Assembly: GCA_016193585.1 (NCBI GenBank)
Contig: JACPRW010000006.1
Location: 293-64,292, forward strand
Source: Candidatus Aenigmatarchaeota archaeon
Lineage (GTDB): Archaea > Aenigmatarchaeota > Aenigmatarchaeia > GW2011-AR5
Direction: 5' to 3'
Length of the DNA: 64,000 nucleotides
Shown here piece by piece: positions 1 to 64,000 of this stretch (the first letter of the stretch is position 1; the number at the start of each line of letters is the position of its first letter). The translations under genes were made by a program, and so were the position numbers. The notes below the pieces were generated by a model. It was given only the letters and a program-made list of their open reading frames with translations. It was not told where the DNA came from and ran no database searches.

Positions 1-49
1 CACGTTAGGCACAGCTGCTGGCATACAATCTATTTAGTTGGCATAAACG

Positions 50-268
50 CTTTTATAGTGAACCCAGAAAAGAATCTGGATATGATTTCTGGGTTCACAT
101 ATCCCCAGAAAGCACAGCTTTCTGGGATCTCGAAGAACCTCGGTTCTTCGCAGATAGCTCACAAGGAAGTAATACATGGTGGATTCCATGAATCCACCTG
201 TACAGGAGAATCTTCGATTCTCCTCGCATCCTGTTTATTTCCTTGTAGAGCTATAAAGTGTACTTGGT
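50..268. repeat. Cluster of palindromic hairpin units plus an inverted copy of the 'AGCTCTACAAGGAA...' element also present at 55196-55340
   Basis: Hairpins gtgaacccagaaa/tttctgggttcac, ggtggattccatgaatccacc, aggagaatcttcgattctcct; TATAG/CTATA flanks; near-identical inverted copy at 55196-55340. Confidence 0.7.
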
Positions 269-404
269 GACTTAATTCACTTTGTTTAAATACTCCTTTT
301 GTTTTAATCCACTACACCCAAAGATATGCAACTGGCTTCAGACCAGCAATGCCCCTACAGGCGAGAAATCCTATTGTTTGACTTGAAGCTGGACTCTCTG
401 GACA

Positions 405-535
405 GTATCATAGTATGTTCTGTTGATTAGTGAACATTTTATGCAGAACATACCGTATAGCAGGTTCGAATGAAAAGTTCCGATAGTATTCGAACCTACT
501 ATAACATGCACCACCGTTGTAGTAAGATATGGGAA
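405..535. repeat. Palindromic MITE-like repeat (family R2: atgttctg..cagaacat + atagcaggttcgaat..attcgaacctrctat)
   Basis: About 90% identical copy at 40413-40515, partial at 55148-55195. Confidence 0.75.
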
Positions 536-688
536 TTGTGACCCTCTTGCAATAGATAGTCTGCCGCGCAGCATAGACGATCTTCTTGAAGAAATATCAG
601 AAGCTTTTGGCGAAAATATTATGGCTTCGCCGGACATCACTATGGGATACCTGACGAGGGTGGTATAGCTATTAATTGATTAGCCTGT

Positions 689-958
689 CTATTTCGTCTC
701 AAGTGCCCACGCTTTGAGCTTCTCGTAGCTCGTCGAGCCGCATATCCACTTGCCGGTCTTCTTGTTGATGAAGAACGGCACGCCGCCGCAGTAGCCCTTG
801 TCCGTTTGCTCGAGCAGCCTCGCATTCGCCGCGTTGTGCCAGACCTCGATTTTCTGTATTTTCACGCCCTCTTCCTTCTCGAGGCGCTCGATGAGCGGCT
901 GCATCTCGATGCAGTGCCTGCACTCGGTGCCGTAGAACTCGATGAGGTCGTCTGTCAT
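689..958 (-). CDS. Glutaredoxin/thioredoxin-fold protein (CxxC = CRHC)
   Basis: 89 aa, YGTECRHC active-site-like motif, GGVPFF motif typical of glutaredoxins. Confidence 0.7.
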   Translation of the reverse strand: MTDDLIEFYGTECRHCIEMQPLIERLEKEEGVKIQKIEVWHNAANARLLEQTDKGYCGGVPFFINKKTGKWICGSTSYEKLKAWALETK

Positions 959-990
959 AATGGAGATATGTAAGTGATTGTATAAATAAA

Positions 991-1692
991 TTGATTTTCA
1001 ACAGTAACCAAATGGAGCATCTCACCGCAACGGTCAGGGAAGTCATTCACGAGACGTCGACTACATTCCTCGTCAGGCTTGCGCTGCCGGAGCCGCTTGT
1101 GTTCAAGCCTGGGCAGTATGTGATGGTGCAGATTGACGACGAGCACGTGAAGCCCTACTCCATCGCATCGCCGCCTTCGGAGAAGGCGTACATCGAGTTC
1201 TGCATCCGCCGCGTCGAAGGCGGCTACGTCTCCAGCTACATGTATAATCTCAAGCCGAACCAGAGGCTGAAGCTGATGGGGCCGGTGGGCTCGTTCGTCC
1301 TCAGGGAAGTGACAACCGATATCGTTTTCCTCGCGACCGGGACCGGCATTTCCTCGCTCAAGGGTATGATAGACACGATATTCGAACGAGGTACAGAAAA
1401 GGAAATATGGCTGTTCTTCGGCAACCGCACCGAGGACGAAATCATCTACCGGGAGCACTTCGAAGAACTGGCAAAACAACATAAAAACTTTCATTTCATT
1501 CCCTGCTTAAGCAGGGCCAGCGACATCTGGAAGGGCGAGCGCGGCTACGCGCAGGACGTCATGAAAAAGCACCTCGCGAACCCCAAGGAAAAGGATGTGT
1601 ACATCTGCGGCGTTGCGGCGATGGTCGAGCAGGCTGCGGGCGTGTGCAAGGCGATGGGATTCAGGAACGTTTATTTCGAGAAGTACGTGTAA
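991..1692 (+). CDS. FAD/NAD(P)-binding oxidoreductase, ferredoxin-NADP reductase-like
   Basis: RxYS-like FAD motif (KPYSIAS), GTGI NAD(P)-binding motif, no C-terminal FeS cysteines. Confidence 0.7.
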   Translation: MIFNSNQMEHLTATVREVIHETSTTFLVRLALPEPLVFKPGQYVMVQIDDEHVKPYSIASPPSEKAYIEFCIRRVEGGYVSSYMYNLKPNQRLKLMGPVGSFVLREVTTDIVFLATGTGISSLKGMIDTIFERGTEKEIWLFFGNRTEDEIIYREHFEELAKQHKNFHFIPCLSRASDIWKGERGYAQDVMKKHLANPKEKDVYICGVAAMVEQAAGVCKAMGFRNVYFEKYV

Positions 1693-2022
1693 TTAGACGA
1701 TGTACGCTTCAAGCGCTTCTGTAACCCCCTGCTCAGTTGATTCAACCCTTACATCAGTGTCCCAATAATGAAGCACTCCAACAACCGCTTCGCCCCTGCT
1801 GATAATTGTTGCATTGACGTCGAGAGTTCCATACAAAGCTGCGTCCTCTGCTATTGGCTTCTGCGTGCAGTAGCCTTGCGCTTCCAAGGCAGCTCGAAGG
1901 TCTGCTTCCTGAACGCCTGGCTTTAGCGGGTACACGCCAATTGACGGACCTTTTCGGTACATCCCGAGAATAGCGCCCATCCGTATATGCACAAGCATGC
2001 TGTTCAAGTCTTCCATGAGCAA
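1693..2022 (-). CDS. Hypothetical protein, paralog of 2247-2603
   Basis: Shared motifs EDxRxALExxGYC[TV]Q ... SRGEAV[VI]G with neighbouring ORF. Confidence 0.5.
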   Translation of the reverse strand: MLMEDLNSMLVHIRMGAILGMYRKGPSIGVYPLKPGVQEADLRAALEAQGYCTQKPIAEDAALYGTLDVNATIISRGEAVVGVLHYWDTDVRVESTEQGVTEALEAYIV

Positions 2023-2093
2023 TCATCTTCATTCTGAAGTCAGGCGGGATGCTTAATAGCAACATCGCAAGAATTCCCTTTGCTTTATAGTGG

Positions 2094-2245
2094 ACCAACA
2101 AAAGAATACCAACATATTACTTTTGTTGTCCGCTACACGCGGAAAACAAGGTTTTCCGGTGCACCAAAAAGCTTTGCTTTTTGCGTGTACGTGAACCAAG
2201 ATATAATACCTGATTGTTTACTTGGTTCACTATAACTGGGGGTTA
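2094..2245. repeat. Composite palindromic MITE (family R6: TAGTGGACCAAC...GGTTCACTA with internal hairpins)
   Basis: Related copies at 29548-29715 and 31638-31750; TATAG / CTATA flanks. Confidence 0.75.
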
Positions 2246-2246
2246 T

Positions 2247-2603
2247 TTAATCCTCTACAATGTGCTGCCCGAGTGCTTTTCTGATTTGTTCCTGTTCATG
2301 TGATTCAACTTTGAGCCCATCGCCCCGGCAGTATACGGTGCCGATGACTGCCTCTCCCCTGCTGACAATGGTTGTTCCCTCGGTAACGATTCCATATGCT
2401 GCTCCATAGAGCACAGCTTCTGCCCCGATCTGCTGCACGCAATATCCCGCTCGTTCCAATGCGCTTCTCACGTCTTCTTGCGTGGCTCCGGCAAGCTGAT
2501 AGCATTTAATAGGCGGACGGCTCGCATAGTGCCTCAGTACGGCATGTGTTACTGCGCCAATTCTCATGCGTTGAATTGTGTCATCCCATGAATCAGGGTG
2601 CAT
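2247..2603 (-). CDS. Hypothetical protein, paralog of 1693-2022
   Basis: Sequence similarity to adjacent ORF over about 70 aa. Confidence 0.5.
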   Translation of the reverse strand: MHPDSWDDTIQRMRIGAVTHAVLRHYASRPPIKCYQLAGATQEDVRSALERAGYCVQQIGAEAVLYGAAYGIVTEGTTIVSRGEAVIGTVYCRGDGLKVESHEQEQIRKALGQHIVED

Positions 2604-2653
2604 GGCGGTACTATTACAGAAAGCTTTTTAATTTCGTAGAGGAGTACTTAGCC

Positions 2654-3376
2654 ATGAGAGTTGTCTTCCTCGGGGTCGGCGAATCAACGGGGACTGAGCC
2701 GAACACCTCCCTGCTGGTCGAATCGTCGATGAACATCCTGCTCGACTGCGGGCCCACCGTGCCGCAGCAGCTCTGGCGCTACAACAGCGAACCGGATTTC
2801 CTCGATGCCGTCTATCTGACGCACCTGCACGGCGACCATGTGCTCGGCGTGCCCCTCCTGCTTCTGAGGATGTGGCAGGACAATCGGAAGAGAAAATTAA
2901 CCATCATCGGCCAGCATGCGATGTGGGAATTTCTCCAGCACCTCGTCGAGACCGTCTATCCGAAAATCATGAAGGCGCCGAAGTTTGAAATTGCATTCCT
3001 CGACCTGCCGCCAGCTTTTGGCAAGCTGAAGCTTGCGTTCGCGAAAACGTCCCATTCCATGAAGAACTATGCCATCCGCGTTTCCGAAGGGACGACGCAC
3101 CTGTGCTACAGCGGCGACGGGGCGCCGTCCGCCGACAGCCGTGCCCTGTACAAGAACGCCGCGCTCCTCGTGCACGAGGCGTACACGCTCAGGCAGGAGG
3201 GCGACAACCACGCGTCGGTCGATGGCGTGCTGCAGCTTGCCGAAGAAGCGAAAGCAAAGTCGCTCGCGCTCGTGCACTTGCACAGGAGCGTGCCACAAGA
3301 CGCAGTCCAGGAAACGGCGAAACGCTCGCGCATGAAAATTTTGGTCCCCAAACCAATGGAATCGGTAGAACTCTGA
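2654..3376 (+). CDS. MBL-fold metallo-hydrolase, RNase Z-like
   Basis: HLHGDH (HxHxDH) motif, YSGDG, LVHEAY motifs; start trimmed to MRVVFLGVGES. Confidence 0.55.
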   Translation: MRVVFLGVGESTGTEPNTSLLVESSMNILLDCGPTVPQQLWRYNSEPDFLDAVYLTHLHGDHVLGVPLLLLRMWQDNRKRKLTIIGQHAMWEFLQHLVETVYPKIMKAPKFEIAFLDLPPAFGKLKLAFAKTSHSMKNYAIRVSEGTTHLCYSGDGAPSADSRALYKNAALLVHEAYTLRQEGDNHASVDGVLQLAEEAKAKSLALVHLHRSVPQDAVQETAKRSRMKILVPKPMESVEL

Positions 3377-3378
3377 CT

Positions 3379-4737
3379 CTATTTCTTTATGTGATAACCG
3401 ACCAGCGCCCGCAACGCGCCCACCGCCTGCTCCGGGAAGGTGTAGCACGGGATGTTTTGCTCTTCGAGCTTCTTCTTGAGCAGCTCGGTAAACTCGCCGC
3501 CGGTTGAAACAACAGCAATCGGTTTCTTTTTGAGGTCGTTGGCTTCGATGATGACGTCAACGATATCCGTCGTGATGAGCGGCGTCTGGTACAGTACAAT
3601 AAGCAGAACCGCGTCCACGTTGCTGTCACTGAGCGCAGCATCAAGCGCAGCCTTATACCGCGCCGTAGTCGCATCGCCGACGAGGTCGAGGGGATTTGCA
3701 ATGGTGACGAGTGAGGGCATCGCCTTGCGCAGCTGCCGTGCCACCGGCGCGCTGAACGCTGCCATCTGCAGCCCGTTCCTGACAATCGCGTCGGTACTTA
3801 AAATCCCGTAGCCGCCGCCGTTCGTGATGACGAGCACTCGGTCGCCGGCTGGCCGCATGGACTTCTCGAGAATCTTTGCATAATTGAACATCTCCTCCAG
3901 GGAATGCGCCTGGATAACGCCCGCCTGCCTGAATGCGCCTGCATAGATTTCTGCCGAACCTGCCAGCGAGCCGGTGTGCGACAGCGTTGCCTTCGCGCCC
4001 TGCTCGGTGGTGCCGCCCTTTATTGCTATGACCGGTTTCTTTGCCGAAACTTTCTTTGCTGCCCGGAGGAATTTTTTTCCGTCCATGATGCCTTCGACGT
4101 AGAGGCAGATGACCTTGGTCTTCTCGTCAGTGCCGAGATATTCCATGATATCTGACTCGTCAACATTCATCGCGTTGCCGTAGCTGCAGAATTTCGCGAA
4201 GCCGTATCCCTCCTCGGTCGCCAGGTCAAGGATAGCCGAGCCGACGGCTCCTGACTGGCAGATGAAGCTGATGCCGCCTTCCTTCGGCCGCGTCAGGCGG
4301 TAGCGCGGCAGGAACAGCGAGTCCACCTTGGTGTGTGCATCGAAGCAGCCGAGGCAGTTGGGGCCGACGCACCTGATAGCGTACTTCGCGAGCATCTTTT
4401 CCAGCTTCCTATCGAGCACGTGGTTGCCGACTTCCCTGAAGCCCGATGTCACGATGATGACGTCGCGTATCCCTTTCTTGCCGCATTGCTCAACAACTTT
4501 GACGACTTCTTCGGTCGGCACCGCGATGATGGCAAGGTCGACAGCATCTTTTACATCAGTAATAGAAGCGTATGACGTGAACTGCAGTATCTCCTCTGCA
4601 TTCGGATTCACCACAAATATTTTTCCCTTAAACCCGCCGTCAATAAGGTTCCTCAGTATCACGTGCCCGACCTTTTCCGGGCTCCGCGAAACGCCGATGA
4701 CCGCGATGCTTTTGGGGCCGAAGAAGTTGCCGAGCAT
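3379..4737 (-). CDS. ADP-forming acetyl-CoA synthetase (NDP-forming acyl-CoA synthetase) alpha subunit
   Basis: CoA-binding N-terminus, succinyl-CoA synthetase-like flavodoxin/ligase domains, 452 aa. Confidence 0.8.
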   Translation of the reverse strand: MLGNFFGPKSIAVIGVSRSPEKVGHVILRNLIDGGFKGKIFVVNPNAEEILQFTSYASITDVKDAVDLAIIAVPTEEVVKVVEQCGKKGIRDVIIVTSGFREVGNHVLDRKLEKMLAKYAIRCVGPNCLGCFDAHTKVDSLFLPRYRLTRPKEGGISFICQSGAVGSAILDLATEEGYGFAKFCSYGNAMNVDESDIMEYLGTDEKTKVICLYVEGIMDGKKFLRAAKKVSAKKPVIAIKGGTTEQGAKATLSHTGSLAGSAEIYAGAFRQAGVIQAHSLEEMFNYAKILEKSMRPAGDRVLVITNGGGYGILSTDAIVRNGLQMAAFSAPVARQLRKAMPSLVTIANPLDLVGDATTARYKAALDAALSDSNVDAVLLIVLYQTPLITTDIVDVIIEANDLKKKPIAVVSTGGEFTELLKKKLEEQNIPCYTFPEQAVGALRALVGYHIKK

Positions 4738-4745
4738 AAAGGATA

Positions 4746-5417
4746 ATGTGCCAAACCAATATATATAACTGCAGCGAATGTATCCCTATGCGCGTTCTCA
4801 CCGAGTACGAGGCGATGCAATTCCTTGGCAGGCACGTGCCGGTTGCGCGAATCGTCGTCTGCAAGAATTCGGCAGAAGTTGTGCGGTGCGTCAAGCGGTT
4901 CAGATTTCCTGTTGTTCTGAAATTGGCTGGCGTACTCCACAAGACCGACGTCGGCGGCGTGAAAGTTGCAAGAAACTATCTTGAGCTGAGGAATGGTTAT
5001 ACGAAGCTGATGAAAACTGCCAGGAGCAAAAAGATACGACAAAAAGGGATCGTCGTTCAGGAGTTTGTGAAGGGGACAGAGGTCATCATCGGCATCAAAC
5101 GGGATGCGGCGTTCGGCCATGCGGTCATGGTCGGCATTGGCGGCATTCATGTTGAGTTGCTCAGGGACGTGTCGTTCAGGGTATGCCCGATAACCGGGAA
5201 GGACGCGGCATCGATGGTCGACGAGCTCCGGATGAAGCAGCTCCTGTTCGGCTTCCGCGGCAGCAGGCCTGCCAACGTGAAGCTGCTCACGTCGGTTCTC
5301 GTCAAGGTTTCACGGCTTCCTCTCAGGCGCAGGGACATAGAAGAACTCGATATCAACCCTTTCATGCTCAACGACAAGACGGGGAAAGTCGTGGACGCGC
5401 GGATTGTTCTCCGGTAG
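4746..5417 (+). CDS. ADP-forming acetyl-CoA synthetase beta subunit (ATP-grasp)
   Basis: ATP-grasp-like domain; divergent from alpha subunit gene; true start possibly at 4785 (MRVLTEYEA). Confidence 0.7.
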   Translation: MCQTNIYNCSECIPMRVLTEYEAMQFLGRHVPVARIVVCKNSAEVVRCVKRFRFPVVLKLAGVLHKTDVGGVKVARNYLELRNGYTKLMKTARSKKIRQKGIVVQEFVKGTEVIIGIKRDAAFGHAVMVGIGGIHVELLRDVSFRVCPITGKDAASMVDELRMKQLLFGFRGSRPANVKLLTSVLVKVSRLPLRRRDIEELDINPFMLNDKTGKVVDARIVLR

Positions 5418-5419
5418 GC

Positions 5420-6304
5420 TCAGGCTATCGATACCATGGATTTGGTTTTCTTAATTAACCCGTCTTTTTCAAGCTGCATTAAAATGATGCGCGCCTTTGC
5501 TGCCGGCACGCCGAGCTGTTCTGCCAGTTCTTTCATGCCCATCCTTTTCCTTTCTGTCAGCAGGCGTATCATCCGCCCCCTCAGCTGCCTGTCCGAGCCC
5601 TTGAACGGCTGCTGCCGGTGATAGTGGGCGCTCTTCCTGCTCAGGTTGCCGACGGTCCTCTTGAGCATAGCGCCGTAATCCATGAGCGCATAGTACCATT
5701 CGCGGGGGTTTTCCCTGTCGAGCGACTGCTCGAGCAGCGGCAGCAGTTCGGCGTCCTTCACCTCTTTCCTGCCACTGAAAAAGAAATGGATGAAGACGGT
5801 GCGGATGTTCGTTTCAATAAATACCACCGGCCTGTTGAACGCGAACGCGCACACCGCTGACGCCGTAGCCTTTCCGATGCCCGGGAACGATTCGAGTTCT
5901 TCGGCAGAATCGGGCAGCTGCCCGTTATAGTCGCGCATCGCCAGTTCGGCGCTTCGCTTGAGCGCAAGCGCGCGGCGGTTGTAGCCGAGACCCTGCCATG
6001 CCTTCAGAACGTCGCGCAGCGGTGCAGCGGCGAGCGAGGCGAAATCGGGAAACGCGGCGAGGAACTCATCGTACTTCTTGAGCACCCTGTCCACCTGCGT
6101 CTGCTGGAGCATGATTTCGGAGACAAGGATGCGGTACGGTTCCCTCGCCCTTCGCCACGGCAGGTCGCGTCCCTGCTTCCGGTAGTAGCTCCAGATAGAC
6201 GAGCGGAACAGTCCTAGAGATGGAGTTTCAGCATGGGCGCAGAGAGACCCTTGCGCATGGCTGCGGCTTCGCTGCTCGCTCATGGAAAAGATATACGGCA
6301 TCAT
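5420..6304 (-). CDS. HhH-GPD family DNA glycosylase-like protein fused to a C-terminal winged-helix domain
   Basis: LVSEIMLQQTQ ... GYNRRA ... FPGIGKATASAV HhH-GPD motifs; no FeS cysteines; C-terminal MarR-like wH. Confidence 0.65.
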   Translation of the reverse strand: MMPYIFSMSEQRSRSHAQGSLCAHAETPSLGLFRSSIWSYYRKQGRDLPWRRAREPYRILVSEIMLQQTQVDRVLKKYDEFLAAFPDFASLAAAPLRDVLKAWQGLGYNRRALALKRSAELAMRDYNGQLPDSAEELESFPGIGKATASAVCAFAFNRPVVFIETNIRTVFIHFFFSGRKEVKDAELLPLLEQSLDRENPREWYYALMDYGAMLKRTVGNLSRKSAHYHRQQPFKGSDRQLRGRMIRLLTERKRMGMKELAEQLGVPAAKARIILMQLEKDGLIKKTKSMVSIA

Positions 6305-6368
6305 TCTTTAATGCGTACTGCCTGCTGCTTGTGCACGCGTATTTAAGCAGCATTCCGCATTAATAATT

Positions 6369-6641
6369 ATGGAACTCAGAAAAATGACAGCCACAAGCCT
6401 CGTGCTTATTGGCGTCGCCTTCGTATCGCAGGGGATTCTGATGACGTTCGTCACCATGTCCCTCGGCGATGCGCTCGCCTCGCTGGCGCAGATGGCAGCC
6501 TTTAGCAACCAGCCGGTTCCTGATTACACCGCCCAACTGCTGGCACTGTGGGTTTTCACCGCCATCCAGTATGTCGCAGGGCTCGCCACGCTTGTCACCG
6601 GTGTAGCGCACTTCAGGGAAAAGGCGCAGCGGAAGAAATAG
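6369..6641 (+). CDS. Small membrane protein, hypothetical
   Basis: 90 aa, hydrophobic segments; coding status uncertain. Confidence 0.3.
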   Translation: MELRKMTATSLVLIGVAFVSQGILMTFVTMSLGDALASLAQMAAFSNQPVPDYTAQLLALWVFTAIQYVAGLATLVTGVAHFREKAQRKK

Positions 6642-6733
6642 TATGGGATACCGTGAAAAGCTTCGCTTTTCAGGGTGCCGGAAAGCTGATGCTTTCTGAG
6701 CACGGCACACGAGCGAAGCGAAGTGTGAGGTAT

Positions 6734-7474
6734 TCAGATTTTCACTATTTTTGCGTACTTTCTGCTTTTCCTTATTTTCACGCGGTCGCCTGTGCGAAGC
6801 CCGGTCATGCGGGGGTCGTTGTCTGCCGATAGAAGCGCCCTGTTCCGGACAACAGTCACCGTAACCACGGAATTTTCCTTGAGAACAAGATGCTTTGCTG
6901 GTTCGGTGAGGTTATTGAAGGCGACGCCGATTCCTTTTGCGAACCGTTTCCGGGTAATGGAGTAATAATATGCGCCTGAACCGAACGGCGTCGAAACCGT
7001 TACGCCGTCGCCGACAAGCAGGCCGTTCACCTGCCTGCCGTTCACTGCAACCTCGAACCGTATGCAATTCGTCTGCTGCTTGTTGCGTATGACGACGTCG
7101 TTGAGGCATGTCGCTCTCAGAAGCCTGCCCTTATTCCGCACAACCGCCTCAAGCTTCATGGCTTTTTCGATGCGGTATTTTCCTGCCCTGATGCCCGACA
7201 GGATGATTCCAAGCGAGTCCCAGTCGCAGACGTTGCATATGGATTTGTTCCGTATCGGCAGCTTCGGTACGCCGGGATACGCGCGCTCAGCGTACAGCAG
7301 CGTTCCGTCGCCTCCCAGCGAGATGACGATATCAGGTCTTTCCTTTGTGTACCGCATACCTGCTTTCCTGATGAGCCTGCGGTACTGCGTGATAACGTGC
7401 TTGTTCTTGCCGACGATGAAGAACCTCAATACCCTGCGTTTGACGCTTCGCGCATCAAACGCATCGTATCCCAT
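6734..7474 (-). CDS. nadK: NAD(+) kinase
   Basis: GGDGTLL signature, about 246 aa. Confidence 0.8.
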   Translation of the reverse strand: MGYDAFDARSVKRRVLRFFIVGKNKHVITQYRRLIRKAGMRYTKERPDIVISLGGDGTLLYAERAYPGVPKLPIRNKSICNVCDWDSLGIILSGIRAGKYRIEKAMKLEAVVRNKGRLLRATCLNDVVIRNKQQTNCIRFEVAVNGRQVNGLLVGDGVTVSTPFGSGAYYYSITRKRFAKGIGVAFNNLTEPAKHLVLKENSVVTVTVVRNRALLSADNDPRMTGLRTGDRVKIRKSRKYAKIVKI

Positions 7475-7475
7475 G

Positions 7476-8777
7476 TTATACGCCTCTTATAGAATCCTCG
7501 AACATATCCAGACCGTAGTCAGCCTGTGCTTTCGTGATGATGAGCGGCGGGCACATCCTGATGGATGATATGCCTGCGGGCAGGAGAAGAAGCCCTTTCT
7601 CGGCAGCGGCGCAGAGAATCCGCTGCCGCTCCTGAACACCGTACCGCTTTGTTTTCTTTTCTTTGACTATTTCAGCGCCAATCATCAGCCCAAGGCCGCG
7701 CACGTCGCCGATGATGTCGTACTGCTCTTTCATCACGCCGAGCCTCCTGAGCATATGCTTCCCGACACGCTCCGCGTTCCGGCCTAATTTCTTTTTCCGC
7801 ATGTACCCCAGCGTCGCGATGCCTGCTGCGCAGGCGAGCAGGTTGCCGCCGAACGTGTTGGCGTGCGAACCCGGCGGCCAGTCCATGACCTTCCTGTTCG
7901 CCATTGTCGCGCCGAGCGGAATGCCGCCGCCGATGGCTTTGCTCATGGAAACGATGTCAGCCTTGACGCCGAAATGCTCCAGCGCAAGGAATTTTCCCGT
8001 CCTGTAGCAGCCAGCCTGCACTTCATCATCGCACAACAGCGCCCCGTATTCGTCGCACAGCTTCCGCATCCCCTTCACGAAGTCCTTCGGCGGGACGATG
8101 TAACCAGCTTCCCCCGCAACCGGCTCGAAAAACACGGCAGCGACATCGCCATTGCACGATTTGATGGCGCTTTCGAGCTGGCTGAGGTACTGCCCGGAGC
8201 AACCACCGTGACCGCTCGTTCCGAAAGGGCAGCGATAGCAATACGGGTATGGCGCATGCTTCACCGGCATGAACGGGCCGAAACGCTCCCGCTGCACCCG
8301 CTTCGAGTTGGTGAGCGAGAGCGAACCCATCGTTCTCCCATGAAAGGACGGCTTGAATGCTATGGTCCATTTCCTGTTCGTATGCCACCGCGCCAGCTTG
8401 TACGCAGCCTCGATGCTCTCCGTGCCTGAGTTGGAAAGGAATGCGGCGTTGAGATGCTTTGGAAGAAACGTCAGAAGCTGCTCCACAAAACGGACAGGAA
8501 GCTCTGCGTAGAAATCACTGAAGCCGCAGTGGTATCCTCGCTTTGCCTGCTGCACTACTGCCTTGATGACCGCGGGGTTCGTGTGACCGATTCCCATGAC
8601 GGCGACGCCGGCTGCGAAATCCAGGTAGCGGCGGCCGTCCATGTCCCAGACATGACATCCTTTCGCTTTCTGGTAGACGAAGGAGTATTCGCGCGTCAGC
8701 GAAGGCGACATCACCCTGCGGTCGCGCCGTATGACCGCCTGCGATTTCTTTCCCGGAGGCCGGCAGATGAAGCGCAT
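7476..8777 (-). CDS. Class III (omega) aminotransferase, GABA/acetylornithine aminotransferase-like
   Basis: PLP-lysine region SMSKAIGGG, 433 aa, fold-type I AT-III motifs. Confidence 0.8.
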   Translation of the reverse strand: MRFICRPPGKKSQAVIRRDRRVMSPSLTREYSFVYQKAKGCHVWDMDGRRYLDFAAGVAVMGIGHTNPAVIKAVVQQAKRGYHCGFSDFYAELPVRFVEQLLTFLPKHLNAAFLSNSGTESIEAAYKLARWHTNRKWTIAFKPSFHGRTMGSLSLTNSKRVQRERFGPFMPVKHAPYPYCYRCPFGTSGHGGCSGQYLSQLESAIKSCNGDVAAVFFEPVAGEAGYIVPPKDFVKGMRKLCDEYGALLCDDEVQAGCYRTGKFLALEHFGVKADIVSMSKAIGGGIPLGATMANRKVMDWPPGSHANTFGGNLLACAAGIATLGYMRKKKLGRNAERVGKHMLRRLGVMKEQYDIIGDVRGLGLMIGAEIVKEKKTKRYGVQERQRILCAAAEKGLLLLPAGISSIRMCPPLIITKAQADYGLDMFEDSIRGV

Positions 8778-8892
8778 GAAGAATTATTTGCTTCAGACAC
8801 GATATAAAGGTGACCGATTATAATTAGTATCATGTTCTCTGTAGAACTATCCCGCATGGCCAAAAAAGAGCTTGACACCACAGATGACGGGA

Positions 8893-9013
8893 GAATGATA
8901 TGCCCCTATATACCACCGACTGAAGTCGGTGGTTTCAGTGGGGCATGTCATCCCGAATGCCTTGTGTTTTATCTGCTGCCTGAAGGCAGCAGTTTTCAAG
9001 GCATTCAAGATAA
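8893..9013. repeat. About 120-bp double-hairpin repeat (family R8), second copy inverted at 52868-52990
   Basis: About 90% identity; perfect 20-bp palindrome ccaccgactgaagtcggtgg plus gaatgccttg...gctgcctgaaggcagc...caaggcattc hairpin. Confidence 0.75.
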
Positions 9014-9201
9014 GAGAAATCCTAGAATATCTTAAGCTTGATCCTGTGCCAGCAAAAGTTTACGACCTGAAAAAATTAGAAGGCAGTAAAGATAGTTTCA
9101 GAATCCGTATTGGAAAAATGCGGATTCTTTACACAATCATATGGAAAGATAAAGTCATACTGGTTTCGAGAATAGAGAAAAGGGGGACTGTCTACGATTA
9201 A
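8929..9201 (+). CDS. relE: Archaeal RelE (RelE/ParE family toxin)
   Basis: ILEYLKLDPVPAKVYDLKKLEG...IRIGKMRILYTIIWKDKVILVSRIEKRGTVYD resembles aRelE; 5' portion overlaps repeat R8. Confidence 0.7.
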   Translation: MVSVGHVIPNALCFICCLKAAVFKAFKIREILEYLKLDPVPAKVYDLKKLEGSKDSFRIRIGKMRILYTIIWKDKVILVSRIEKRGTVYD

Positions 9202-9365
9202 AGCCTTGTTGTCTTTCCTTTCCTATAATCTTTCAGAGCCTCCTGGATGGCTTTTTTGTCCTCCTTGTTGGCTTTCTCGGTTTTGAGAATGGTTGTTTCT
9301 ATAGCAATCAGCCTCGTCTTGATTTCTTCTATTTCTTTCAACAGGCTCTGTGATTGTGCTGGCAT
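9198..9365 (-). CDS. Small coiled-coil ORF (55 aa), possible antitoxin-like partner, convergent to relE
   Basis: MPAQSQSLLKEIEEIKTRLIAIETTILKTEKANKEDKKAIQEALKDYRKGKTTRL; stop codon overlaps relE stop; not in supplied ORF track (<60 aa). Confidence 0.3.
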   Translation of the reverse strand: MPAQSQSLLKEIEEIKTRLIAIETTILKTEKANKEDKKAIQEALKDYRKGKTTRL

Positions 9366-9411
9366 AATTACAGTTCCTGCTGCAGATATATAAAGCCAAA
9401 GTATCGCGCCT

Positions 9412-10563
9412 CTATTTTGCCGCTTTCCGCTGCATTGCCTTCCTCACCCTCCCGATGGCAACCTGCATCGCTGCATCACGCGGCTTCACGCGTTCTTTCC
9501 TCGCCCTTGCGAGCACCGACTTCACGTTTTTCCGTATCCTGCGCTCGACGAGACCGAACATGCGCTTCGGGTTGTAGCCGCGATACTCGGCGTAGCTCGA
9601 GATGACGCCGCCGGCGTTCGCCACAAAATCAGGAACGACAAGAATGCCGCGTTTGTGCAAAATGTCCTCCATGTCCTCTGTCATCGGTATGTTCGCCGCC
9701 TCGACTACGATTTTTGCTTTGACGTTATGTACGTTATCTTTTGTGATGACGTCGGGCAGCGCAGAAGGAATAAGTATGTCAACAGGGAGCATGAAAATGT
9801 CTTTGTTCGGCAGCACTTTTCCATGTCTGTAGTTTATGACGCTGCCGCTCGAGCTTTTTACCCCAAGCAACTTTTTCACGTCAATGCCATCCACATCGTA
9901 GATGACGCCTTTGCTGTCGCTCACCGCCACAATCTTTGCGCCGAAATCTGCAAGGTGCTGCGCCGTGAACGTGCCGACGTTGCCGAAGCCTTCAATGGCA
10001 ATCGTTGCGCCCTTGATATCCACGCCAGCATGTTCCGCCGCAACAACCGCCGCATGCGCCACGCCGAAGCCGGTGCTGCCGTACTCGTGCGGTATGCCGC
10101 ATTTCTCTCCCGGCTTGCCGAACAGCTTCATGCACACGTTCGCCGGCTTGCCGGTGCATGAGCGCCAGTCGCCATTTGCTTCGGCGTACCATTTCATCTC
10201 TTCTTCAGAGGTGTTCACGTCAGGGCCGGCTATGTACTTTTTGGGAGAAAGCGGCTTCAGTGCTTTCGCAAACGCGTACATTAGCTCCTTCTTCTGCTCC
10301 TTCGTGATCTTTTTCGGGTCAGTTATGATGCCTGCCTTCGCCCCGCCGAACGGCAGCCCGGCGAGCGCGTTCTTCCACGTCATCGTCCGCGCAAGGCGGA
10401 ACACTTCCTCGACATCGACCGTCGGGGTCATACGTATGCCGCCTTTGCCGGGACCGAGCGCCGTGCTGTCGAGGACGAGCACACCTTTCAGCCCTGCCTT
10501 GTGGCTGTGCACCTCGACGATCATCTCAGGCCCGAATTCGTCGGCGAATGTTTCCAGTTCCAT
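9412..10563 (-). CDS. gdhA: Glutamate dehydrogenase (Glu/Leu/Phe/Val dehydrogenase family)
   Basis: GGAKAG and GFGNVG motifs; start trimmed to MELETFADEF because upstream ORF extension runs into a MITE. Confidence 0.85.
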   Translation of the reverse strand: MELETFADEFGPEMIVEVHSHKAGLKGVLVLDSTALGPGKGGIRMTPTVDVEEVFRLARTMTWKNALAGLPFGGAKAGIITDPKKITKEQKKELMYAFAKALKPLSPKKYIAGPDVNTSEEEMKWYAEANGDWRSCTGKPANVCMKLFGKPGEKCGIPHEYGSTGFGVAHAAVVAAEHAGVDIKGATIAIEGFGNVGTFTAQHLADFGAKIVAVSDSKGVIYDVDGIDVKKLLGVKSSSGSVINYRHGKVLPNKDIFMLPVDILIPSALPDVITKDNVHNVKAKIVVEAANIPMTEDMEDILHKRGILVVPDFVANAGGVISSYAEYRGYNPKRMFGLVERRIRKNVKSVLARARKERVKPRDAAMQVAIGRVRKAMQRKAAK

Positions 10564-10569
10564 GGTACC

Positions 10570-10672
10570 ACGACAATAATAGTAAAGAACATTGATTTTG
10601 GAACATTTTATGATGTTCTTTCCATATAGCAGATTGCAGCTAAAAGTTCCATTATTATTACAATCTGCTATA
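10570..10672. repeat. Palindromic MITE, family R1 (aagaacattg..caatgttctt + atagcagattg..caatctgctat)
   Basis: Copies at 32068-32159, 40497-40598, 49589-49680, 53171-53380, 57700-57795. Confidence 0.8.
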
Positions 10673-10706
10673 ACATACTTGCTCTTTGCCAAATAAAGCC
10701 GCGCAT

Positions 10707-12107
10707 TCATTGCTTTTTGACCACGCCGGGCTTCGTCAGCTTCCTGAGTTCGAGAATCCTGTCCAGGTCGCCTGCCGGCAGCAGGTTCATCGCGAGCACC
10801 ACGTCCCTGACGGTCTTATTCTCCCTGTATGCCTTCCTGGCGACTTCAGCCGCCTTCTCGTAGCCTATATACGGGTTGAGCGCGGTGACGACGATGGGAT
10901 TTTTCTCCAGATACTCTAGGCATTTCTTTTCGTCCGCTGTTATTCCCCTGATGCATTTTTCCGTGAACGCGCTTATGCCATGCGCAAGTATCTCTGTCGA
11001 GCCGACAAGGTTGTACGCAATCACCGGCATCATGACGTTGAGCTCGAGCTGCGATGCGCCCGTCGCGTTGGCGATGGTTACGTCGTTGCCCAGCACCTGA
11101 TACGCCGCCATGTTGAGCATCTCTGCCATGACGGGGTTCACTTTCGCCGGCATGATGCTCGAGCCGGGCTGCACCGGCGGCAGTTCTATTTCTGCCAATC
11201 CTGTGGAGGGCCCTGAAGCAAGCAGCCGCAGGTCGTTCGCAATCTTTGTCAGGGTGACTGCAAGATTGCGCAATGAAGCGCTTACCGTTACCTCGGCATA
11301 GGTATTCTGCATCTCCGCAAAGAGGGTAGGCGGCGTGCGGTACGATTTTCCGGTTATTCTGTTTATCTCTTCAATCACGTATGCAACGTATTCAGTCTCC
11401 GCGTTCATTCCAGTCCCTGCCGCGGTGCCGCCTGCCGGCAATTCCAGGAGCGAATCGGCGGCTGCCTGTACTTTCCTGATGTCCTGCGCGATCGCATACG
11501 CGTAGCCGGAAAACTCCTGCCCGAGCGTCATCGGCACGGCGTCCATCAGGTGGGTGCGCGCTGACTTCAGTACATCAGAAAATTCATTTGATTTCTCCTC
11601 AAGCGCGCCGTGCAGCTGTTCCAAGCTCTGTAGCAATCCGTCCAAGGCATCCAAGGCGGCTATGTGTATCGCCGCGTGGATGATGTCATTGGTCGACTGC
11701 GCCATGTTGACGTGGTCGTTCGGGTGGACGAGCTTGTACTCCCCCTTCGCTCCGCCCAGCAGCTCAGAGGCGCGGTTCGCCAGCACCTCATTCATGTTCA
11801 TGTTCTGCGACGTGCCGGCGCCTGCCTGGTAGACATCGACGACGAACTGGTCACGAAGCTCTCCGGCGATTACTTCATCCGCAGCTTTGACGATGGCATC
11901 TCCGATTCGCTTGTCGAGCCTGCCGGTCCGGATGTTCGCGAACGCCGCCGCCTTCTTCGTTATCGCCTGCGCCTTCACGAAGCGCTGCTGCAAGCGCAAC
12001 CCTGATATAGGAAAATTAGCAACCGCCCGCTGCGTCTGCACGCCGTAATACGCGCCAACCGGAACGCGGACTTCGCCGAGGTAGTCTTTTTCGGTGCGGA
12101 AGGACAT
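10707..12107 (-). CDS. Class II fumarate hydratase / aspartate ammonia-lyase family
   Basis: GSSIMPAKVNP signature (GSxxMxxKxN), 466 aa. Confidence 0.8.
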   Translation of the reverse strand: MSFRTEKDYLGEVRVPVGAYYGVQTQRAVANFPISGLRLQQRFVKAQAITKKAAAFANIRTGRLDKRIGDAIVKAADEVIAGELRDQFVVDVYQAGAGTSQNMNMNEVLANRASELLGGAKGEYKLVHPNDHVNMAQSTNDIIHAAIHIAALDALDGLLQSLEQLHGALEEKSNEFSDVLKSARTHLMDAVPMTLGQEFSGYAYAIAQDIRKVQAAADSLLELPAGGTAAGTGMNAETEYVAYVIEEINRITGKSYRTPPTLFAEMQNTYAEVTVSASLRNLAVTLTKIANDLRLLASGPSTGLAEIELPPVQPGSSIMPAKVNPVMAEMLNMAAYQVLGNDVTIANATGASQLELNVMMPVIAYNLVGSTEILAHGISAFTEKCIRGITADEKKCLEYLEKNPIVVTALNPYIGYEKAAEVARKAYRENKTVRDVVLAMNLLPAGDLDRILELRKLTKPGVVKKQ

Positions 12108-12163
12108 GGTATTTATTTGAACAAGAAGCGTTAAATGTTCTTATTCGTGCCGGAACAGTGGCG

Positions 12164-13120
12164 CTATGCTACACGCTGTCTTTTCTTTTTGGGTACAGGT
12201 TTATTTTCTCTTTTCTTTTTTGCCTGATCGAAATGTTCTAGTTCTTTTTCATAATAGTTACTTAAACCGATGTTGCCTTCGCTTTGCGCTTTTCGGAGCT
12301 TTAGCTTATGAATCTCTATTTGCCTTTCCAGTGACCTAATGCCCTTTTTTGCGCGCTTTTTCGTGACATAGGCTATCTTTCCCTCCAGAAAAGAAACCAG
12401 CTTCATTATGGTATCCTTCGCCAATGAATGTGCTGGAATTCTTTCCCCATCTCTCCCTGCTCTATACGCATTCATAATGACAGAAAATTCTTTCATAGTT
12501 ATTCCTTCGCTCAACATTTCTTTTTTCAGCGACTTGGTTGAATATTTTTTATTAGTTAGAAAATATTCTATTAGTAAAATCTCCTTCGAGTGCATCACGA
12601 GCGGGTAAACTATATTCGTCACGTTATCACTCGCTTTCAGTAGTTCCTTTGTTATATTTAGTGAAGATTCTATCAGTTCAACCCTTTTCTCCACTCCATA
12701 GAATTCTGCTTTTCCCATCTTTAACGTACTGAGAAATTGGTGATTTATGAAGGCTACGGCTTCATCATTAATCATTTTATAGAATATTGGATCATGCACT
12801 AAAGCATTTCTTACATCTTCTATGGTTTTTACCTGTATATCATATTTCTTCTTCAATTCTGCCGGGACTTTTATTTCAACATCACCGTCAGAAACTAGCA
12901 AAATGTCAATATCAGATTCGTCTGATAATTCTTTTCTTGCTGCCGAACCGTAGAGAATTCCGCTAATGATATGCTCCAGCGGCATTTTGCTCACAACATC
13001 CTTTACAGGGTCTTTAGGTTCCTCGAGTAATTCTATGCGTACTCTTCCGCCTATCCAGTCCTTAGGTACGTAAACCCCTCCAGAGTTTCCATACTTCTTT
13101 ACCGTTTTCATTATTGGCAT
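12164..13120 (-). CDS. Fusion protein: AbrB/MazE-like swapped-hairpin domain + minimal nucleotidyltransferase (MNT) domain + helical Lys-rich C-terminus
   Basis: N-terminal VKKYGNSGGVYVPKDWIGGRVRIEL (AbrB-like); YGSAARKELSDESDIDILLVSD (GS-x9-DxD NTase motif). Confidence 0.5.
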   Translation of the reverse strand: MPIMKTVKKYGNSGGVYVPKDWIGGRVRIELLEEPKDPVKDVVSKMPLEHIISGILYGSAARKELSDESDIDILLVSDGDVEIKVPAELKKKYDIQVKTIEDVRNALVHDPIFYKMINDEAVAFINHQFLSTLKMGKAEFYGVEKRVELIESSLNITKELLKASDNVTNIVYPLVMHSKEILLIEYFLTNKKYSTKSLKKEMLSEGITMKEFSVIMNAYRAGRDGERIPAHSLAKDTIMKLVSFLEGKIAYVTKKRAKKGIRSLERQIEIHKLKLRKAQSEGNIGLSNYYEKELEHFDQAKKKRENKPVPKKKRQRVA

Positions 13121-13184
13121 GTATATGTATATACATAGTATATACTTAAAAGTTTAATCCTAACTGGCTATCAAAAGAAAACTG

Positions 13185-14648
13185 CTATTCAATATCAATC
13201 TGCGCCCTCTGCAGCTTCCCGCTGTAATCGATGTACACGGTCTTCACTTCGCTGAACTCGTCGATGCCCATAATGCCAGCTTCACGGGTGCCATTGCCCG
13301 TCTGCTTGATGCCGCCGAACGGCAGGTGCGTCTCCGCGCCGATGGTGCTCGCGTTCACGTACGTGATGCCTGCATCTATCTTCTCTATTGCCTTGAACGC
13401 TACCCCGATGTCGTTCGTGTAGATAGACGAGCTGAGACCGTATTCGACGGCATTCATGGCGTCTATCGCTTCGTCGAGGCTTCTGACGGAAATCAGCGAA
13501 AGGACGGGACCGAATATCTCCTCCCGGGCGATGCGCATATCGATGGCAACATCGGTGAAAATCGTCGGCCTGAAGAAGAAGCCTTTCTTTCCGTATCTCT
13601 CTCCTCCGCATAGTATTTTCGCTCCCTCTTCCATGCCTATTGACGTGTAGCGCTCGGATTTTTCCAGCGCTGCCCTGTTGACCAGTGGACCAACGTCAGT
13701 TGCAGGGTTCATGCCGGAGCCAAGACGCAGTTTTCCAGCCCGCTTCACGAGGTGCTGCTCCAGCTTCTTCCGTACCTTCTCGTGCACGATGACGCGCGAC
13801 GCAGCGGTGCACCGCTGGCCCGTGGTACCGAAGGCTCCCCATACGACGCCGTCCACCGCGAGCCCGATGTCCGCGTCAGGCATGACGATGATGCCGTTCT
13901 TGCCGCCGAGCTCCAGACCGACGCGCTTGATGCCCGCGTGCTGCGTTATCCACAGGCCGGTGTCGCGGTTGCCGGTGAAGGAGATGCCGAGCACTTTTTT
14001 GTGCCTCACGAGTGCGGTGCCTGCAGGGTCTCCCGGGCCGGTAACGAGATTGACCACGCCTTTCGGCACGCCAGCCTTCTCGAGAATTCTAACAAGTTCA
14101 ACCGCGCACAGCGGCGTATCTGATGACGGCTTCCAGACGACGCTGTTGCCGCAGACAAGCGCGGGCGCGAGCTTCCACGCCGGTATGGCGATGGGGAAGT
14201 TCCACGGCGTTATGAGTCCGACCACGCCGACCGGACGCCGCACGGTCATGCAGAACTTGTTCCGCAGCTCGGACGGCGTCGTCGCACCGAAGAGCCTTCG
14301 CCCTTCGCCTGCCATGTATTCAAAAATGTCAATAGCTTCCTGCACATCACCGCGGGCTTCGGTGAGCACCTTGCCCATTTCAACGGTTTCCAGTCGCGCC
14401 AAACGCTCCTTGTTTTCTTTTAGAAGCTGTGCAATCCCCAGCACTATTTCTCCCCTTTTCGGCGCAGGGGACGAAGACCACGCTTCAAATGCGTCCCCGG
14501 CGGCGTCAACAGCTGCCGAGATGTCCTTTGCGTTGCTCTTCTGGAATCTCCCTATGGATTGTTCAGTCGCCGGATTAAGGGATGGAAAGGTTTCGCCAGC
14601 GGCAGATAGCACCCATCTGCCGGCGATGTAGTTTTTGTAGATTTGCAT
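13185..14648 (-). CDS. Aldehyde dehydrogenase family protein
   Basis: 487 aa, ELGGKN and catalytic Cys region (GQRCTAA) motifs. Confidence 0.85.
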   Translation of the reverse strand: MQIYKNYIAGRWVLSAAGETFPSLNPATEQSIGRFQKSNAKDISAAVDAAGDAFEAWSSSPAPKRGEIVLGIAQLLKENKERLARLETVEMGKVLTEARGDVQEAIDIFEYMAGEGRRLFGATTPSELRNKFCMTVRRPVGVVGLITPWNFPIAIPAWKLAPALVCGNSVVWKPSSDTPLCAVELVRILEKAGVPKGVVNLVTGPGDPAGTALVRHKKVLGISFTGNRDTGLWITQHAGIKRVGLELGGKNGIIVMPDADIGLAVDGVVWGAFGTTGQRCTAASRVIVHEKVRKKLEQHLVKRAGKLRLGSGMNPATDVGPLVNRAALEKSERYTSIGMEEGAKILCGGERYGKKGFFFRPTIFTDVAIDMRIAREEIFGPVLSLISVRSLDEAIDAMNAVEYGLSSSIYTNDIGVAFKAIEKIDAGITYVNASTIGAETHLPFGGIKQTGNGTREAGIMGIDEFSEVKTVYIDYSGKLQRAQIDIE

Positions 14649-14689
14649 ATGTAGATATTCACGGGCGTACTATAAATTATTTGTGCATC

Positions 14690-14790
14690 TATAGTCGATG
14701 ACATTAGTTTTCGTACAGTCCCTAATGTCATCTCCTCATAGCAAGGACAGAACTTTTTCTGAATAGTTCTGTCACTTGCTATATTGATGC
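14690..14790. repeat. Palindromic MITE, family R3 (tagcaagtgacagaac..gttctgtccttgcta + aggagatgacat..atgtcatcgacta)
   Basis: Copies at 18822-18925, 20091-20195, 37862-37960, 53379-53425, partials 29745-29800, 53020-53060. Confidence 0.75.
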
Positions 14791-15053
14791 GTGGTCGCAT
14801 GACGTTCCCTGCAGAACATTTCGGAACCGTGAAAAAAAGGACATGGTACAAGGTGCGGTGGAACGCTCAGGCGAATCCCGAACTTGCCGGGAAGGTGGAC
14901 CTGCTGCCTGAAGACGTATACCAGAAGCAGCAACGGCACGCTACCATTCTGGAAACCATTGAAACAGATACATGCAAGGGCGGCTCGCCGCTGCGGTTCG
15001 GCGCGTGGGACGAAGAAAAAATAGATGCGTGGATAAAGGAGAACAAAAAGTGA
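14784..15053 (+). CDS. Hypothetical protein
   Basis: 89-aa ORF, no recognisable motif. Confidence 0.3.
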   Translation: MMRGRMTFPAEHFGTVKKRTWYKVRWNAQANPELAGKVDLLPEDVYQKQQRHATILETIETDTCKGGSPLRFGAWDEEKIDAWIKENKK

Positions 15054-15059
15054 ATACCA

Positions 15060-15347
15060 ATGCCGCACGGCTATACCTTTTCGACTGGCCTAGCGCCGTG
15101 GCTGTCACGCCGGGACATACTGCACGATATAAGACAGTCGCTCGAGCCCTACCACGGGATTCTTGTGGAGGAGGGCGGGGATGAACGCGGAGGACAGTAT
15201 ATGCTCTATGAAATACCAGAGCAAGGTGCTGTGTGGATATGGAGCGACAATCCGGATTCCGTTCGCGTCAGCCTTCTCGGCTTCGCTGATGGTAATGCCG
15301 TCTATTGTGCTTTGGAAGGGTATTTCAGAGATCGCATTTCCCGATAG
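15060..15347 (+). CDS. Hypothetical protein
   Basis: 95-aa ORF 7 nt downstream of previous ORF. Confidence 0.3.
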   Translation: MPHGYTFSTGLAPWLSRRDILHDIRQSLEPYHGILVEEGGDERGGQYMLYEIPEQGAVWIWSDNPDSVRVSLLGFADGNAVYCALEGYFRDRISR

Positions 15348-15398
15348 CTACAACAGGGCAGATATTATTTGAAATGCTGAATGATTAGAGCTTCAGCT

Positions 15399-16979
15399 TT
15401 ATTCCCCGCCGAACAGCTTCAGATTCTCCTCCTTGTCGACGGGCACATCAATGATGCGGACGCCCTTCGCGCCGAGCGCTTCACGGTAGACCGCGTCAAG
15501 CTCGTTTGCGCTTTTCACTGCATAATACCCGCAGCCGAAGCTCTTTGCCAACAGCCCGAAATCAGGGTTGGCGAAGTCGGTGCCGAAGGTTTCCTTCCTC
15601 GAAGCGCGGAACTTGGCATCGATTAATGAGTACGAACTGTCGCTGAAGATGATGACGGCACAATCAAGCTTAAGGCGGACTGCGGTCTCCAGTTCCTGCA
15701 CGTTCATGAGGAAGCCGCCGTCGCCGGTCACGGCAACGACGTCCTTCTCAGGGGCGGCGAGCTTGGCGCCGAGCGCGCCGGGCAGCGCGATGCCCATGGA
15801 CGCGAGGCCGTTCGAGACGATAACGGAGCCGCGCTCGTATGCCGGGAAAGCGGCGCCAACCCACATCTTGTGCGAGCCGACATCGGAAATGACGATTGCA
15901 TCGTCATCCAGAACGGCTCGCAGCGCGACGAGCGCGTGTTTCGGGTGGAGAGGAAACTGCTCCGTCCGAAGCACACGCCGAGTAAGCAGCGACCGGTAGT
16001 CGCGGGCTTCAGGGAAATCGAACGTCTTCGTGACCATCTGGTTCAGGTGCCAGAGCGTATTCGAGATGTCTGCGACCAGTTCTATGTCAGGCTGGTAATA
16101 ATCATACACCTCTGAGGGAGAAAAATCAACGTGAATAATGCGCTTGCCGCTCCTGTTCCATTTCTGCGGGTCGAGCTCCGCTATGTCGTAGCCTATGGTG
16201 ACCACGAGGTCTGCGGCATCCAACACGCTATAGATTTCCTTCGGCGTCCCGATGCCCAGGCTCATGAGCGAATGCTCGCTCCGGTCGGATATCGCCCCCT
16301 TGCCCATGAACGTCGAAACGACCGGGACGCGCGTTCTCTCGACGAACATGCGCAGCTGGTTCGAAGCGAGCTTGCGGATGGCGCCGTTGCCGGCGAGGAT
16401 GAGCGGCTTCCTGCACGCCATGATGAACTCCACCGCTTTGTTGAGCGCCTTGTAATCAGGGGCAGGCCTGCGCACCTTCTCATGCCTGAGCACTGCGGCA
16501 TTTGTTTCGTGCGCGGCGATGTCCTCGGGGAATTCGATATGCGTGGCACCGGGCTTCTCGGTCTCGGCAACCTTGAACGCCTTCCTGACGACTTCCGGGA
16601 TGACGGCTGCGGTTGAAATGCGCGTGTTCCACTTGGTAATGGGCTTGAACATGGCGACAATGTCGATTATCTGATGCGACTCTTTATGGAGGCGCTCCAG
16701 GCTACCCTGCGCGGTTACGGCAACGAGCGGCGCGTGGTCGAGGTTTGCGTCAGCGATGCCGGTCACCAGGTTCGTCGCGCCGGGACCGAGCGTTGACATG
16801 CAGACGCCTGCCCTGCCTGAAACGCGGCCGTACACGTCAGCCATGAACGCGCTCCCCTGCTCGTGGCGCGTCGTCACGAACTGGATTCCCGACTCTTTGA
16901 TGGAGAACATGATGTCCTTCAATTCTTCTCCGGGCAGGCCGAAGACGTACTGCACGCCCTCGCTCTCGAGGCATTTCAC
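15399..16979 (-). CDS. Thiamine-pyrophosphate-dependent enzyme, acetolactate synthase large-subunit-like
   Basis: 526 aa, TPP-binding GDGG motif (VTGDGGFLMN), three-domain ALS/POX architecture. Confidence 0.8.
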   Translation of the reverse strand: MKCLESEGVQYVFGLPGEELKDIMFSIKESGIQFVTTRHEQGSAFMADVYGRVSGRAGVCMSTLGPGATNLVTGIADANLDHAPLVAVTAQGSLERLHKESHQIIDIVAMFKPITKWNTRISTAAVIPEVVRKAFKVAETEKPGATHIEFPEDIAAHETNAAVLRHEKVRRPAPDYKALNKAVEFIMACRKPLILAGNGAIRKLASNQLRMFVERTRVPVVSTFMGKGAISDRSEHSLMSLGIGTPKEIYSVLDAADLVVTIGYDIAELDPQKWNRSGKRIIHVDFSPSEVYDYYQPDIELVADISNTLWHLNQMVTKTFDFPEARDYRSLLTRRVLRTEQFPLHPKHALVALRAVLDDDAIVISDVGSHKMWVGAAFPAYERGSVIVSNGLASMGIALPGALGAKLAAPEKDVVAVTGDGGFLMNVQELETAVRLKLDCAVIIFSDSSYSLIDAKFRASRKETFGTDFANPDFGLLAKSFGCGYYAVKSANELDAVYREALGAKGVRIIDVPVDKEENLKLFGGE

Positions 16980-17106
16980 GAAGAGGTCAGAAGCTTTGAT
17001 GCTATCACCTTCGCTATGATATTCCAGAAAATTTTAAATTACCCCGTTTCATTCAGCCGCTTGCCGGCGCCAGCCTTACATTAAAGCTTTTCTTCAGAAA
17101 AGTAGT

Positions 17107-18483
17107 ATGGGTTCCTGCATGAAAGTCGTTTCCCTCAATCCTGCCACCGAATCGGTGAACAAAGAATTCGAGACCGCGCCAAAGCAGGAAGCGCTCAGGG
17201 CTGCGAGACAATCGAAATCAGGCTTCAAGCTCTGGTCGAAGCTCGACATCAAGGAGCGGGCCGTTTACCTGAAAAAGTTGGCCGGCGTCCTGCGCTCCCA
17301 CAAGGACGAGTACGCGAAGCTGATGACCACCGAGATGGGCAAGCCAATCAAGGAAGCGTTAGCCGAGGTGGAAAAGTGCGCATGGACCGCCGAGTTCTAT
17401 GCGGACAATGCAGAACGGTTTCTGGAAAAGGAGCTTGTTCAGACTGAAAACAGAAAAAGTTATGTCACGTTCGAGCCGCTCGGCGCCGTACTCGCCATCA
17501 TGCCGTGGAATTTTCCCTTCTGGCAGGCGCTGCGCTTTGGTATTCCGTCGCTCGCTGCAGGAAATGTCGTCCTCCTCAGGCACTCGAACGTCGTGCCGCA
17601 GTGCGCGCTCGCTATAGAAGCTGCATTCACCGAGGCGGGCTTTCCGGAGCACGTGTTCACAACGCTGATCACCGACCACGGCACCGTGAAAACGCTCATC
17701 CGTTCTGATTATGTCAACGGCGTTGCGCTCACTGGCAGCAATGCAGCCGGCGCTGCAGTCGCCCAGCTTGCAGGAAAGTATATGAAAAAGGCTGTCTTTG
17801 AGCTGGGCGGCAGCGACCCGTTCATCGTCCTTGACGATGCGGATATCGCGAAAGCCGCCGAGCATGCTGCAAAAGCGCGGACCATCAACGCCGGCCAGAG
17901 CTGCATTGCCGCAAAGCGCTTCATCGTCATGCACACTGTTGCTGACGAATTTGCGCGGCTGTTTGCGGAGCGCATGCAGCAGCTGAAGGTAGGCGACCCG
18001 CTCGACCCTGCGACAGACATCGGGCCGCTGGCACGGAGCGAGCAGCGGGCGCAGCTGGAGGCGCAGGTCGCGGATGCTGTCCAGAAGGGCGCAACAGTTG
18101 TATGCGGAGGGAAACGGATTGAAGGAAAGGGCTACTTCTACGAACCGACCGTGCTCACCGGCACAAAGCCATCAATGAGGGTTGTCAAGGAGGAGGTCTT
18201 CGGACCGGTGGCGCCGGTCATCGTCGTGAAAAATGAGGACCAAGCGCTTAAGGTAGCGAACGATTCCGAGTTTGGCCTGGGCGCGAGCATCTGGACGCGG
18301 AACGCAGAGAAGGGCGAGCGCATGGCACGCTTCATCGAGGCGGGGTTCGTTTCCGTCAACCAGATCGTCAAGAGCGACCCGCGCCTGCCGTTCGGCGGCA
18401 TCAAGAAGAGCGGCGTGGGCAGGGAGCTGTCACACTACGGCCTCAAGGAATTCGTGAACATCAAGACGGTGGTGGCGGGGTAA
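17107..18483 (+). CDS. Aldehyde dehydrogenase (succinate-semialdehyde dehydrogenase-like)
   Basis: 458 aa, ELGGSDP, catalytic GQSCIAA region. Confidence 0.85.
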   Translation: MGSCMKVVSLNPATESVNKEFETAPKQEALRAARQSKSGFKLWSKLDIKERAVYLKKLAGVLRSHKDEYAKLMTTEMGKPIKEALAEVEKCAWTAEFYADNAERFLEKELVQTENRKSYVTFEPLGAVLAIMPWNFPFWQALRFGIPSLAAGNVVLLRHSNVVPQCALAIEAAFTEAGFPEHVFTTLITDHGTVKTLIRSDYVNGVALTGSNAAGAAVAQLAGKYMKKAVFELGGSDPFIVLDDADIAKAAEHAAKARTINAGQSCIAAKRFIVMHTVADEFARLFAERMQQLKVGDPLDPATDIGPLARSEQRAQLEAQVADAVQKGATVVCGGKRIEGKGYFYEPTVLTGTKPSMRVVKEEVFGPVAPVIVVKNEDQALKVANDSEFGLGASIWTRNAEKGERMARFIEAGFVSVNQIVKSDPRLPFGGIKKSGVGRELSHYGLKEFVNIKTVVAG

Positions 18484-18486
18484 TTA

Positions 18487-18834
18487 TCAGTCAGGCTCGC
18501 ACGCCGTGCCATTCCAGCATTTGCCCTCACCGCAATCACAGCCGTAAGAGAGAGCTAGTGTGCAGTGTACTATTTTTTTTGATCTGACAATCCAGCACTC
18601 GTCATGACAGCCACTTCTAAATTCTTTCCACTGTGCGCCACCTGCTGCGCAGACATCCTCGCTTTGCCGCGGGTAGTCAGGCGGGCTTTGTTGAGTTTGA
18701 GGAGATGCAGTATACATGTAAACGCCGATTGCAACAAGAATCAGTGCAAGAAGAATCAGCGTATACTTCTGCGCATGCAATCGTTCTGTTTTTCTCATCA
18801 CATGAATGTATAATTCTTTCATTATATATAGCAA
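18487..18834 (-). CDS. Small secreted/membrane-anchored cysteine-rich protein
   Basis: N-terminal hydrophobic helix, 10 Cys in C-terminal 60 aa. Confidence 0.4.
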   Translation of the reverse strand: MLYIMKELYIHVMRKTERLHAQKYTLILLALILVAIGVYMYTASPQTQQSPPDYPRQSEDVCAAGGAQWKEFRSGCHDECWIVRSKKIVHCTLALSYGCDCGEGKCWNGTACEPD

Positions 18835-18925
18835 GTGACAGAACTATTCAGACAAAGTTCTGTCCTTGCTATAAGGAGATGACATTAGAAACTGTACAAA
18901 AACTAATGTCATCGACTATAAATCT
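18822..18925. repeat. Palindromic MITE, family R3
   Basis: See 14690-14790. Confidence 0.75.
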
Positions 18926-19068
18926 ATTTCGCAGCAATCAAAGTAAAACCCGCATTTCGCACACTGACCGAAGCCGAGAAACCGCTGTTCAGGGATTTCA
19001 GTCGCGCACCTAGGGCATTTCATACGCATCACCGATGCTATGCATCTATTTATTATTATCATCCAGTA

Positions 19069-19503
19069 ATGAATTTAAAACCTCTCGCGTGCAGTGGAAG
19101 CGCTATGGATCCTACAGAAAACGGCTGCATCACGCCTGCAGGCTTCACCGCAGGTATGGAGAGCCTCAGGGAACAGGAGCGTGCGTTGAAACAAGGGCTG
19201 GTTCAATACATACGCACCGGCTTAGCGCGACTTGCTGAAGCCGGGTATCCGGAGCGCATCCATTTGTGCACCGACGTGTTTGCCGTCCCTAACGGTCGTT
19301 ATGCATCACGAGAGCCAGGGGCTGTTTTCTACGAGGGCGGCGGCGTACATGCCGATCACCCGTACTATGACCGGCTTAATACGATCGCTTACCAACGGGA
19401 GCCACATGATATAGAAACAGTACCATTCCTGAAGTTCAAACCAGCTCACCTCGTGCGTATTGCCGGGGATATAGAGAACGCGCTAGGCGCAATCGGTGAT
19501 TAA
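19069..19503 (+). CDS. Hypothetical protein
   Basis: 144-aa ORF, overlaps start of M23 peptidase gene by 8 nt. Confidence 0.35.
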   Translation: MNLKPLACSGSAMDPTENGCITPAGFTAGMESLREQERALKQGLVQYIRTGLARLAEAGYPERIHLCTDVFAVPNGRYASREPGAVFYEGGGVHADHPYYDRLNTIAYQREPHDIETVPFLKFKPAHLVRIAGDIENALGAIGD

Positions 19504-19987
19504 CTATTCGTCAGTTTGCAACGCCATACAGGTTGCCATTTCCGCAAACAATGGAAAAGCAGGAAGTTCAGCCTACTGGCAGATATGCCATGCCAATTTC
19601 CCTGAATCGAAGTATGCAGTCGACTTTCTCCTGCCCTTAGGAACTCCTGTCCTTGCTGCGCGGAGAGGAAGTGTAGTTCTTGCAAAACATGAGTCCGATC
19701 TATACATCGGCTTGGCAGACATGGAACGCATGACCGACGAGGAGCTGCAGGCATTTGTAGCAGCACATACGAACGTCGTCTGCATTGCCCACGGCGACGG
19801 CACGTACGCCGAATACGCGCATCTGGACAGGGAGGCGGTTGTGCACAAAGGCCAGTCAGTAGAACAAGGCGACATCACCGGGTATTGCGGGATGTCCGGA
19901 GCAACAACGACGCCGCACCTGCACTTCAATGTTTTTAGAATGAAAGGCAAACAGGCGAGAAGTATACCGGTCGTATTCGAAGCGTAG
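19496..19987 (+). CDS. Peptidase M23 (LytM-like) domain protein
   Basis: AHGDGTYAEYAHL and GMSGATTTPHLHFNV motifs (HxxxD ... HxH). Confidence 0.7.
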   Translation: MINYSSVCNAIQVAISANNGKAGSSAYWQICHANFPESKYAVDFLLPLGTPVLAARRGSVVLAKHESDLYIGLADMERMTDEELQAFVAAHTNVVCIAHGDGTYAEYAHLDREAVVHKGQSVEQGDITGYCGMSGATTTPHLHFNVFRMKGKQARSIPVVFEA

Positions 19988-19995
19988 CGAGGTAT

Positions 19996-20195
19996 GGAGA
20001 AATGCACAGCATATGTCCTCAGAGGCTGCGCATTTCTCATCTAGCGAATTGCGTTTTCACAGGTCATAAGCAACGCAATTCTCTATACTATAGCAAGTGA
20101 CAGAACTATTTATACAAAATTCTGTCCTTGCTATAAGGAGATGACATCAGTAATATGTCTGAAAACGTATGTCAGCGACTATGTAACCCTTTCAC
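19996..20195. repeat. Two adjacent MITEs: family R5 (TGGAGAAATGC..GCAATTCTCTA) followed by family R3
   Basis: R5 copy also nested at 53186-53286; both flanked by TA. Confidence 0.75.
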
Positions 20196-20357
20196 TTTCT
20201 TGTAGAGTTCGACGTCCTGATTCGCCGTTCGCATGACCGAATTGATAAAGGCAGCTTGCTGTCGTGACCACTCCTCGTTCGGGTGGCTTTTGACGTACGC
20301 TGCCCAGAAACGTACGAATTCCAGCCTGCTCCTGAAATTTTTTTCCCTATCGAACAT
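20172..20357 (-). CDS. Hypothetical small protein (possible partner of upstream NTase-like ORF)
   Basis: 61 aa, overlaps 20347-20979 ORF by 11 nt. Confidence 0.3.
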   Translation of the reverse strand: MFDREKNFRSRLEFVRFWAAYVKSHPNEEWSRQQAAFINSVMRTANQDVELYKKVKGLHSR

Positions 20358-20979
20358 ACGTATTCATTGCCTCGAGGACATTTAACGCTTTGCATCTTTC
20401 CGCCAAAGTTTTCATGTCGAGCTTGTCCTTGAATAACTCATACAGATACACCGCATCCTCTATATCCTTTTCAGAGCCGAGGTATAGTTTGAATGCTATC
20501 TGGCTTTCGATGCGCGACGTGATAATGCTGGACTTGTTCACAACAACTTCGATGGTGTCTTTCCAGACACGTTCATCCCTGTTAATTTTCATTTCAATGT
20601 TTGGTATAGCTTGCTTTTCCTTGGCTATCCTTATAGCTTCGTCTTCCTTGAGCATTTGAAATGCCATCGCTCTATCAGAGGTGTTGAGTATCCATAACCC
20701 AGCCTTTTCCTCCTTTTCCGACAATTCATCAAATTTATTTTTGCCTATATCCTCGATAAACATATCAATATCCTCCGTGGACCGCGACCTGCCAAATAAA
20801 ATGGGCACATAGCCGCTGACAATGATGTACTTGATATGCAGTGAGTTCAAGATTTCGACAAATCGTAGAACAAACCTATCAATGTCCGAAAGCTCCTTCG
20901 AGAATGAAATTTTTCCTTCGGAAAATTCAAATTCCATGCTACAACTAAGGAGGCAAACTTTTAATGAACCATCAAACAA
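20347..20979 (-). CDS. Putative nucleotidyltransferase-fold protein
   Basis: SGYVPILFGRSRSTEDIDMFI resembles the G[SG]-x(9-13)-D-x-D nucleotidyltransferase motif; weak. Confidence 0.35.
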   Translation of the reverse strand: MFDGSLKVCLLSCSMEFEFSEGKISFSKELSDIDRFVLRFVEILNSLHIKYIIVSGYVPILFGRSRSTEDIDMFIEDIGKNKFDELSEKEEKAGLWILNTSDRAMAFQMLKEDEAIRIAKEKQAIPNIEMKINRDERVWKDTIEVVVNKSSIITSRIESQIAFKLYLGSEKDIEDAVYLYELFKDKLDMKTLAERCKALNVLEAMNTYVR

Positions 20980-21991
20980 GGCACACCTTCGGCGGGCTCT
21001 TGAGAAGCTGGTATAAAAGTTCGACCGTGTTTTCGATGTCCTTCATGCGTGCGACGCCGACCGTGGTGTGGATGTTCTTCACGGCGACGCCGACCGACGT
21101 TGTCGGGATGCCGCCGCGGGAAATGGAGATGTTGAGCGCATCGGTCATCCCAACGTCGCTCACGGCGAGCTGCACCGGGATCTTGTTTTTCTTTGCCAGG
21201 TCAAGCAGCCACTCATTGATGCATTTGTTCGACACCGTGCCTGCATCCTTGACGGTTATGCATGGTCCCTTACCGATGAGGCGAGCGTCGTCGGCTTCGT
21301 ATGTATTGATAACGTCAACCGCAATAGCCCAGTCAGGCTCGAGCGTATACGCCGATGTCTTGGCGCCGTACAGGCCTATCTCTTCCTGCACCGTGAACAC
21401 ATAGTACAATTCGTTCGAGCCTTTTGCAAGCCGCTTGGCAAGCTCGATAAGAATATAGCAGCCTATCCTGTCGTCAAGCGCTTTCCCGTAGATGACGTCC
21501 TCGTTGCCGAGGTAGTGGAGTTCCTGGTCGAGCGACATGACCGTCCCTATCGTTATGCCTGTCTTGGCAAGGTCTTCCCTGTCAAGGCCCGTATCGACGT
21601 ACATATCTTCGAGCCTCGGCATGTCAATGATGGGGTTGCCGTCATTCATGAGCGATGTCGTGACGATGCCGTGGACCGTTTTTTTCTGGGCGTGTATGTG
21701 CACGCGCTGGCCTAAGAGCGTTATGGGCTCGATGCCGCCGACGAGCGAGAAATAAATCCTTCCCGAACCAGAGATGCGCTTTGCCATGAGCCCGACCTCG
21801 TCCATGTGGGCAGCGATCATGACCTTCGGCTCCCCCCTGCCCTTCTCGCGCGCGATGAGGTTCCCGGAGCTGTCAACCTGCACGTCGTCGACATACGGCT
21901 TTATCTCATTGCGGATGATTGAGCGCACCTCCTCCTCGCTGCCGCTGATGCCGTGCGCGTGGACGAGCCGCTTGAGCAATTCGAGCGTCAT
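20972..21991 (-). CDS. M42 family (TET/FrvX-like) aminopeptidase
   Basis: MIAAHMDEVGLMAKRI, LVGGIEP motifs; start trimmed to MTLELLKRL (upstream in-frame extension contains a 24-bp tandem duplication). Confidence 0.8.
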   Translation of the reverse strand: MTLELLKRLVHAHGISGSEEEVRSIIRNEIKPYVDDVQVDSSGNLIAREKGRGEPKVMIAAHMDEVGLMAKRISGSGRIYFSLVGGIEPITLLGQRVHIHAQKKTVHGIVTTSLMNDGNPIIDMPRLEDMYVDTGLDREDLAKTGITIGTVMSLDQELHYLGNEDVIYGKALDDRIGCYILIELAKRLAKGSNELYYVFTVQEEIGLYGAKTSAYTLEPDWAIAVDVINTYEADDARLIGKGPCITVKDAGTVSNKCINEWLLDLAKKNKIPVQLAVSDVGMTDALNISISRGGIPTTSVGVAVKNIHTTVGVARMKDIENTVELLYQLLKSPPKVCLV

Positions 21992-21997
21992 ACTAAT

Positions 21998-22049
21998 ACC
22001 CCGCACTTCGTGCGTCGTAATACCCCGCACTTCGTGCGTCGTATCCCAT
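21998..22049. repeat. 24-bp perfect tandem duplication (ataccccgcacttcgtgcgtcgta x2) in 5' leader of M42 peptidase gene
   Basis: Direct reading of sequence. Confidence 0.8.
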
Positions 22050-22219
22050 TCTATAGAATAGTTTCTCGGCAGCGCCATATAAAGATTTTGTCCTTTTTCA
22101 GGTTCGGGAAGCGCTCGTGTAACCTTTATATACTACTAAATAGTAATAACTTATAGTCCCACTTTTGTGGGAATCGGCATATTAGAAAATTGTAGGTTAA
22201 ATGATACTGGTGTGATGGC

Positions 22220-22852
22220 ATGCAGATAAAGAAATTGTTATTGCCGGGAATTGCAGCAGGTTTGGTAGCGCTTATGCCATCAACCGCAGCAATGCAGAGA
22301 GTCGATGAGGTGGGGCATGAATACCGTCATGTTTCAGCTCAACAAAGACCGGTCACGCCGTATCGTACAGCTCATGCAAGCGATACCCAGCATGCCTGCA
22401 GACCTCTAACTGAGGAGGAAACGGTTGCCGTTGTGAATTATCTTAATGGTAGTGACCGGGCATATGAGCTTTACTGGGATACGCAGAGAGAAGCGCTTCA
22501 GCAACAGGGAGTAAGACCCCAGATTTATCCCTCCAATATCATTGGAGGTTTTGTAAAAGGGGATAAACTCATTTTTGCAGTCATAACCCCTCAGGATAAA
22601 AGCTACAGGGCTGAACTGTCTGTGCTGGATGGCGACGAAGTGACGTACCGGAGCGATGGCATATACACTCAGGGAGCATACGGAATTACGCAGCGTGATG
22701 ATTGCCAGACAATAAACATGATTCATAACGCAGCAGGTCCTGTAACCGAGACCTTTGAACAGCAAGGGGATACGTATCGGCATACAGGTTCCTATAGACG
22801 CTGTTCTCCTTCTGAACTGCAGGCCGCCAAGAGCATAGAAGACTGTTTCTAA
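22220..22852 (+). CDS. Secreted hypothetical protein
   Basis: N-terminal signal-like segment MQIKKLLLPGIAAGLVALMPSTAA. Confidence 0.5.
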   Translation: MQIKKLLLPGIAAGLVALMPSTAAMQRVDEVGHEYRHVSAQQRPVTPYRTAHASDTQHACRPLTEEETVAVVNYLNGSDRAYELYWDTQREALQQQGVRPQIYPSNIIGGFVKGDKLIFAVITPQDKSYRAELSVLDGDEVTYRSDGIYTQGAYGITQRDDCQTINMIHNAAGPVTETFEQQGDTYRHTGSYRRCSPSELQAAKSIEDCF

Positions 22853-22871
22853 AGTCAGTAGTGACGCTATC

Positions 22872-22886
22872 GAGCGGTGACACGCT
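22872..22886 (+). promoter_or_regulatory. Putative archaeal TATA box (TTATAAA) about 25 nt upstream of the giant ORF start (leaderless-type spacing)
   Basis: gacacgcTTATAAAccg preceded by purine-rich BRE-like bases. Confidence 0.3.
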
Positions 22887-22904
22887 TATAAACCGCATAA
22901 CCCA

Positions 22905-25900
22905 ATGTATTCTCAGATGCGCATGAGCAAAAGCCTGTTTGAAGTAGTTGTCATACTTGTATTCGTATTCTTCGTTCTTTTCCATTATCAGCTTTCTCCG
23001 ACGGCAAACGTTACTGCAGCAGCTTCTGCACGGAGCAAGCTCGGCCTCCACACCAGTTTCCAGAACGGTGATGCGTGGAGAACCATACAGGAAGCAAAGC
23101 CGGCTGTTGTCAAGCTTTTTGGCGAATACAGGCAAGCAGCTGAAATCAAACAGGTCTCGCCATGCACGTTTATTGTGGCAAGAACAACACAACCTCAGAA
23201 TAGCCAGCGCTATGATGGAGCCCCCGAAGACAGGGCCCAGGATTGGTTCAATACCTATAAGGATACCATACAAGCTTATCCACGTATTGATTGCTGGGAA
23301 GGGTACAACGAGCCGCCTGCCCAGAATGCCGACCAGATGCGGTGGATAGGGCTTTTTGAAAAGAAGCGCGTCGAGTTGCTTGCAACGATCAACGCCAAGG
23401 CGTGCATAGGTTCATTTCCTGTCGGCAATCCGTCGATACCTGACACATGGCGCGAATTCTATCCGGCGTTTCAGGCAGCGAAGGAGAAGGGCGGTTTCCT
23501 CGCCCTCCACGAATACGGTCCGCCGAGCAACATGCAATGCTATTTCAGCGGCGACGGGCCATGGCTCAATGGTAGATACCGGAAGGTATACAATCAGTAC
23601 CTCATCCCCGATGGCCTCGTCATACCGCTCGTCATGACTGAAGCAGGGATAGACGGCGGCTTATGCGACCAGCGTGGCTGCGAATGTAACCTATGTCGTG
23701 GTGATGCAGAGAATAAATGCGGCTGGAGAGCGTACGGAATAAGCACTGAGCGGTATATGAACGACCTCAGATGGTACGATTCTGTCATCAAGGAGGACAG
23801 CTACGTCATCGGCGCCACCATATATCAAACCGGCATTCCGGGGTGGAGGAGCTTTGAAACATCTCCTGAACTGACGCAGCCGCTCATCACCTACATCAAC
23901 CAGGTCCCTGCGCCGACGCCGCCGAATTGTCCTGTTACTAGTGCTCCGCCTCCCCCACCGCCTGTACAGAAAGGCACAGTCGCAGGCACGGTCACCGACG
24001 AGAACACGGGCTTTGGCATAGGGGAAGCAACGATACGCATCGTTAGTACTGGCATAACAGGTCGACCTATGTCCCCTGACGGCGAGTACACCATTCCCGA
24101 TGTCCCTGCCGGCACCTATACGGTCACTGCGTCTGCTTCAGGGTATCTGTCGCAGTCAAAGGACCTCCAGGAAGTGAGAAACGGGGAAACGACAACGGTT
24201 AACTTCGAGCTGATCCCCGTCCCTCCGCTTGAGGCGTGCTCGCCGAACTGTTACATTGGCGATGAAGCAGGTTATGATAAACTCTGTGCTGGCGGCACGC
24301 AGAATATCTGCGGCGGCACCAAGAACTACGGCGACGTCGTGAGCTGCAGCGAAGGCGCTGCTGAATTCGATGCTCTCTGCAGGCTCAACAGGGACGACCC
24401 GTTCATCACGTATCACACATGGTCTGAGTGCAACACTGATGCTCCGGAGAAAGGCGGGCCGAACGGCGACATTGCTGACGCAGGAACGGTGTGCGAGGCC
24501 AACGGTCGCTGCGGCGCTGGCGTGCAGGGTTCATACCTCTGCGCCCAGTTCAACGGAGCAGAGGATACGTGGGTTGCCTGCGGCACTGATGTCGCAAGCG
24601 GCGGCGATATTGTTGTTGGTTCAACAACATATAATTGCTGCAGCGGTGTCTGGCAGACAACGACATGCGGCGTAACGCCTCCTCCACCGCCTCCGCCGCC
24701 GACGCCGGTAAACAAATGCACCGCCTGCGGGAGGCCGTGCCTGCGGCTCGACAGGACTATCGGCCAGTGCACGGCTGCGCTCCAGTGCATCGGCGTGCAG
24801 TCATACGTTGACGGCAAGCGGTGCTGCGCTGACGAGGACTGTTCTCTGGGGCAACAATGCACCAACGGCGCGTGCGGCGCTGCGGTGAGTCCGGGATGCG
24901 CCAATCTCGCGGCGCGCTTCCAGCGCGACCTCAACGGCAACGGCCAGCCCGACGGCAGCGACGGGCCATGGGAGCAGAGCCTGCAGGCATCGTCCGGCGA
25001 TTCCATCAACGTCGGCCTCATCGACACGAACACCATGGGCTACCCGTCGGCAACGCTCCGCGCCAGCGGCCCTAGCTTCAGCCAAACATTCAGCAGCAAT
25101 CCTGCCAATTTCAGGCCACAGACAACAGGCACCTACACGCTCTCTGCGCAGTCAGGGTCGTGCACTGCGCAGGCGACGCTGACGGTGACAGGAACGAGCA
25201 CTGCGTGCGCTGACAGCACATCGCTCAGTGCGTGTTCGGCGACCAAGCCGAAGTACTGTGATGCTTCTGGAACACTCCAAGAAAACTACTGCTTCGGCCC
25301 TGACCGGGTCGCGGGCAACGCTGATGACTGCGGGTGCTCATCAGGGGCGTGTCAGGCAGACGGCAGGTGTGGCACAGCGCTCCCTCCGCCACCTGTTGCC
25401 GATGGCGGTCTCATCCGCGCCATACAGGACGAGTTCGGCGTCACCATGCAGGGCACCTGGAGTCCTTACCCGCAGCACCTGCGCTGGATCTATGAAAAGT
25501 TCTGGGAACTGAAGCAGACCAACCCAACGTTCATGCAGATGCTGCGCGGCAGGCCGATCTGGTGGGCAACCTGCTGCCCGAACCAACTGAGCGGCTACGT
25601 GCAGATGCCGACAACCGGCAGCTATGCGTACCGCGATGCCTTCATCACGACGCTGCTCCATGAACTGGGCCATGATATTTACTTCAATCGCCGCGATGCA
25701 GGGGCACTGACAGCGCGGTACGACGCGCACTTCGACGCGAACGGCAGGCAGGTCTTCACGAGCTACGCGAATTATTATGCAGCCGATTTCAACCGCCGGA
25801 CAGAGAATTACGCCGAGGTGATTGCGTACTGCCTCACCGGCGATGCAGTGGCATACCATTCCCGTGTGCAGCCGCAGTGGATCGACACAACAAAATGGCA

Positions 25901-28829
25901 GACCTATGAAGATCTCGCCAAGGAAATAACAGGCGGCTTGTGCAAGACGAGCGTGCCGCCGGATCCTGTATGCTCTGACGGCACGGCACTCGGCGCCTGC
26001 TCCTCGCAGAAGCCCCTCCACTGCATGTACCGGGGCGACCTCGTCGAGGACTGCGAACCATGCGGCTGCGCGGCAGGAAGGTGCGATACAACGAGTGGCA
26101 GGTGCATATCGTCATTCACCATTTCAGGCACGGTGAGCGACGTAAGCGGCAACCCGCTGCCGGATGCAGTACTTACGCTTACAGAAAATAGATTCTACGT
26201 CATTGCCAGATCTCGAACAGACGGTTCTGGCAGGTTTTCTATTCCTGATGTACCGCAAAGCACTTATGAATTGTTCTCTCGAAAAGAATGCTTTGAAAGC
26301 GCTTCTGAAACGATCGATCTGGCAGCCGACTACACCAAAAATTTCAGGCTGAACGATGCAGTGCTCGGCAGGGTTGAAATCAACCCTGCTTCTTCACAGA
26401 TCGAGGCTAATCAAAAAATGCAGTTTTCTGGCGCTGCATTTGATGCGAATAACAGGGGCATGCCTGCCCGCTTCAGCTGGAGCTCGGACAATACGAACAT
26501 CGGGACCGTGACCAGCACGGGCGAATTCGAAGGCAGAAACGAAGGCAGCACTACTGTCCGCGTCAGCGCCACGTGCGGCGCGACAACGCGGAGCGCTTCT
26601 GCGACGGTGACCGTACTGCCATCAGGGAGCATCGTGCTCAAACGATGCAGCGAAGCTGATGCGAGCACACCGACGAAAGTAGACTACGTGCTCATTCCGG
26701 AGCAGTCATACACCAGCATCGACGAATTCAAGCGGGATGTAGAAACAAACTATGTGCCAAAGCTCTTTTCGATATCCCCAATTGACGCGAACAAGCAGAA
26801 GTTCAACATATATTATTACGAAGAGAAGGCAGTATGCGACCGCGACGGCCCGAAGGGCACAAAACTCTGCACGCTGCCTTCAAATCTCGGCCATGACTGC
26901 CCGTTCGCAGACATAAAAGCTGTCATCCATAAAGGCACCTGGAGAGACTACGCGATGAGAGACCGTACCTTCACCGCCAACAGCCCCATAACGCAGGTGC
27001 ACGAGATCGGCCATGCGCTCTTTGATTTAGCCGATGAATACTGCTGCGATGGCGGCTACGAAATGCGCGAGCCATACCCGAACATATTCGTCGAGCAGAA
27101 CAGCTGCCAGCAGCAGCTCGACGACAACGGGATAGCGAAACGGTGCAAGCGGCTATGCAAGGACGAGGACCAGGGAGCGTCATGCATCCTCGGCTGCGAC
27201 TGCATTAACTGGTACCGCCAGGAAGGGAAAAGCATCATGAACAACCAGTTCATCTACGAACAGTTCAGCGAAAACAACCTGCTCAGGGTAAACGACGTGT
27301 TTGGGGTATATAGCTCTGGTTCTCAGACAACTCCACAACAAACTTCGCTCGCGAGCTGTATGGCAATTACCAGTCCGGGAACCTATGTGATCGGAGCAGA
27401 CCTGCGCTCAGGCGATACGTGCATGACAATCCAATCATCCGATGTTACGCTTGATTGCGCAGGCAAAAAACTCGAGGGCACGGGCTATAGAGGAAGCGGT
27501 ATCCGCATAGAGGGAAGCGGAACTATACGGAACGTAGAAGTAAAGAATTGCATCGTGAAAGGATATGAAACAGGCATTATCGCACTCAATGGAGAGACTA
27601 TACGGATAAAAGACAATGATGTATCTGATAATTACGATGATACGAAAGGCTGGACAATGAGCAAGTGCACTGAAGACTTAGCACGGATCGGTATCGCAGG
27701 CGAAACGGAACGGAATAGGAAATGTGACATCTGCTTCAAGGCAGGGCGGTGTGGTGTGTTTCTCGGCGACCCCGAAGGCACTGGCATCCACCTCAAGAAT
27801 ACGAAATCGAGTGTTATAGAAAACACTATAGCCCATAATACAGGAATTGGCATCTGGCTTGAAAGCAGCGACAGTAATCAGGTTAAAAATAACGACGTCT
27901 CGTACTCAACTGCATTCGGCATCTACCTACTGGGAGCCAGTAACAGCGTCGTCGAAAACAATATTGCAAATGACGTTACCCGTAACTGCGCGTACTGGTG
28001 CTCTGAAACCGGATGCATCAAAGGGTGCGATGCCACGGGCATCATACTCGAGTCGCGGTTTAGGGACAATGAAAATAACATTATCAGAAAGAATACAGTA
28101 CTGAGGGGAGGCGACGGCATTTTCCTGAAACCAGGCGGGACATTCTGCAGCAACAACAATGAGATCGCAGAAAATGATGTTTCAGGGGCGTTCACCAACT
28201 GCATCGAAGTGACCTTTTGCAACGGCAACAGAATCAAGAGCAACAAAGCCCACAACTGCCCTATCGGATTGTGGCTCGGGTACGCGACCAACACCCTGGT
28301 CGAGGGTAATGAATTCATAAGCAATGCAAATGATGCCATCAATGCTGAAAACAGCAAAGGCAATACCATAAAGCGTAACGTGATTAGGCGCGGCGGGAGG
28401 GGCATCTATCTCTGGAAAAATCCTGTCACTGACCCGATTATCGAAGGAAGGAAAGTAGCAAACCCGCAGCTCAGAGAGCCATTCCCATCTTCCAATCACA
28501 TCATAGAAAGGAATACAATAGAAAATGAGCGGGGGATAGAGTTCACCGATACCGACACAACAGAAATCAGGTACAATACCATTAAAACTAAGGAAAACAT
28601 CATGCTCACGAGGGGTTCAAGCGGGGTGAAGATTTTCAGCAACAACCTGCTCTGCGAAAACTGCCTGTTTTCAGTCAAAAATGACCAGGACATTACCGTG
28701 AATGCGCAATACGATTGGTGGGGCACCGCGGATACGGCCCAGATAGAGCGCATGGTGTACCACAAGACCGATAATACTGCCGTGGGAGAAGTATACTATA
28801 CGCCGACTTTGAGTGGCACCTATGTGTGA
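22905..28829 (+). CDS. Giant (1974 aa) secreted multidomain surface protein: GH-A-like TIM barrel, Pro-rich linkers, Cys-rich modules, CarboxypepD_reg-like domains, two HExxH zincin-like domains, Ig-like (Big_2) domain, C-terminal parallel beta-helix repeats
   Basis: N-terminal TM/signal; WEGYNEP + MTEAGID (GH-A acid/base and nucleophile-like); PPPPPP(V) and TPPPPPPPPTP linkers; LLHELGHD (25659-25673) and VHEIGHALFDLADEY (26999-27013); >15 PbH1-like repeats res about 1500-1960. Confidence 0.85.
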   Translation: MYSQMRMSKSLFEVVVILVFVFFVLFHYQLSPTANVTAAASARSKLGLHTSFQNGDAWRTIQEAKPAVVKLFGEYRQAAEIKQVSPCTFIVARTTQPQNSQRYDGAPEDRAQDWFNTYKDTIQAYPRIDCWEGYNEPPAQNADQMRWIGLFEKKRVELLATINAKACIGSFPVGNPSIPDTWREFYPAFQAAKEKGGFLALHEYGPPSNMQCYFSGDGPWLNGRYRKVYNQYLIPDGLVIPLVMTEAGIDGGLCDQRGCECNLCRGDAENKCGWRAYGISTERYMNDLRWYDSVIKEDSYVIGATIYQTGIPGWRSFETSPELTQPLITYINQVPAPTPPNCPVTSAPPPPPPVQKGTVAGTVTDENTGFGIGEATIRIVSTGITGRPMSPDGEYTIPDVPAGTYTVTASASGYLSQSKDLQEVRNGETTTVNFELIPVPPLEACSPNCYIGDEAGYDKLCAGGTQNICGGTKNYGDVVSCSEGAAEFDALCRLNRDDPFITYHTWSECNTDAPEKGGPNGDIADAGTVCEANGRCGAGVQGSYLCAQFNGAEDTWVACGTDVASGGDIVVGSTTYNCCSGVWQTTTCGVTPPPPPPPPTPVNKCTACGRPCLRLDRTIGQCTAALQCIGVQSYVDGKRCCADEDCSLGQQCTNGACGAAVSPGCANLAARFQRDLNGNGQPDGSDGPWEQSLQASSGDSINVGLIDTNTMGYPSATLRASGPSFSQTFSSNPANFRPQTTGTYTLSAQSGSCTAQATLTVTGTSTACADSTSLSACSATKPKYCDASGTLQENYCFGPDRVAGNADDCGCSSGACQADGRCGTALPPPPVADGGLIRAIQDEFGVTMQGTWSPYPQHLRWIYEKFWELKQTNPTFMQMLRGRPIWWATCCPNQLSGYVQMPTTGSYAYRDAFITTLLHELGHDIYFNRRDAGALTARYDAHFDANGRQVFTSYANYYAADFNRRTENYAEVIAYCLTGDAVAYHSRVQPQWIDTTKWQTYEDLAKEITGGLCKTSVPPDPVCSDGTALGACSSQKPLHCMYRGDLVEDCEPCGCAAGRCDTTSGRCISSFTISGTVSDVSGNPLPDAVLTLTENRFYVIARSRTDGSGRFSIPDVPQSTYELFSRKECFESASETIDLAADYTKNFRLNDAVLGRVEINPASSQIEANQKMQFSGAAFDANNRGMPARFSWSSDNTNIGTVTSTGEFEGRNEGSTTVRVSATCGATTRSASATVTVLPSGSIVLKRCSEADASTPTKVDYVLIPEQSYTSIDEFKRDVETNYVPKLFSISPIDANKQKFNIYYYEEKAVCDRDGPKGTKLCTLPSNLGHDCPFADIKAVIHKGTWRDYAMRDRTFTANSPITQVHEIGHALFDLADEYCCDGGYEMREPYPNIFVEQNSCQQQLDDNGIAKRCKRLCKDEDQGASCILGCDCINWYRQEGKSIMNNQFIYEQFSENNLLRVNDVFGVYSSGSQTTPQQTSLASCMAITSPGTYVIGADLRSGDTCMTIQSSDVTLDCAGKKLEGTGYRGSGIRIEGSGTIRNVEVKNCIVKGYETGIIALNGETIRIKDNDVSDNYDDTKGWTMSKCTEDLARIGIAGETERNRKCDICFKAGRCGVFLGDPEGTGIHLKNTKSSVIENTIAHNTGIGIWLESSDSNQVKNNDVSYSTAFGIYLLGASNSVVENNIANDVTRNCAYWCSETGCIKGCDATGIILESRFRDNENNIIRKNTVLRGGDGIFLKPGGTFCSNNNEIAENDVSGAFTNCIEVTFCNGNRIKSNKAHNCPIGLWLGYATNTLVEGNEFISNANDAINAENSKGNTIKRNVIRRGGRGIYLWKNPVTDPIIEGRKVANPQLREPFPSSNHIIERNTIENERGIEFTDTDTTEIRYNTIKTKENIMLTRGSSGVKIFSNNLLCENCLFSVKNDQDITVNAQYDWWGTADTAQIERMVYHKTDNTAVGEVYYTPTLSGTYV

Positions 28830-28833
28830 GCAT

Positions 28834-29439
28834 ATGAAAATTATATTCCTTATTGTCGGTCTTGCGCTGCTATGTTCTGTGTCACTTGCGCAGGCAGTGT
28901 TCTCTGAGCCCCAGAAAATTGTCATCCTGTCGCTCGCCTTCAAGGGCGGGACGCTTACTGCTGAGAAGGTGGACATAGCCTACGGCTCGCCGCCTGACCG
29001 GCTTTCGCCGGGCGAGCTCACCTTCACCATGCGCCCCAACAGCAACCGCGTGCTCGGTACCTACGGGATTCTCGACCCGCGCATGGTCTATGACGTCGGC
29101 TATATTGAAAACGTGAGCTTTATGGTTGTGCTGCCGTATCACCGCTCTACTGTATGGATCGATGTCGCTGAGCGTAACGCAACCATCGCGTCGTTCAGCA
29201 TCGCCGAAAGCTTTGCCGCTTTTTGCAGCACGCCCAACAATATCTGCGACCCGGACTGCGCGCAGGACGTGGACTGCCCGGCGAACGCAGAGCAGAAGCC
29301 AGAGAGCAAACAGCAGGATTATACGCTCCTTGCAGCAGCCCTTGTCCTCGTGCTGCTCGTCATTGCCGCATGGCTCGGCTACCGGAAGCTGAAGGAAGCG
29401 CGGATTCTGAAAGAAGTGCGCATGCGGCGGAGAGCCTGA
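28834..29439 (+). CDS. Secreted protein with C-terminal TM anchor and basic tail
   Basis: Signal peptide MKIIFLIVGLALLCSVSLAQA; C-terminal LLAAALVLVLLVIAAWLGY + RKLKEARILKEVRMRRRA; start overlaps giant ORF stop. Confidence 0.55.
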   Translation: MKIIFLIVGLALLCSVSLAQAVFSEPQKIVILSLAFKGGTLTAEKVDIAYGSPPDRLSPGELTFTMRPNSNRVLGTYGILDPRMVYDVGYIENVSFMVVLPYHRSTVWIDVAERNATIASFSIAESFAAFCSTPNNICDPDCAQDVDCPANAEQKPESKQQDYTLLAAALVLVLLVIAAWLGYRKLKEARILKEVRMRRRA

Positions 29440-29547
29440 AGGGTACTTTAAGGATCAATTAATTCCAGATATTCTTCCTATGAAAAGATAACAGAAAAGC
29501 AGTTGAGAGACGACTGAGAAAATCTATCAAAGAATGAACCTCTTGCA

Positions 29548-29800
29548 GCGCCATTCTATAGTGAACCAAGTAAACAATCATGTATTACATCTTGGTTCAC
29601 GTACACCCAAAAAGCAAAGCTTTTTGGTGCACCGGAAAACTTTGTTTTCCGCGTGTAGCGGACAACAAAAGTACTATGCCGGTATTCTTTTGTTGGTCCA
29701 CTATAACTCTGGTTTGTCCCCTTAAAACCTTGAAAAACGCATGTTGTATCAAATGACAGAATTTTGTATAAATATTTCTGTCACTTGCTGCAAGGAGATG
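29548..29800. repeat. Composite MITE (family R6) plus partial family R3 unit
   Basis: TAGTGAACCAAG...TTGGTCCACTA with TA flanks; similar to 2094-2245. Confidence 0.75.
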
Positions 29801-29866
29801 ACAGCACCACCTGAAAGCACCTTTATATACTACTTAAGAGTGAATACGTATAGAAACGGTGCTCAT

Positions 29867-30355
29867 ATGCGTGTTCGGAAGTACGTTAACCGGCAAACCG
29901 CTGCGCTCGGCATTGCAGCGCTTGGCGCAGCCGTTGCGCTGGTGTACGGGCCGCCGCAGCCGACACAACACGATGCACTCCCTGTCCAGGGAAACCGCTA
30001 CGAGCTGACACCCATACCACCATGGGACACGTCGGGCAGACAGAATCTCGCTATTCTCAAGTACCGCGTTGAAGGCGGCAGGTTTGTTCTTGATTGCGCC
30101 GATTATGTTCTCGGGTTCCCACCAGATCGTGTGAGAAATCAAGGCCTGACAGCAGAGGTTATCGGCGATCGAGGCATACTAAGATCGTATACCATAGACG
30201 ATCCGCGCGGCGTCGGCTACGATGCGCCGGTCGTGCTGACAGAATTTACGCTTGTTCTGCCTGTTCACGGAGTAAAAGAGAACATTGTGGGTATTTATGG
30301 CAAGGGGCAGCAACTGGCATACAACTGGCTATCTGACATAGCACCATGCCCTTGA
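29867..30355 (+). CDS. Secreted/membrane-anchored hypothetical protein
   Basis: MRVRKYVNRQTAALGIAALGAAVALVYG signal-anchor. Confidence 0.45.
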   Translation: MRVRKYVNRQTAALGIAALGAAVALVYGPPQPTQHDALPVQGNRYELTPIPPWDTSGRQNLAILKYRVEGGRFVLDCADYVLGFPPDRVRNQGLTAEVIGDRGILRSYTIDDPRGVGYDAPVVLTEFTLVLPVHGVKENIVGIYGKGQQLAYNWLSDIAPCP

Positions 30356-30532
30356 TAATCCAGCGTATCCCCTCATGAATCCGATTGTAGGTTACTACTT
30401 TCTTTAAATAGTTTCTTCTGCGAAAATGGGTACAAGGCTAGGATGAAGGATTATGGAAGGGGTTTCTTCTTTTATTGTCTTCATTATTCTTCTTTTCTAG
30501 CCTGACTACAATACAGTAGAGGTGCTACGGAC

Positions 30533-30961
30533 ATGAGAGAACGAAGAGGTTTCAGCCGCGGTGGCGGCGGTGGAGGTTTCGGAGGCGGCGGCTTCAGGGG
30601 CGGAGGCGGATTTCGGGATGACTTCGACAAGCCAAAGCCGGTAAAGCTCGGCGAGGAATACGACGTGGAAATCACCGATGTCGGCGCGAAAGGCGACGGC
30701 ATCACGAAGGTAGAGAACTTCATCGTGTTCGTCCCGAACGGGAAGAAAGGCGAGCACTGCCGCATCAAAATCAAGGAAGTCGCCAGCAGGTTCGCCATCG
30801 GCGAGAAAGTCGGCGAGGGCAAGAAGCAATCGCTGGACGAGGAAGAAACGCCTGAATCCGGTGAAACGGAATCATCCGATGAAAAGGAATCGTCGGACGA
30901 AGGCGCAGAAGCATCTTCCGAAGACGACTACCAGGAAGTCGGGGAAAGCGAGGAAGAGTAG
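30533..30961 (+). CDS. TRAM-domain protein with N-terminal RGG/Gly-rich region and acidic C-terminal tail
   Basis: GEEYDVEITDVGAKGDGITKVENFIVFVPNGKKGEHCRIKIKEV (TRAM fold). Confidence 0.75.
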   Translation: MRERRGFSRGGGGGGFGGGGFRGGGGFRDDFDKPKPVKLGEEYDVEITDVGAKGDGITKVENFIVFVPNGKKGEHCRIKIKEVASRFAIGEKVGEGKKQSLDEEETPESGETESSDEKESSDEGAEASSEDDYQEVGESEEE

Positions 30962-30963
30962 CG

Positions 30964-30992
30964 CCTCCCCGCGCTTTTTTATTTTTTTCAAT
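30964..30992 (+). terminator. Oligo-T tract (archaeal-type terminator) after TRAM gene
   Basis: gcgcTTTTTTaTTTTTTTc immediately after stop. Confidence 0.4.
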
Positions 30993-31106
30993 CTTTTCTT
31001 GACTTGAGAGAATGAAATCCCCCTTGTTTCCTTGCGGATTTCTTTCCGAATCCCCTAAGAGAGTTTTCTGAGGAATTCGAAAATAAAAGATAAGAAAAAA
31101 TATCGC

Positions 31107-31385
31107 TTACCCGAATACTTTAGCGATTCTGTCCAACAGCTCATCAGGATTCAAGCCTGTTTTCTGCTGGAATTGAGGATCCAGCGCTGCTCTCCCCGAA
31201 TACGTGAATTCCCGATCCGTTGCATACTGGCCAACTATCTCGTCTCCCATGAGAATGTTTCCTGGTTCTCGGTAATTTCCAGACCATCGCGCCGTCAATT
31301 GCGGAGGGAGCATTGCTTTCACTGCACTATCCAATCGCCGAGGCTCAGCTGATATCACATCCCTGATATATGGCGTGCTTGTCAT
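31107..31385 (-). CDS. Hypothetical protein
   Basis: 92-aa ORF. Confidence 0.3.
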   Translation of the reverse strand: MTSTPYIRDVISAEPRRLDSAVKAMLPPQLTARWSGNYREPGNILMGDEIVGQYATDREFTYSGRAALDPQFQQKTGLNPDELLDRIAKVFG

Positions 31386-31519
31386 TTTACCACCTCATAT
31401 TTATTACTTATTAATAGTAAATATTAGTATATAAAGTTATCTGTGCACTCCGCATACTTTCCCGTAGGCAACGAAATTGCATCTCCTTGCCTTGGTATTA
31501 AAAATATCGCTCTTCCCCT

Positions 31520-31800
31520 TTATAGCTGACCAACTTAATATTCAGGTATTACACAAGTTGGTCACCTATAGTGAACCAAGTTATAGATAATTGCGCAGCT
31601 TATGTCGTATTAACGCGCAATTTTCTATAGGTGAATTGCAAATAATATCAGGACATATAGTGAACCAAGTAAATAATCAGGTATTGTATCTTGGTTCACT
31701 TATAGCGGACAACAAAAGTAATATGTCGGTATTCTTTTGTTGGTCCACTATAACCAGTGCAATTCACCATATAATATCCGGATTCTTTACTTGGTTAACT
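31520..31800. repeat. Nested mosaic of palindromic MITEs (families R6, H3 aattgcgc..gcgcaatt, H4 ggtgaattgca..tgcaattcacc); a 113-bp R6 element (31638-31750) is inserted inside the H4 loop
   Basis: Uninterrupted H4 copies at 49711-49754 and 55401-55444 give the empty site ggacaTAaccag; TA duplicated at 31636-37 and 31751-52. Confidence 0.8.
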
Positions 31801-32578
31801 ATAACTGACTGATACAAAAACATGCTCCGTTAGAAAGAAATTCAAATATTTTGTTGCATCGCTGTTTCTGTTGTTGTATTTGTTTTCGTATAAAGAAACG
31901 TACAAATGCAGGTTCTTTTTGCACACGCCTTTGAACATCTCAAGAAAATGTCTCAATCCCTGAAACGCTCCTTCTATGGTGTTCGTATGAACGTCTCCAC
32001 GCACGTATTCTTTTAGCGAGTGATTGGCAGTGGCGTGTCTGTATCCTTTTTTCTTCAGCGAATTGTAATAGTAAAGAACATTGATTTTGGAACATTTTAT
32101 GATGTTCTTTCCCTATAGCAGATTGCAGCTAAAAGTTCCATTATTATTACAATCTGCTATAAGCTGTGAAATCGTCTGTGTACACAGACGATTTTTTGTC
32201 AATTCTTTTCGGCACTTTGTTAACGCTTCTCTTTCGCATGTTTGGCAAAACCCGCAATGTAATCTTTCCTTTTCTCTCCACGCTGCCAACAATCGGCGGC
32301 TTGTCTTTGTCGTATGTCCCGCGTCCGCGCAATTTCAGGCCGCGTTTTCTAGGCGGCCTTTTGAGCGTTTTGGAGCCTTTTTCGCCTGCTGCGATGTACA
32401 TCTCGTCGATTTCCACTTTTCCGGAAAGCGTTTCCAAGAAACGCTTTTCATAAACGTTGTTCATGATTTTCTTCGCTATTGTGTGGATGTTCTTGTACTC
32501 CCTGCCAAGCTCCTGGGTTATCTTGTTTATGGAAATTCCGCGTTTCAATTCCTTTGCAATGTAAACCCATTCCCGCAA
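31795..32578 (-). pseudogene. IS1595-family (ISXO2-like) transposase gene interrupted by a 92-bp MITE
   Basis: N-part ...VEIDEMYIAAGEKG...VYTDDFTAY | insertion | NSLKKKGYRHATANHSLKEYVRGDVHTNTIEGAFQ... C-part; removing 32068-32159 plus one TA restores an uninterrupted YTDDFTAYNSLKKKGY frame across the junction. Confidence 0.75.
32068..32159. mobile_element. MITE (family R1) inserted into IS1595-family transposase ORF with TA target-site duplication
   Basis: TA at 32066-67 and 32160-61; element termini ATAG...GCTA; deletion restores reading frame. Confidence 0.8.
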
Positions 32579-32791
32579 AGGAATTTTTGAGGCATCAAAA
32601 ATAGTTCCGGTCCTTTCTGTAAAAGATTTTCCGCAACTTCTATTACCCGTTAGCCTACGCGAGGATGACGCAAGGCGAACGAAACGTCCGCTGGCGTAGG
32701 AGAACCTCCGGTTCTCCTCACGTAGGCGACTTTTTCAACAAAGCCAATCGTGCAAGAATCTTTATATACTTTATATTAATATCATATTAAG

Positions 32792-33037
32792 GTGATGTAT
32801 ATGCCGCAGGCTATCGTGCGGATATCCGACAAGGCGAACAGGGTGCTGAATATTGTCAAAGCAAAATATGGATTACGCGATAAGTCCGAAGCCATAAACG
32901 TGGTGATAGAGGAATACGAAGCGGAGGTGATGGAACCGGAGCTTCGCCCTGAATACATCGAGAAGCTGGAGAAGATACGAAAAGAGAAGCCCATTAGGAT
33001 AGGAACGGCAAAAGACCTTAGAAAAAGGTACAAATGA
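32792..33037 (+). CDS. Ribbon-helix-helix (CopG-like) antitoxin
   Basis: IVRISDKANRVLNIVKAKYGLRDKSEAINVVIEEY beta-alpha-alpha pattern; 4-nt overlap with downstream toxin. Confidence 0.6.
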   Translation: MMYMPQAIVRISDKANRVLNIVKAKYGLRDKSEAINVVIEEYEAEVMEPELRPEYIEKLEKIRKEKPIRIGTAKDLRKRYK

Positions 33038-33303
33038 TGTACACGCTCTATATACGACCTTCACTGGATGAAAAATTAAGCAAACTTGCGGGAAGGAGTA
33101 GAAAGCAGTTTACGATAATCATGAAAAAGACGGAAGAAATACTACAGAGGCCGCATCATTACAAAAACTTGCATGCACCGTTGCAGCACCTGAAAAGAGT
33201 CCATATTGACAAGAGTTTTGTTCTGACATTTTCTATCGATGAAAAACGAAAGACGATAATCTTAGAAGATTACGACCACCACGACAAAATCTACAGAGGA
33301 TAG
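33034..33303 (+). CDS. RelE/ParE-family toxin
   Basis: ...LHAPLQHLKRVHIDKSFVLTFSIDEKRKTIILEDYDHHDKIY typical ParE/RelE C-terminal pattern. Confidence 0.65.
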   Translation: MMYTLYIRPSLDEKLSKLAGRSRKQFTIIMKKTEEILQRPHHYKNLHAPLQHLKRVHIDKSFVLTFSIDEKRKTIILEDYDHHDKIYRG

Positions 33304-33305
33304 CT

Positions 33306-33671
33306 ATGCAGCAAATCCTTCTCGACACCAACGTCCTGCTCCTGCCGGTGCAGCGCAAGGTTGACATTTTCGACGAGCTCAGGGATGCTGAGCTGCTCGT
33401 CTTGGCGAGCAGCATCAGGGAACTGGAGCAGCTGTCCAAGGGAAAAGGCAGGCCAGGAGCGCAGGCAAAAGCCACGCTGCAGCTGCTCCGCAGCAGGAAT
33501 ATCAGCATCCTACCGACAAAACTGCGGGGCGACAGCGCGATAATGCAGTATGCGCGCGCCAACCCGTCGGTGACCGTGGCGACCAACGACAAACAACTTA
33601 TTAAAGCATTGCAGGCGAAAGGGATTACCATCCTGCGCCTGAGGCAGAAGAAATACTTTATCGAGGAGTGA
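33306..33671 (+). CDS. PIN-domain protein (Fcf1/COG1412-like housekeeping PIN; VapC-like alternative)
   Basis: ILLDTNVLL ... VATNDKQLIKALQAKGITILRLRQKKY; starts 3 nt after ParE-like gene. Confidence 0.6.
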   Translation: MQQILLDTNVLLLPVQRKVDIFDELRDAELLVLASSIRELEQLSKGKGRPGAQAKATLQLLRSRNISILPTKLRGDSAIMQYARANPSVTVATNDKQLIKALQAKGITILRLRQKKYFIEE

Positions 33672-33774
33672 TGTTTGCGGTTCCTGTCGGAGGTGATAGG
33701 AACTGACTACATTCCAGCTTCGGAGAAGCTGATAAACACGAAGTGTTTATGGATAAAATGAATGGGTTCCTATT

Positions 33775-34299
33775 ATGGACATGAAGAAAGACGTGCCGCT
33801 TGGCAGGAAATCGCCTGACATCGTCAATGTTATCGTTGAAGTCCCTCTGGGAAGCCACGACAAGATTGAGTATGACGAAGAGCTGCACGTCTTTAAAGTC
33901 GACCGGACGCTCTACTCGCGGCTGACCTATCCGGGCAACTACGGCTTCCTGCCCCAGACGCTCGCCGGCGACGGCGACCCTCTCGATTGTATAATATTAG
34001 CGAACTGGCCGCTCTATCCCGGCGTTGCGGTCGCGGTGCGGCCGGTCGGCATGCTCGTCACCAAAGACGAGAAAGGGGAGGACGAGAAGCTGCTCGGCGT
34101 GCCTGACAAAGACCCGCGGTTCAGCGGCATCAAGGACATCGGCGACGTCGCCGAGCACACGAAGTCAGAAATAGCCCATTTCTTCGAGCAGTACAAGGCG
34201 CTCGAGCCCGGCAAGTGGGTCAAGGTGACCGGATGGCAGAACGCGGCTGACGCGAAACAACTCATCACGGAAGCGCATGCGGCGTTCAGGAAGCACTAG
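33775..34299 (+). CDS. ppa: Inorganic pyrophosphatase
   Basis: DGDPLDCIIL and family-I PPase motifs, 174 aa. Confidence 0.9.
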   Translation: MDMKKDVPLGRKSPDIVNVIVEVPLGSHDKIEYDEELHVFKVDRTLYSRLTYPGNYGFLPQTLAGDGDPLDCIILANWPLYPGVAVAVRPVGMLVTKDEKGEDEKLLGVPDKDPRFSGIKDIGDVAEHTKSEIAHFFEQYKALEPGKWVKVTGWQNAADAKQLITEAHAAFRKH

Positions 34300-34404
34300 C
34301 TGCATTCCCGATACGATTATATGCTTTTTATGCGTTTGCCCCACTATATTTATTCACTTTGCCGGCTAGTCTTTTGACTGCCCGCTTGTCATGGTGTTTT
34401 TGCA

Positions 34405-34959
34405 ATGTTCAAAATCATAACGGTCAAGGATGAAGTCCGCGTCCTGCCGACAAAATTCGGTCTCGAGCTCAACGATGCCATCAAGGAAAGCCTGCAGGAA
34501 ACCATCGAAGGCAAGCTCAATCCCGACATCGGCGTATTCCTCGCGGTGACCGAAATACTGAACATTGGAGAGGGGAAGATAATCCCCGAGGACGGGGCCA
34601 TCTACTATCCAGCCGAATTCAAGGTGCTCACCTACCGTCCTGAACTGAACGAGGTGGTATACGGCGAGGTCGTCGACATCACCGAGTTTGGCGCGTTCAC
34701 GCGCATCGGGCCGATAGACGCGCTCGTCCACGTGTCGCAGGTCATGGACGACAAGATAAGCTACGACCCGAAGAACGCGATATTCACCGGCAAGAAAAAC
34801 GGCTACAAGCTCCGCGAGGGAGACCTTGTCCGTTCCCGCATCGTCGGCGTGTCGCTCGGGAAAGGGCGGAACAAGATTTCGCTCACCATGCGCCAGCCGT
34901 GCCTCGGCAGCCTTGACTGGATAGACAAGGAGAAGAAAAAGAAGAAGGAGAAAAAATAG
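34405..34959 (+). CDS. rpoE: DNA-directed RNA polymerase subunit E' (Rpo7)
   Basis: N-terminal Rpb7-like fold plus S1 domain (GEVVDITEFGAFTRIGPIDALVHVSQV). Confidence 0.8.
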   Translation: MFKIITVKDEVRVLPTKFGLELNDAIKESLQETIEGKLNPDIGVFLAVTEILNIGEGKIIPEDGAIYYPAEFKVLTYRPELNEVVYGEVVDITEFGAFTRIGPIDALVHVSQVMDDKISYDPKNAIFTGKKNGYKLREGDLVRSRIVGVSLGKGRNKISLTMRQPCLGSLDWIDKEKKKKKEKK

Positions 34960-34977
34960 TTTTTCAAGGGGATACAC

Positions 34978-35244
34978 ATGACAACGGCACGGGAAATGAA
35001 TGCAGGCATGGGTGATATTTTGATTGCACGGACGCCCAACGGCTATAGGCGCGGGCGTACAGCTTACGCACACGGTGTTGTGGGGGCAAACAACACCTAT
35101 ATGCTGGTGGTACCTATCCAAGAAGGCGCCCCGTGGAGCGGCGAGCCGAGTATCATACCGGTGGCTGCTGACTTTTGGAAATCAAAAATAGGGGCAGACC
35201 TGCCCTCCTGTTTTGTGTACCGCAAGGAACATGGTGTTTCGTAA
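34978..35244 (+). CDS. Hypothetical ORF between rpoE' and spt4
   Basis: 88-aa ORF filling the gap; no motif. Confidence 0.2.
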   Translation: MTTAREMNAGMGDILIARTPNGYRRGRTAYAHGVVGANNTYMLVVPIQEGAPWSGEPSIIPVAADFWKSKIGADLPSCFVYRKEHGVS

Positions 35245-35420
35245 TGGCCCGACGCGCATGCAAAACGTGCAAACGCATCGTGAAGACGAACCAGTGCCCG
35301 GTCTGCAAAGCCGAGACGACGACGAACTTCCAAGGAGCTGTCGTCATCATCGATGCTGAATCAGAACTCGCCAAAAAACTTGGCATCACCGCGCCGGGCA
35401 CGTACGCAATCAAGGTGTGA
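35245..35420 (+). CDS. spt4: Transcription elongation factor Spt4 (RpoE'')
   Basis: MARRACKTCKRIVKTNQCPVCKAE zinc ribbon, about 58 aa, conserved position after rpoE'. Confidence 0.75.
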
Positions 35421-35638
35421 GCATGACCGAAGCATACAGGCGCGAAAAACTTCCCTGGCCCCCATCAGAAGGAGCCCGTGCCATTCTCCGGCTCGGAAGG
35501 GATGCACTGCATGTTACTGTCCGTGTCACACGCGTTAACGACGGGATATTGTACGAAGGGCTCAGTGGTGGCGGGCTGTATCTCCTCACTCCTGAAAGCG
35601 AATTGTACGCCGGCGAGTTATGTACTGCTACAAGGTAA
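35417..35638 (+). CDS. Hypothetical protein
   Basis: 73-aa ORF overlapping spt4 stop. Confidence 0.3.
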   Translation: MSMTEAYRREKLPWPPSEGARAILRLGRDALHVTVRVTRVNDGILYEGLSGGGLYLLTPESELYAGELCTATR

Positions 35639-35645
35639 TTGACGA

Positions 35646-35960
35646 ATGAAGCTTGAAATTTCAGAGGAGCGGGCGAACCCGCTACTGAAGCGGACGGAGC
35701 TGGTCGTTGCCATAGAGCACGGCAGCGAAGCGACGCCGTCGAAGGCAGCGCTCCAGCAGCTGCTCGCCAAGCATCTCAAGAAGGACGTTGCGCACATTGA
35801 TATACGGAACATCTTTTCGCTCGGCGGCACAGCCCAGTCGCACGCGAAGGTGTTCGTCTGGCAGGAAAAAATGGCAAAGGACCTCTCGAAACCGGCAGAA
35901 AAGAAGGAAGCAATGAAGCAGGAAGGCGGCCAGCCGCCTGCTCCAGCAACGAACGCATAA
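35646..35960 (+). CDS. rps24e: Ribosomal protein S24e
   Basis: NPLLKRTELVVAIEHGSEATPSKAALQQLLAKHL pattern of S24e. Confidence 0.8.
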   Translation: MKLEISEERANPLLKRTELVVAIEHGSEATPSKAALQQLLAKHLKKDVAHIDIRNIFSLGGTAQSHAKVFVWQEKMAKDLSKPAEKKEAMKQEGGQPPAPATNA

Positions 35961-35968
35961 GGTGAACA

Positions 35969-36286
35969 TTGATGGCAAAAGCTCCAGCACCGAAAAAGGA
36001 AGCGCCTGCACCGGCTGCGCCGGCGAAGGGAGGGAAACCAGCTCCTGCAGCAGAGCCGGCGCCTGCACCGAAAGAGAAGAAGGAGAAGAAGTCGCAGAAG
36101 GAGCGGCCGAAGTCGAAGAAGAAGCACACCAAGGTGCAGGTGTGGAAGCTCTACGACGTGAAGGGCGGCGCGCTCACGCGCAAGAACCAGGCATGCCCGC
36201 GCTGCGGTCCGGGTACGTTCCTCGCATCGTACAAAAATAGGAAGTACTGCGGCAAGTGCGGCTTTGCCGAGATTCAGAAGGTCTAG
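35969..36286 (+). CDS. rps27ae: Ribosomal protein S27ae with Ala/Pro/Lys-rich N-terminal extension
   Basis: C-terminal CPRCGPGTFLASYKNRKYCGKCGF zinc ribbon. Confidence 0.8.
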   Translation: MMAKAPAPKKEAPAPAAPAKGGKPAPAAEPAPAPKEKKEKKSQKERPKSKKKHTKVQVWKLYDVKGGALTRKNQACPRCGPGTFLASYKNRKYCGKCGFAEIQKV

Positions 36287-36412
36287 TTCAGGCTTTTCCC
36301 ACTATTGCAAAATATCCATGAGGAGTTTGCGCATTATTGTTTTCAGCACGAAGGAAATTAAGAGAATGAGCCTAAATAGGCATCTGCACAAAAATTCAGA
36401 TAGGTGTAGTGT

Positions 36413-36757
36413 ATGACAAAGACGGGAAGAAGTACTCCGGGAACCCTTGATACGATACCAAAACCAGAAATTTCTCAGAGAGCACTCAGAAGCTACTTAG
36501 GAGATAAAACAATGGAATCATGGGAACTATACGGCTTACCATCCAGAAGCAGGGGCGTTAACAGAACTGGCGTGTTTTTTGGCGGCAGGGACTTCATGAC
36601 CAACCAGCCGACATTTTTTAGCAACGTGCCAGGAGAGCCATACCCGATACCGTCGGTATACAAGACGGGAATGTCAACCATCACATCATCCGTAGAAGAG
36701 GAGACAGGAGACGGCCCTGAGATAGATGTAGTCTACACGTTGCGGTTGCTGGAGTAA
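36413..36757 (+). CDS. Hypothetical protein
   Basis: 114-aa ORF. Confidence 0.3.
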   Translation: MTKTGRSTPGTLDTIPKPEISQRALRSYLGDKTMESWELYGLPSRSRGVNRTGVFFGGRDFMTNQPTFFSNVPGEPYPIPSVYKTGMSTITSSVEEETGDGPEIDVVYTLRLLE

Positions 36758-36814
36758 TCTGAACTGTTGCTGTGACGCTTGTGAAAACCTATTTGAAACT
36801 TTTTCATGCTGTCG

Positions 36815-36920
36815 GTTATAGCTCTACAAGGAAACAAACAGGATATTATTTCCTTGTGAGCTATAGGTGAAACCAGTTGTAACATATCCAGATTATTTAC
36901 TGGTTTCACTATAACAACTA
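36815..36920. repeat. Palindromic hairpin repeats (agctctacaaggaaa..tttccttgtgagct; ggtgaaaccag..ctggtttcac) with TATAG/CTATA flanks
   Basis: Direct reading; related to units at 55196 and 88-268. Confidence 0.7.
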
Positions 36921-36937
36921 TTTAAGAAAACTGCATG

Positions 36938-37513
36938 TCACAACGTTAGTTTATAGAAGATCGTGTCCCCAAAACCCGGCAAATCATCCGGTAACTTCTC
37001 GATTCTTTCAAATCCGTTTTTCTTATAGAATTTGTTTGCCGCACCCATGCCTTCAATTGTTCCCAAGAATATTACTTTAATACCTGAGGCTCTGGCATAT
37101 TTTACAGCAGTGCCCAGCAATCTTTTTGCCAAGCCGCTCCCGCGATATTCCTTATCAACATACATCCTTTTTAGATAACCCCGCTTATTGCCGTAATTTA
37201 TAATAGCAACAGAACCAATGACCTTATTGTTTTCAACTGCAATCCAGAAATTGCTCCCGCCTTCCTGATAAACACTTCTGATAGCATCGAGATCTGGCCT
37301 TTCAAAAGTATCCAAACCGAATTCTTCGATTAGTATTCTTAGAATAAATTTTTTTGTTTGCGCCTTGTACAAATCATTATACTCTATTATTTTAGCCATA
37401 TTCCAATTACTGGCGAGAAGCATTAAAATTCTTTTGAAATGCTGCAAAAGCAATTCTAAGGGATTTTCGGCAGTGGCTCGCCATGCAAGCGTCTCAGAGG
37501 TTGTAGAAAACAA
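36938..37513 (-). CDS. GNAT family N-acetyltransferase
   Basis: RGSGLAKRLL / acetyl-CoA binding motif A-like. Confidence 0.75.
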   Translation of the reverse strand: MFSTTSETLAWRATAENPLELLLQHFKRILMLLASNWNMAKIIEYNDLYKAQTKKFILRILIEEFGLDTFERPDLDAIRSVYQEGGSNFWIAVENNKVIGSVAIINYGNKRGYLKRMYVDKEYRGSGLAKRLLGTAVKYARASGIKVIFLGTIEGMGAANKFYKKNGFERIEKLPDDLPGFGDTIFYKLTL

Positions 37514-37514
37514 T

Positions 37515-37853
37515 TTACCCGACGTACGGCTGGTTCTGCCTCATCCGGGGGATGCTCTGCTGGACGTTCCGCTTCTTGTGGTGGTCCTTGTACGTGCCCC
37601 ACATGTTCTTTGCTACGGCGCCTTTCAGGACCTTGACAACGGTCATCTTCGGCACGGGCCTGTTCGCCATTGGCCGGTAGTCAACGAGCACGATGTCGTC
37701 CTTCTTCACCTTGTCGCCGAGATGCGGCTCGACAAGGACGGTGATGAGATTGTCATCCCACATCTCAAGCATCACCTGCGTGCTGTTGTCCACAGCCTCG
37801 ATAGCCTTGTCCTTTGAGTTGAATATTTCGATAACTTTGCCGGGATGATACAC
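37515..37853 (-). CDS. Hypothetical protein
   Basis: 112-aa ORF abutting GNAT gene. Confidence 0.35.
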   Translation of the reverse strand: MYHPGKVIEIFNSKDKAIEAVDNSTQVMLEMWDDNLITVLVEPHLGDKVKKDDIVLVDYRPMANRPVPKMTVVKVLKGAVAKNMWGTYKDHHKKRNVQQSIPRMRQNQPYVG

Positions 37854-37861
37854 GCTATCAC

Positions 37862-37960
37862 AACAGATATAGCAGGTGACAGAACTATTCAGACAACGTT
37901 CTGTCCTTGCTGCAAGGAGATGACATTAGGAACTGTATGAAAACTAATGCCATCGACTAG
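37862..37960. repeat. Palindromic MITE, family R3
   Basis: See 14690-14790. Confidence 0.75.
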
Positions 37961-38053
37961 AGTATCGTGTGAAACAAACCTTTTAAAGAGCATTTCCAGA
38001 ACAACACATGCCTACCAATTAATTTAATTACTGCCATCATGCAATAAGTATAC

Positions 38054-38248
38054 ATGACGGATGTATTCGGTCCCCTCCTTGACATGTCATTCCTGTGGGT
38101 GGTGGTCGCCATCGTGCTTCTCGGCACGATTGGCGAGCTTTTTTCGTACGGGAGGCGCCGCGACGTGCTGAAAAAAGACCGGCGTCTTTGTTTCACGTGT
38201 TTCGTTTTCTTCAAAGGCTCCAGGTGCCCGAAGTGCAGGGACTGGTAA
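38054..38248 (+). CDS. Small membrane protein with C-terminal CxxC...CxxC zinc-ribbon
   Basis: TM helix WVVVAIVLLGTIGELF; CFTCF...CPKC. Confidence 0.4.
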   Translation: MTDVFGPLLDMSFLWVVVAIVLLGTIGELFSYGRRRDVLKKDRRLCFTCFVFFKGSRCPKCRDW

Positions 38249-38286
38249 CTGCTTCATTATAAAATCTTTATGCACTATGTCTACGC

Positions 38287-39273
38287 ATGATTGCATTGGG
38301 CATCGAAGGCACCGCACACACATTCGGCGTGGGCATTGTCGAGGATACAACAATTCTTGCAAACGCGAAGCGGATGTACGCCCCGCCGAAAGGCACCGGC
38401 ATCCATCCTGCACTCGCGGCACAGCATCACCAGAACGCAGCTGCCGAGGTTCTCGAAACTGCGATTCGGGAGGCAGGTGTCGCGCTCGATGCGATAGACG
38501 TCCTTGCCTATGCTGCCGGGCCCGGCTTGCCGCCGTGCCTGAAAGTGACGTCAGATTTCGCAGGCGCATTGCAGCAGAAGACAGGAAAACCGCTCATGGC
38601 CGTGAACCACTGCATCGCCCATATAGAAATAGGCCGGATGCTCTGCGGCGCAACGGACCCGATAGTCATGTATGTATCAGGCGGCAACACGCAGATTCTC
38701 GGCTATAGCCAGGAACGGTACCGCGTCTTCGGCGAGACGCAGGACATCGCCATCGGCAACGCAATCGATACGTTCATGCGGCATGCCACCGGCGAGTTTC
38801 CCGGCGGCCCGCCGTTCGACAAGCTGGCTGCAGAAGGCACTACGTACGTGGAGCTCCCCTACATCGTCAAAGGCATGGACCTTTCTTTTTCAGGCATGCT
38901 CACGGCAGCGCTCAGGAAGCACCGTCAGGGCGCCAGCCTTGCGGACGTGTGCTACTCGATGCAGGAGACGGCATTCGCCATGCTCACCGAAGTGACTGAA
39001 CGCGCGCTTGCCCACGCCGGCAAGAACGAGGTGCTCGTCGCCGGCGGCGTTGCTGCCTCACAACGGTTCAACGAGATGCTGCGCATCATGTGCAGCGAAC
39101 GCGGGGCGTCGTGCTTTTCGGTATCTGCAGACTATGCGCGCGACAACGGCGCGATGATTGCATGGACCGGCCTGCTCGCGCACCGCCACGGGCAGCAGCC
39201 TGTGGAAAGGGCTGATTTCTTTTCCCGCTGGCGGACGGACGAAGTTGAGGTGTTGTGGTTTCCTGAACGGTGA
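38287..39273 (+). CDS. kae1: tRNA N6-adenosine threonylcarbamoyltransferase Kae1 (KEOPS subunit)
   Basis: MIALGIEGTAHTFGVGIV ... ASKH-fold with His/His/Tyr metal ligands; 328 aa (no Bud32 fusion). Confidence 0.9.
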   Translation: MIALGIEGTAHTFGVGIVEDTTILANAKRMYAPPKGTGIHPALAAQHHQNAAAEVLETAIREAGVALDAIDVLAYAAGPGLPPCLKVTSDFAGALQQKTGKPLMAVNHCIAHIEIGRMLCGATDPIVMYVSGGNTQILGYSQERYRVFGETQDIAIGNAIDTFMRHATGEFPGGPPFDKLAAEGTTYVELPYIVKGMDLSFSGMLTAALRKHRQGASLADVCYSMQETAFAMLTEVTERALAHAGKNEVLVAGGVAASQRFNEMLRIMCSERGASCFSVSADYARDNGAMIAWTGLLAHRHGQQPVERADFFSRWRTDEVEVLWFPER

Positions 39274-39311
39274 GATGATCTTCGGCATGCTCGCCGGGAG
39301 CATTTAAGCTT

Positions 39312-40400
39312 TTGATGAATTTTACTCATATGCGCATCATCCTTCATCTTGATTTGGATGCGTTCTTCGCCGCGTGCGAGGTCAGGGAGAAACCTGAGCT
39401 CAAGGGAAAGCCCGTCGTCATCGGCGCCGACCCGAAAGGCGGCAGGGGAAGGGGCGTCGTATCCACGTGCAATTATAGTGCCCGCGAGTACGGCATCCAT
39501 TCCGGCATGCCCATCTCGCAGGCGCACCGCCTGTGCCCCCATGCGGCCTTTCTGCCGGTGAACTTCCGCCTCTATTGGCAGGTATCAGAACGCGTCATGA
39601 TGATAGCACGAAAATATTCCGAGAAGTTCCAGCAATCGAGCATCGACGAGGCGTTCCTCGACGTGAGCTCATGCAGCAGCTTCGAGCAGGCAGAGCAACT
39701 GGCACAGCGGCTGAAGCAGGAAATTTCGGATAACGAGGGCATCACCAGCAGCATCGGCATCGGCGAGAACAAGCTCGTTGCGAAAATTGCTTCCGATTAC
39801 CGGAAGCCTGACGGCCTTACTGCAGTGCGGCCTGAACAAACCAAGGAATTCCTGTTCCCCCTCCCGGTGAGAAAATTGTACGGCGTCGGCAGGAAGACGG
39901 AACAGCTGCTGCAGACACTCGACATCAGCACCGTCGGCGACCTTGCGGCGTACGACGTGCAGAGCCTCACGAGCTTGTTCGGCAAATGGGGGTTGCAGCT
40001 TCATCTGTTCTCAAACGGCATCGATGAAAGCGCTGTCGAAGAAGTTGAGGGCATCCAGTCAATAGGCAGGGAGGTCACGTTCGAGGAAGACACCAATGAC
40101 CTCATGCTGCTCAACGAGACCATCGACGCGATTGCCGGCGACATCGCCGAAACCCTGCAGGAGGAGCGCATACGGTTCCGCACCGTCACGCTCAAGGTCC
40201 GCTTCGAGAACTTCGAGACGCACACGCGCCAGCTGACGCTCGGCAGGGATGCGGCTGACAAGGAAACGCTGCAGGCAGCCGCACAAGAGCTGCTTCTGAA
40301 GTTTGCGGACAGCAAGAAGAAGGTGCGGCTCATCGGCGTCAGGATCTCGAACTTAAGCTTCGGCGGGAAGCAGAAGAGCCTGAATGAATATGGCACTTAG
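39312..40400 (+). CDS. dinB: Y-family DNA polymerase IV (DinB/Dbh)
   Basis: ILHLDLDAFFAACE, SIDEAFLD motifs. Confidence 0.9.
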   Translation: MMNFTHMRIILHLDLDAFFAACEVREKPELKGKPVVIGADPKGGRGRGVVSTCNYSAREYGIHSGMPISQAHRLCPHAAFLPVNFRLYWQVSERVMMIARKYSEKFQQSSIDEAFLDVSSCSSFEQAEQLAQRLKQEISDNEGITSSIGIGENKLVAKIASDYRKPDGLTAVRPEQTKEFLFPLPVRKLYGVGRKTEQLLQTLDISTVGDLAAYDVQSLTSLFGKWGLQLHLFSNGIDESAVEEVEGIQSIGREVTFEEDTNDLMLLNETIDAIAGDIAETLQEERIRFRTVTLKVRFENFETHTRQLTLGRDAADKETLQAAAQELLLKFADSKKKVRLIGVRISNLSFGGKQKSLNEYGT

Positions 40401-40412
40401 ATGCTTATCTTA

Positions 40413-40598
40413 ATAGTATGTTCTGTTGATTAGTGAACATTTCATGCAGAACATACCGTATAGCAGGTTCAGGTGAAAAGTTTGGTTATTACGTGAACCT
40501 GCTATAATAGCAGATTGTAATAATAATGGAACTTTTAGCCGCAATCTGTATATGGAAAGAACATTGTAAAATGTTCCAAAATCAATGTTCTTTACTAT
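40413..40598. repeat. Two adjacent MITEs: family R2 then family R1 (inverted)
   Basis: See 405-535 and 10570-10672. Confidence 0.8.
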
Positions 40599-40750
40599 AA
40601 GATGAACATTGAAAACACGTGACTTTAGCCGTGTGATGAAACTCAATGTATGGTGGAACAACGTTCCACCTGCATAGGTGGAATTCTCAATTCCGCCATA
40701 TGTTCATCTGGATCCCATCTTCTCACAAACTACCGGCTTCAGCCGGTGAT

Positions 40751-41323
40751 TTATAAAGAAGATGTGATGATGCCCATTATAATATCCCTGAAAAGGACGA
40801 TGATGGCTACATTCGAAATGACGCTGAAAAACATCTTATAGTCGAATGGCTGCTGTGTGTACACGCGCAGCTTGATGACATGGAATAGAAAGTTCAGCGT
40901 GTATTTCAGCGCAAGGCAAGCAAGCATGATGTACAGCAAGTCAAAGCCCATCAGAAACCATGCTGCAACCGCCACAAGCCCGTCGATTACATTTGCGAAG
41001 CCGGGGATGAACGGCGGCCATTCTATATTTACCTTGATGAAAAATATTTTTATTCCGTCAAGCAGGGGAATGAGGAAGAGTGAAAAGAAAAAGCCGAATA
41101 TAGGCCCGTAGACGATGCCTATGATGATCGTTGAAACCGTCGTGAATTCCACGATGCTGTTTATCCTCAGAATGCCGAAAATAACCTTGTCTATCCAGAG
41201 AAATACGAAAACTATTCCCAAACCGAGCCCATTGGCCAGGCTGGATACCAAGAATCCTCCGATCAGGCTCAGTACCAATGCTGTAATTTTTGCATCCAAG
41301 AGAAACACACTCCAGCAACACAA
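40751..41323 (-). CDS. Polytopic membrane protein, hypothetical
   Basis: 190 aa, about 5 hydrophobic helices. Confidence 0.45.
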   Translation of the reverse strand: MCCWSVFLLDAKITALVLSLIGGFLVSSLANGLGLGIVFVFLWIDKVIFGILRINSIVEFTTVSTIIIGIVYGPIFGFFFSLFLIPLLDGIKIFFIKVNIEWPPFIPGFANVIDGLVAVAAWFLMGFDLLYIMLACLALKYTLNFLFHVIKLRVYTQQPFDYKMFFSVISNVAIIVLFRDIIMGIITSSL

Positions 41324-41372
41324 AAGCGATTCGTGAGCTCACGTGAATACAGGGAGTGTGCTGCTTGATCCA

Positions 41373-42587
41373 CTATTTTTTCTTCTCAACGAGTTCATTC
41401 CTGAAATGCACATTTGTGGCAGGATACGAGATTTCGATGCCTTCCTTATCGTAGCGCTCCTTGAGATGCTTGATAAACTCGTGCTTGATAAGGTACTGAT
41501 CCACAAACGTTTTTACCCTCAGAATAACAGTAAAGTTAATGTTAGAACTTCCAAATTCGTTGAATCTGATGAATGGCTCGAACTCGGGAACGCCACCGGC
41601 AATTTCCTTCATAACTCCCCTGCCAACGTCAATGGTCACCTTTTCTACCTTTTGCAGGTCGCTGTCGTAGCTTACGCCTACCTGCACTAAAACTGCCATC
41701 TCTTGATCAGGCGAATAATAGTTGGTTATCATAGTGTCGGCAAGCTTGGCATTGGGTATAATCAAGGTATTGTTTGGCAGCGTCCTTATTTTTGTGCTTC
41801 TCGAACCTATCTCCTCAACGTACCCTTTCGCCCCGTTTTCCAGCTCAATAAAATCACCAACCTTTATCGCACCTTCCGACATGATGTACGTGCCGGCGAA
41901 GAAATTCGACAGCGTCGGTTGCAACGCCAGCGCAATGGCAAGGCCGCCGATGCCAAGGCTCGCGACGAGCGGCGTGATTTCAACACCGAAGTGGTCGAGT
42001 ACGAGGATGAGCACGATTGCGTAGACAAGTACCTTGATGATTTTATTAAGCAGCGGCAGCAGCTTGTCGTCTATTTTCGCGTGCGTCTTGTGGGCGATCT
42101 CCTCCTGGTACCAGCGAAGCATAACAGAAATGATTTTTGTGGCAGTAAATGCAACAAATAAAGCGCCTATGAGAAAATAGGCGTTTCGAATCATGTCCAG
42201 ATAAGGAGCCAGAAAATCTATACCGATAAGCGCAAAATATGATCCCGCGATTATGACTGCAAAGTATATTGGTTTTTCAAGAGCAGCTACGATTTTATCG
42301 TCAAGTGTTGTCTCGGTTTTTTTCGTCAGATGGTGGACAACTCTTTTGAAAACCGGATAGATTATGCGGGCAGCGATAAGCGTCGCTGCCACAACAGCCA
42401 GTGCCCAGTATACGTCGCCATAGGTGACGTCCCTGAAGACCTCAAGAACCATGAATACTGATACCCCACTAAAGCTTATTAATGTTTCATTTGTGTATGT
42501 AAGAAACATGACGAAAACACTGATAATGAAATCAAGTGATACGAAAGCAATCACTGCATCTGTACATATCCTGAAAAACGGCGGCAT
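41373..42587 (-). CDS. mscS: Mechanosensitive ion channel, MscS family
   Basis: N-terminal TM helices + MscS beta-domain pattern (GTYIMSEGAIKVGDFIELENGAKGYVEEIGSRSTKIRT). Confidence 0.8.
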   Translation of the reverse strand: MPPFFRICTDAVIAFVSLDFIISVFVMFLTYTNETLISFSGVSVFMVLEVFRDVTYGDVYWALAVVAATLIAARIIYPVFKRVVHHLTKKTETTLDDKIVAALEKPIYFAVIIAGSYFALIGIDFLAPYLDMIRNAYFLIGALFVAFTATKIISVMLRWYQEEIAHKTHAKIDDKLLPLLNKIIKVLVYAIVLILVLDHFGVEITPLVASLGIGGLAIALALQPTLSNFFAGTYIMSEGAIKVGDFIELENGAKGYVEEIGSRSTKIRTLPNNTLIIPNAKLADTMITNYYSPDQEMAVLVQVGVSYDSDLQKVEKVTIDVGRGVMKEIAGGVPEFEPFIRFNEFGSSNINFTVILRVKTFVDQYLIKHEFIKHLKERYDKEGIEISYPATNVHFRNELVEKKK

Positions 42588-43116
42588 ACTTGTGTATCCG
42601 ACAGAAACGAGCTACGGGCTGGGCTGCGATGCCACCAACGAACGGGCGGTCAGGAAAATATTCCTCGCCAAAAAGAGGGGCAGCGAAAAATTCCTGCCGG
42701 TAATCGTTTCGAGCGCCTCGATGGCAGGAAAATTCTACCGCATAGGGGACGAAGCACGCGCGCTCATCGGCAAATTCATGCCCGGGCCGCTCACTCTTGT
42801 CGCGCCGAAAAGGAAACTGCCGAAGCGCATCGGCGGATTCAGGATTTCCTCAGGTGCCTTCGCGAGACCGCTGGCGCGCCGCCTCGGCAGGCCCGTCGTT
42901 GCAACGAGCGCAAATATTTCCGGGCAGAAGCCGTCGTACAGCGCGCGGGAAGCTGCTGCGCTTTTCAAGGGGAAGGTGGATATGATAATCGACGGGGGAA
43001 ACCTACGGCGCAGGAACGCGAGCACAATTTTTAACGCGGAAACGATGGAAGTGCTCCGCAGAGGGCCGGTCACTCGGAAGGACATCGCAGCAGTTCTCAG
43101 ATGTTCTTCTGCCTGA
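42526..43116 (+). CDS. tsaC: L-threonylcarbamoyladenylate synthase (Sua5/YrdC/TsaC family)
   Basis: VYPTETSYGLGCDA motif; start trimmed to MKSSDTKAI. Confidence 0.8.
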   Translation: MKSSDTKAITASVHILKNGGILVYPTETSYGLGCDATNERAVRKIFLAKKRGSEKFLPVIVSSASMAGKFYRIGDEARALIGKFMPGPLTLVAPKRKLPKRIGGFRISSGAFARPLARRLGRPVVATSANISGQKPSYSAREAAALFKGKVDMIIDGGNLRRRNASTIFNAETMEVLRRGPVTRKDIAAVLRCSSA

Positions 43117-43485
43117 AAGCAGCTTTCGTCCCGTACTCCCCGAATTTTTTTATCCGCACCACCCTGATAGCAAGCTGCTTGAGTAGTTCCCTCGTGACGT
43201 CTTTCGGCAGCTGCTGGTCGTAGCCCAGCGCGATGATATCCGGCTTTTCCTCGAGCACCGTCTGCACAAAGCTGTCCGGATGCCCGGTGAGAACCTTGTT
43301 TGCTATGCCGAGCTTTTCGATGTTTTTCTTTCTTTTCTCTGCCGGTACCGCGTACGGCTTTCCGTTGTGCCTGTCATGCGCAAGCACCACCACCAGCATG
43401 CTGCCGAGCGCCTTTGCCTGCTGCAATAGGTAGACGTGCCCGGGGTGGATGCTGTTGAACTTGCCGCCGGTGAGGACTTTTTTCA
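43097..43485 (-). CDS. Cytidylyltransferase-like nucleotidyltransferase, FAD synthase RibL-like
   Basis: GGKFNSIHPGH (GxFDxxHxGH-type) and PDIIALGYDQ motifs; start trimmed to MKKVLTGG. Confidence 0.6.
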
Positions 43486-43623
43486 TAAAACCCACATAAA
43501 GACAGCAAGCAGCAGGAACAGCCCTGCGAGAGTCGCTCCGACAATAAGCGCAAGCCTTCGGTATCGCTTGTCCATATGCCCATCCACAGCATTTGTAAAT
43601 TTCATAGAAAACAAACGGGTTTC

Positions 43624-45273
43624 CTATTCGTGGGCAAACGCGGCAGTGATGCTGCCTGCTCCCTTCTTTTCTATCCTTACGAAGCCGAACCTCTCGAACT
43701 GGACGATAGCTCCTACCTTTTCCTTGAGGAGGTTCGTTTCGCCATACCCCTTTATCTCCTTGCCTGGCTTGAAGATGCGGACCTGGATGTGCTTTGCAGG
43801 GACCCACTGGATTTTCGGTATCGCCTTCAGCTCCCTGCTGGTGAATTCGCACTTCTCGCCAAGCTTGATGTTGCACAGGTCCTTGAGCCGTATCTCGAGG
43901 CTCTTGTACCGCTCAAAATCCTTGAGGTCGATGTAAAACGTGCTGGTGATGGAAAATTTCCGCGCGTTGCCCTTCTTATCAGGATGAAGCCCGACCGACA
44001 CGCTCTTCATCTTCATGCCGCCAACTATGATTTTTTTTGGGTTTGGGATGAAGAAGTAACGGTGCGCAAGCTTGTCGATAATTTTCCTGTTGTACGCCGC
44101 CAGATTCTCGAGCGAAATGGTTATGTCGTTGGGCTTCGGCCCTATCTCGGTTACAATGGTCCTGATTGCTTCGGGCTGGAAGCCGCGCCTGCGCAGCGCG
44201 CGCAGCGTTCCCAGCCGGAGGTCGGTCCATCCGTTGTACTCGTGATTCAAGATGCCTTCGCGGATGGTACTCTTGCTCAGCACCATGTCGGAAAGCGAAA
44301 ACCTGCCGAGGGTGATGACGAACGGATATGACCACCTGAAATGCTGGTACAGGAACCGCTGCTTCACCTCATTAGTCGAGTGTTCCTGACCCCTAAATAT
44401 ATGCGTGACCTTGGCAAGATAATCGTCTATCGCCGAGGCAAAGTTGTACAGCGGCCACACCTTCTTCCTTTTCTCGAGGGGATGCCGGGGGACATCGACA
44501 ATCCTGAACGCCGCCCAGTCGCGGACCGCGGGATTTTTTGCGTCGAGGTCTGTCTTGATGCGCAGCACCGCCTCCCCTTCCCTGAACTTGTGGGCAAGCA
44601 TCCGCTTCCATTTCTTGAGCTGCGCTTTCGGCTCAAGGTTCCTGCACGGGCATGCTTTTCCCTGGTCGCGGAGCGCCTTCCACGCATCGCCGCAGGTGCA
44701 CACGTACGCGCCATTGAGCTGCATGAGCTTTTCTGCATGCTTGTAGTACAGGGGCAGGCGCTTCGAAGCAATCATCTCGACTGTCCACTTGATGCCGAGC
44801 CATCTGAGGTCCTCCCGTATCCACTCATAAAACTGCTTCTCAGGCACCTTCACTTTGGGGTCGGTGTCGTCAAACCTGAGAATGAACGAGCCATTGTATT
44901 TCTTGGCGTATTCGTATGACAGGACGGCAGGCCGCGCGTTGCCCAAGTGCAACGCCCCGTCAGGATTGGGCGCAAAGCGCACGACGAACTTTTCCCTCGT
45001 AAGGTCGAGCTCGGGCAGACCTTTTCTCTCCTCCTGCTTTGCCCTCGCCGGCAGCTCGCCCAGCTCAGCCCGCTGCTTCTGGATGCCGAGGCGATTCACA
45101 TCGTCGACAACCAGCTCAACCGCAGACCGAATTTCAAGGACACGAGAACGCAAATCGGGGTGCTCCGCAAGAACCTTGCCGAGCACGCTCTTTGGCTGCG
45201 CGGTGCCGTCATGCTCAACGGCGTTTATAAGCGCGTAGCGGCGTATAACCCCGTCGACATCCATAACAATCAT
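43624..45273 (-). CDS. gltX: Glutamyl-tRNA synthetase (archaeal/eukaryotic type)
   Basis: HIGH-class motif (ALHLGNARPAV), VLSKS (KMSKS-like), 549 aa. Confidence 0.85.
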   Translation of the reverse strand: MIVMDVDGVIRRYALINAVEHDGTAQPKSVLGKVLAEHPDLRSRVLEIRSAVELVVDDVNRLGIQKQRAELGELPARAKQEERKGLPELDLTREKFVVRFAPNPDGALHLGNARPAVLSYEYAKKYNGSFILRFDDTDPKVKVPEKQFYEWIREDLRWLGIKWTVEMIASKRLPLYYKHAEKLMQLNGAYVCTCGDAWKALRDQGKACPCRNLEPKAQLKKWKRMLAHKFREGEAVLRIKTDLDAKNPAVRDWAAFRIVDVPRHPLEKRKKVWPLYNFASAIDDYLAKVTHIFRGQEHSTNEVKQRFLYQHFRWSYPFVITLGRFSLSDMVLSKSTIREGILNHEYNGWTDLRLGTLRALRRRGFQPEAIRTIVTEIGPKPNDITISLENLAAYNRKIIDKLAHRYFFIPNPKKIIVGGMKMKSVSVGLHPDKKGNARKFSITSTFYIDLKDFERYKSLEIRLKDLCNIKLGEKCEFTSRELKAIPKIQWVPAKHIQVRIFKPGKEIKGYGETNLLKEKVGAIVQFERFGFVRIEKKGAGSITAAFAHE

Positions 45274-45300
45274 ATGCCGTGTGCATCTTTAAGAAACGAG

Positions 45301-46074
45301 TCACAGTCTTTTCTTTTTCGCATGCCGGTAATAGAAAACCGTCTTTGTTATCGCGGCGAGCGCCGAGGTGAACAACGCGGCTACGAGGCTCAGGAGGTAG
45401 CCCACCTGTGGTATCGCCTCGAAGGCAGCAGCCACCACCATGATGATGACGACCACGAGGGCAATCACGCCGAGCGCTTGCCAGAACGCATGGCGCGCTA
45501 TACCGAAGCTACGCCGCAGCGCCTGTATGCCACCCTGCCGCTCGATGACCACCACGGGCTCGAGTTGCCAGGAACCGAGCACGGCAACGAATACGAGCGC
45601 GACGATACCTATGACGGCGGTGATGACGCCCAACGGGCCTGCGAGCATGAGCAGGACGAGCGGTACGCATGCCACCAGAACAAGGGTGATCAACAGGAAA
45701 TAAGCCCAGAGAAGGGACAGAAACCGTTCCCTGGCGGTGCCGAACGCAGCGGAAAGCATGACCGGCTTCCGTCTTATTGCCTGCTGCACGAGCGGAGGGT
45801 AAGCTGCATTGATGAACGTGTTCACCAGAACGGCGAACACCATGAGCGCTGCGAATGCTGCAAGGTACGGCATGACTGCATTGAGCGTTGCCTGCATATT
45901 GGACAAAGCTTCCGTGAAGCTCCTCATGGTGAAATGCTTTGCGAACGCTGCCATGCCAGAAGCAAACAGCAGGCTGAAGAGGGCTGTCGGAATCCAGGCG
46001 AGCACCTGCGGCAGCACCACTTTTGGATAGCGCCTGATTATTCTGGCCGCATATTCCATGACCTCGAGAACCAT
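45301..46074 (-). CDS. Polytopic membrane protein, hypothetical
   Basis: 257 aa, 6+ hydrophobic helices. Confidence 0.45.
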   Translation of the reverse strand: MVLEVMEYAARIIRRYPKVVLPQVLAWIPTALFSLLFASGMAAFAKHFTMRSFTEALSNMQATLNAVMPYLAAFAALMVFAVLVNTFINAAYPPLVQQAIRRKPVMLSAAFGTARERFLSLLWAYFLLITLVLVACVPLVLLMLAGPLGVITAVIGIVALVFVAVLGSWQLEPVVVIERQGGIQALRRSFGIARHAFWQALGVIALVVVIIMVVAAAFEAIPQVGYLLSLVAALFTSALAAITKTVFYYRHAKKKRL

Positions 46075-46108
46075 AGGTATATATGCTTCATAGCGTTAAT
46101 AAATCCGT

Positions 46109-46498
46109 ATGAGAGAATCCACTGTAGTGCACCTGCTTGCCGGCGTCGGGCTGGTGTCATTCGCCGTCATCGCGTATGCGACCGCGGTGTCGACGCCGCT
46201 CGTGACCGAGGCATTCGGCGGATTTCTTGTAGAAGCGACCTGTTTCGACACCGACGAGCTGCTCGACACGTCATCGAAAAGCTGCAGGGATGCGCTTGAA
46301 ATGAAAGACATCATGGAGACGGACGTGTGCGGCCGCTACGCCGCCGAGCAGCACGGTGCCTGCCATACCGTACAGGAAGCGGCCAATAAAAAGATAGCGT
46401 ACTGCTCGGACATCACTAATGTCCTGCAGGACAGGGAGCTGTACATAGATATCGGCGAGGTCGACGCGCAGTGCGCTGTCCTTCTCGGCGAAGCATAG
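46109..46498 (+). CDS. Secreted/anchored Cys-containing hypothetical protein
   Basis: N-terminal hydrophobic helix; 6 Cys. Confidence 0.35.
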   Translation: MRESTVVHLLAGVGLVSFAVIAYATAVSTPLVTEAFGGFLVEATCFDTDELLDTSSKSCRDALEMKDIMETDVCGRYAAEQHGACHTVQEAANKKIAYCSDITNVLQDRELYIDIGEVDAQCAVLLGEA

Positions 46499-46499
46499 A

Positions 46500-46600
46500 T
46501 AACTGCGTAGTTTATGTGACGTATTATTAGCAGTTATCTATATGCAAACTGCGTTGTATCATGTAACCTAAGTAACGCAGTTTACTATATGATATGCTCC
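46500..46600. repeat. Double-hairpin palindromic unit (tagataactgc..gcagttatcta; caaactgcgtt..aacgcagtttac) with TATA flanks; single copy in window
   Basis: Direct reading. Confidence 0.6.
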
Positions 46601-46648
46601 TCTATAAAAGATATTTAAACTACATTTGACAAGTACTACTGATACCCC

Positions 46649-47230
46649 ATGGCATTAAGCAAAGGAAAAGTGCCGATGAGCTTCGTTGAAAAGATAAAGG
46701 AAGTGCTCCTCTCGCCTACTGCTTTCTTCACCGCCATCAAGCGCGAGCAAGGCATCAAAGAAGCGCTTGTCTATGTTTCCATCCTGTCGCTCGTCTCCAT
46801 CATTCTCAACTACGCAATCAACCCGAAGGTCTTCAGCGAACTGGCGGCACTCGGGCTACCATCCTCAATCGGCATCGGCATCATCGCCCTCATCTGGGTG
46901 CTCGGCATACTCCTCAACTTCCTTGTGGTAGGGTTCTTCCACATCTTCGTGATGCTGCTCGGCGGCAAGGAAGGCTACGGCGCGACGTACCGGGCGTTTG
47001 CCTACGCGGCAACACCCACGAATCTTTTTGGCTGGATCCCGCTCATCGGCATCCTTTTCAGTCTCTGGTCGCTGTACCTCAACGTGAAAGGGCTTTCCAT
47101 TCTTCAGCACATGAGTACCGGCAGGGCGCTGGCGGCAATCGTCATCCCGATTGCCATCATCCTGATACTCATCTTCACATTTGCCTTCGCAATTTTAGCT
47201 GCAATCCTCTACGGCGCTGCCCGGCAATGA
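46649..47230 (+). CDS. Yip1-domain membrane protein
   Basis: 5 TM helices in Yip1-like arrangement. Confidence 0.5.
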   Translation: MALSKGKVPMSFVEKIKEVLLSPTAFFTAIKREQGIKEALVYVSILSLVSIILNYAINPKVFSELAALGLPSSIGIGIIALIWVLGILLNFLVVGFFHIFVMLLGGKEGYGATYRAFAYAATPTNLFGWIPLIGILFSLWSLYLNVKGLSILQHMSTGRALAAIVIPIAIILILIFTFAFAILAAILYGAARQ

Positions 47231-47255
47231 GCGTTTAAGCACTGCGGCTCTATTT

Positions 47256-47864
47256 TTGACTATGAAATTCTTTTACGGTGACATCATTCTCGACATCCCT
47301 CTGTCAGTGTACTGCCCTGAAGAGGATTCGCTTCTTCTGGCAAAGGTGCTCGAACAGGAAACGCTCGAAGGGAAAACAGCACTAGACATGGGCTGCGGCT
47401 CCGGTTTCCTTGCCGTGCTCATGGCGCAGAAGGGCGCTGACGTCACTGCCTGCGACAGCGACGAAGCGTCTGTGGCAGCGACGAAGCGCAACGCGGCGAC
47501 GAACAACACCAGCATAAAGGCAGTCCTGTCAGACTTGTTTTCTCATATCGACGGAACATTCGACCTCATCGCCTTCAATCCGCCGTACCTTCCAGAAGGC
47601 GAGGATGAACATGTGGTGAAGGATGCGGTGCTGCTCCGGCAGTGGCAGGGCGGGGAACAGGGAAGAACCAGTATCGAATTGTTCATTGCCCAGGCGAAGC
47701 AGCACCTTAACGAGGGTGGCAGGATACTCATGCTCATTTCGTCGGCAACAGGGGAGCAGGAAGTAGGTGACCTGTTCAAAGCGGATGGATTTACCGCAAC
47801 AATTGCAGCGCGGCAGAAGATTCCATGGGAGGAGCTCATGGTTATTGAGGCGCATAATCCTTGA
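47256..47864 (+). CDS. HemK/Mtq2-like N5-glutamine methyltransferase (class I SAM MTase)
   Basis: LDMGCGSGFLAV (motif I), FNPPY (NPPY motif). Confidence 0.7.
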   Translation: MTMKFFYGDIILDIPLSVYCPEEDSLLLAKVLEQETLEGKTALDMGCGSGFLAVLMAQKGADVTACDSDEASVAATKRNAATNNTSIKAVLSDLFSHIDGTFDLIAFNPPYLPEGEDEHVVKDAVLLRQWQGGEQGRTSIELFIAQAKQHLNEGGRILMLISSATGEQEVGDLFKADGFTATIAARQKIPWEELMVIEAHNP

Positions 47865-48264
47865 ACCGGCGCGCGACATACCTGGCGTTGTCCATGTCTT
47901 TCTGGTAGAATTCAGCCCCTGTTGCGCCAAGGAAAGCGTCAAGCGACATGCCATGCTCCCGCTTCAGGTACTCATCTGCCCCCTCCCGGTCGTTTGACGA
48001 GAGCACCACAATCGCTCCCCTGTAGCCGCGCCTTCTGGCTTCCTCGACAAACTCCTTGCCGTCCATGACTGGCATGTCGAGGTCTGACGCCACAACCGCG
48101 TACGTGCCGTCCAGCTGTTCCAGCCCGTCGGGAGCGTGCGTATATATGACAACCTCGTAGCCCTCGCGATCAAATCCTAAGCCGACCAGTTCTGCAAGGC
48201 CGGGGTTGTCGTCAACGATGAGCACTCTCTGTTTATTGCCGGGATGCATGTTTCTTACTCTCAC
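47842..48264 (-). CDS. Response-regulator receiver domain protein (CheY-like)
   Basis: RVLIVDDNPGLAEL ... DLDMPVMDG phospho-acceptor Asp. Confidence 0.8.
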   Translation of the reverse strand: MRVRNMHPGNKQRVLIVDDNPGLAELVGLGFDREGYEVVIYTHAPDGLEQLDGTYAVVASDLDMPVMDGKEFVEEARRRGYRGAIVVLSSNDREGADEYLKREHGMSLDAFLGATGAEFYQKDMDNARYVARRFKDYAPQ

Positions 48265-48308
48265 CGGAAACTATAAAACTTTTAACTTCTCGAAACCGTT
48301 ATCTATGC

Positions 48309-49100
48309 ATGCCTGTCAATGCGCCAGCGGAATATTTCAAGGCCGAGGAGCGGTTCAAAGCGGCAAAATCAAAGGAAGAGCGCATCGTCGCGCTGGAAGA
48401 AATGATACGGCTTCTGCCGCGCCACCACGGCAGCGAGCAGATGATAGCGCAGCTCAAATCGCGGCTCGCAAAGCTCAGGCGGGAATCAGAATCGAAACGC
48501 GGGCCGAAAAAGACCGGCATCGCGAAGGAAGGCGACGCGCAGGTCTGCCTGATCGGCTTCACGCAGTCAGGCAAATCGACGCTGCTTGCCAGCTTGACCG
48601 GCGCCAAGCCGCGCATCTCGCCGCATCCGTACACCACCACAACGCCGGAAATCGGCATGATGGACTATATGGGCGTCAAGGTGCAGCTCGTTGAAATACC
48701 ATCCTCGTTCAGGCACGAACATCTGAGCATCGCGCGCACCGCGGACCTCGTCGTGCTCGTCGGCGACAAGGAGAGGGAACTGAAGCAGCTGATCGAGGAC
48801 AACTTCGTCCGCACCAGGAGCATTGCCGCGAACCCGCGCGAGCACCTTCCCGGCGACATAAAGGAGCGGATATGGAAGTCGCTCGGGCTCATTGTTGTAT
48901 ACACGAAGATGAAATCGAAGGCGGTCTCTCCCATGGCGCTCAGGAAAGGGTCGACGGTCAGGGATTTTGCGCTGCGCATTCACAAGGACTTCGTCGCGAA
49001 CTTCCGCTTCGCGAGGCTCTGGCGCCACACGGCAATCAAGCAGGTCGGGCTGAACTACACGCTCGAGCACGGCGACATCGTGGAGCTCCATGCGAAATGA
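48309..49100 (+). CDS. DRG/Obg-like GTP-binding protein with C-terminal TGS domain (short, possibly degenerate G domain)
   Basis: GFTQSGKSTLL P-loop; C-terminal TGS-like VVYTKMK...YTLEHGDIVEL; G3/G4 motifs weak. Confidence 0.55.
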   Translation: MPVNAPAEYFKAEERFKAAKSKEERIVALEEMIRLLPRHHGSEQMIAQLKSRLAKLRRESESKRGPKKTGIAKEGDAQVCLIGFTQSGKSTLLASLTGAKPRISPHPYTTTTPEIGMMDYMGVKVQLVEIPSSFRHEHLSIARTADLVVLVGDKERELKQLIEDNFVRTRSIAANPREHLPGDIKERIWKSLGLIVVYTKMKSKAVSPMALRKGSTVRDFALRIHKDFVANFRFARLWRHTAIKQVGLNYTLEHGDIVELHAK

Positions 49101-49229
49101 GATGCCCTAGGTACAGGTGAAATGGAGCTTCGCATAGCATCGGTGGGCATCTCAAGTGAAAAGTACAACCCGGAAGTTGCAGTATCATACTTTTCACAAT
49201 GATTTAAGCAGGGCACGCGAACATATCGT

Positions 49230-49586
49230 ATGTCATTCCATGAGGCACTCGGCCAGTCGGGCATCCTCGTCATCATCCTTTTCATCCTCTTCGTGATTGC
49301 CATCAAGAAATCGTATGAGATACTGAAGAACGTAATCCTCATCGCGGGCGCTGCCATCCTGTTCCCCCTTGTCATGAACAACATGCTCGGCTTCTCGCTC
49401 AGTACGAGCGCAGACGCGGTGGTGATGTACATAACCGCCGGCGTCGGCTTGTACCTGCTCTACCTCTTCGCCAAGTCAATCTACACGTTCCTCGGCATCG
49501 TTGAGAAGTCGGCGAAAGCTGCTGCCTCTCCGGTACGCAAAGTTATCAAGAAAAAAAGCGCGGCGCAGGACAATGATGCAGACTAA
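49230..49586 (+). CDS. Small membrane protein, hypothetical
   Basis: 3 hydrophobic helices. Confidence 0.4.
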   Translation: MSFHEALGQSGILVIILFILFVIAIKKSYEILKNVILIAGAAILFPLVMNNMLGFSLSTSADAVVMYITAGVGLYLLYLFAKSIYTFLGIVEKSAKAAASPVRKVIKKKSAAQDNDAD

Positions 49587-49588
49587 TA

Positions 49589-49790
49589 GTAAAGAACATT
49601 GATTTTGGAACATTTTACAATGTTCTTTCCCTATAGCAGATTGTGGTTAAAAGTTCCATTATTATTACAATCTGCTATAGATAATTGCGCAGCTTATGTC
49701 GTATTAACGCGCAATTTTCTATAGGTGAATCGCAAATAATATCAGAACATAACCAGTGCAATTCACCATATAATGTCAAACAAGAAATAA
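49589..49790. repeat. MITE family R1 followed by H3/H4 hairpin units
   Basis: See 10570-10672; intact H4 at 49711-49754. Confidence 0.8.
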
Positions 49791-49820
49791 AAATAATCGG
49801 TATCATTTATTTGATTCACA

Positions 49821-50444
49821 TTAGCCCGTTGCCGACAGTTCCAGCCTGATGTCGGGGACGCTGAGGGATGCCGCTGCACCGGTTATCATTATCCCATCGG
49901 CAATCTCGACAGTGCCGAGGACGTCCTGCAGCACGACAAGCTTGTCTGCGAGCCTCAGCTCAGCTCCGCGGGCGGACAGCACCGCATTGCCGGCAACAGA
50001 GAGCTCCGCTATCGTGACGTTATCCATGACGAGCGTCCCGAATGACCCGGAGCCGCTGATGGAACCTTCTGCGAACATCGCTCCGGCAACCTCAATTTTC
50101 TTGTACGTTCCCTGCAGTTCGAGCGTCTTCCCGGAGAGCGTCCCTGCGCCCCTGAAACCCTGTACCGCTATGCTGCCGTTTGTTTCAATCCTGCCGCCTT
50201 TCACGTCAGCCGTGAATGCCTGCGGCTGCAGGATGAGACGTGCATTCGTGCCGCTGAACGTTACATTGCCGTAGCTGTCGGCTGCGAGTTCAAAAGAAAC
50301 GTTGCGGGCTGGCTGTATATCAGGAAGACTGAAGGACACCTTCTCGCCGAGAGCGTTAGCGAATTCAGCAAAAGGCCCCAGCGAGAACCCTGCCGCAAGA
50401 ACAATGCCCATGATGAGAACCGTTGCCACGATTTTCCAGTCCAT
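49821..50444 (-). CDS. Secreted beta-rich repeat protein (signal-anchored), hypothetical
   Basis: N-terminal TM; Gly/Ser/Thr-rich repetitive beta-strand pattern. Confidence 0.45.
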   Translation of the reverse strand: MDWKIVATVLIMGIVLAAGFSLGPFAEFANALGEKVSFSLPDIQPARNVSFELAADSYGNVTFSGTNARLILQPQAFTADVKGGRIETNGSIAVQGFRGAGTLSGKTLELQGTYKKIEVAGAMFAEGSISGSGSFGTLVMDNVTIAELSVAGNAVLSARGAELRLADKLVVLQDVLGTVEIADGIMITGAAASLSVPDIRLELSATG

Positions 50445-50491
50445 ATACCCCGCCTTTGCTTCGCAAACTCGTCCCTAGTATTGAATGTAAG

Positions 50492-50624
50492 GGCTCTGTA
50501 GAAACCCTAGGTAAAAGCACCCGTGGAGACCTGTTCATCCTTTTGATGAACAGGTCAGCTAGAGGTATCGTCAACAGACGATACCTCTCCCGCGGGTGCT
50601 TTTCTTGAGCATTTCTACAGAGCT
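50492..50624. mobile_element. 133-bp MITE with 13-bp terminal inverted repeats (GGCTCTGTAGAAA / TTTCTACAGAGCT) and perfect 8-bp target-site duplication AATGTAAG
   Basis: TSD at 50484-50491 and 50625-50632; internal nested perfect hairpins (aaaagcacccgtgg/ccgcgggtgctttt; gacctgttcatc/gatgaacaggtc; gaggtatcgtc/gacgatacctc). Confidence 0.7.
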
Positions 50625-50811
50625 AATGTAAGTTATCGTTCAGTATCCCATTCTATACATCTGGCGGCTTGCTTAAAAGGTTTGGAAGATTGTAAAAATG
50701 GCGGAGGGGTTCCGGTAACCGTTCAAAATTTTTGAAAAAAACTCAAAACATACTTTTAAAGTTTTCGGTACATTGTTCCCTTGTTGCTTCCCGTCATTCT
50801 GGTGATATCAC

Positions 50812-51972
50812 ATGCAACTTATGCAGTCTGACATTTTCGGCATGGTCGTCTGGTTTGTCATGCTCTTCGTATTCTTCTTCTTCTACCCGCGCCTCATGCT
50901 GGCGCAGCTCATCTTCAAGATCGAGCAGTCCGCGCGCAAGATGGAAATAATGTCGGAACACGCGAACGCGATGGCGGCCAGGAAAATAAACAAGCGCCCG
51001 CATCGGGAACTGAAGCAGTCGGTAGACAACTTCACCGACATCTTCGTCGTCGAGCCGTCAGCCATCGACCCGTACGGGCTTGTCAGGAAGGTCGACCAGA
51101 CCATCAGGCAGATGGAAACGAGGTTCGACTATTTCGTCGACGAAGTCGCAAAGGACAAGAGCTACGAGGAAAAACAGGAAATAAACTATGGCCTGCGGGC
51201 TGCAGTCGGCCTGCGGCAGATATCGAAGATGGTACGCCACTTCGTGGAAATCGCGAAGAAGTTCAAAAATCTCCAGATAGCGATGATTCTCCAGATGCAG
51301 CTCCCCATCATCGAGAAAATAGCAGAATCAGAGCTGCATGGCACGGAAGCGTTCGTCAATGGCTGGCCTATCGGCGATTCCATCGGCCCGCTCGTCGCGG
51401 CGTCACTCATCGACAAGAGCAAGGAACTGGCGGAAGACGTGTACATGGGCGAGAAGGTGATCGATGGCAGGAGGTGCTTCGTCCTCAAAGCGAACGGCCC
51501 TGCGCCGCACCTCGGAAGAATCGACGAAGCTATGGAGGCAGTCATGAAAAAGCACCGCATAGCCCGTGTCATCACGATTGACGCTGCGCAGAAGCTCGAA
51601 GGGGAAAAAACGGGGAGCGTCGCCGAAGGCATCGGCTTTGCGATGGGCGGCATAGGCCAGCGGGAGCTCATAGAAAACGTTCTGCTGCCGAAGCGAATAC
51701 CGATAGACAGCATCGTGATCAAGGTCGGGATGGCCGAAGCGATAGAGCCGATGCGGAAAAGCATCTACCACGCGGTCCCGAAAGCGGTCGCTGCAGTCGA
51801 GAAAGCTGCCGGCAGGGCAAAACGAGGGGAAAAAGTTATCGTCATTGGTGTCGGCAATTCATGCGGCATCGGCAACAGCAAGAAAGAGCTTGACGGCCTC
51901 AAGGACATTGTCACCGAGCTTGACAAAAAGATAAAGGAGGCGGAGGCGCAGAAGAAAGGCGGCTGGTTCTGA
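50812..51972 (+). CDS. Conserved archaeal membrane-anchored protein, DUF1512-like
   Basis: N-terminal TM, 386 aa; family assignment from memory, unverified. Confidence 0.4.
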   Translation: MQLMQSDIFGMVVWFVMLFVFFFFYPRLMLAQLIFKIEQSARKMEIMSEHANAMAARKINKRPHRELKQSVDNFTDIFVVEPSAIDPYGLVRKVDQTIRQMETRFDYFVDEVAKDKSYEEKQEINYGLRAAVGLRQISKMVRHFVEIAKKFKNLQIAMILQMQLPIIEKIAESELHGTEAFVNGWPIGDSIGPLVAASLIDKSKELAEDVYMGEKVIDGRRCFVLKANGPAPHLGRIDEAMEAVMKKHRIARVITIDAAQKLEGEKTGSVAEGIGFAMGGIGQRELIENVLLPKRIPIDSIVIKVGMAEAIEPMRKSIYHAVPKAVAAVEKAAGRAKRGEKVIVIGVGNSCGIGNSKKELDGLKDIVTELDKKIKEAEAQKKGGWF

Positions 51973-52047
51973 ACCGTCTTCAAAACGTCACCGTTCAGAA
52001 ATAACATTTATATAGTTTGTTAATCGAGTAGATACGGAGGAGAAACT

Positions 52048-52869
52048 ATGGTTGCTTCGGCTAAGACCCTTGACGCGCTCAAAACGATAGGCCTGAACAA
52101 ATACGAACGAAACCTGTGGGTCGCGCTGCTTTCCCGGGGCGCTTCAACCGCCGGAGAACTCTCCGATATTTCTAACGTCCCCCGCTCCCGCTGTTATGAT
52201 GTCTTAGAATCACTGGCAGACCGCGGCTTCACGGTCATTCAGCCTGGCAAGCCGCTCAAATACGTCGCCATCCACCCGAAAGAGGCACTGGAGCGGGCGA
52301 AAAAGAAGATCATCGAGAACGCGCAGGAGACCGGCGAGAAGATCGACCGCCTCGTGAAAAGCGACGCGATAAAGGAACTGGAACGCCTGCACAAGGAGAA
52401 CATCAGGACGGTGAAACCCGAAGACCTTGCCGGCGCGCTCAAGGGCAGATACGCCATGCACCAGCAGATAGAATCAATGCTCAAAAAGGCGAAGAAGTCG
52501 GTAAAGGTCGTGACGACCGAGTCCGGCCTGCTCGAGATTGCCGAGAACCACCTTAACCATATCAAGCGCGCGTCGGAGAACGGCGTCAGGATACAACTTG
52601 CAGCGCCAGTGGGCAAAACAACCGCCGAGACGGTGAAGGAGCTCGGCAAGTACGCGCAGATACGCTCGATGGAAACCGAGCGCCCGAACGGAATGCTCGG
52701 CAGGCTCTGCGTCGTCGACGGCGAAGAATTCCTCCTCGGACTGACCGATGACCAGAAAACACACCCGACGCAGGACGTCACCTTCTGGAGCCAGAGCAAT
52801 CATGCCGCTTCCAACTTCATCGAGCCCATGTTCGAGGTCGTCTGGCAGAACTCGAAGCCGGTGAAATGA
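52048..52869 (+). CDS. trmB: TrmB-family transcriptional regulator
   Basis: N-terminal TrmB wHTH (NKYERNLWVALLSRGASTAGELSDISNVPRSRCYDVLESLADRGF). Confidence 0.75.
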   Translation: MVASAKTLDALKTIGLNKYERNLWVALLSRGASTAGELSDISNVPRSRCYDVLESLADRGFTVIQPGKPLKYVAIHPKEALERAKKKIIENAQETGEKIDRLVKSDAIKELERLHKENIRTVKPEDLAGALKGRYAMHQQIESMLKKAKKSVKVVTTESGLLEIAENHLNHIKRASENGVRIQLAAPVGKTTAETVKELGKYAQIRSMETERPNGMLGRLCVVDGEEFLLGLTDDQKTHPTQDVTFWSQSNHAASNFIEPMFEVVWQNSKPVK

Positions 52870-52990
52870 TTTTTCTTTATCTTGAATGCCTTGAAAACTG
52901 CTGCCTTCAGGCAGCAGATGCAACACAAGGCATTCGGGATGCCATGCTCCACGGAAACCACCGACTTCAGTCGGTGGTATACAGGAGCAT
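52868..52990. repeat. Second copy (inverted) of about 120-bp repeat R8
   Basis: See 8893-9013. Confidence 0.75.
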
Positions 52991-53149
52991 ATCATTTGGC
53001 TTTAGAAATATAGCCGATGACATTGGTTTTCGTACAGTTTCTCATGTCATCTGTAGAGCCTATCCCAGTAGATAGAAAACCGTGTACCAGAGCCTGACAC
53101 GCCTAGAGGTTTGCGATGGAAAATCACTACGGCATTAACCAAAGATAAT

Positions 53150-53425
53150 TGACAAATGACCTTAATGGGATAGACGCTTATAGCAGATTGTAATATGGAG
53201 AAATGCGCAGCATATGTCCTTAGAGGCTGCGCATTTCTCATCTAGCGAATTGCGTTTTCATAGGTCATAAGCAACGCAATTCTCTATAATAATGGAACTT
53301 TTAACCACAATCTGCTATAGGGAAAGAACATTGTAAAATGTTCCAAAATCAATGTTCTTTACTATTAATTATAGCAAGGACAGAACTTTGTCTGAATAGT
53401 TCTGTCACTTGCTATAGTATTCAGC
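53150..53425. repeat. MITE family R1 carrying a nested 101-bp family-R5 element (53186-53286) in its hairpin loop, followed by a family-R3 unit
   Basis: Empty site gtaaTAataatgg present in other R1 copies; TA duplicated at 53184-85 and 53287-88. Confidence 0.8.
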
Positions 53426-53810
53426 CATTATGATAATGAATGCTTCCTTTACAGCCGGCAGCACGCATGGCATCCTTTATTTCTTTTTGCTGCCGCGGGC
53501 CCACAATTGTACTGACCACCAACGGCTTGTAGAGAACAGGAACGTCATCCGCTGACTGAGGTACACGTGCATCCCCTTCCATAACACCGTACACAATAGT
53601 CGCATGTCTCGGCCTGTTGAGCAATGGAATCCGTTCCAATAGTCTATCAAGAAATCCATGACCTGTTTGCCAACCTGACGGAATCATCCGGGTTTCATAC
53701 AGCAAAACCCTGCCCTGAGGCGTATCAACAGCCCTGACATTTCCACGCCTGTATAAAGACCGAAGCGTTCCGTCGGGAATTTGGTATTGTGCCATATGAT
53801 AAGCTCGCAA
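53421..53810 (-). CDS. Hypothetical protein
   Basis: 129-aa ORF, co-oriented and 6 nt from next ORF. Confidence 0.35.
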   Translation of the reverse strand: MRAYHMAQYQIPDGTLRSLYRRGNVRAVDTPQGRVLLYETRMIPSGWQTGHGFLDRLLERIPLLNRPRHATIVYGVMEGDARVPQSADDVPVLYKPLVVSTIVGPRQQKEIKDAMRAAGCKGSIHYHNG

Positions 53811-53816
53811 ACATGT

Positions 53817-54620
53817 TTATTCGGCTACATGCGTCCTTTGCGGCAGCGCACCAAGTTGCATGAGCTGCTTACCCACATGAAGCGTGTTTCCCAATCCAGA
53901 ATCCGCATACGAGCGCTCGGCTATCTCTGCGTACCGTTCTACTCTTTTTCCTTCTCTGCCTGCCCTGAGAACAGCATCGCCAAAACCGACCAAGCCCAAC
54001 CCTATGTCTGGCGCGAGATAGAATGACTGCCGTGGAGCGACCGTAGTCCCTTCGCATGCTACTACCTCTTCCTCGATTCTCCTTTCGAGCGCGTCGAGGT
54101 ACGCCTCCAGGGCACTTGCTCCATCATGTTCAAGCTGTTTGCCTCTTTGGAGTAAACCAAACATGCGGGTCGGCGTGAGAACTTTGCGGGTAGCCCTGAG
54201 CGGCTCTGGTGAAATGACAAATGTTTCATTGTACCCTGAGAGAAATAGCTCCTCTGGATTATTGTTGTACCGTCCGCCGCTCCGTGAAGGATTGAACACC
54301 AAGGTTGCCGCATTGGAAAAACCAGAGGCATACGGGTCTTCCTCCCCGCCTGCCCGATCGTACGTATTGTGGGGATAGAATAGTGTTGCTGCTCTTTCCA
54401 AAGGAACGCGCTGCCAGTGATGCAGTATGGCGTATGCCAAGGCGTTTCCGTACGCAGGTTTCCGTGCATCTTCAGGCCGTGTCTCGAGTGCTGCCCGCAC
54501 CCATACCAACCTTTTCCGGTAATCAAGGAGATGACTTCTATACGCTTTCGGCATCCCTGCTTCCAGTTCAGCGACCGTCGCATTGAATAAAGCAGTGAGA
54601 TTTTGCTTTCCGGCTTTCAT
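53817..54620 (-). CDS. Hypothetical protein
   Basis: 267-aa ORF. Confidence 0.4.
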   Translation of the reverse strand: MKAGKQNLTALFNATVAELEAGMPKAYRSHLLDYRKRLVWVRAALETRPEDARKPAYGNALAYAILHHWQRVPLERAATLFYPHNTYDRAGGEEDPYASGFSNAATLVFNPSRSGGRYNNNPEELFLSGYNETFVISPEPLRATRKVLTPTRMFGLLQRGKQLEHDGASALEAYLDALERRIEEEVVACEGTTVAPRQSFYLAPDIGLGLVGFGDAVLRAGREGKRVERYAEIAERSYADSGLGNTLHVGKQLMQLGALPQRTHVAE

Positions 54621-54651
54621 AGAATCATTTTACTACCGAAAAGTATTAAAA

Positions 54652-55071
54652 TTATGCTCTCCGTACCACTTTCTTCTCCAGCAGCTTTCCCGGCACCAGC
54701 AGCAGGAAGACGAGGGCTGTCGTTGCCAGCGCAACCACGTAGAAGCCGGTGCCGACCGCGATGCCGATGGCGGCAAGGACCCACATCTCCGCCGCGGTGG
54801 TGAGGCCGTGTATCTTGTCCTTTGCCATGAATATGGTGCCTGCGCCAAGAAAGCCTATGCCCGTCACGACGCCTGCTGCTATCCTCGTCGGGTCGACGCT
54901 GCCGCCTGCGATCATGACCGAAACGAGCGCGAAGAGGCAGGAACCCAGACAGACGAGCGCGTGCGTCCGCATGCCCGCCGGCTTGCCGTGCAATTCACGC
55001 TCGATGCCGATGATACTGCCGAGCAGCGCAGCCACCACCAGCCGCACAACAAGCTCGGCTTCTGCGACCAT
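54652..55071 (-). CDS. mgtC: MgtC/SapB family membrane protein
   Basis: AALLGSIIGIERE...GIGFLGAGTIF MgtC signature. Confidence 0.75.
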   Translation of the reverse strand: MVAEAELVVRLVVAALLGSIIGIERELHGKPAGMRTHALVCLGSCLFALVSVMIAGGSVDPTRIAAGVVTGIGFLGAGTIFMAKDKIHGLTTAAEMWVLAAIGIAVGTGFYVVALATTALVFLLLVPGKLLEKKVVRRA

Positions 55072-55147
55072 GATACTATTTGGTCGGCGCGGTTAATAAG
55101 CATGACTGTTGTAAACGACCAAATCGATAGCGTGCTACCATCATCTG

Positions 55148-55450
55148 CACAAGTCTTATAGCAGGTTCGAATGAAAAGTTCCAGTAGTATTCGAACCTGC
55201 TATAGCTCTACAAGGAAATAAACACGATACGAGGAGAATCGAAGATTCTCCTGTACAGGTGGATTCATGGAATCCACCTTGTATTACTTCCTTGTTTGCT
55301 ATACATGGTGAAACAACGTTTCACCTGTACAGGTAAAGCTTTGCTTTGCCATGTAGGTGACGCAAATGTATAATATCGGTATTATTTATTTGCTTCACTA
55401 TAACGCGCAATTTTCTATAGGTGAATTGCAAATAATATCAGGACATAACC
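55148..55450. repeat. Tandem array of MITEs: R2 unit, AGCTCTACAAGGAA-type element (copy of 157-265), H4 unit
   Basis: Direct comparison with copies elsewhere in window. Confidence 0.8.
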
Positions 55451-55528
55451 AGTGCAATTCACCATATAAAGCAAACACAGAAACAGCCGAACGGCAAATC
55501 TCAAAAAGTTGAAGAACATACATGGCTC

Positions 55529-56200
55529 GTGGTACTTGCTTTTGGAGAACACCTGTACAGGGAACTCGAAGTCCTGCTCCGCAGGACACTTCCTGATTTT
55601 GATGAGCCGTCGGTGCGGTATCTCGCCTGCCGTCTTGCAACAGCAGAAAATGTGCCATTCGAAGTAATCAGGCTGTACCGGACCGGCCTGGAGGCGGAAA
55701 TGGTGCCAGAAACACCGAGGCAGGAAGCATACAAAAGAAAACTTGGGCTTTCCCAAAGGATTGGCGATGGTTGCCTCGTTCATTGCATCTTCTACGATGA
55801 AGATAGGGACCCTGAGAGAACAATGAGCATGCAGAGAGGCCGCCCCATAAGGCCAGCACCTGCATCGTATGAAGTGCCTTCTGTAGACAGGAGAAGCTCT
55901 GCTCATGAGAAGCCTCCTGGTGTGCCATCGGCATCAAAAACACCGATTCAGCCGGGAATAATACTGATGAACGTGGGTAAATCTGGCTATCATATGGCAG
56001 AGCTCTACGCAGCATTGCTGGACCTCCCAGAACGTTCCGTATACGCGCGCCTCGCAGACAATTTCCCTGAGATAATCGCACGAGTCGGCCCGCACCTGCA
56101 AAGAGAGTATCTCGGAGTCACTGAACCACCGCAACGTGTAGTGCTGCATAAACCAGGGGGCGGGAAGACCCTTTTGAGGGTGAGGATGTCGGCGAATTAA
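55529..56200 (+). CDS. Hypothetical protein
   Basis: 223-aa ORF. Confidence 0.4.
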   Translation: MVLAFGEHLYRELEVLLRRTLPDFDEPSVRYLACRLATAENVPFEVIRLYRTGLEAEMVPETPRQEAYKRKLGLSQRIGDGCLVHCIFYDEDRDPERTMSMQRGRPIRPAPASYEVPSVDRRSSAHEKPPGVPSASKTPIQPGIILMNVGKSGYHMAELYAALLDLPERSVYARLADNFPEIIARVGPHLQREYLGVTEPPQRVVLHKPGGGKTLLRVRMSAN

Positions 56201-56207
56201 TTGCGTA

Positions 56208-57656
56208 TTATCCCTTCACATTCCCAATAGGCGCAAGCTTCACGACCTTCTTCGAGATGCCTGCCTGGTGTACGGCGTTGATGACCTCATCGATGTCCTT
56301 GTACGCTCCGCCTGCCTCCTCGGCGACGCCCGACATGCTCACGCTCTTCACATAGATGCCGCGCTTCGCCATGTCCTGAATGAGCCGGTCGCCGCGGTAG
56401 AGCTGCTTTGCCCGTGCCCTGCTCATGGTGCGGCCGCTGCCATGACAGGTCGAGCCGAACGTTTCCTCCATCGCCTTGCTCGTGCCAGCAAGTAGGTACG
56501 ACCCTGTTTCCATCGAGCCGCCGATGATAATCGGCTGCCCGACGCTGCGGTATTTTTCAGGCACCTCTTCCCTGCCAGGGCCGAAAGCCCTGGTAGAGCC
56601 TTTGCGGTGGACAAGCACTTCCTTCGTCTGACCGTCGAGCTTGTGCTTCTCCAGCTTCGCGGTGTTGTGCGCCACGTCATAGACCTGGTGCATGCCCATG
56701 TCCTCGGCGCTTCTGCCAAAAACTTTCGAAAACACTTCACGAATGCGATGAAGTATTACCTGACGGTTTGCAAACGACATATTGATGCCGCACTGCATGG
56801 CGGCGAAGTAATCCTGCCCTTCCCTGCTCCTGAACGGCGCGCATGCGAGCTCGCGGTCCAGCACCTTGATGCCATACTTCGGCATGACGTTGAGGAACGT
56901 CTGCAGGTAGTCGGTGCCGATCTGATGGCCAAAGCCGCGGCTGCCGCAGTGAAACATTATTACAATCTGTTCAGTCTCGGTGATGCCGAACGCCTTCGCT
57001 GTCTCGGCATCATTGATGTCCTTGGCGTACTGTATCTCAAGGTAATGGTTTCCTGAGCCAAGCGTGCCGATCTGTTCCATGCCGCGCTTGATGGCACGGT
57101 CGCTCACCTTTGATGCGTCGGCGCCCTTCATGACGCCGTCCTCCTCGGTCATCTTCAGGTCTTCTTCCCAGCCGTAGCCCTGCTCGATGCACCACCGCGC
57201 ACCGGTTTCGGTAATTTCTCGGAACTGCTGCCTGTTCAGCTTGACAAAGCCTGTTGAACCAACGCCGGCAGGGACGCGCTGGAAGAGGTTATCGACTAAT
57301 TCTTTGATTCTGGGGCGGACATCTTTCAGTGTGAGGTTTGTCGTGAGAAGCCTCATGCCGCAATTGATGTCGAATCCAATCCCGCCAGGAGAAATGATAC
57401 CTTTCTCTACATCAAACGCCGCGACGCCGCCTATGGGAAATCCGTAGCCCCAGTGACCGTCAGGCATGCAATACGCATACTTGAGAATGCCCGGCAGGCA
57501 CGCAACGTTAGTGACCTGATTGTACACGCCGTCGTCCATTTCCTTGACGAGCTTCTCGGTCGCGTATATGCGCGCAGGCACGTGCATGCCCTGCTTGAAG
57601 GTTTTTGGTATTTCCCATACCGTGTCGGATACTTTTTTCAGCTCTGGTGGAGCCAT
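56208..57656 (-). CDS. rtcB: RNA-splicing ligase RtcB
   Basis: 482 aa, conserved metal-binding His/Cys blocks (HCGSRGFGHQ, catalytic His region). Confidence 0.85.
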   Translation of the reverse strand: MAPPELKKVSDTVWEIPKTFKQGMHVPARIYATEKLVKEMDDGVYNQVTNVACLPGILKYAYCMPDGHWGYGFPIGGVAAFDVEKGIISPGGIGFDINCGMRLLTTNLTLKDVRPRIKELVDNLFQRVPAGVGSTGFVKLNRQQFREITETGARWCIEQGYGWEEDLKMTEEDGVMKGADASKVSDRAIKRGMEQIGTLGSGNHYLEIQYAKDINDAETAKAFGITETEQIVIMFHCGSRGFGHQIGTDYLQTFLNVMPKYGIKVLDRELACAPFRSREGQDYFAAMQCGINMSFANRQVILHRIREVFSKVFGRSAEDMGMHQVYDVAHNTAKLEKHKLDGQTKEVLVHRKGSTRAFGPGREEVPEKYRSVGQPIIIGGSMETGSYLLAGTSKAMEETFGSTCHGSGRTMSRARAKQLYRGDRLIQDMAKRGIYVKSVSMSGVAEEAGGAYKDIDEVINAVHQAGISKKVVKLAPIGNVKG

Positions 57657-57699
57657 CCCTTGTCATTCACCTCATTTTCTCTGAGTATTACTAGGAGCC

Positions 57700-57795
57700 T
57701 TCTTATAGCAGATTGTAATAATAATGGAACTTTTTACCACAATCTGCTATAGGGAAAGAACATTGTAAAATGTTCCAAAATCAATGTTCTTTACT
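57700..57795. repeat. Palindromic MITE, family R1
   Basis: See 10570-10672. Confidence 0.8.
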
Positions 57796-57978
57796 ATTAA
57801 TTGCAATAATTCCGATCTGTTCAAGTATCTTTGCTTCTGCGAGAACAAGTGTGCCAAACCGGCGCGCAGTGCGCGCCATTTCGCTTCTTGTCCACGCATA
57901 CCTTTTTCCTGTGCGGGACTCTTACTTCTCGCATCACTGGCAGGTATGCATGAATATGCTAGATTCGGGGGAACGGAT

Positions 57979-58287
57979 TTAAAGGTTGTCGGTTTCGTCG
58001 TCTGCAGGCTGTTTCCACTGGCAGCACATGCGCCGGATACCCTCTGCATACCTTAGTGACACATCGAGGCACGGCGGACATTGCGTCGATGACTTGTCAT
58101 AGGTTATATCGTTCCATCTGCCGTACGTCTGCTCGATTTGTGTTCTGGGAAAAAAACCGATGTGGAGCTCGGGATGCTGCATCCTGCTCCCGAGTTCCTT
58201 TACAAGGCGGTACATGGCATCAGGGCATGGTTCCATGTTCCCGTCAGGGGTATACCGGCCGATGCAGTTGAGCGCCTGGAGCTTCAT
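57979..58287 (-). CDS. Small Cys-rich protein, paralog of 58284-58529
   Basis: Shared pattern MKL.A..C.GR..PDG....CP..MY....GRWNDIT....CP.C; start trimmed to MKLQALNC. Confidence 0.5.
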   Translation of the reverse strand: MKLQALNCIGRYTPDGNMEPCPDAMYRLVKELGSRMQHPELHIGFFPRTQIEQTYGRWNDITYDKSSTQCPPCLDVSLRYAEGIRRMCCQWKQPADDETDNL

Positions 58288-58529
58288 AGCTTTCCCTCTG
58301 CTCTCTGCTGATAATACGCGAAGCATGCAGGGCACACCGTATGCGACCCTGTGTCAGTGATGTCGTTCCACCGTCCTATCTCGCGGATTTGGGCACCACG
58401 GTAAAATTCGTCGGATGTTCCCTCCGCCCCGCTGCGCATCTTGCTGAGCCAATACATGTCACCGGGGCATGCAAGTTGCGTGCCGTCCGGCAGCGCCCTG
58501 CCCATGCAGGGGAATGCATAGAGTTTCAT
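58284..58529 (-). CDS. Small Cys-rich protein, paralog of 57979-58287
   Basis: As above; stop overlaps paralog start (ATGA). Confidence 0.5.
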   Translation of the reverse strand: MKLYAFPCMGRALPDGTQLACPGDMYWLSKMRSGAEGTSDEFYRGAQIREIGRWNDITDTGSHTVCPACFAYYQQRAEGKL

Positions 58530-58564
58530 GAGTACGTGAATGACCGGAAAGGATTAAAAAGAAT

Positions 58565-58885
58565 TTACTCCTTCAGTATCTCCGCGAGCCGCTCGGAGAA
58601 GAAGGCGCGGCTGACCACCATACAGCCCGCCTGCTGCGCCTGCTGCCGGAGTTCGGTGTTCGCGTGCGAGAGGAAGCCGATGACCTGCGCACCGCGCGCT
58701 TTCAGGGAAGGAACCATGGCTATAGTGCCGGGGAACGTTTCGAGGTCGATGACGGCAAGCTGCGCTTCCTTTGCTTTCTCTACCAGGTCATGTTCGTTGC
58801 AGAACGTTACCCTGCTGTTCACGTACTTGGCGATGCCGTCTATCTTCGCCTGAAAGTACAGGTCAACGCATGCAACAACGCGCAT
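58565..58885 (-). CDS. Hypothetical Rossmann-like small protein
   Basis: 106 aa; MRVVACVDLYF beta-alpha start. Confidence 0.35.
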   Translation of the reverse strand: MRVVACVDLYFQAKIDGIAKYVNSRVTFCNEHDLVEKAKEAQLAVIDLETFPGTIAMVPSLKARGAQVIGFLSHANTELRQQAQQAGCMVVSRAFFSERLAEILKE

Positions 58886-58973
58886 AGAAGCACCTGCTTC
58901 TACTGGGGAACGAAAGGATTAATATGGCAGCCATCCCAGCAGTATCGATGAAGTGGAAGATGTAATGGGTTCG

Positions 58974-59804
58974 TTAGTAGATTGCCGTTGTGCATGAGAG
59001 AAGCGGCTTGCGGTCCACCATAGCGACCCAGCCAGCGTCGCTCAGGTGCGCATCCCACAGTTCTCCGTAGTCTCGTTCATCAACCTGCTTGGGGTAGCGG
59101 ATGACCCTGGTGATTCCGGGGCCCACAGCCGTGACAGTAAAGTTGTCGTCACCATCGCCAGCGATCGAATAGGCAGTACCATTGTGCGTGAACGGCAGTT
59201 CTTTTCTTTTATTGTTCATCCAGACCGTGCCCCAGACATCATCGCCTTTTAGTTCCGCGTATACGACAAGATGGTCCAGTGCATTGTCCCACGCCTCAAG
59301 AAAAGGGAAGAACGCCGACTCCCGCATTCGCCGGTACGTTACCGTTACGTCACCTCTTCCGTACAGAAACGGAGGGCTCAAAAGTTTCAAGCAGGTTTCC
59401 GGCGTTCCGGCATCCTGCACGAGCGTCCCGCGGTCGCAGCCGCCCCATGCGCTTACCGAGAAATTCTGCTTGCATTCGAAACCTCCGTAATTTCTAGGCG
59501 GGTTCAATTCATAGCCCACGATATGCTTGCCAACAAGAACAGAACTGAGGGTTTCGGGAGCCCCGCCGTTTCGTGTGCTTGCAACCGGATGCTCTATTTT
59601 AACTCCGCGCAATTCCCTGTCCGGCGACAGGACAAGGGACACATCCCTGAAGTAGCCGTCCGGCCATCTCGGTTTCGGTTCTATCACTTTCAGTTCGACG
59701 AGGATGACGCCGTCAGAAGCCCGTTCAGTGAGCGTGCAGCCCTTGCTGCTCAAATCGTCCAGAAAGCCTGCGAAGCCGTAGTCAGGCTGTTTGATTACCA
59801 ACAT
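58974..59804 (-). CDS. Hypothetical protein
   Basis: 276-aa ORF. Confidence 0.4.
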   Translation of the reverse strand: MLVIKQPDYGFAGFLDDLSSKGCTLTERASDGVILVELKVIEPKPRWPDGYFRDVSLVLSPDRELRGVKIEHPVASTRNGGAPETLSSVLVGKHIVGYELNPPRNYGGFECKQNFSVSAWGGCDRGTLVQDAGTPETCLKLLSPPFLYGRGDVTVTYRRMRESAFFPFLEAWDNALDHLVVYAELKGDDVWGTVWMNNKRKELPFTHNGTAYSIAGDGDDNFTVTAVGPGITRVIRYPKQVDERDYGELWDAHLSDAGWVAMVDRKPLLSCTTAIY

Positions 59805-59895
59805 GTTGCCATCGGATAACGCCTAGCGGGTACGTATTTAAACACGTTCAACGCTGCTTCGTCACGCCCTTCTTCGGGCATACTTCTGTTCAGCA

Positions 59896-60234
59896 TCAAC
59901 TTCTTTGAACAAGTTTCAGAATTTCTTCTACGAGTAAATCGAATGTCTTGTCATCAAGCCGTGCAAATGACTTGATAACAAGCCCCTTTTCCATTTGAAG
60001 TATCTTGTCGGCACGCACGCGGGATTTTATAGGCAAATCTCCTTTTGAAAGGTTCTTGTTATCGATCAAAATGCTATACTGCTTCCCTTCAAGCTTTGAT
60101 GTAATAGCACACACTATGATATCGCTGCTTCCCTTGTTATATTCGCTGTTTGAAACGACAACAGCTGGCCTTACCTTACTTTCCCTGAAGTTTGAAAAAG
60201 GCAGCCTGACCCAGACCAAATCCTGCTGGTTCAC
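59896..60234 (-). CDS. mazF: MazF/PemK-family toxin (mRNA interferase)
   Basis: VWVRLPFSNFRESKVRPAVVVS pattern. Confidence 0.75.
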   Translation of the reverse strand: MNQQDLVWVRLPFSNFRESKVRPAVVVSNSEYNKGSSDIIVCAITSKLEGKQYSILIDNKNLSKGDLPIKSRVRADKILQMEKGLVIKSFARLDDKTFDLLVEEILKLVQRS

Positions 60235-60506
60235 TTGCTCCCCTCTCTGTATATTTTATCCCAGATAGCGTCTTCCTTACCCCAGGCTCTTTTCATCGTA
60301 CCTCTGGACAAGGATTTCCAGAATTTATCTTCGTCGTATACTGCTTCCAGAACGTCCGCTTCCCTTTTCAGCACTATTTCATCCGTTCTCTCTATCAATA
60401 CCAGAGTCGATGCTTCACTGATTCCGAAGTCTTTTCTAATGTCATCTGGAATAACTATCTGCCCGCGCCCATTTACACTAACGGTTCTTATTTTCCTATT
60501 ATTCAT
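60231..60506 (-). CDS. mazE: MazE/AbrB-like antitoxin
   Basis: VSVNGRGQIVIPDDIRKDFGI swapped-hairpin motif; 4-nt overlap with mazF. Confidence 0.65.
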   Translation of the reverse strand: MNNRKIRTVSVNGRGQIVIPDDIRKDFGISEASTLVLIERTDEIVLKREADVLEAVYDEDKFWKSLSRGTMKRAWGKEDAIWDKIYREGSK

Positions 60507-60541
60507 ACTATTCACCTTAATCTGATTATTATGATAATTAC

Positions 60542-61216
60542 TTAAAGCTTCTTCGTCACGCCCTGCTTCGGGCATGTTTTGTTGAGGAAGCATTGGGAAC
60601 ATTGCGGCACCGGCGCCCTGCACACTGCCCTGCCGTGGTCCTTGAGCAGGTACGGAACCTTTTTCCAGTCCACCTTCGGCACCAGCTGCATGAGGTCCTG
60701 CTCAATTTTGTCTGGATTGGTGTTCTTCGTCCAGCCCAAGCGATAACTGAGCCTGATGACGTGCGTGTCGCACGGTATGCCCTCGACTATGTCAAAGCCG
60801 TTGATGAGGATGGTGTTCGCGGTCTTCCTGCCGATGCCCGGCAGCTCGGTCAACGCTTCCATTGTGTTTGGCACCTTTCCGCCGTGCTTCTCGACAAGAA
60901 TCGTGCACGCTGCCTTGATGTTTTTTGCTTTGTTCCCTGCGAATGACACATTTTTTATGTGGCCGATCAATTCCTTGATGTCTGCCTCTGCATAGTCCTT
61001 GGCAGTTTTATACCGCCTGAAGAGCGCCGGCGTTGCTGCATTGACGACTTCATCACGCACCTGCGCCGACAGGATGGCAGCGACCATGAGCTCAAGCGGG
61101 TTCGAGAAATCGAGATAGTAGTGTGCGTGCGGGTAGTGCCTTTTCAGCAGATGAAGCTGCTCCTGTACGGGTGCCGGCATGAGTATATTGTGCCGCCAGC
61201 CTAGATAAGCCTGCAA
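60542..61216 (-). CDS. nth: Endonuclease III (Nth) with 4Fe-4S cluster
   Basis: HhH-GPD motifs, LPGIGRKTA, C-terminal C-x6-C-x2-C-x5-C. Confidence 0.85.
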   Translation of the reverse strand: MQAYLGWRHNILMPAPVQEQLHLLKRHYPHAHYYLDFSNPLELMVAAILSAQVRDEVVNAATPALFRRYKTAKDYAEADIKELIGHIKNVSFAGNKAKNIKAACTILVEKHGGKVPNTMEALTELPGIGRKTANTILINGFDIVEGIPCDTHVIRLSYRLGWTKNTNPDKIEQDLMQLVPKVDWKKVPYLLKDHGRAVCRAPVPQCSQCFLNKTCPKQGVTKKL

Positions 61217-61307
61217 TAAGGTGGCGGCAGGCTTCTAATCCCCACTACGTGCCACGCGTGCGCCGGTACAAAAGCTTTTTTAAGAGTTCTGGGGGAATGT
61301 TCAGCTT

Positions 61308-63839
61308 ATGAAAAGCCTCAGGCTTCCAGCCTTCATAAAGCCGATGCATTACAGCCTTTTTTTTGACATCGACCTGAAGCAGTGCGCATTTGCCGGAAAG
61401 GAAACGATTGACATTGAGATTACCAAACCGACAAAGGCAATTGTTGTGCATGCTTCCGGGCTGAACATACAAAGCGCCCTGCTTGTTCACGGCGGCGAAA
61501 GGAAAAAGCCAAAGACGACCGTGCACGCCCGGCAGGAAACAGTGACCCTGCAGCTAAACACCGCAGTGAAAGGCAAGGCACAGCTCTGCATCGAATTCAC
61601 CGGCAGGCTCAACGATGACCTGCTCGGCTTCTACCGGAGCGCGTACGTGAAAGACGGGAAGAAATGCTACCTGGCGACGACGCAGTTCGAGGCGCCGTAC
61701 GCGCGCAGGGCGTTCCCGTGTTTCGACGAGCCCGAATTGAAGGCGACGTTTGACGTTTCGCTCGCTACCGACAGGAACCTGCAGGCGCTGTCCAACATGC
61801 CGGTGAGGAGCGAAGTTGTCGATGGCGACAGGAAAATTGTCGCATTCGAAAGGACGCCGCGGATGTCAACCTACCTGCTCTACATGGCAGCCGGCGAGTT
61901 CGAATTTCTCGAAGGCAGCAGCCGCGGAACGAAGATGCGCATCGTGACGCTGCCTGGAAAAAAGGAACAGGCAGCATTCGCGCTCGACATAGCAAAAAAG
62001 TTCCTTGGTTATTTCGAAGATTACTCAGGCATACGGTACCCGCTGCCGAAGCTGGACATGATAGCCTTGCCTGACTTCGCGGCAGGCGCGATGGAGAACT
62101 GGGGCGCAATCACGTACCGCGAGGTCTACCTTCTGTTCGATCCTTCCATGACATCCACGGCAATCAAGCAGCGCATAGCCATGATCATCGCCCACGAGCT
62201 GTGGCACATGTGGTCCGGCGACCTCGTCACCATGGAATGGTGGGATGACCTGTGGCTCAACGAGAGCTTTGCGACATACATGGCGTATAAGGCGGTCGAT
62301 CATTTCTTCCCTGAATGGCGGCTGTGGAACGACTTCATCAGGGACGAGATGGAGCGGGCGTTCGACGACGACTCGCTCAAGACAACGCACCCGGTTGCAG
62401 TTTCGGTGAAAGACCCGCACCAGATAGAGGAGATATTCGATGCCATTAGCTATGCAAAGGGCGGCAGCGTTCTCAGGATGCTCGAGCGCTACGTTGGCGA
62501 GAAGCAGTTCAGGAGCGGCGTGAGCGCGTACCTCAAGAAGCATCAGTACGGCAATGCGACGTCCGAGAACTTGTGGGATGCGCTTGCCGAAGCCTCGGAA
62601 AAGCCGATCAGAAAGGTGGCTATGCACTGGATAAAGCAGGCGGGCCATCCCCTCATCGAGGTCAGCAGAAACAAGAACCTGCTGCTGAGGCAGCGGCAGT
62701 TTGTTTTCGGCAAGGCCAGCCGTAGCACGTGGTCGATTCCGTTGCTCATAAAGTCCGGCAGCGCGGTAACGAGCGGACTTTTCGAGGGCGCGAAAAAGGG
62801 ATTGCCTGCGACCGACAGCTGGTGCAAGGTGAATTACGGCCAGGCTGGCTTTTATCGCGTGCAATACAGCGACGACCTCATGGAACAGCTCGCAGCAGCG
62901 TGCACGCAACTTCCGGTTGCCGACCGGTGGGGCCTGCAGAGCGACCTGTTCAGCCTCTGCATGAACGGCGATGTCGGCATCGATTCATACTTCAGATTCA
63001 TTGCAGCATATGGCCAGGAGCGCGAGTATCTTGTGCTGAGCAGCCTGTATGGAAGCATGAAAAGCATCTGGTACGTCTTTTTCCATGAAAAATTCTGGAA
63101 GGAAACCTGGCCTGCTTTCAAGAAGCTGCACGATACGGCATTCAGGAGCGCATTGGACAGGCTCGGCTGGGATCCTCGCCAAGGGGAAAGCAAACAGGAC
63201 GCGCTGCTCCGCGACCTCGCCCTGCGCTATCTCGGCTTTGCCGAAGACAGCGGCGTCATCACGCAAGCCAACGAAAAATTTGAGGCGTACCGGACCAACA
63301 AGGCGAAGCTCCATCCTGACATAAAGGCGTCTGTATTCATTACAGTTGCTGCACAGGGAAACGAGGAAACGTATGAGTGCATGCTCAGTCTGTATCGTGA
63401 ATTCCGCAGCCCTGAGGAAGCACGAACCATTTTGGTCTCTCTGGGGCAGTTCAGGAACGAGCGCCTGCTGCAGAAAACGCTTGATTTTGCGGTCAGCGCT
63501 GAAGTCCGGACGCAGGACGTGCCCATCGTATTCGCTTCGGTCGCGGCGAACCCGCTCTCGCGGCGCATCCTTCTGCCATGGGTGAAGAAAAACTGGAAGA
63601 AACTTGAGCGATACAAGAAGAGCGGCAAGATTTTTATCCACCTGCTCGAGACGCTCATCGGTTCACGTGCGAGCAGGGAAGAAGAGCGTGAATTGCGCAG
63701 CTTCTTTAAAACGCATCCACTCGCCTATCGGATGACGCTTGCCCGCTCGTTCGAGCGCCTGAAGCGGACCATCGCATGGCGTGAGAAGAACAGAAAAGCA
63801 CTTGCCGCGTACTTTCTTGCCGGTGCAACTAATGCTTAA
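61308..63839 (+). CDS. pepN: M1-family aminopeptidase N
   Basis: GAMENWG exopeptidase motif, HELWHMW...WLNESFA (HExxH-x18-E). Confidence 0.9.
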   Translation: MKSLRLPAFIKPMHYSLFFDIDLKQCAFAGKETIDIEITKPTKAIVVHASGLNIQSALLVHGGERKKPKTTVHARQETVTLQLNTAVKGKAQLCIEFTGRLNDDLLGFYRSAYVKDGKKCYLATTQFEAPYARRAFPCFDEPELKATFDVSLATDRNLQALSNMPVRSEVVDGDRKIVAFERTPRMSTYLLYMAAGEFEFLEGSSRGTKMRIVTLPGKKEQAAFALDIAKKFLGYFEDYSGIRYPLPKLDMIALPDFAAGAMENWGAITYREVYLLFDPSMTSTAIKQRIAMIIAHELWHMWSGDLVTMEWWDDLWLNESFATYMAYKAVDHFFPEWRLWNDFIRDEMERAFDDDSLKTTHPVAVSVKDPHQIEEIFDAISYAKGGSVLRMLERYVGEKQFRSGVSAYLKKHQYGNATSENLWDALAEASEKPIRKVAMHWIKQAGHPLIEVSRNKNLLLRQRQFVFGKASRSTWSIPLLIKSGSAVTSGLFEGAKKGLPATDSWCKVNYGQAGFYRVQYSDDLMEQLAAACTQLPVADRWGLQSDLFSLCMNGDVGIDSYFRFIAAYGQEREYLVLSSLYGSMKSIWYVFFHEKFWKETWPAFKKLHDTAFRSALDRLGWDPRQGESKQDALLRDLALRYLGFAEDSGVITQANEKFEAYRTNKAKLHPDIKASVFITVAAQGNEETYECMLSLYREFRSPEEARTILVSLGQFRNERLLQKTLDFAVSAEVRTQDVPIVFASVAANPLSRRILLPWVKKNWKKLERYKKSGKIFIHLLETLIGSRASREEERELRSFFKTHPLAYRMTLARSFERLKRTIAWREKNRKALAAYFLAGATNA

Positions 63840-64000
63840 ATAAATGCTTAAATAACTGTGCCATAAAGTGAGTGCCATTAGAAAATATACAGCAGCGGAA
63901 GTAAGGCTGGTAGCTGTCCAGATATACGGGGAAATGAGACATGCTCTGGGAAATAACCCATTCCTGATTAATGAATTGGTGCGGTACCAATTGGATTATT

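Follow-up and report, generated by a model that had tools for sequence, protein, structure and literature searches.

The DNA analysed here, referred to throughout as the window, is a 64-kb stretch of a DPANN MAG whose GluRS places it, and its archaeal host, in the Aenigmatarchaeota. Short non-coding hairpin elements occupy 23 sites in it, as units of 20–50 nt or as composites of up to 279 nt, which together amount to ~3.0 kb (4.7% of the window) and fill about a fifth of its intergenic DNA. Its sole transposase gene belongs to the remnant of an IS1595-family element that adjoins the largest hairpin array. A DUF7847 neighbour might suggest a haloarchaeon, an origin rejected because the proteins of the window are not acidic and GluRS points to Aenigmatarchaeota.

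The hairpin population is real and lies far above chance. The pattern TATAG-N20–50-CTATA occurs 19 times against 0.38 expected, a count reached in none of 100 shuffles, and a scan of the window (score ≥9, loop 10–30) finds 54 hairpins against 4–9 in block shuffles, which bears out the dense TA-flanked palindromes described in an earlier, sequence-only reading. The span given there, 50–57795, agrees with a first unit at 54–101 and a last array ending at 57802. CTATAG itself is found 25 times in the window against 7.0 expected. Intergenic DNA holds 5.55 hairpins per kb and genes 1.07 per kb. The intergenic location claimed earlier holds for most sites but not for two that lie within the IS1595 remnant. 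The elements stand in either orientation to neighbouring genes, in convergent, divergent and tandem spacers. The arrays have a GC content of 35%, compared with 52.5% for the window, and their hairpins are very stable (z-scores of −4 to −9); a search of the window against Rfam 15 returns no match at gathering score.

Two classes can be separated where a single one had been described. Class 1 (~45 units of 38–50 nt) has the form TATAG-stem-loop-stem-CTATA with TAG..CTA ends, whereas class 2 (~16 units of 20–28 nt) has the form TA|CAKG..CMTG|TA, with a loop of 3–4 nt and TA on both flanks. The anatomy of a unit consists of terminal inverted repeats of 10–16 bp enclosing a short asymmetric loop; the arms extend to the element ends, with pairing in 94% of the cells of alignment A1. 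The TATAG..CTATA termini, previously said to bound almost every element, are exact in about half of the units, the others ending in ATAG/CTAT, TAG/CTA or degraded versions. A repeat search of the window yields 11 multi-copy families with both orientations present, and at least 13 stem families can be distinguished, in accord with the earlier count of at least nine families. Near-identical copies (96–99%) occur in unrelated contexts.

Along the window (strand given where assigned), the first array (53–262; hairpin scans and alignment A2) comprises a class-1 unit with a GTGAACCCAG stem (54–101), two class-2 units (104–126 and 131–150) and a reverse-complement copy of F11 (155–253) with a nested pair of class-2 hairpins inside. 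It is followed at 408–504 (+, repeat search) by a two-hairpin doublet of an A unit (GTATGTTCTG..) and a B unit (TATAGCAGGTTCGAAT..), 85–88% identical to copies in other Aenigmatarchaeota MAGs. A 150-nt composite of F6, two class-2 short hairpins and F5 at 2085–2235 (−) is the reverse-complement copy of 29556–29707, where F5, two class-2 hairpins and F6 form a single composite accompanied by a degenerate F4/F3 copy at 29744–29800 (site 29556–29800, +). The short hairpin ACCACCGACT..AGTCGGTGGT at 8912–8933 has a paralogue at 52957–52978, which shares its site (52957–53052) with a solo F3 unit (53009–53052). An A+B doublet of family D1, flanked by TAA..TAA, lies between the aspartate ammonia-lyase and glutamate dehydrogenase genes (10577–10673, +), and its reverse, a B+A doublet with TTA..TTA flanks, closes the series at 57704–57802 (−, repeat search), 89% identical to a copy in MAG DATDXH01 (L089). 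F3 and F4 hairpins (GATGACATTAG.. and GCAAGGACAGAAC..) form a doublet at 14689–14784 (−, repeat search and hairpin scan), and F4+F3 doublets are found at 18826–18918 (+, family D3, repeat search) and, with 91% identity to that one, at 37867–37959 (+). A further one (20088–20180) abuts an F9+F10 doublet (19993–20090) at 19993–20180 (+, repeat search). At 36817–36913 (+) an intact F11 unit (36817–36865) abuts an F12 unit (36862–36913). An A+B doublet (40411–40507) and an inverted B+A doublet (40508–40603) have a TAA in common and are accompanied by a short hairpin (40652–40670) at 40411–40670. Two units, ATAGATAACTGCG.. and AAACTGCGTT.., occupy 46493–46590 (hairpin scan), and Logan contig L001 stops within the first of them.

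The mosaics noted by the sequence-only reading at 31520–31800, 53150–53425 and 55148–55450 are genuine nested or tandem arrays. The largest, of 279 nt (31523–31801), has the order F13, then an F5-like unit split by F7+F8, with F8 itself split by F5+F6. At 53178–53417 (−), a B unit carries an F9+F10 doublet (53197–53288) in its loop and is followed by an A unit and an F4 unit. The array at 55157–55468 consists of a B unit, an F11 unit split by a class-2 pair, two class-2 hairpins, a GTGACGCAAATG unit, half of an F7 and an F8. Another array (49584–49823, +, repeat search) joins an A+B doublet, F7, F8 and a partial unit through CTA|TAG junctions, a single TA pair enclosing its first four units.

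The IS1595-family remnant (31508–~32655, minus strand; Pfam and comparison of IS copies) is 5′-truncated, with its terminal inverted repeat CGCTCTTCCCC at 31508–31518, and it is interrupted twice by hairpin elements. The 279-nt array sits at the stop codon of its transposase gene. Comparison with intact IS1595 copies, for which the empty site in L113/L114 reads CAGT-TA-AAGG, shows TAG..CTA ends and an exact 2-nt TA duplication (31521–22 and 31802–03; whole site 31521–31803). Further into the gene, a 91-nt A+B doublet (element 32069–32159, flanks TAA/TAA; site 32066–32162, +) splits the transposase open reading frame. Excising 32069–32162 restores the ..DDFTAYNSLKKKGY.. frame and a contiguous DDE_Tnp_IS1595 domain, and removal of the doublet raises the Pfam score from 42 to 82.5 bits. 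Removal of a short hairpin at 32698–32718 does not cleanly restore the N-terminus. As the window's only transposase gene, placed beside the largest array, this element might be taken for the source of the mobilizing enzyme, which we regard as extremely improbable: its ends, CGCTCTTC(C/T).., bear no resemblance to TAG.. ends, a related copy (L112) is flanked by an 8-bp duplication, AATCCTTT, the hairpin elements disrupt it twice, and no hairpin units are seen in L111 and L112, genomes with intact copies. Because of its CGCTCTTC ends and 8-bp duplications, the remnant is a victim rather than a driver. The earlier statement that no cognate transposase is encoded in the window therefore stands as far as cognate enzymes go, since the CGCTCTTCCCC ends and the 8-bp duplication of the related copy exclude the IS1595 remnant as such, but a transposase gene is there.

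Units insert at TA and duplicate it; the target is often the AT-rich loop of another unit and, in at least two cases, lies within an insertion sequence. Six filled/empty reconstructions support TA insertion, as the sequence-only reading had proposed; the duplication is exact in two of them and extends no further than ATA or TAA in three or four more. Besides the 279-nt array, it is exact for the class-2 pair within F11 (55228–55282), for which the intact F11 at 36817–36865 serves as the empty-site reference. TA is duplicated, with ATA at most, in two loop insertions; the F9+F10 insertion at 53197–53288 in a B loop is flanked by duplicated TA/ATA. Some units lie nested in the loop of another, and such nested composites have in turn been copied again. 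Nesting in loops, disruption of the IS1595 gene, the exact TA empty site and occurrence in other MAGs but not in other relatives together show that the hairpin elements have been mobile.

At least four further archaeal MAGs (JACRMW01, JBAZQV01, CAYJRV01 and DATDXH01) carry the same hairpin families, so that copies are not confined to the window. Covariance model R1 exceeds 40 bits in the window and these four only, and none of ~88 bacterial control loci scores above 24 bits. Synteny can be checked in L042 (CAYJRV01), where the cluster occupies a non-orthologous site with respect to the window; the elements are absent from the 20-kb syntenic regions of two other relatives. A scan of genome contigs with a degenerate seed (17 specified bases) listed mostly chance bacterial matches, and at least nine archaeal loci among the matches listed hold real hairpin copies. 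A metagenome-contig scan with a 20-base pattern returned two chance matches without hairpins, and two viral-contig scans only single unrelated phage palindromes. Short-read contigs from 8–10 samples break at hairpin elements, and the Logan contigs of near-identical strains all end at repeats. No conserved unknown protein recurs beside the hairpin clusters of the related loci. Old residence or horizontal spread may account for an element set common to several Aenigmatarchaeota lineages.

The hairpin elements match the listed properties of the TA-ended bacterial MITEs Correia/NEMIS (Neisseria) and RUP (Streptococcus pneumoniae, linked to IS630-Spn1), including the insertion of RUP into IS elements, which inactivates transposase genes (PMC2229807). 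Like these, they are non-coding, AT-rich, mostly intergenic and stably folded, with terminal inverted repeats, 5′-TA-3′ ends and TA target duplication. However, Correia/NEMIS and RUP measure ~100–155 bp and form one or few families per genome, against 20–50 bp and at least 13 stem families here, and the conserved loops, the CTA|TAG-joined nested mosaics and the DPANN host also set our elements apart. Correia ends start with TATAG, and this start and the TA duplication are what the two have in common; the ~26-bp inverted repeat, 100–155 bp length and Neisseria host that define Correia/CREE are not found. REP, BIME and REPIN sequences likewise have palindromic units of 20–40 nt, many intergenic copies, mosaic arrays and inverted doublets, the last being the common unit here as in REPINs. 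REPs have a one-sided GTAG, no target duplication and a linked RAYT gene, whereas the ends here are symmetric (TATAG/CTATA) and TA is duplicated; RAYT systems are, to our knowledge, described in bacteria only. In the archaeon Haloquadratum walsbyi, transposase-free repeats (MITEs, PATEs and SMRs) also outnumber transposons, favour other mobile elements as targets and include a 52-bp single-palindrome derivative, and its SMRs likewise have no assigned mobilizing enzyme (PMC3119063). Neither PATEs nor SMRs, however, show the target duplication seen here; PATEs, which are associated with IS605-type elements, have no terminal inverted repeats, and SMRs measure 80–110 bp (PMC3119063). The Haloquadratum repeats share no sequence relation with ours, which do not show the subterminal palindromes, lack of duplication and relation to TnpA/TnpB of PATEs; neither TnpA nor TnpB is encoded in the window. 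Eukaryotic Tc1/mariner MITEs of the Stowaway type have TA target duplication and terminal inverted repeats as well, but at ~100–300 bp, with known autonomous partners, they are far longer. Class-2 ends (TA|CAGG..) resemble what we take to be mariner-type CAGG/CAGT ends.

Being short, non-coding and multi-copy, with terminal inverted repeats and target-site duplications, the hairpins are probably families of non-autonomous, palindromic, TA-duplicating MITE-like elements moved in trans by a transposase. Movement would be by cut-and-paste, with a TA-specific enzyme supplied from elsewhere in the genome or by a lost or foreign element; an IS630/Tc1-mariner-like enzyme is the leading candidate and an IS5/PIF-like one the second. 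Of the IS630/Tc1-mariner likeness proposed earlier, TA duplication and terminal inverted repeats stand and carry a putative attribution, and no such transposase is seen: Pfam matches reveal no IS630-like, Y1 or TnpB gene among the window's open reading frames, and no IS630-family (DDE_3) gene there or in 10 mid-size open reading frames of related loci. Units, inverted-unit doublets and nested composites are copied whole through their outermost ends, giving rise to the mosaics. Several observations count against this MITE reading. Unlike in the case of RUP, a search of the window and of ~60 kb of related loci turns up no IS or transposase with matching ends, the window's only IS having CGCTCTTC ends. 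Units of 20–50 bp are very short for a synapsed substrate of double-strand cut-and-paste, and the inverted repeats of the stem families have only TATAG in common. Loop motifs, among them an AACTTTT that never varies in 13 copies drawn from five genomes, are conserved more than stems, five pairs of which carry double changes; this is the reverse of the usual MITE pattern. The D1 doublet keeps TAA..TAA flanks in fixed orientation in 7 of 8 copies. No presence/absence polymorphism is seen between strains, whose Logan contigs all end at the repeats. Finally, CTA|TAG junctions are present and CTATATAG never, which serial TA insertion does not predict; they may stem from end-to-end joining of excised units before reintegration.

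A rival reading has the hairpins mobilized as single strands by an HUH/Y1 enzyme, as an archaeal analogue either of REP/REPIN-RAYT or of the 'terminal-only' PATEs derived from IS200/IS605. The enzyme would recognize the hairpin in its folded form together with the loop, and the TA on the flanks, instead of being a true duplication, would serve for cleavage or targeting and recur at the element's own end. We consider this unlikely, though with an appreciable chance. Each unit is a lone hairpin about the size of a REP, the arrays are BIME-like, and in the A+B doublets two diverged copies of a single unit type stand inverted to each other, as in REPINs. Stems covary (five stem pairs with double changes) under conserved loops, and the TAA flank of D1 is fixed in orientation. 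A 52-bp terminal-only PATE exists in Haloquadratum (PMC3119063), and IS200/IS605 is the most widespread IS family of archaea (PMC13343696). Yet TA is exact on both sides where the host sequence is known, both orientations are found at TA, and no Y1 or TnpB gene is seen in the window's open reading frames, Y1_Tnp (RAYT) having no Pfam match there. The palindrome moreover reaches the very ends of the element, and the repeats are therefore terminal, not subterminal. A comparison of G-T with A-C mismatches between strands (16 versus 8) points to no clear functional single strand.

Loop conservation could also reflect host selection of cis elements that function as terminators, RNA-stability hairpins, or RNA modules that bind proteins or form kissing loops, and that move only secondarily or not at all. 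Loop motifs do not vary across genomes of 37–52% GC, A-unit and B-unit loops are complementary to each other, and the hairpins are highly stable. Insertions into an IS gene and into one another, non-orthologous positions in syntenic L042, absence from other relatives, indifference to gene orientation and spacer type, and the lack of an Rfam match make this improbable. A somewhat better, still slim chance falls to a phylum-level mobile family recognized by structure, with a conserved loop and TATAG foot on a freely covarying stem; its mover would be an enzyme class new to archaeal TA duplication, or a known enzyme acting on hairpin or cruciform DNA, and the doublets, with loops able to pair, may have been co-opted by reduced DPANN genomes for regulation or structure.

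On the best reading, the hairpins are miniature transposons of a known kind in an exceptionally small and modular form. The very small genomes of DPANN archaea are usually thought to be repeat-poor; despite this view, a lineage-specific bloom of transposase-free elements is seen here, which fragments short-read assemblies and has inactivated an insertion sequence. The repeats account for the fragmentation of Aenigmatarchaeota MAGs and offer markers with which strains can be typed and horizontal exchange among lineages followed. Their units are near the lower size limit of anything known to transpose, and the mobilizing enzyme, if found, would show how such minimal substrates are recognized.

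The hairpin elements are non-coding palindromes, and the dense TATAG..CTATA population reported from the sequence-only reading is real: TATAG-N20-50-CTATA occurs 19 times in the window against 0.38 expected, and a hairpin scan finds 54 hairpins compared with 4–9 in shuffled sequence. Hairpin density is five-fold higher between genes (5.55 per kb) than within them (1.07 per kb). A repeat search of the window recovers 11 multi-copy families recurring in both orientations, as had been proposed, some copies being 96–99% identical despite unrelated contexts. The elements occupy 23 sites and about 3.0 kb, 4.7% of the window and around one-fifth of its intergenic DNA, with a GC content of 35%. Folded as single-stranded DNA, representative units and doublets show z-scores of −4 to −9; Rfam gives zero matches for the window.

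The units fall into two classes. Class 1 units (38–50 nt) consist of (T)ATAG, an arm of 10–16 bp, an asymmetric loop of 14–24 nt, and then the complementary arm ending in CTAT(A). Stem families number at least 13 and have only the TATAG end in common, with GTGAAC additionally found in many members of one group. Their loop motifs form two groups, ..GGAAC(A)TTTT.. and ..AATAATCNGGTATTA.. or ..CTGGATAT.. Class 2 units are shorter (20–28 nt, loops of 3–4 nt), with CAKG..CMTG ends and TA flanks, and TGTACA often results between adjacent units. Doublets are a common arrangement. The commonest, D1 (91 nt), joins hairpins of families A and B, which are inverted, diverged copies of one unit type, so that their loops are complementary. 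Such loops are seen within the doublets at 10584–10672 and 408–504 (GGAACATTTT and AAAAGTTCC). A related locus, L076, carries doublets at 1427–1521 and 2349–2445, the second complementary via other bases (TGAACTTT / AAAGTTCA). Loop complementarity may simply reflect two units being inverted copies of one type. GC-richer perfect short palindromes with an ATCGTC..GACGAT core are found at 50528–50588 and 32169–32194, one pair downstream of the gene at 49821–50444 and one within IS1595 coding sequence.

An IS1595-family remnant (31508–32655, minus strand), 5′-truncated and carrying two hairpin-element insertions, reveals how the elements insert. ORF 32147–32578 (minus strand) matches DDE_Tnp_IS1595 over positions 1–91 of 153. 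Excision in silico of 32069–32162, comprising the D1 doublet and one TAA, fuses this ORF in frame with the downstream part (..VYTDDFTAYNSLKKKGYRHATANHS..), the domain becoming contiguous over positions 1–147 of 153 and the score rising from 42.1 to 82.5 bits. The N-terminal fragment (143 aa) bears the NCBI annotation ‘IS1595 family transposase’. Comparison with the contigs of transposase homologues (80–90% identical, 297–303 aa) defines the IS ends as CGCTCTTC(T/C).. and ..GAAGAGCG; intact relatives come from two archaeal MAGs and from Logan/JGI contigs of ∼1–1.3 kb (L111–L114). The empty site in intact homologues reads ..CAGTCAGT TAA AGGAGAAGAGCG, and the filled site in the window ..CAGTCAGT TA [TAG..279 nt..CTA] TA AAGGGGAAGAGCG. 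Insertion occurs at TA, which is duplicated: exactly two bases, with TAG..CTA ends, as the sequence-only reading had anticipated. In this filled/empty comparison, the 279-nt nested array behaves as a single insertion. The remnant itself is excluded as the driver by its ends and by its 8-bp duplication (L112 copy, AATCCTTT); the earlier statement that the window holds no cognate transposase was incomplete, having overlooked this transposase gene.

The nested mosaics noted earlier are confirmed as insertions of units into other units. The loop of a B unit (53178–53319) carries an F9+F10 doublet, F5+F6 interrupts an F8 unit, and F7+F8 interrupts a unit of F5-like type; in all three the loop TA is duplicated, at most ATA. 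Alignment of the intact F11 unit (36817–36865) with filled copies at 155–253 and 55201–55304 shows that a 54-nt class 2 pair has entered the unit and duplicated TA exactly. The filled composite was in turn copied to another locus; composites are re-mobilised.

The window (GC ∼52.5%, no tRNA genes) encodes archaeal housekeeping proteins, namely archaeal-type GluRS, RtcB, ADP-forming acetyl-CoA synthetase, Kae1 and DinB. Its GluRS is 100% identical to a protein of a ‘Candidatus Aenigmarchaeota archaeon’ MAG, the nearest non-identical relatives (∼70% identical) also belong to Aenigmatarchaeota, and since the window proteins are non-acidic, the host is not a haloarchaeon. Toxin–antitoxin-type genes lie at 32792–33671, 8929–9201, 59896–60234 and 12164–13120: two ORFs, one RHH-like and one RelE-like, adjoin the IS1595 remnant together with a PIN_9 protein, and a second RelE-like ORF, a PemK/MazF toxin and a nucleotidyltransferase-domain protein of low GC (38%) complete the group. 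A probable large surface protein of 1974 aa (22905–28829, plus strand) carries CarboxypepD_reg, Big_2, NosD and beta-helix repeats. ORFs of 130–280 aa without Pfam match sit beside large arrays (53421–54620, 55529–56200, 58974–59804 and 49821–50444).

The elements are present in several lineages, with copies at nine or more loci in at least four archaeal MAGs of 35–51% GC (JACRMW01, JBAZQV01, CAYJRV01 and DATDXH01). B, A, F3-, F6-, F7-, F10- and F11-like units are common to these MAGs and the window. A B-unit covariance model exceeds 40 bits only in this set, and none of ∼88 bacterial loci with a 17-nt seed scores above 24 bits. By alignment, the doublet at 408–504 is as similar to copies in JBAZQV01 (85/100) and CAYJRV01 (84/100) as to its window paralogue at 40411 (84/97). 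The CAYJRV01 locus partly syntenic with the window holds a hairpin cluster at a non-orthologous position. The elements are absent from 20 kb around GluRS in two other Aenigmatarchaeota (L102, L103) and from two genomes with intact IS1595 copies. Single palindromes in viral contigs L115, L118 (TATAGCAGGTTATCAG..) and L119/L122/L123/L125 (AATAGTGAACC..GGTTCACTATT) have outer bases as in two families and were judged unrelated, lacking loop motifs and further copies. Window DNA recurs in Logan assemblies (runs SRR121133xx–SRR121134xx), every time as short contigs. Contigs from 8–10 samples terminate within or beside elements, as expected of dispersed repeats, and no empty-site strain variants were recovered among these repeat-ended contigs. 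Contigs L001 and L104–L110, assembled independently from short reads of many runs on the same strain, are 100% identical to the window and stop within or beside hairpin arrays.

We infer that a TA-specific transposase acting in trans mobilises the units. Symmetric terminal repeats, taken with the duplicated TA, speak for a DDE enzyme of IS630/Tc1-mariner-like type, as previously suggested, or for an IS5/PIF-like one; the scanned ORFs of the window and related loci contain no such gene, nor any for Y1 or TnpB. The main rival, less likely, is a hairpin-recognising single-strand mechanism (HUH-type, REP/REPIN- or PATE-like), which several misfits with a textbook MITE keep in contention. The units are extremely short, and at least 13 stem families have only five terminal bases in common. 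Conservation is higher in loops than in stems: AACTTTT does not vary among 13 B units drawn from 5 genomes, and stems show two-sided changes at 5 of 16 pairs, with 94% of cells paired. D1 is flanked by TAA on either side, in a single orientation, in 7 of 8 copies.

Junctions between neighbours are a further misfit. Serial insertion at TA predicts CTATATAG, which has zero occurrences in the window; neighbours are instead joined CTA|TAG, and CTATAG is 3.6-fold over-represented (25 versus 7 expected). Direct end-to-end joining is seen, for example, at 31566, 31625, 36861, 49675, 49719, 55200 and 57747. Against a single-strand mechanism, however, the TA duplication is exact and the palindromes are terminal. 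The strand bias of G-T against A-C mismatches (16 versus 8) favours neither mechanism. Under transposase-driven mobilisation, excised units might, speculatively, be joined end-to-end and then integrated through their outer ends, which would yield the CTA|TAG junctions and the one CTAG.

Among archaea, MITEs are known from Sulfolobus. TA-duplicating MITEs have already been described in bacteria and eukaryotes. Archaeal MITEs are also known in Haloquadratum (PMC3119063), and TA-ended bacterial MITEs have a matching list of properties, including insertion into IS genes, which RUP and the window elements have in common (PMC2229807). Full-text literature searches turned up no account of repeats of this kind from Aenigmatarchaeota or other DPANN archaea. 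For the host organism, the hairpin repeats are a likely main cause of fragmented assemblies. The elements are classed as a swarm specific to the lineage, made up of minimal, modular hairpins that duplicate TA.

Follow-up and report, generated by a model that had tools for sequence, protein, structure and literature searches.

A giant exported protein of an aenigmarchaeon with three putative catalytic modules, possibly directed at the envelope of other cells

The giant gene, its neighbours and its non-catalytic modules

The window, that is the whole stretch of 64,000 nucleotides analysed here, carries a giant gene flanked on the same strand by two small ones (Table 1). The initial annotation had made an unbroken reading frame a test of its proposal. 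The frame is intact, and two independent public Logan assemblies (SRR12113428 and SRR12113418) hold the same DNA at 100% identity, base for base, over 9,560 and 9,226 bases. A sequencing artefact is therefore unlikely, and a fusion created by frameshift is ruled out as the origin of the frame. In the Logan assemblies the gene is called from the alternative start Met7 (position 22923), giving a protein of 1968 aa. The computed mature protein has a mass of ~210 kDa, a pI of ~5.0 and 88 Cys, and comparison with itself by BLAST found no long internal repeats. Its extended architecture was met in only two relatives among 5.8 billion proteins searched.

In L001, a related locus from an archaeon, the giant gene adjoins a counterpart of the small upstream gene (42% identity, E 6e-31). 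The downstream one, which begins 5 nt past the stop codon of the giant gene, corresponds there to a gene equal in length, position and build (E 0.002). PDB sequence searches with the products of both flanking genes gave no match. The window is also rich in peptidases (M42, M1). The product of its reading frame at 61308-63839 is identical to MBI2971681.1 from the MAG of a Candidatus Aenigmarchaeota archaeon, an organism of the tiny, symbiotic type, which agrees with the archaeal origin that the initial annotation had assumed.

Table 1. Features of the giant gene and of its immediate neighbours; positions are those of the window, residues those of the 1974-aa protein
Feature	Residues	Positions	Strand	Basis or remark
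Upstream gene, 210-aa secreted protein		22220..22852	+	Counterpart in L001
Giant gene, 1974 aa	1-1974	22905..28829	+	ATG start, 0 internal stops
N-terminal export signal/anchor	1-42	22905..23030	+	Sole hydropathy peak; similar N-terminus in relative P0002
(beta/alpha)8 barrel, clan GH-A-like	44-338	23034..23918	+	AlphaFold2 model, relatives' alignment
CarboxypepD_reg beta-sandwich 1	358-436	23976..24212	+	Pfam above threshold, E 3e-26
Cys-rich region, 27 Cys	445-665	24237..24899	+	Divided by the P8 linker, aa 592-599
Module 666-765	666-765	24900..25199	+	Weak match to fungal agglutinin only (2x2s, E 0.006)
Cys-rich module A, 9 Cys	768-822	25206..25370	+	C-x8-C-x3-KP-x2-C...C-x-C...C...C
Zincin 1 (putative)	831-1013	25395..25943	+	HELGH 919-923, ENYAE 967-971; gluzincin-like model
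Cys-rich module B, 8 Cys	1023-1067	25971..26105	+	Second copy of module A
CarboxypepD_reg/SpaA-like beta-sandwich 2	~1070-1150	26112..26354	+	Pfam above threshold
Big_2 Ig-like domain	1161-1235	26385..26609	+	Pfam above threshold
Zincin 2 (putative)	~1255-1470	26667..27314	+	Divergent M64-like metallopeptidase
Right-handed parallel beta-helix (NosD/PbH1 type)	~1485-1940	27357..28724	+	Pfam, TIGR03804
Downstream gene, 201-aa protein		28834..29439	+	Signal peptide, C-terminal TM helix, basic tail

The N-terminus displays a basic n-region, a 16-residue hydrophobic core (aa ~11-27) and an ASA motif ahead of R43, and hydropathy over the whole protein revealed no second hydrophobic segment. This single segment, together with the Cys content and the acidic pI, supports export. 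Poly-Pro linkers lie at aa 348-353 (PPPPPP, before the first beta-sandwich), 592-599 (P8) and 827-830, and the Cys-rich stretch 445-658 is kept in the relative P0002. Thus the signal or membrane anchor, the CarboxypepD_reg-like beta-sandwiches (two), the Big_2-like domain and the Cys-rich modules with their linkers, which can be read directly in the sequence, are all present as the initial annotation had described them. The same is true of the C-terminal parallel beta-helix, where Beta_helix (105.6 bits) and NosD (94.8 bits), each in four stretches within aa 1525-1840, and TIGR03804 para_beta_helix (63 bits, six stretches) all score above threshold. The initial annotation had put the number of PbH1 repeats at about 15-20, and this region of ~450 aa could accommodate about 19 coils. 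It is followed by a tail containing DWWG, which ends at aa 1974; the sole match found in a search with the beta-helix was a xylosidase at E 0.064.

Three putative catalytic modules

The first module had been proposed to be a GH-A-like TIM barrel on the basis of its NEP and TEAG motifs, and the predicted structure agrees with this proposal. The AlphaFold2 model (pLDDT 90, pTM 0.91) displays eight beta-alpha units, in which the putative acid/base Glu136 (N135-E136-P137) would lie just past strand 4 (model residues 95-97, the Glu at 101) and the putative nucleophile Glu246 (T245-E246-A247-G248) within strand 7 (model residues 207-214, the Glu at 211). Both are invariant across 51 barrel relatives of 30-50% identity, as are W131, H202, Y204, R224 and W290. 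As modelled, the barrel thus shares with clan GH-A (the 4/7 superfamily) the (beta/alpha)8 fold, the Asn-Glu past strand 4 and the strand-7 Glu, as well as a His-x-Tyr on strand 6 and a Trp near strand 8.

At the sequence level, on the other hand, no single curated family (GH5, GH39, GH53, GH79 or others) recognizes the barrel in Pfam, NCBIfam or the PDB. Nine members gave no Pfam match even at E <= 10, NCBIfam and PHROGs gave none, and a profile of these nine sequences met only chance matches among PDB sequences. The nearest solved folds are those of GH39 (5jvk and PslG, 4zn2), GH53, GH79 and GH5, at an identity of only 9-13% and with no GH family standing out; membership of GH5 or GH39 was ruled out, there being no sequence-level match. 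With ~295 aa the barrel is also compact, and the accessory beta-sandwich of GH39 and GH79 enzymes is missing from it.

The initial annotation had also listed two HExxH domains. Both motifs are indeed present, but the Pfam zincin matches of both remain below threshold. For zincin 1, MPTase-PolyVal reaches 20.5 bits against a cut-off of 27.5, and the same family matches all three members of the zincin 1 family (E ~1e-4), always below threshold. The model is weak (pLDDT 70) and shows the HExxH helix followed, ~48 residues on, by a second helix bearing the Glu of ENYAE; among the best ten matches of a fold search with this model, the clearest long ones were anthrax lethal factor (LF), PPEP-2/3, MtfA and BoNT. 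Only two homologues are known, in which HExxH and the downstream acidic residues are invariant. Zincin 1 may be a gluzincin resembling LF and the Pro-Pro endopeptidases (M34) or MtfA (M90), with which it would share the HExxH helix and the downstream Glu helix, although all its matches lie below threshold and the model reaches a pLDDT of only 70.

In zincin 2, the motif HEIGHALFDLADEYCCDGGY (aa 1366-1385, HExxH at 1366) is kept almost without substitution by the six members of the family, and HExxH and the downstream acidic residues are invariant in the five homologues found. The suggestion that this second motif resembles M64 was well founded. Among PDB chains, a family profile retrieves those of M64 only (E ~0.01), and Pfam Peptidase_M64 (PF09471) matches five of the six members, with E 3.7e-6 for the best relative; zincin 2 itself scores 21.8 bits, below the gathering value of 26. 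At the zinc site HExxHxxxxLxDEY, HEIGHALFDLADEY of zincin 2 aligns with HEFGHGLLGLGDEY and HEFGHSFGGLADEY of 9qdh and 3p1v, and a second stretch, in the N-terminal sheet region, is co-linear as well. These sequence comparisons support zincin 2 as a divergent relative of M64, sharing the zinc site and the co-linear N-terminal strand region with the Thomasclavelia ramosa IgA protease (9qdh, 9ekk) and the Bacteroides proteins (3p1v, 4df9). It differs from them by an additional CCDGGY motif, by a Cys-rich C-terminal half and by its score under the Pfam gathering value.

Altogether, the domain searches by which the initial annotation was to be judged recovered the beta-helix but no glycoside hydrolase, and the zincins only below threshold. 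HMM libraries being silent on the barrel and sub-threshold on the zincins, support for these modules comes from fold and profile comparisons. In the proposed check of conservation, the putative catalytic residues of all three enzyme modules proved invariant in relatives.

Recurrent association of barrel relatives with murein-lytic modules

A cut-off of E <= 1e-3 brings together 3,474 representatives of the large family to which the barrel belongs, and one of E <= 1e-30 still retains 493. Its members occur in Chloroflexota and Acidobacteriota, in archaea of the DPANN and other groups, and on phage contigs. Among 74 multidomain relatives, the barrel is accompanied by the murein modules Amidase_2 (8), Peptidase_M23 (5), SH3_3 (4) and LysM (1); other partners are dockerin (4), CBM4_9 (2), PA14 (2) and F5/8-type C (2), and also CARDB and PKD.

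Related loci were searched for in genome contigs with the nine-sequence barrel alignment as query. Three archaeal relatives were examined at locus level (L004, L005 and L008, 44-50% identity). Two of the three are LysM fusions, and in all three the next gene encodes an SLT lytic transglycosylase domain together with an M14 or M12-like peptidase. Across its relatives, the barrel is thus found again and again alongside murein-lytic modules, in one polypeptide with them or with the next gene encoding them. The flanking genes of the window show no homology to the operon genes of these three loci. Other contexts were little informative: P0146, a bacterial relative fused to M23, lies on contigs of only ~3 kb, an Anaerolineae locus (L025) has unrelated transporter neighbours, and four viral contigs carrying barrel relatives showed, with PHROGs, no informative neighbour except a UvsX-like recombinase. 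A BFVD fold search with the barrel returned GH5-like or unnamed phage proteins, none annotated as a lysin.

A candidate envelope hydrolase and its known counterparts

The initial annotation had spoken of adhesion, host attachment or polymer degradation, a generic claim which our results narrow towards hydrolysis of cell envelopes in association with murein. We suppose, with about even confidence, that the protein is an exported, disulfide-rich and multi-catalytic hydrolase of Aenigmarchaeota, members of the DPANN, which most likely attacks the envelope of other cells. The N-terminal hydrophobic segment would carry it across the membrane and would then be cleaved or retained as a tether. The barrel could act as a retaining glycosidase on a wall-associated glycan, with Glu136 as acid/base and Glu246 as nucleophile, while the LF/PPEP-like gluzincin and the M64-like zincin would cleave peptide or protein parts of the same envelope. 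Beta-sandwiches, Cys-rich modules and poly-Pro linkers may serve as spacers between the catalytic heads, and the beta-helix could bind a surface or a polysaccharide. That the modules are catalytically active we infer from the features described above, and the biological purpose would be antagonism, scavenging or host access. As for the substrate, our best-supported guess is the peptidoglycan-containing wall of bacteria, the envelope of an archaeal host being the alternative. Secreted peptidoglycan hydrolases are known from archaea, DPANN lineages among them, and some kill bacteria (PMC12352652). As a counterpoint to a murein target, Aenigmarchaeota are presumed to have archaeal hosts (PMC8407114), and archaea are devoid of murein.

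Some observations do not favour an attack on envelopes, among them the scores of both zincins, below the Pfam gathering values, and the nearest solved folds of the barrel, whose substrates are polysaccharides from plants, algae or biofilms. These substrates, together with the dockerin, CBM4_9, PA14, CARDB and PKD partners, make nutritional or exopolysaccharide substrates possible. Alternatively, the protein could be a nutritional depolymerase, a surface-tethered ‘mini-cellulosome’ working on environmental polysaccharide, glycoprotein or necromass rather than on living cells, and feeding an organism poor in transporters and pathways. The kinship in fold to GH39, GH53, GH5 and GH79 enzymes and to PslG, the carbohydrate-associated partners including F5/8-type C, the GH5-like annotation of the phage proteins nearest in predicted fold and the peptidases of the window are consistent with this reading, as is the description of Aenigmarchaeota as dependent on many peptidases (PMC8407114). 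The commonest partners of the barrel are nevertheless the murein-specific modules, and SLT-peptidase genes adjoin all three archaeal relatives examined. We consider this reading unlikely, although a sequence cannot tell the degradation of dead walls from an attack on live cells.

The beta-helix and Ig-like modules are just as typical of adhesins as of envelope-attacking enzymes. The protein could then be an adhesin or envelope scaffold attaching the DPANN cell to its host, its enzyme-like modules serving for binding or being inactive. CarboxypepD_reg and Cys-rich modules are likewise typical of adhesins and S-layer-type proteins, and the NCBIfam model of the S-layer glycoprotein of anammox bacteria is matched in part, with 67 bits where the cut-off stands at 1400. 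Giant surface proteins of DPANN such as SPEARE have been proposed as host-interaction factors (PMC6642349). The invariance of the putative catalytic residues in all three enzyme modules is not expected of decayed enzyme domains, neither a C-terminal anchor nor a known S-layer signature was found in the giant protein, and we regard this possibility as improbable. Least probable of all is an autolysin-like housekeeping role in maturing or trimming glycans and proteins on the surface of the producer itself: the cassette formed with the small secreted and the membrane-anchored proteins is kept in a second archaeon and the Amidase_2- or M23-fused bacterial relatives could be autolysins, but the rarity of the extended architecture argues against a conserved housekeeping gene and the near-absence of sequons described below is unlike ordinary archaeal surface proteins.

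In the giant protein and in its relatives from archaea, N-x-S/T sequons are nearly absent (1 counted where 18 would be expected), and bacterial relatives display no such depletion. The near-loss, confined to the archaeal copies, is a sign, open to testing, that selection acts against the N-glycosylation of exported enzymes. A bolder version of the envelope hydrolase reading, which we put forward tentatively and hold to be rather doubtful, is that the barrel establishes a new family of cell-wall (murein-type) glycosidases within clan GH-A, recruited by DPANN as a weapon or host-entry tool and here fused to two metalloproteases, its sequons having been purged so as to evade the producer's own oligosaccharyltransferase.

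The barrel family has thousands of members with a clear glycosidase fold, is absent from Pfam, NCBIfam, PHROGs and the PDB, and has partners which point to cell-wall lysis; it might be a new glycosidase family, and a single activity result would annotate all its members. For the question of how DPANN breach or feed on neighbouring cells, a giant three-headed exported protein is a concrete and clonable candidate.

The proposed envelope hydrolase echoes the modular peptidoglycan hydrolases of archaea, Woldo and Danwoldo, which are also exported hydrolases of producers without murein, with patchy distribution and domain shuffling (PMC12352652); fusions to LysM, M23, Amidase_2 or SH3_3 occur among the relatives of the barrel. 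In those enzymes a catalytic and a wall-binding domain, each defined by Pfam, stand together, whereas the giant protein has neither and would consequently be invisible to that screen (PMC12352652). Indeed, Pfam and NCBIfam detected no LysM, SH3, PG_binding, Amidase_2 or M23 module in it, and peptidoglycan-cleaving or -binding domains occur only in its relatives and in their neighbour genes. A screen that relies on Pfam to find peptidoglycan hydrolases used by archaea against bacteria would overlook both the giant protein and its LysM-fused archaeal relatives. The giant protein is moreover ~5-10 times larger than hydrolases of this type and carries three putative catalytic modules.

The SPEARE proteins of Ca. 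Nanohaloarchaeum antarcticus are likewise very large exported DPANN proteins with protease and adhesion-type modules (PMC6642349). They reportedly carry serine protease and restriction-endonuclease domains, whereas the giant protein combines a putative glycosidase with two putative zincins.

Integrity, export and setting of the giant gene

The 1974-codon ORF (22905..28829, +) runs uninterrupted from an ATG, and two sequencing runs (Logan SRR12113428 and SRR12113418), each assembled independently, yielded contigs that match the 9.5-kb stretch around it at 100% identity, so that the length of the gene is no assembly or frameshift artefact and the frame, as initially annotated, is intact. Public gene calls start at Met7 (22923), giving 1968 aa. 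A TATA-like 'cttataaa' lies 12 nt 5′ of the first ATG (window 22886-22923); the transcript may therefore be leaderless, with the true start at Met5 (22917) or Met7 (22923), which leaves the downstream reading unaffected.

The giant protein contains 88 cysteines and a single hydrophobic segment, at the N-terminus, where a signal or membrane anchor had been proposed. Its N-terminus ('MSKS-LFEVVVILVF...', window 22923-23000) and that of its relative P0002 ('MKKRA-FEISVIVVF...') look more like archaeal class III (prepilin-type) signal peptides than like a plain Sec signal. Alongside these, proteins neighbouring the barrel gene in the archaeal locus L008 begin 'MKGEISEIILTV...'.

The 843-aa product of window ORF 61308-63839 (+) is identical to MBI2971681.1, an M1 metallopeptidase encoded on a 196-kb contig of a Candidatus Aenigmarchaeota MAG, which assigns the host genome to a DPANN archaeon. 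An M42 aminopeptidase (20972-22078, -) is encoded on the opposite strand, some 830 bases ahead of the giant gene. This peptidase-rich neighbourhood fits the reported peptidase-rich lifestyle of Aenigmarchaeota (PMC8407114). Preceding the giant gene by 3 kb, another ORF (19496-19987, +) encodes a 163-aa Peptidase_M23 protein (E 9.5e-20) without signal peptide, a further murein-type endopeptidase fold in an archaeon.

P0002 is the only other protein with an extended match to the giant protein (46% identity over aa 41-658); its C-terminal half differs, carrying Tricorn/PD40-type propellers. Its contig (locus L001) is archaeal and also encodes Rpb7-like and ribosomal protein S24e genes. The two archaea share a three-gene cassette: a gene for a small secreted protein comes first, then the giant hydrolase gene, and then a gene for an anchored protein of ~200 aa, which in both loci begins only a few bases from the giant gene's stop. 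The proteins flanking the giant gene in the window have no match in Pfam or PDB. The anchored partner could tether the giant protein at the surface; it has a paralogue in the next downstream ORF (29741-30355; 35% identity over 80 aa, E 2e-7), with a common 'PPDR ... DPR' core.

Coordinates of modules, motifs and associated genes
Feature	Position	Located in	Basis or detail
N-terminal ~300 residues	aa 44-338	giant protein	Pfam, no match
Poly-proline linkers	aa 348-353, 592-599, 827-830	giant protein	read from sequence
CarboxypepD_reg, two copies	aa 358-436; ~1070-1150	giant protein	Pfam, above threshold
MPTase-PolyVal (HExxH region 1)	aa 896-940	giant protein	Pfam, below threshold
HExxH motifs	aa 919, 1366	giant protein	read from sequence
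Big_2	aa 1161-1235	giant protein	Pfam, above threshold
Peptidase_M64 (HExxH region 2)	aa 1364-1387	giant protein	Pfam, below threshold
Beta_helix / NosD	aa 1525-1840	giant protein	Pfam, above threshold
TIGR03804 beta-helix repeats	C-terminal region	giant protein	six stretches
Small secreted protein, upstream in cassette	22220-22852; 7298-7960	window; L001	42% identity, E 6e-31
~200-aa protein, downstream in cassette	28834-29439; 13307-13912	window; L001	signal peptide and C-terminal membrane anchor
Conserved archaeal operon	5380-9354; 5242-9426; 23-3158	L004; L005; L008	barrel gene, then SLT-peptidase gene

Putative catalytic and accessory modules

The domain reading of the initial annotation was largely right. 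The domain scan recovered the CarboxypepD_reg-like sandwiches, the Big_2-like domain and the C-terminal beta-helix, and three poly-proline linkers are seen, whereas the glycosidase module found no match and both zincins stayed below threshold. A Cys-rich module occurs in two copies (aa 768-822 and 1023-1067), one on each side of zincin 1. Residues 681-784 (window 24945-25256) taken alone weakly match the Sclerotinia sclerotiorum agglutinin 2x2s (E 0.006) and, on the strength of this one match, may form a lectin-type module.

The predicted GH-A-like TIM barrel with its putative NEP acid/base and TEAG nucleophile was borne out by modelling. From a 51-sequence alignment, AlphaFold2 gave a confident eight-fold beta/alpha barrel for aa 44-338 (pLDDT 90, pTM 0.91), and W131, E136, H202, Y204, R224, E246, W290 and G303 are invariant in all 51 sequences. 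E136 (N-E-P) directly follows modelled strand 4 and E246 (T-E-A-G) lies inside strand 7, a constellation that is the hallmark of clan GH-A retaining glycosidases. The region is 38-46% identical to a module sitting at varied positions within other large proteins, and an exhaustive profile search collected 3,474 cluster representatives at E <= 1e-3, 493 of them at E <= 1e-30. None of nine members had a Pfam match over the module at E <= 10, nor did the profile match any PDB sequence. The barrel is thus outside every curated family compared, CAZy not being among these.

Zincin 2 (aa ~1255-1470) has only five detectable relatives, across which HExGHxxFxLADEYCCDxxY is invariant. The six-sequence profile has exactly four PDB matches, all M64 (9qdh and 9ekk, both entries of the IgA protease, plus 3p1v and 4df9; E about 0.01), aligned over two co-linear stretches, and five of the six sequences match Pfam M64. 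The likeness to M64/IgA proteases first noted from the motif is thereby upheld, and from these alignments we take zincin 2 to be related to M64 but divergent, falling short of membership by the Pfam cut-off. Zincin 1 (aa 831-1013) has two relatives, one a stand-alone 296-aa secreted protein; HELGH and, 48 residues further, ENYAE are invariant, and all three sequences match MPTase-PolyVal below threshold. Modelling of its structure reached only moderate confidence (pLDDT 70), and a gluzincin fold is likely.

Barrel partners and sequon depletion of the archaeal copies

Among 74 multidomain barrel relatives scanned with Pfam, the commonest partners were Amidase_2 (N-acetylmuramoyl-L-alanine amidase; 8), Peptidase_M23 (5), SH3_3 and Dockerin (4 each), CARDB (3), PKD, PA14 and CBM4_9 (2 each) and LysM (1). 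By genome scan, relatives turned up in Anaerolineae and other Chloroflexota, Marinacidobacterales, Myxococcota and a spirochaete, and in uncultured archaea, Methanomicrobia, Nitrososphaerota and Aenigmatarchaeota. Four IMG/VR viral contigs also carry relatives, in neighbourhoods that gave nothing informative; among predicted viral folds, the closest belong to phage proteins that are GH5-like or unnamed.

Three archaeal loci (L004, L005 and L008; barrel identity 44-50%) were looked at in detail. Two of them have a barrel fused to LysM, and in all three the next gene combines an SLT lytic transglycosylase domain with an M14 carboxypeptidase or M12-like peptidase, after which come strongly conserved genes encoding 661-664 aa and 156 aa. 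Since archaea are not known to synthesize murein, we regard this set as a murein-directed toolkit in archaea, which Pfam-based screens would only half detect. The link between barrel and murein-lytic modules is recurrent and independent, yet it is guilt by association.

The giant protein has a single N-glycosylation sequon (N-x(not P)-S/T), N35, beside the signal segment, for 18.1 expected from its composition. One or fewer occurred in none of 20,000 whole-sequence shuffles (lowest count 4) and in none of 5,000 shuffles in 100-residue blocks, and control motifs occur as often as expected (S/T-x-N 22, N-S/T 19, N-x-x-S/T 15). The remaining N-x-S/T triplets are exclusively N-P-S and N-P-T, neither of which allows glycosylation. 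P0002 likewise has one sequon for 18.6 expected, six archaeal barrel proteins pooled (L004:5380-6861, L005:5242-6876, L006, L008:23-1318, L010 and L016) one for 18.3, and two L008 operon neighbours none for 5.6 and 5.4. No depletion is seen in seven bacterial relatives (35 for 31.3) or 27 other window ORFs (42 for 33.3). Selection in archaea against N-glycosylation of these exported enzymes would account for this most simply; a literature search found no description of such avoidance.

Proposed mode of action and target

In the best-supported reading, the giant protein would be an exported multi-enzyme taking apart a composite envelope: the barrel, as a retaining glycosidase, would attack the glycan part and the two zinc peptidases the peptide or protein part, with rigid spacers holding the catalytic heads apart and the beta-helix binding the surface. 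That the protein is an exported, catalytically competent hydrolase is probable; that it targets the envelope of other cells has roughly an even chance, and a bacterial murein-type wall as the specific target is a tentative proposal. A sizeable minority of barrel partner domains are generic carbohydrate-binding modules, and a role as nutritional depolymerase is the least unlikely of the alternatives. An adhesin with non-catalytic enzyme-like modules is improbable, every putative catalytic residue being retained. Processing of the cell's own envelope is slightly less probable still, and the rarity of the architecture speaks against a housekeeping role.

A modular exported hydrolase, as encoded by the giant gene, is itself a known kind of protein; the new elements are a large uncurated GH-A-type family associated with murein lysis and the striking sequon depletion of its archaeal copies. 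The archaeal pairing of barrel and SLT-peptidase agrees with recent work in which peptidoglycan hydrolases secreted by archaea were shown to kill bacteria (PMC12352652).

Follow-up and report, generated by a model that had tools for sequence, protein, structure and literature searches.

A 93-bp hairpin element nested in the loop of another within a TA-flanked, MITE-like mosaic of an Aenigmarchaeota genome

A 93-bp two-hairpin mobile element lies, between two TA dinucleotides, within the loop of another small hairpin element in the stretch of DNA analysed here (hereafter the window: 64,000 nucleotides of a Candidatus Aenigmatarchaeota contig). This nested insertion is real and well resolved, a clear and essentially ordinary example of MITEs, small transposable elements without coding capacity, jumping into one another. 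The elements involved are discrete and TA-flanked, they form multicopy composites, they occur in related genomes, and they nest at sites for which empty and filled versions can be compared; the empty sites used throughout are paralogous (H4, A and J units, an IS1595 ORF and an IS1595 end). As the best explanation we consider it highly probable that they are non-autonomous, TA-flanked, MITE-like elements which are moved in trans and accumulate in each other's AT-rich loops.

Results

R6 splits the loop of H4

We keep the family names of the original prediction, with R6 denoting the inserted element and H4 its hairpin host. The H4 unit (GGTGAATTGCAAATAATATCAGGACATAACCAGTGCAATTCACC) is found uninterrupted at two sites in the window, where none is expected from shuffles, and split at 31628-31771. 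BLAST matches 31611-31657 to 55401-55447 on the left side of the split and 31750-31774 to 55445-55469 on its right side, both at 100% identity, so the H4 flanks are colinear and overlap only on (A)TA, that is on the TA plus one fortuitous A. All coordinates of the split unit are those from BLAST; a three-way MAFFT alignment of H4 misplaced the 95-nt gap. The inserted DNA reads TAGTGAACCAAG...TTGGTCCACTA, and while intact H4 has one TA at the target (GGACA-TA-ACCAG), the filled site carries a TA on each side:

55420-55463, plus strand: uninterrupted H4, exact (0 mismatches), preceded by the right half of E
49724-49767, plus strand: uninterrupted H4, 2 mismatches, preceded by E
31628-31655, plus strand: H4 left arm and left loop part, 100% identical to 55418-55445
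31656-31657, unstranded: TA, left target copy for R6 (one TA in intact H4)
31751-31752, unstranded: TA, right target copy for R6 (from sequence and BLAST flanks)
31753-31771, plus strand: H4 right loop part and right arm, 100% identical to 55448-55466

Aligning the interrupted with the intact copies thus leaves an insert bounded by TA on both sides and H4 flanks that are colinear, and the two paralogous empty H4 sites bear out what had been predicted, a discrete repeated element in the loop of another between duplicated TAs. Everything qualitative in the original prediction stands, while its insert size, start and intact-H4 coordinates have to be revised: the insert measures not 113 but 93 bp (31658-31750), and the second TA brings the extra DNA to 95 bp; the start given for it, 31636, falls within the left arm of H4; and the figures for the intact copies (49711-49754 and 55401-55444) were 13 and 19 bp too low. 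Nor is the H4 sequence quoted there identical at the 49.7-kb copy, where 2 positions differ.

Short and long forms of R6

The ends of R6 are inverted repeats (18/22 nt; 0 of 300 shuffles as good), yet the element is not the single unit with simple terminal repeats it had been taken for but consists of two tandem hairpins, G and H, whose single-stranded DNA fold has a z of -8.8. R6 is present in 3 copies in the window, and the one at 31.6 kb is the short form of a family of about 145 bp, whose long copies are also located in unrelated unique DNA:

31658-31702, plus strand: R6 hairpin G, TAGTGAACCAAG...CTTGGTTCACTTA (inverted repeat I10, 11 nt at 100%)
31703-31750, plus strand: R6 hairpin H, TAGCGGACAACAAAAG...CTTTTGTTGGTCCACTA (96% identity to the H part of a long copy, 29656-29707)
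29559-29703, plus strand: long R6, composed of hairpin G, a core N of about 50 bp (two mini-hairpins) and hairpin H; TA-flanked
2088-2232, minus strand: long R6, second copy; TA-flanked

Short and long forms differ exactly by the N core (...CACT-TATA-GCGG versus ...CACG-TA-[N]-TA-GCGG). Since the tripartite form is shared with a relative (L089, see below) and a TATA is left at the junction, the short form was probably derived through clean loss of N with both TAs kept.

The 279-bp mosaic

R6 in H4 lies innermost in a stack of elements that measures 279 bp and occupies one TA. In this stack, an E+H4 pair sits between TAs within the loop of an outer G-like unit, which adjoins a further hairpin, I; the halves of the G-like unit, when joined via one TA, give a normal 43-nt hairpin with the family loop motif TAATATCCGGATT. 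E is the constant left partner of H4 and directly precedes it at 31584, at 49678 and, in truncated form, at 55401. The minimum-energy fold of 31519-31805 matches the nesting:

31521-31522 (left) and 31802-31803 (right), unstranded: TA on either side of the entire mosaic, where the intact IS copy reads CAGT-TA-AAGG with one TA only
31523-31568, plus strand: hairpin unit I, TAGCTGACCAACTT...AAGTTGGTCACCTA (inverted repeat I4, 16 nt at 94%; fold)
31569-31581, plus strand: outer G-like hairpin, left half, TAGTGAACCAAGT, pairing with 31790-31801 (inverted repeat I3; fold)
31582-31583 (left) and 31772-31773 (right), unstranded: TA flanking the E+H4 block (from sequence)
31584-31627, plus strand: hairpin unit E
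31774-31801, plus strand: outer G-like hairpin, right half (inverted repeats I1 and I3; fold)

The order of events, outermost first, would then be that hairpin I and the outer G-like hairpin entered at a TA near an IS1595 end, followed inward by the E+H4 pair, which would have gone into the loop of the outer hairpin, and then by the 93-bp short R6 into the loop of H4.

Two insertions in an IS1595 copy

The mosaic is placed within a broken IS1595 copy, the only IS in the 64-kb window, whose transposase pseudogene lacks the N-terminal zinc-ribbon part and has suffered a separate insertion:

31507-31520, minus strand: outer 14 bp of the IS1595 terminal repeat, TCGCTCTTCCCCTT, with the mosaic now between it and the remaining IS
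31804-32636, minus strand: decayed IS1595-family body, 84-87% DNA identity to the intact copies L092 and L093; Pfam DDE_Tnp_IS1595
32068-32159, plus strand: B+A composite of 92 bp (two hairpins) in the transposase frame; TA at 32066-67 and 32160-61

The outer 14 bp match ...TA-AAGGAGAAGAGCGA at the end of L093, an intact IS copy from a different sample, and similarity stops exactly there. On the minus strand the window reads ...GTATCAGTCAGT-TA-[mosaic]-TA-AAGGGGAAGAGCGA, the mosaic being bracketed by CAGT-TA and TA-AAGGGGAAGAGCGA, whereas L093 reads ...GTATCAGTCAGT-TA-AAGGAGAAGAGCGA (CAGT-TA-AAGGAGAAGAGCGA) followed by the IS tip. As L093 has a single TA where the window has TA-mosaic-TA, the mosaic grew from one TA, which is at the stop codon of the transposase gene, 14 bp short of the IS terminus. 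The second insertion is exactly reversible in silico: deleting the B+A composite (92 bp) plus one TA restores the transposase ORF (...YTDDFTAYNSLKKKGYRH...HTNTIEG...), which is then colinear without gaps to 5 intact homologues at 78-90% identity, and its match to the Pfam profile DDE_Tnp_IS1595 grows from positions 1-91 (42 bits) to 1-147 (83 bits). The elements are hence able to land in coding sequence. We dismissed IS1595 itself as the mobiliser, its ends (TCGCTCTTC...) being unlike those of the elements and the IS itself a victim of two insertions.

Further nesting in the window

Three further nested cases are present in the window. One is the N core between G and H of the long R6; the other two, for which intact A and J units can be compared with the interrupted copies, repeat the pattern of a single TA versus two TAs seen with H4:

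53196-53286, plus strand: M + E' units nested at TA in the loop of A (host A 53179-53319; intact A 57704-57751)
55230-55281, plus strand: N-type double mini-hairpin nested at TA in the loop of J (host J 55201-55303; intact J 36817-36865)

The N-in-J composite is seen again, inverted, at 155-255 and must therefore have moved after nesting, so composites stay mobile as whole units. That elements insert into one another and so build mosaics, as originally predicted from R6 and H4, consequently applies more widely than claimed. It extends to E+H4, itself nested at the TA of a third unit, to the three cases above and to the whole mosaic, which occupies a single TA of the IS1595 copy with the empty site visible in its intact relative; the insertion in the IS1595 transposase gene, undone by removing the element and one TA, is an independent case of insertion at a TA.

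A superfamily of hairpin modules

In the window as a whole we count 20 repeat regions that total 3,164 bp (4.9%) and comprise about 66 hairpins. These belong to at least 13 hairpin families built on a module of 43-48 bp (TA:TAG-stem-loop-stem-CTA:TA, the colon marking the boundary). The families share little beyond TATAG, and their stems differ yet remain complementary. Most modules occur in fixed two-hairpin composites of about 92-97 bp, arranged head to tail with a shared TATA, or of about 145 bp where there is an extra core of roughly 50 bp made of two mini-hairpins. The window holds the following composites:

B+A: 6 copies
C+D: about 4 copies
E+H4: 3 copies
G+H (R6): 3 copies
B'+A': 2 copies
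J+K: 1 copy

An alignment of the 5 uninterrupted copies among the 6 of B+A leaves nearly every one of the 92 element columns unvaried, with sequence divergence setting in just outside the TAs. On reading the displayed sequences, TA is found on both flanks in 12 of the 15 elements that have both ends in unique DNA; every inferred target is TA, and an A comes next in 11 of 12 sites. Tandem junctions have a single shared TATA, where an element simply inserted into a flanking TA should leave TATATA. Elements are AT-rich (36% GC versus 53% for the rest) and dense in TA (98/kb versus 37/kb), so that 4.9% of the sequence contains 12% of all TAs. Comparison with the ORF list places every mapped repeat region between genes, except for the two insertions in the IS, and no ORF was noted within the elements (units of 43-150 bp).

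Folded as single-stranded DNA the elements reach z values of -4 to -9, and compensatory changes are seen in 12 of 44 consensus pairs (six elements, two genomes). Terminal inverted repeats vary among composites: R6 has 18/22 and C+D and J+K have 14/22, while B+A (6/22) and B'+A' (5/22) are at shuffle level, with only TA(A/T)AG common to their ends. Composite orientations, by our own count from the sequence display, are roughly 13:6.

Genomic setting and relatives

The window is archaeal, with about 52% GC, and its genes include those for a TRAM-domain protein (archaeal aIF2-beta-like similarity), RtcB and glutamyl-tRNA synthetase, followed by an Rpb7-Spt4-S24e-S27e cluster. In the syntenic relative L089 (RtcB 80% identical), homologous tripartite hairpin-N-hairpin elements are present at 7268-7473 and 11513-11665, one of them with a second N in a loop, and a J unit at 14517-14564 has 94% identity to J of the window; element positions differ between the two loci. 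A pair of hairpins bounded by TATA also turned up in L002, an Aenigmarchaeota MAG that is less closely related. Pyrophosphatase relatives in a genome scan reached at most 60% identity. An exact pattern for the H4 arm had 0 matches in genome and metagenome contig collections, among which the source genome was not included, and a 23-mer of the N core that is conserved across species had 0 matches in viral and metagenome contigs. Logan contigs (SRR121134xx) with the neighbouring genes stop inside the first repeat, at about 31546-31548 and at 32135; that independent short-read assemblies break exactly at the repeats helps explain why such MAGs are fragmented.

Discussion

How the mosaics may arise

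Our findings suggest that the basic modules are palindromic, AT-rich and non-coding, and that the units which actually move would mostly be hairpin pairs. As they encode nothing they must be mobilised in trans, presumably by integration at a TA dinucleotide that leaves TA on both sides. Since their stems are relatively GC-rich and their loops AT-rich, most TAs usable as targets are located in the loops and TATA ends of elements already present; this, together with insertions into elements or dead ISs being selectively free, would account for nesting. Insertions into dense coding sequence would be purged, and new copies would pile into old ones to form nested and tandem mosaics. Landing in a loop should not, however, be taken as proof of structural targeting: all three TAs of H4 lie in the loop anyway, so loop position alone is no evidence for it. 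We infer the class of the mobilising enzyme and its location outside the window, as well as the direction of the event, which would be insertion rather than excision.

Apart from the unrelated broken IS1595, no transposase was found in the 64-kb window, nor any DDE_3, HUH, TnpA, TnpB or (serine) recombinase gene, when about 47 of the 114 listed ORFs of at least 120 aa, picked as likely real genes, were scanned with Pfam or NCBIfam. The window likewise holds no cognate autonomous IS with matching ends, its sole IS having ends unrelated to those of the elements. TA on both sides would fit a 2-bp duplication, a 2-bp crossover core or an element with its own TA inserted beside a TA alike.

Weighing the alternatives

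Our first choice for the enzyme, tentative as it is, is an IS630/Tc1-mariner-like DDE transposase with a 2-bp staggered cut at TA, because TA duplication is the hallmark of that group and the pneumococcal MITE RUP likewise hits IS elements. B+A, however, moved as a unit although it lacks terminal inverted repeats, which is awkward for a classical repeat-dependent transposase. This absence, shared with B'+A', and families that have little in common keep in play an enzyme that reads structure or acts on a TA core, a possibility we regard as somewhat less probable, part of the weight going to neither. It might be an HUH enzyme (IS200/IS605, RAYT) that reads a short terminus plus hairpin, or an IS607-like serine recombinase, for which TA would be a 2-bp core of strand exchange, and then the two TAs would be no true duplication. 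Such an enzyme, doubtful as we hold it to be, would suit B+A (six copies, one of them cleanly inserted in a gene) and B'+A' with a different hairpin at each end, the 13 or more families that share only TATAG despite divergent but complementary stems, and hairpins which are strongly stable as single strands. IS200/IS605 ends are indeed subterminal hairpins without terminal inverted repeats, and IS607 is flanked by the identical dinucleotide on both sides. Against it speak gene lists for the relatives' loci which, like the window, show no gene of the Y1/HUH, TnpB or serine-recombinase type, the conserved TATAG inside the palindrome on both strands, unlike the one-sided GTAG of REPs, and orientations of about 13:6 where IS200/IS605-type insertion in one replichore should produce a strict strand bias; R6 itself, moreover, has good terminal inverted repeats.

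Other readings question the event rather than the enzyme. Were the filled H4 ancestral, the intact copies would stem from precise excision or deletion of R6, and short R6, which resembles the long element minus its core with TATA left behind, indicates that clean module loss does occur here. We nonetheless find this quite unlikely, given two intact H4 copies versus one filled and R6 copies that are also present in unrelated unique DNA; a loss leaving exactly one TA would have been needed twice, or before E+H4 spread, and R6 would be a discrete mobile unit either way, so the substance of our finding stands. We give similarly little credence to hairpins that are chiefly functional and under selection (as RNA stabilisers, terminators, small RNAs or protein-binding sites), with mosaics reflecting that function. 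While the compensatory stem changes, a conserved loop motif ((A)ATATCAGGTATT-like) in several families and genomes and the intergenic location all agree with function, Rfam gave no match at gathering thresholds and, at E <= 1, only two chance-level ones unrelated to the elements; two insertions destroy an IS, which is a non-functional context, and copies are found in both orientations at positions that are not conserved relative to syntenic L089. A functional role would in any case be compatible with mobility. Hardly credible, finally, is that nesting arose as a chimera of short-read MAG assembly or when dispersed repeats underwent homologous recombination. In favour of such an origin, the DNA comes from a metagenome-assembled genome and independent short-read assemblies break at the repeats. 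The junctions, however, have only TA or TATAG in common with other elements, a match much shorter than any k-mer of an assembler and insufficient for homologous recombination; this architecture is present at several loci and in another genome, and the flanks are colinear to the base.

Comparison with known systems

The elements are small, non-coding, multicopy and dispersed, and the comparison of empty with filled sites yields a target-site duplication, although the TA pattern is formally that of a 2-bp crossover core too. The generic definition of a MITE therefore fits them, except that some composites are devoid of terminal inverted repeats and the window offers no partner IS. In behaviour they are closest to the TA-flanked bacterial MITEs Correia, RUP and ERIC, and their architecture recalls REP/BIME/REPIN mosaics. 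Plants are well known for nested insertion of MITEs, which has also been reported in bacterial MITEs; self-insertion and nesting are well documented in Stowaway and Tourist MITEs. Bacterial MITEs are described as ending in TA and duplicating it at the target, as occurring in long and short versions set apart by a 50-bp core, and as hitting ISs preferentially (PMC2229807).

Correia elements (CREE/NEMIS, Neisseria) resemble those of the window in being small, AT-rich and without coding capacity, in ending with TA and in duplicating a TA target, and neither group has a known transposase. Both come in two size classes that differ by an internal segment of about 50 bp (~107/~155 bp for Correia, 93/~145 bp for R6; PMC2229807), and the Correia termini (TATAGTGGATTAAC...; PMC5039591) resemble those in the window (TATAGTGAACCAAG / TATAGTGGACCAAC). 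When aligned to the 26-bp Correia inverted repeat (tatagtggattaac...; PMC5039591), H4-left and H-right score 13 versus 6 +/- 2 in shuffles, a score that spans about 28 nt and is reached by 2-4 of 500 shuffles before correction for 36 comparisons. This resemblance is partial, weak past TATAGTG and fails under multiple-testing caution, so we do not assign the elements to Correia but treat the likeness as a weak lead. They also differ from Correia in their archaeal host, in arms that are complete hairpins, in many families with unrelated stems and in composites without terminal inverted repeats.

With RUP of Streptococcus pneumoniae and other IS630/Tc1-mariner MITEs, among whose kin are Stowaway in plants and SM1 in Sulfolobus, the elements share a TA target with its duplication, as is typical of IS630/Tc1-mariner, and mobilisation in trans. 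Unlike these MITEs, they have smaller modules (43-48 bp) and include B+A types lacking terminal inverted repeats; no IS630-like partner emerged among the scanned genes of the window, nor did a matching terminal-repeat similarity. Also common to both is a pronounced preference for IS elements, whose transposase genes are inactivated, as described for RUP (PMC2229807).

Very short palindromes, intergenic mosaics of alternating modules, mobile doublets and a conserved structure with variable stems are features in common with REP/BIME/REPIN (RAYT) sequences. The loops of REPs are targets of other elements, too (IS1397 in E. coli). REPs, however, have a one-sided GTAG, no target duplication and a tied RAYT gene. 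We set REP/REPIN-RAYT membership aside given the symmetrical TATAG, the TA on both sides and a window without an HUH gene. To palindrome-associated IS200/IS605 elements the likeness is in the different hairpin at each end without terminal inverted repeats (B+A and B'+A' but not R6), and to IS607 in the same dinucleotide on both flanks; both groups are common in archaea. IS200/IS605, in contrast, use a one-sided target of 4-5 nt, while the elements described here use TA only (usually TAA) and are not strongly biased in orientation.

Significance

Full-text literature searches found no description of MITEs in Aenigmarchaeota, to which our analysis adds a rich and cleanly delimited MITE-like superfamily. 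In a census of MITEs in 183,000 genomes, the top genome-wide coverage was about 1.2% and DPANN, to which Aenigmarchaeota belong, were densest among archaea (PMC11602168); element density in our window lies well above that maximum, bearing in mind that a single window need not represent the genome. The scaffold of the nested stack is dated, being an IS copy of which an intact relative exists, and this turns the stack into an ordered series of insertions and a natural test case for site choice by TA-targeting elements. Composites without terminal inverted repeats raise the concrete question of which enzyme moves them. One answer, which we think unlikely but worth stating, is a mobilisation system of Aenigmarchaeota that needs only a TA:TAG terminus and a hairpin of arbitrary sequence at each end, and which would be either the equivalent of REPIN/RAYT in archaea or a recombinase, structure-guided or acting on a TA core, that has yet to be described. 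If true, such a system would explain dozens of families with divergent stems, composites devoid of repeats and self-targeting of loops, and it would be able to fill about 5% of a reduced, symbiont-type genome.

Decay of the IS1595 host copy

The nested stack of hairpin elements, the mosaic, lies in a decayed insertion sequence, near which we also find a single small hairpin:
31507-32636, minus strand: decayed IS1595-family insertion sequence
32698-32728: single mini-hairpin, GGAGAACC-TCC-GGTTCTCC, with CGTAGG repeats on either side

Hairpin elements have hit the IS1595 copy twice: one insertion lies in the DDE domain, the other 14 bp from the IS end. Intact relatives with 78-90% identity are present in other samples. 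Its transposase has lost the N-terminal zinc-ribbon part, and the mini-hairpin sits where this coding part would be expected. Possibly, the mini-hairpin is a third small insertion in the IS1595 copy.

Probable decay is also seen in one composite of two hairpin modules, C and D:
37867-37959: C+D composite with a degenerate internal junction

Here, the internal junction reads TGCA rather than TATA and the right flank is GA instead of TA. This looks like an older copy in decay.

Contig breaks at the mosaic

In independent short-read assemblies of the same organism, contigs end exactly within the first hairpin repeat on both sides of the mosaic: Logan contigs L087/L088 stop at about 31546-31548, and L084/L085 begin at about 32135. 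The hairpin elements are a direct cause of contig breaks.

Resemblance to Correia repeats

The left arm of the split hairpin unit H4 (31626-31657) and the right arm of its insert R6 (31719-31752) resemble the Correia inverted repeat of Neisseria, with which they have TATAGTGGA..AACAAAA..ATCAGGACA in common. With an alignment score of 13 (shuffles, 6 +/- 2), this likeness may be due to chance or to a transposase type in common.

Other features of the window

Scans of the whole window (1-64000) found no tRNA genes with ARAGORN and no Rfam families at gathering thresholds. Other features are:
12001-14000: low-GC stretch (47%)
12164-13120, minus strand: ORF combining a DUF2080 'putative transposon-encoded' motif and a nucleotidyltransferase domain in one protein
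22905-28829, plus strand: 1,974-aa protein with CarboxypepD_reg, Big_2, NosD and right-handed beta-helix domains

The ORF falls within the low-GC stretch. The 1,974-aa product probably belongs to the giant surface proteins that are common in DPANN archaea.

Repeats shared with other Aenigmarchaeota

Distinct from the TA-flanked hairpin elements is another repeat family in the window:
8894-9019 and 52872-52990: two copies, inverted relative to each other

Its members consist of two larger hairpins, each with a mini-hairpin inside after TATATA, and a copy 75-78% identical occurs in another Aenigmarchaeota MAG (L094, 6228-6340).

Relatives of the TA-flanked elements themselves, hairpin-core-hairpin elements or TATA-bounded hairpin pairs, are present in other Aenigmarchaeota genomes, a syntenic relative (L089) and a more distant MAG (L002):
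L089, 7268-7473, 11513-11665 and 14517-14564
L002, 8282-8375

Their positions are non-orthologous to those in the window. The hairpin-element superfamily is phylum-wide rather than strain-specific.

Follow-up and report, generated by a model that had tools for sequence, protein, structure and literature searches.

A 91-bp hairpin element of a dispersed family inserted into an IS1595-family transposase gene of an Aenigmatarchaeota archaeon

Introduction

On one contig of an Aenigmatarchaeota archaeon, an IS1595-family transposase gene is interrupted by a short hairpin-forming segment that recurs elsewhere in the same 64-kb stretch of DNA (the whole stretch analysed here, called the window). The locus raises the question of whether this segment is a transposon and, if so, where its ends lie, which target it duplicated and what kind of enzyme moved it. 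An earlier account made from the letters of the window (the sequence-only reading) had proposed a 92-bp element of a family "R1" with a TA duplication, had concluded that such hairpin elements are or recently were mobile, and had declared the resident IS1595 copy dead. High densities of MITEs in some DPANN genomes are known from a census paper (PMC11602168). In the literature we searched, MITEs of DPANN archaea appear in census-level reports only, and we found no description of the family analysed here.

Results

A clean insertion in an IS1595-family transposase gene

The insert, 91 bp long at 32069-32159, splits the minus-strand transposase frame, which reads ...SSVYTDDFTAY up to the insert and NSLKKKGYRHATANHSLKEYVRGDVHTNTIEG... 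after it. The ORF upstream of the insert terminates in ...KKSSVYTDDFTAYSRL* at 32147, and a second minus-strand frame, NSLKKKGYRHATANHSLKEYVRGDVHTNTIEG..., runs from 32065 downwards. An uninterrupted frame is restored by deleting 94 nt, which can be described either as 32068-32159 plus one TA or as 32069-32159 plus one TAA. The reconstructed protein matches Pfam DDE_Tnp_IS1595 (E 4e-23; profile positions 1-147 of 153) and NCBIfam transpos_IS1595 (E 2e-41; 1-215 of 215), each in a single stretch, so that by both collections it carries the DDE_Tnp_IS1595 catalytic domain of the IS1595 family. The insert itself is non-coding and frame-breaking, and contains no ORF.

A database search returned 502 homologues of the reconstructed transposase. 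The best 120 of the 502 are mostly about 300 aa long, and the closest intact ones among them are P0001 (90% identity), P0003 (82%) and P0004 (80%). The junction is gapless in 10-11 aligned homologues, for example P0006 (VHTDDFKSYNSLKKKGYDH), and the tripeptide NSL at the junction is common to P0006 and P0009. When the DNA was compared by blastn with the closest intact copy (L009), two blocks were obtained with 82% and 87% nucleotide identity, between which 106 nt of the window and 12 nt of L009 are unmatched, giving 94 extra nt. The insert is absent from every aligned homologue and from the DNA of L009 and of two other relatives (L143 and L144). Our data contain no exact empty allele of the IS site, the relatives being 82-90% identical only. 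The reconstructed empty site, ATTGTAAGC, reads ATTG-TAA-GC around the target, and L143 carries a single-copy GTAAGC. Besides, the right junction between IS and element recurs in independent short-read (Logan) assemblies from at least 9 runs, which end 25 nt inside the element.

The sequence-only reading had tied its insertion claim to a reconstructed junction that aligns contiguously with IS1595 transposases and to intact copies without the same 92 bp. Given the 94 extra nt relative to L009 and the gapless junction, both hold: the alignments pass through the junction and the intact relatives examined lack the insert. With the reconstructed frame contiguous with intact transposases and matched in single stretches by Pfam and NCBIfam, it is confirmed that a dispersed hairpin repeat has inserted cleanly into a transposase gene of IS1595/ISXO2-like type.

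A family of dispersed copies

The insert, called AB here, belongs to a multicopy family with 9 copies in the window at 94-99% identity. A search of the window with a 96-nt query matched 10577-10672 (plus strand, 99%), 49584-49679 (plus, 94.8%), 40507-40598 (minus, 94.6%), 57704-57799 (minus, 93.8%) and, as a split copy, 53179-53367 (minus, about 94%); the insert is thus 99% identical to the first and 94-95% identical to the four others. A degenerate pattern of hairpin B gave 8 matches in the window, where chance would give 0. The IS copy belongs to subfamily A1B1. Members of a second subfamily, A2B2, are found at 408-504 and at 40413-40505, and the hairpin B at 55157-55204 stands alone.

Trimmed to their ends, the copies show a variety of settings. 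The one at 10580-10670 (plus) is intergenic, has one mismatch to the IS copy and lies about 20 nt ahead of the start codon of a glutamate-dehydrogenase-like gene. At 40414-40598, two copies (A2B3 on the plus strand and A1B1 on the minus strand) stand tail to tail with one TAA in common. The copy at 49587-49677 (plus) is directly followed by two hairpin units, C and H, and the one at 53181-53364 (minus) holds a nested 88-nt two-hairpin element in the loop of its hairpin B. The remaining ones are 57706-57796 (minus), 411-501 (plus; A2B2, with TCA as left and TAA as right flank) and the solo B2 hairpin, a single end, at 55159-55202 (plus). The orientations in the window (5 plus, 3 minus) are without strand bias.

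Both subfamilies also occur in two Aenigmatarchaeota MAGs (JBAZQV01 and JACRMW01), in one "uncultured archaeon" MAG and in 20 metagenome contigs, with one copy per locus throughout. A scan of genome contigs with a 16-base B-hairpin pattern gave 109 matches, about 105 of them by chance in bacteria, and the true family loci from it are L050, L086, L103 and L110 only. The same kind of pattern scan gave 0 matches in viral contigs, and the family was not found on L143 and L144, the NCBI contigs with intact IS relatives. Look-ups of neighbouring genes showed that independent assemblies terminate inside each copy, and at other AB sites this route led to no empty alleles, all contigs obtained ending inside the repeats. 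Together with other hairpin families, the dispersed short repeats occupy about 3.0 kb (4.7%) of the window, in which Rfam and tRNA scans gave no matches.

Two hairpin ends with nothing between them

The insert folds as two hairpins, with a DNA minimum free energy of -13.6 kcal/mol (z = -3.5). Hairpin A, the left end (32069-32115, plus), has the arms AAAGAACAT and ATGTTCTTT and the layout TAG-T-AAAGAACAT-[loop ...TGGAACATTTTA..]-ATGTTCTTT-CCCTA. Hairpin B, the right end (32116-32159, plus), has the arms TAGCAGATTG and CAATCTGCTA and the layout TAGCAGATTG-[loop ..TAAAAGTTCCA...]-CAATCTGCTA, in which TAAAAGTTCCA is the A-loop motif TGGAACATTTTA inverted. Each end is about 45 bp long and consists of TAG, an arm of 9-12 nt, an AT-rich loop, the complementary arm and CTA. 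Read from either terminus inwards, both ends give TAG, an arm of about 10 nt, about 6 AT-rich bases and TGGAAC(A)TTTTA, with GGAAC(A)TTTTA equidistant from both termini. Because this inward order matches from both termini, the two halves are imperfect inverted repeats of each other. Terminal inverted repeats are clear in the second subfamily, where the alignment of A2 with the reverse complement of B2 scores 13, a value reached by none of 1000 shuffles, and marginal in the A1B1 subfamily present in the IS, where the similarity of A1 to the reverse complement of B1 is reached by 7% of shuffles. The whole of an AB element thus consists of its two long terminal repeats, each palindromic in itself and directly abutting the other.

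Alignment of 20 distinct copies shows the termini TAG and CTA to be invariant (20 of 20). In the stem of B, 90.7% of cells are paired, a share that falls to 45% or less if the partner is slid, and there are compensatory changes between the subfamilies at columns 54-85 (A-T to G-C) and 57-82 (G-C to C-G), while a third pair varies among four pair types. In hairpin A, the pairing registers of A1 and A2 are one position apart and the arms GAACAT/ATGTTC are swapped, so that its covariation is not scorable on one alignment; the swap perhaps goes back to an ancestral palindromic arm such as GTTCGAAC, kept in B2. GAAC half-sites are repeated in arms and loops and, judged by this arrangement, may be binding sites for a protein.

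Element boundaries and a three-base duplication

The IS site alone does not separate a TA duplication around 92 nt from a TAA duplication around 91 nt, for both describe identical bases. We therefore compared the flanks at 24 distinct sites, two of which (L122 and L130) are probably the same site. The 3 nt before TAG are TAA in 19 of the 24 and the 3 nt after CTA in 21, with TAA on both sides in 18; the mismatched flank pairs are four, each off by one base. TTA on both sides, read in the element's own orientation, is found in two independent copies, namely L124/L132, which is within the count, and 40508-40598 of the window, which was missed by the scan and is outside it. TA is part of every flank, and the third base varies in step on the two sides (TAA/TAA or TTA/TTA). 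Beside the strong bias of TAA over TTA there is a weaker preference for G at +4.

Both flanks change together in the TTA/TTA copies, as expected of a true duplication. A TWA duplication explains these copies without extra steps, while a TA duplication needs an A lost on the 5' side and a T gained on the 3' side. We also considered the right-hand TAA as part of the element and rejected this, the A after TA being native in verified empty sites. The favoured description is a 91-bp element, TAG...CTA, at 32069-32159 (plus), on which the comparison with L009, repeat identity, the boundaries at the 24 sites and the fold agree, with a 3-bp TWA duplication. In the IS this duplication is TAA, its left copy at 32066-32068 (at the minimum TA at 32066-32067; flanks of the 24 sites and L143) and its right copy at 32160-32162 (flanks of the 24 sites). 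Of the earlier proposal, the insertion with a target duplication stands, and the boundaries move from 92 bp and TA to 91 bp and TAA.

The best of the alternatives keeps the 92-bp element, ATAG...CTA, with a 2-bp TA duplication, the mover being a transposase of IS630/Tc1-mariner type as in Stowaway, RUP, MITEEc1, SM1 and Correia-like elements. IS630/Tc1-mariner enzymes are the classic TA duplicators, and the two readings give the same 94 nt at the IS site. All verified filled/empty pairs of the other hairpin families described below allow TA, with TA at most at the array in the IS end, and IS630 elements occur in archaea (PMC13343696). On the other hand, this alternative makes the termini unequal by one base, turns L124/L132 and 40508-40598 into separate variants that a TWA duplication explains at once, and needs a one-sided preference for A after TA (23 of 24 sites). 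We regard it as unlikely, with some chance of being right.

Further insertions and nested hairpins

Three further filled/empty pairs were found in the window, all at TA and all involving other hairpin families. These families also have TAG...CTA termini. Their loop motif (roughly TCNGGTAT) is another one than in AB, and the duplication that suits them is TA, not TWA. The target TA of the sequence-only reading thus holds for these families, while the flanks of AB favour TWA.

The first pair is the 88-nt element in the B loop of the copy at 53181-53364, where the intact CCATTATTATTACAATC has become CCATTATTA[TAGAG...CTCCA]TATTACAATC; with its duplicated TA, the nested element covers 53196-53285. 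The second lies in the IS itself, whose intact right end CAGTCAGTTA|AAGGAGAAGAGCGA is split in the window into 31802-31811 and 31507-31520. The 281 nt between these pieces (31521-31801) are a 279-nt nested TAG...CTA array plus a TA, the duplication being TA at most. As the array splits the TAA stop codon, the transposase ORF now ends in ...SVSYS*. The third pair is found within this array, in which the element E-F (31658-31751) sits in the loop of hairpin H and H sits in hairpin G. The intact form of H at 49718-49770, ACATAACC, becomes ACATA[TAG...CTA]TAACC on insertion of E-F. Together with unit C, H lies inside the loop of a further hairpin, and there are three cases of insertion into hairpin loops.

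Together with the AB copy in the transposase gene, the mobility of hairpin elements is demonstrated four times in the window. The claim that such elements are, or recently were, mobile is borne out by these three pairs and by the near-identical (99%) copies.

The resident IS1595 copy

The IS copy spans 31507-32636 of the window. On the minus strand it consists of an upstream part of the transposase (CGKSF...VYTDDFTAY, 32163-32636), a downstream part (NSLKKKGY...EHVFVSVS, 31802-32065) and the last 14 nt of the right inverted repeat (AAGGGGAAGAGCGA, 31507-31520), which are identical to the right end of L144. The AB element sits between the conserved YTDD and HTNTIEG blocks, which we take to be those of the second and third catalytic residues of the transposase. 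The intact IS relatives L009 and L144 are about 986 bp long with inverted repeats of about 25 bp (TCGCTCTTCT...), and L144 has an 8-bp-like duplication at the IS. The alignment to L009 begins at position 226 of L009, so that about 225 nt of the IS are missing at the 5' side and, with them, the left inverted repeat and most of the Zn-ribbon are gone.

Compared with an intact IS1595 (ISXO2-like) element, which has an N-terminal Zn-ribbon and both terminal inverted repeats, the window copy matches the same models but is without its left repeat and the greater part of the Zn-ribbon, and it has two MITEs inside. The truncated 143-aa ORF is exactly P0012, annotated at NCBI as [quoted passage not shown]; the 69-aa C-terminal fragment was not on record in a database look-up. 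The IS copy is dead, and more so than the sequence-only reading had it, through the 5' truncation with loss of the left inverted repeat and through two MITE insertions, one of them in the stop codon.

Search for a transposase and an autonomous partner

Four Pfam screens of the 66 window ORFs, run through pseudo-alignments, gave housekeeping families only and no second transposase among the families listed, which are all but about the 7 weakest of each screen. When 94 ORFs of related loci were screened with NCBIfam, 433 families came up, and the best 25 of these were uninformative. Neither a long element with A and B as its ends nor an autonomous partner with matching ends was found in the window or the 24 related loci. 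TAG-type inverted ends 400-3000 nt apart were tried as long elements and turned out to be only pairs of separate MITEs.

Discussion

A MITE probably moved in trans

The AB element is small (91 bp, below about 500 bp), non-coding and foldable as two hairpins. It has many dispersed, similar copies, terminal inverted repeats (marginal for A1B1) and a target-site duplication, so that it is a MITE by every testable criterion but an identified partner. The alignments demonstrate an insertion, by cut-and-paste or copy-and-paste, at T(W)A by an agent that acts on both ends. We consider it likely that AB is a 91-bp non-autonomous MITE of an Aenigmatarchaeota family, moved in trans by a DDE enzyme. The class of this enzyme (IS5/PIF-Harbinger or IS630 type DDE) and the motif that it binds are put forward with more reserve, as what the duplication and the repeated motifs suggest.

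A course of events can be sketched as follows. A trans-acting DDE transposase, with its gene in another part of the genome, would attach to the conserved subterminal GAAC-containing motifs of both ends, cut at the TAG/CTA termini and join the cut ends to a target break with a 3-nt (TWA) stagger, while the stagger for the other hairpin families in the genome would be the 2-nt TA. The element entered the TAA in the Tyr-Asn codons downstream of "YTDD", with the TAA (at least TA) duplicated, the frame shifted and the protein stopped after 3 codons. The IS copy either was already a wreck or may have become one, with its 5' end deleted and a second hairpin array in its stop codon.

The 3-bp TWA or TA duplication seen here is that of PIF/Harbinger-IS5-type elements. 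IS5/Harbinger ends are usually of GG type, and the AB termini are TAG...CTA. The PIF/Harbinger-ISL2EU-Spy (PHIS) superfamily, grouped with bacterial IS5, makes duplications of 0, 2 (TA) and 3 bp (PMC12730594), a range that could cover the AB family as well as the TA families. Several observations weigh against the likely reading of a MITE moved by a DDE enzyme. In the window and the 24 related loci no autonomous partner came to light, A and the reverse complement of B are only marginally similar in A1B1, and for the IS site there are relatives of 82-90% identity but no exact empty allele. Besides, the TAA orientation in about 90% of copies is unpredicted by a symmetric DDE complex, and since the other families take TA, not TWA, one has to suppose either several enzymes or a stagger that is flexible.

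A different account, to which we give a small chance only, sees in the window a lineage-specific burst of ends-only hairpin elements in a DPANN archaeon, with at least two superfamilies of common TAG...CTA termini, mutual nesting in the loops and structure-based recognition by an enzyme new to MITEs. As such an enzyme one could think of a PHIS/IS5-like transposase of archaea that makes a TWA stagger, or of an enzyme that binds hairpins. The observations behind this account are that the stems drift while the hairpin shape and the loop motifs are kept, and that no matching transposase is among the families listed for the window.

Single-strand transposition, serine recombination and artefact

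We find it very improbable that a HUH tyrosine enzyme inserted AB as a hairpin-guided single strand, in the way of IS200/IS605 PATEs or REP/RAYT-like elements. The insertion would then lie 3' of T(W)A, the right-hand TAA would be counted within the element and there would be no real duplication. Such an enzyme would suit two hairpin ends whose structure is conserved while their stems vary, as well as the three insertions in hairpin loops, and the (A/G)TAG foot resembles the GTAG of REPs. What it leaves unexplained is that the flanks switch jointly to TTA in two independent copies and that the ends are inverted repeats, unlike the LE and RE of IS200/IS605, whereas PATE or REP-RAYT elements would show asymmetric ends and no duplication. 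IS608 needs a spacing between guide and cleavage site, for which the AB hairpins, reaching the very termini, leave no room. The 5 plus and 3 minus copies are without strand bias, and no Y1_Tnp is among the families listed for the 66 window ORFs. IS200/IS605 is the commonest archaeal IS family (PMC13343696), which counts in favour of the HUH enzyme.

Even less probable, in our judgement extremely so, is a serine transposase (IS607-like) or another recombinase acting on a circular form with a TA crossover, which would leave an apparent TA repeat. TA is indeed present at both junctions, and the several short subterminal GAAC half-sites per end recall the multi-site ends of IS607-family elements that Chen and colleagues reportedly described in eLife in 2018. 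This explanation has no place for the third duplicated base and the TTA/TTA copies; IS607 is described without inverted-repeat ends, which AB has, and no serine recombinase is among the families listed for the 66 ORFs of the window.

Finally, that there was no insertion at all, the segment being an assembly chimera at a repeat (short-read assemblies break at repeats, and misjoins are conceivable) or an ancestral part lost from all other IS1595 copies, is hardly credible, with the right junction present in independent assemblies of at least 9 runs, the IS halves in correct order, orientation and frame on both sides, homologues of normal length (about 300 aa in most of the best 120 of 502), and an insert that breaks the frame and codes for nothing.

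Likeness to known elements

In its target AB is closest to Tourist/PHIS-type MITEs, and in size and habit to IS630-type MITEs and Correia elements. Tourist-type and PHIS MITEs are likewise small, non-coding, AT-rich, multicopy, foldable and flanked by TWA (TAA/TTA), and PHIS relatives have TA or no duplication (PMC12730594). Unlike them, AB lacks internal sequence, has each end palindromic and lives in a DPANN host, and no related transposase was found in the window. The MITEs of IS630/Tc1-mariner type (Stowaway, RUP, MITEEc1, Sulfolobus SM1) and Correia elements share with it TA, a length of about 80-150 bp, hairpins and a mostly intergenic location, but the AB flanks are TAA/TTA and not TA alone. 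We know of no transposase for the Neisseria Correia elements either.

PATEs, as well as REP/BIME with RAYT, resemble AB in structured hairpin units, a short foot (TAG here, GTAG in REPs) and intergenic mosaics or arrays. They differ in that the AB flanks are a real duplication, the ends are inverted repeats and no Y1 transposase is nearby; REPs are also GC-rich and not known as clean insertions with duplications. In 2008, Elhai and colleagues reportedly described very small nested repeats in cyanobacteria. Like AB, the small repeats of cyanobacteria, the Rickettsia palindromic elements and the pithovirus M1/M2 repeats (PMC10664404) are tiny, palindromic and mutually inserting, occasionally lie in genes and form arrays; there is no evident sequence kinship, the hosts are others, and in our case the gene is killed, in contrast to their in-frame tolerance.

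Significance

A transposon inside a defunct transposon is a common, ordinary event. In this case, the gene has a known intact form, so that the states before and after insertion of a member of a repeat family can, as is rarely possible, be compared exactly in an uncultured DPANN archaeon. The insertion identifies the hairpin repeats of this genome as transposons and not, for example, as regulatory palindromes arisen in place, and places activity of the hairpin elements after the arrival of the IS1595 copy. Short-read assemblies also break wherever a copy of these repeats lies, and the repeats are the source of truncated "transposase" annotations like P0012. If the enzyme is of IS5/Harbinger type, archaeal MITEs would be linked to a TWA-inserting superfamily known mainly from eukaryotes, and if the improbable reading of recognition by structure were true, Tourist-type TWA elements would have in the AB family their first counterpart among archaea.

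In conclusion, the main use of this insertion is that it fixes the ends and the target (T-W-A) of an undescribed archaeal family, in a genome unusually dense in nested hairpin elements.

Hairpin insertions around the IS1595 copy

The minus-strand IS1595-family transposase remnant (31507-32636), which bears an AB element (a 91-bp MITE composed of two hairpins, A and B) at 32069-32159, also carries a hairpin array at 31521-31801, where TAG...CTA hairpin units totalling 279 nt, together with a duplicated TA, are inserted into its TAA stop codon and right inverted repeat. This array arose by nesting, in which element E-F (31658-31751) lies within the loop of hairpin H, while H and the hairpin unit C lie within the loop of another hairpin. 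The IS1595 homology ends exactly where a GC-rich inverted repeat begins (32637-32745; CCTACGCGAGGA...TCCTCACGTAGG, with inner hairpin GGAGAACCTCCGGTTCTCC), which occurs only once in the window and has no match in Rfam. It is similar to the short-loop GC hairpins of other repeat clusters.

Toxin-antitoxin-like genes (32792-33671; DUF2683, an 88-aa ORF and PIN_9) adjoin the dead IS. Among other genes of the window, a MazE/PemK pair was placed by a Pfam screen within 43627-61216, a span rather than a single ORF, and a beta-helix protein of 1974 aa is located at 22905-28829.

An intact IS1595 relative, with 82% amino acid identity, is found at 1640-2700 of DATDTP010000074.1 (GCA_035290775.1), together with both inverted repeats and an ATCCTTT-like duplication. 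Its neighbourhood is syntenic with the window (PIN_9, Rpb7-like, Spt4 and S24e), yet its position and orientation differ from those of the window copy. No hairpin MITEs were found in the 6.9 kb of that genome examined.

Nesting and rearrangement of hairpin elements

Nesting also involves the AB elements themselves. The AB copy at 53181-53364 is interrupted in its B loop (53196-53285) by an 88-nt element of a different family, which likewise has two hairpins and is accompanied by a duplicated TA (at most TAT); a further copy of this family lies at about 19993-20090. Two AB elements, each from a different subfamily, meet tail to tail at 40411-40601 with one TAA common to both, and it looks as if one was inserted in the duplicated target of the other.

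In the alignment of AB copies (columns 4-13 and 33-43), the arms of hairpin A are exchanged between subfamilies A1 and A2 (GAACAT...ATGTTC vs ATGTTC...GAACAT; for example, 411-457 vs 32069-32115). The loop is conserved in both sequence and orientation, with a one-position shift in the pairing register.

A further family with two hairpins (TAGTCGATGACATTAG.../TAGCAAGGACAGAAC...) was located at 14687-14784, 18823-18926, 20089-20147, 37867-37959, 53009-53052 and 53371-53416, including solitary half-elements. Its flanks read TA|TAG...CTA|TA, with a T following the right TA in three of the four full copies. A second repeat class consists of short-loop GC-rich hairpins (51-256, 8894-9021, 52868-52995 and 55230-55330; e.g. 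CCACCGACTGAAGTCGGTGG and GCTGCCTGAAGGCAGC), some of which are located within AT-rich TAG...CTA hairpins; the 8894-9021 repeat is an inverted copy of 52868-52995.

Repeat load and assembly

Dispersed short repeats make up about 4.7% of the window, in about 22 clusters. Publicly available assemblies made from short reads of the same population (three loci: L001, L139 and L140) stop 25-27 nt into AB copies, and thus AB elements break up assemblies and yield truncated gene calls.
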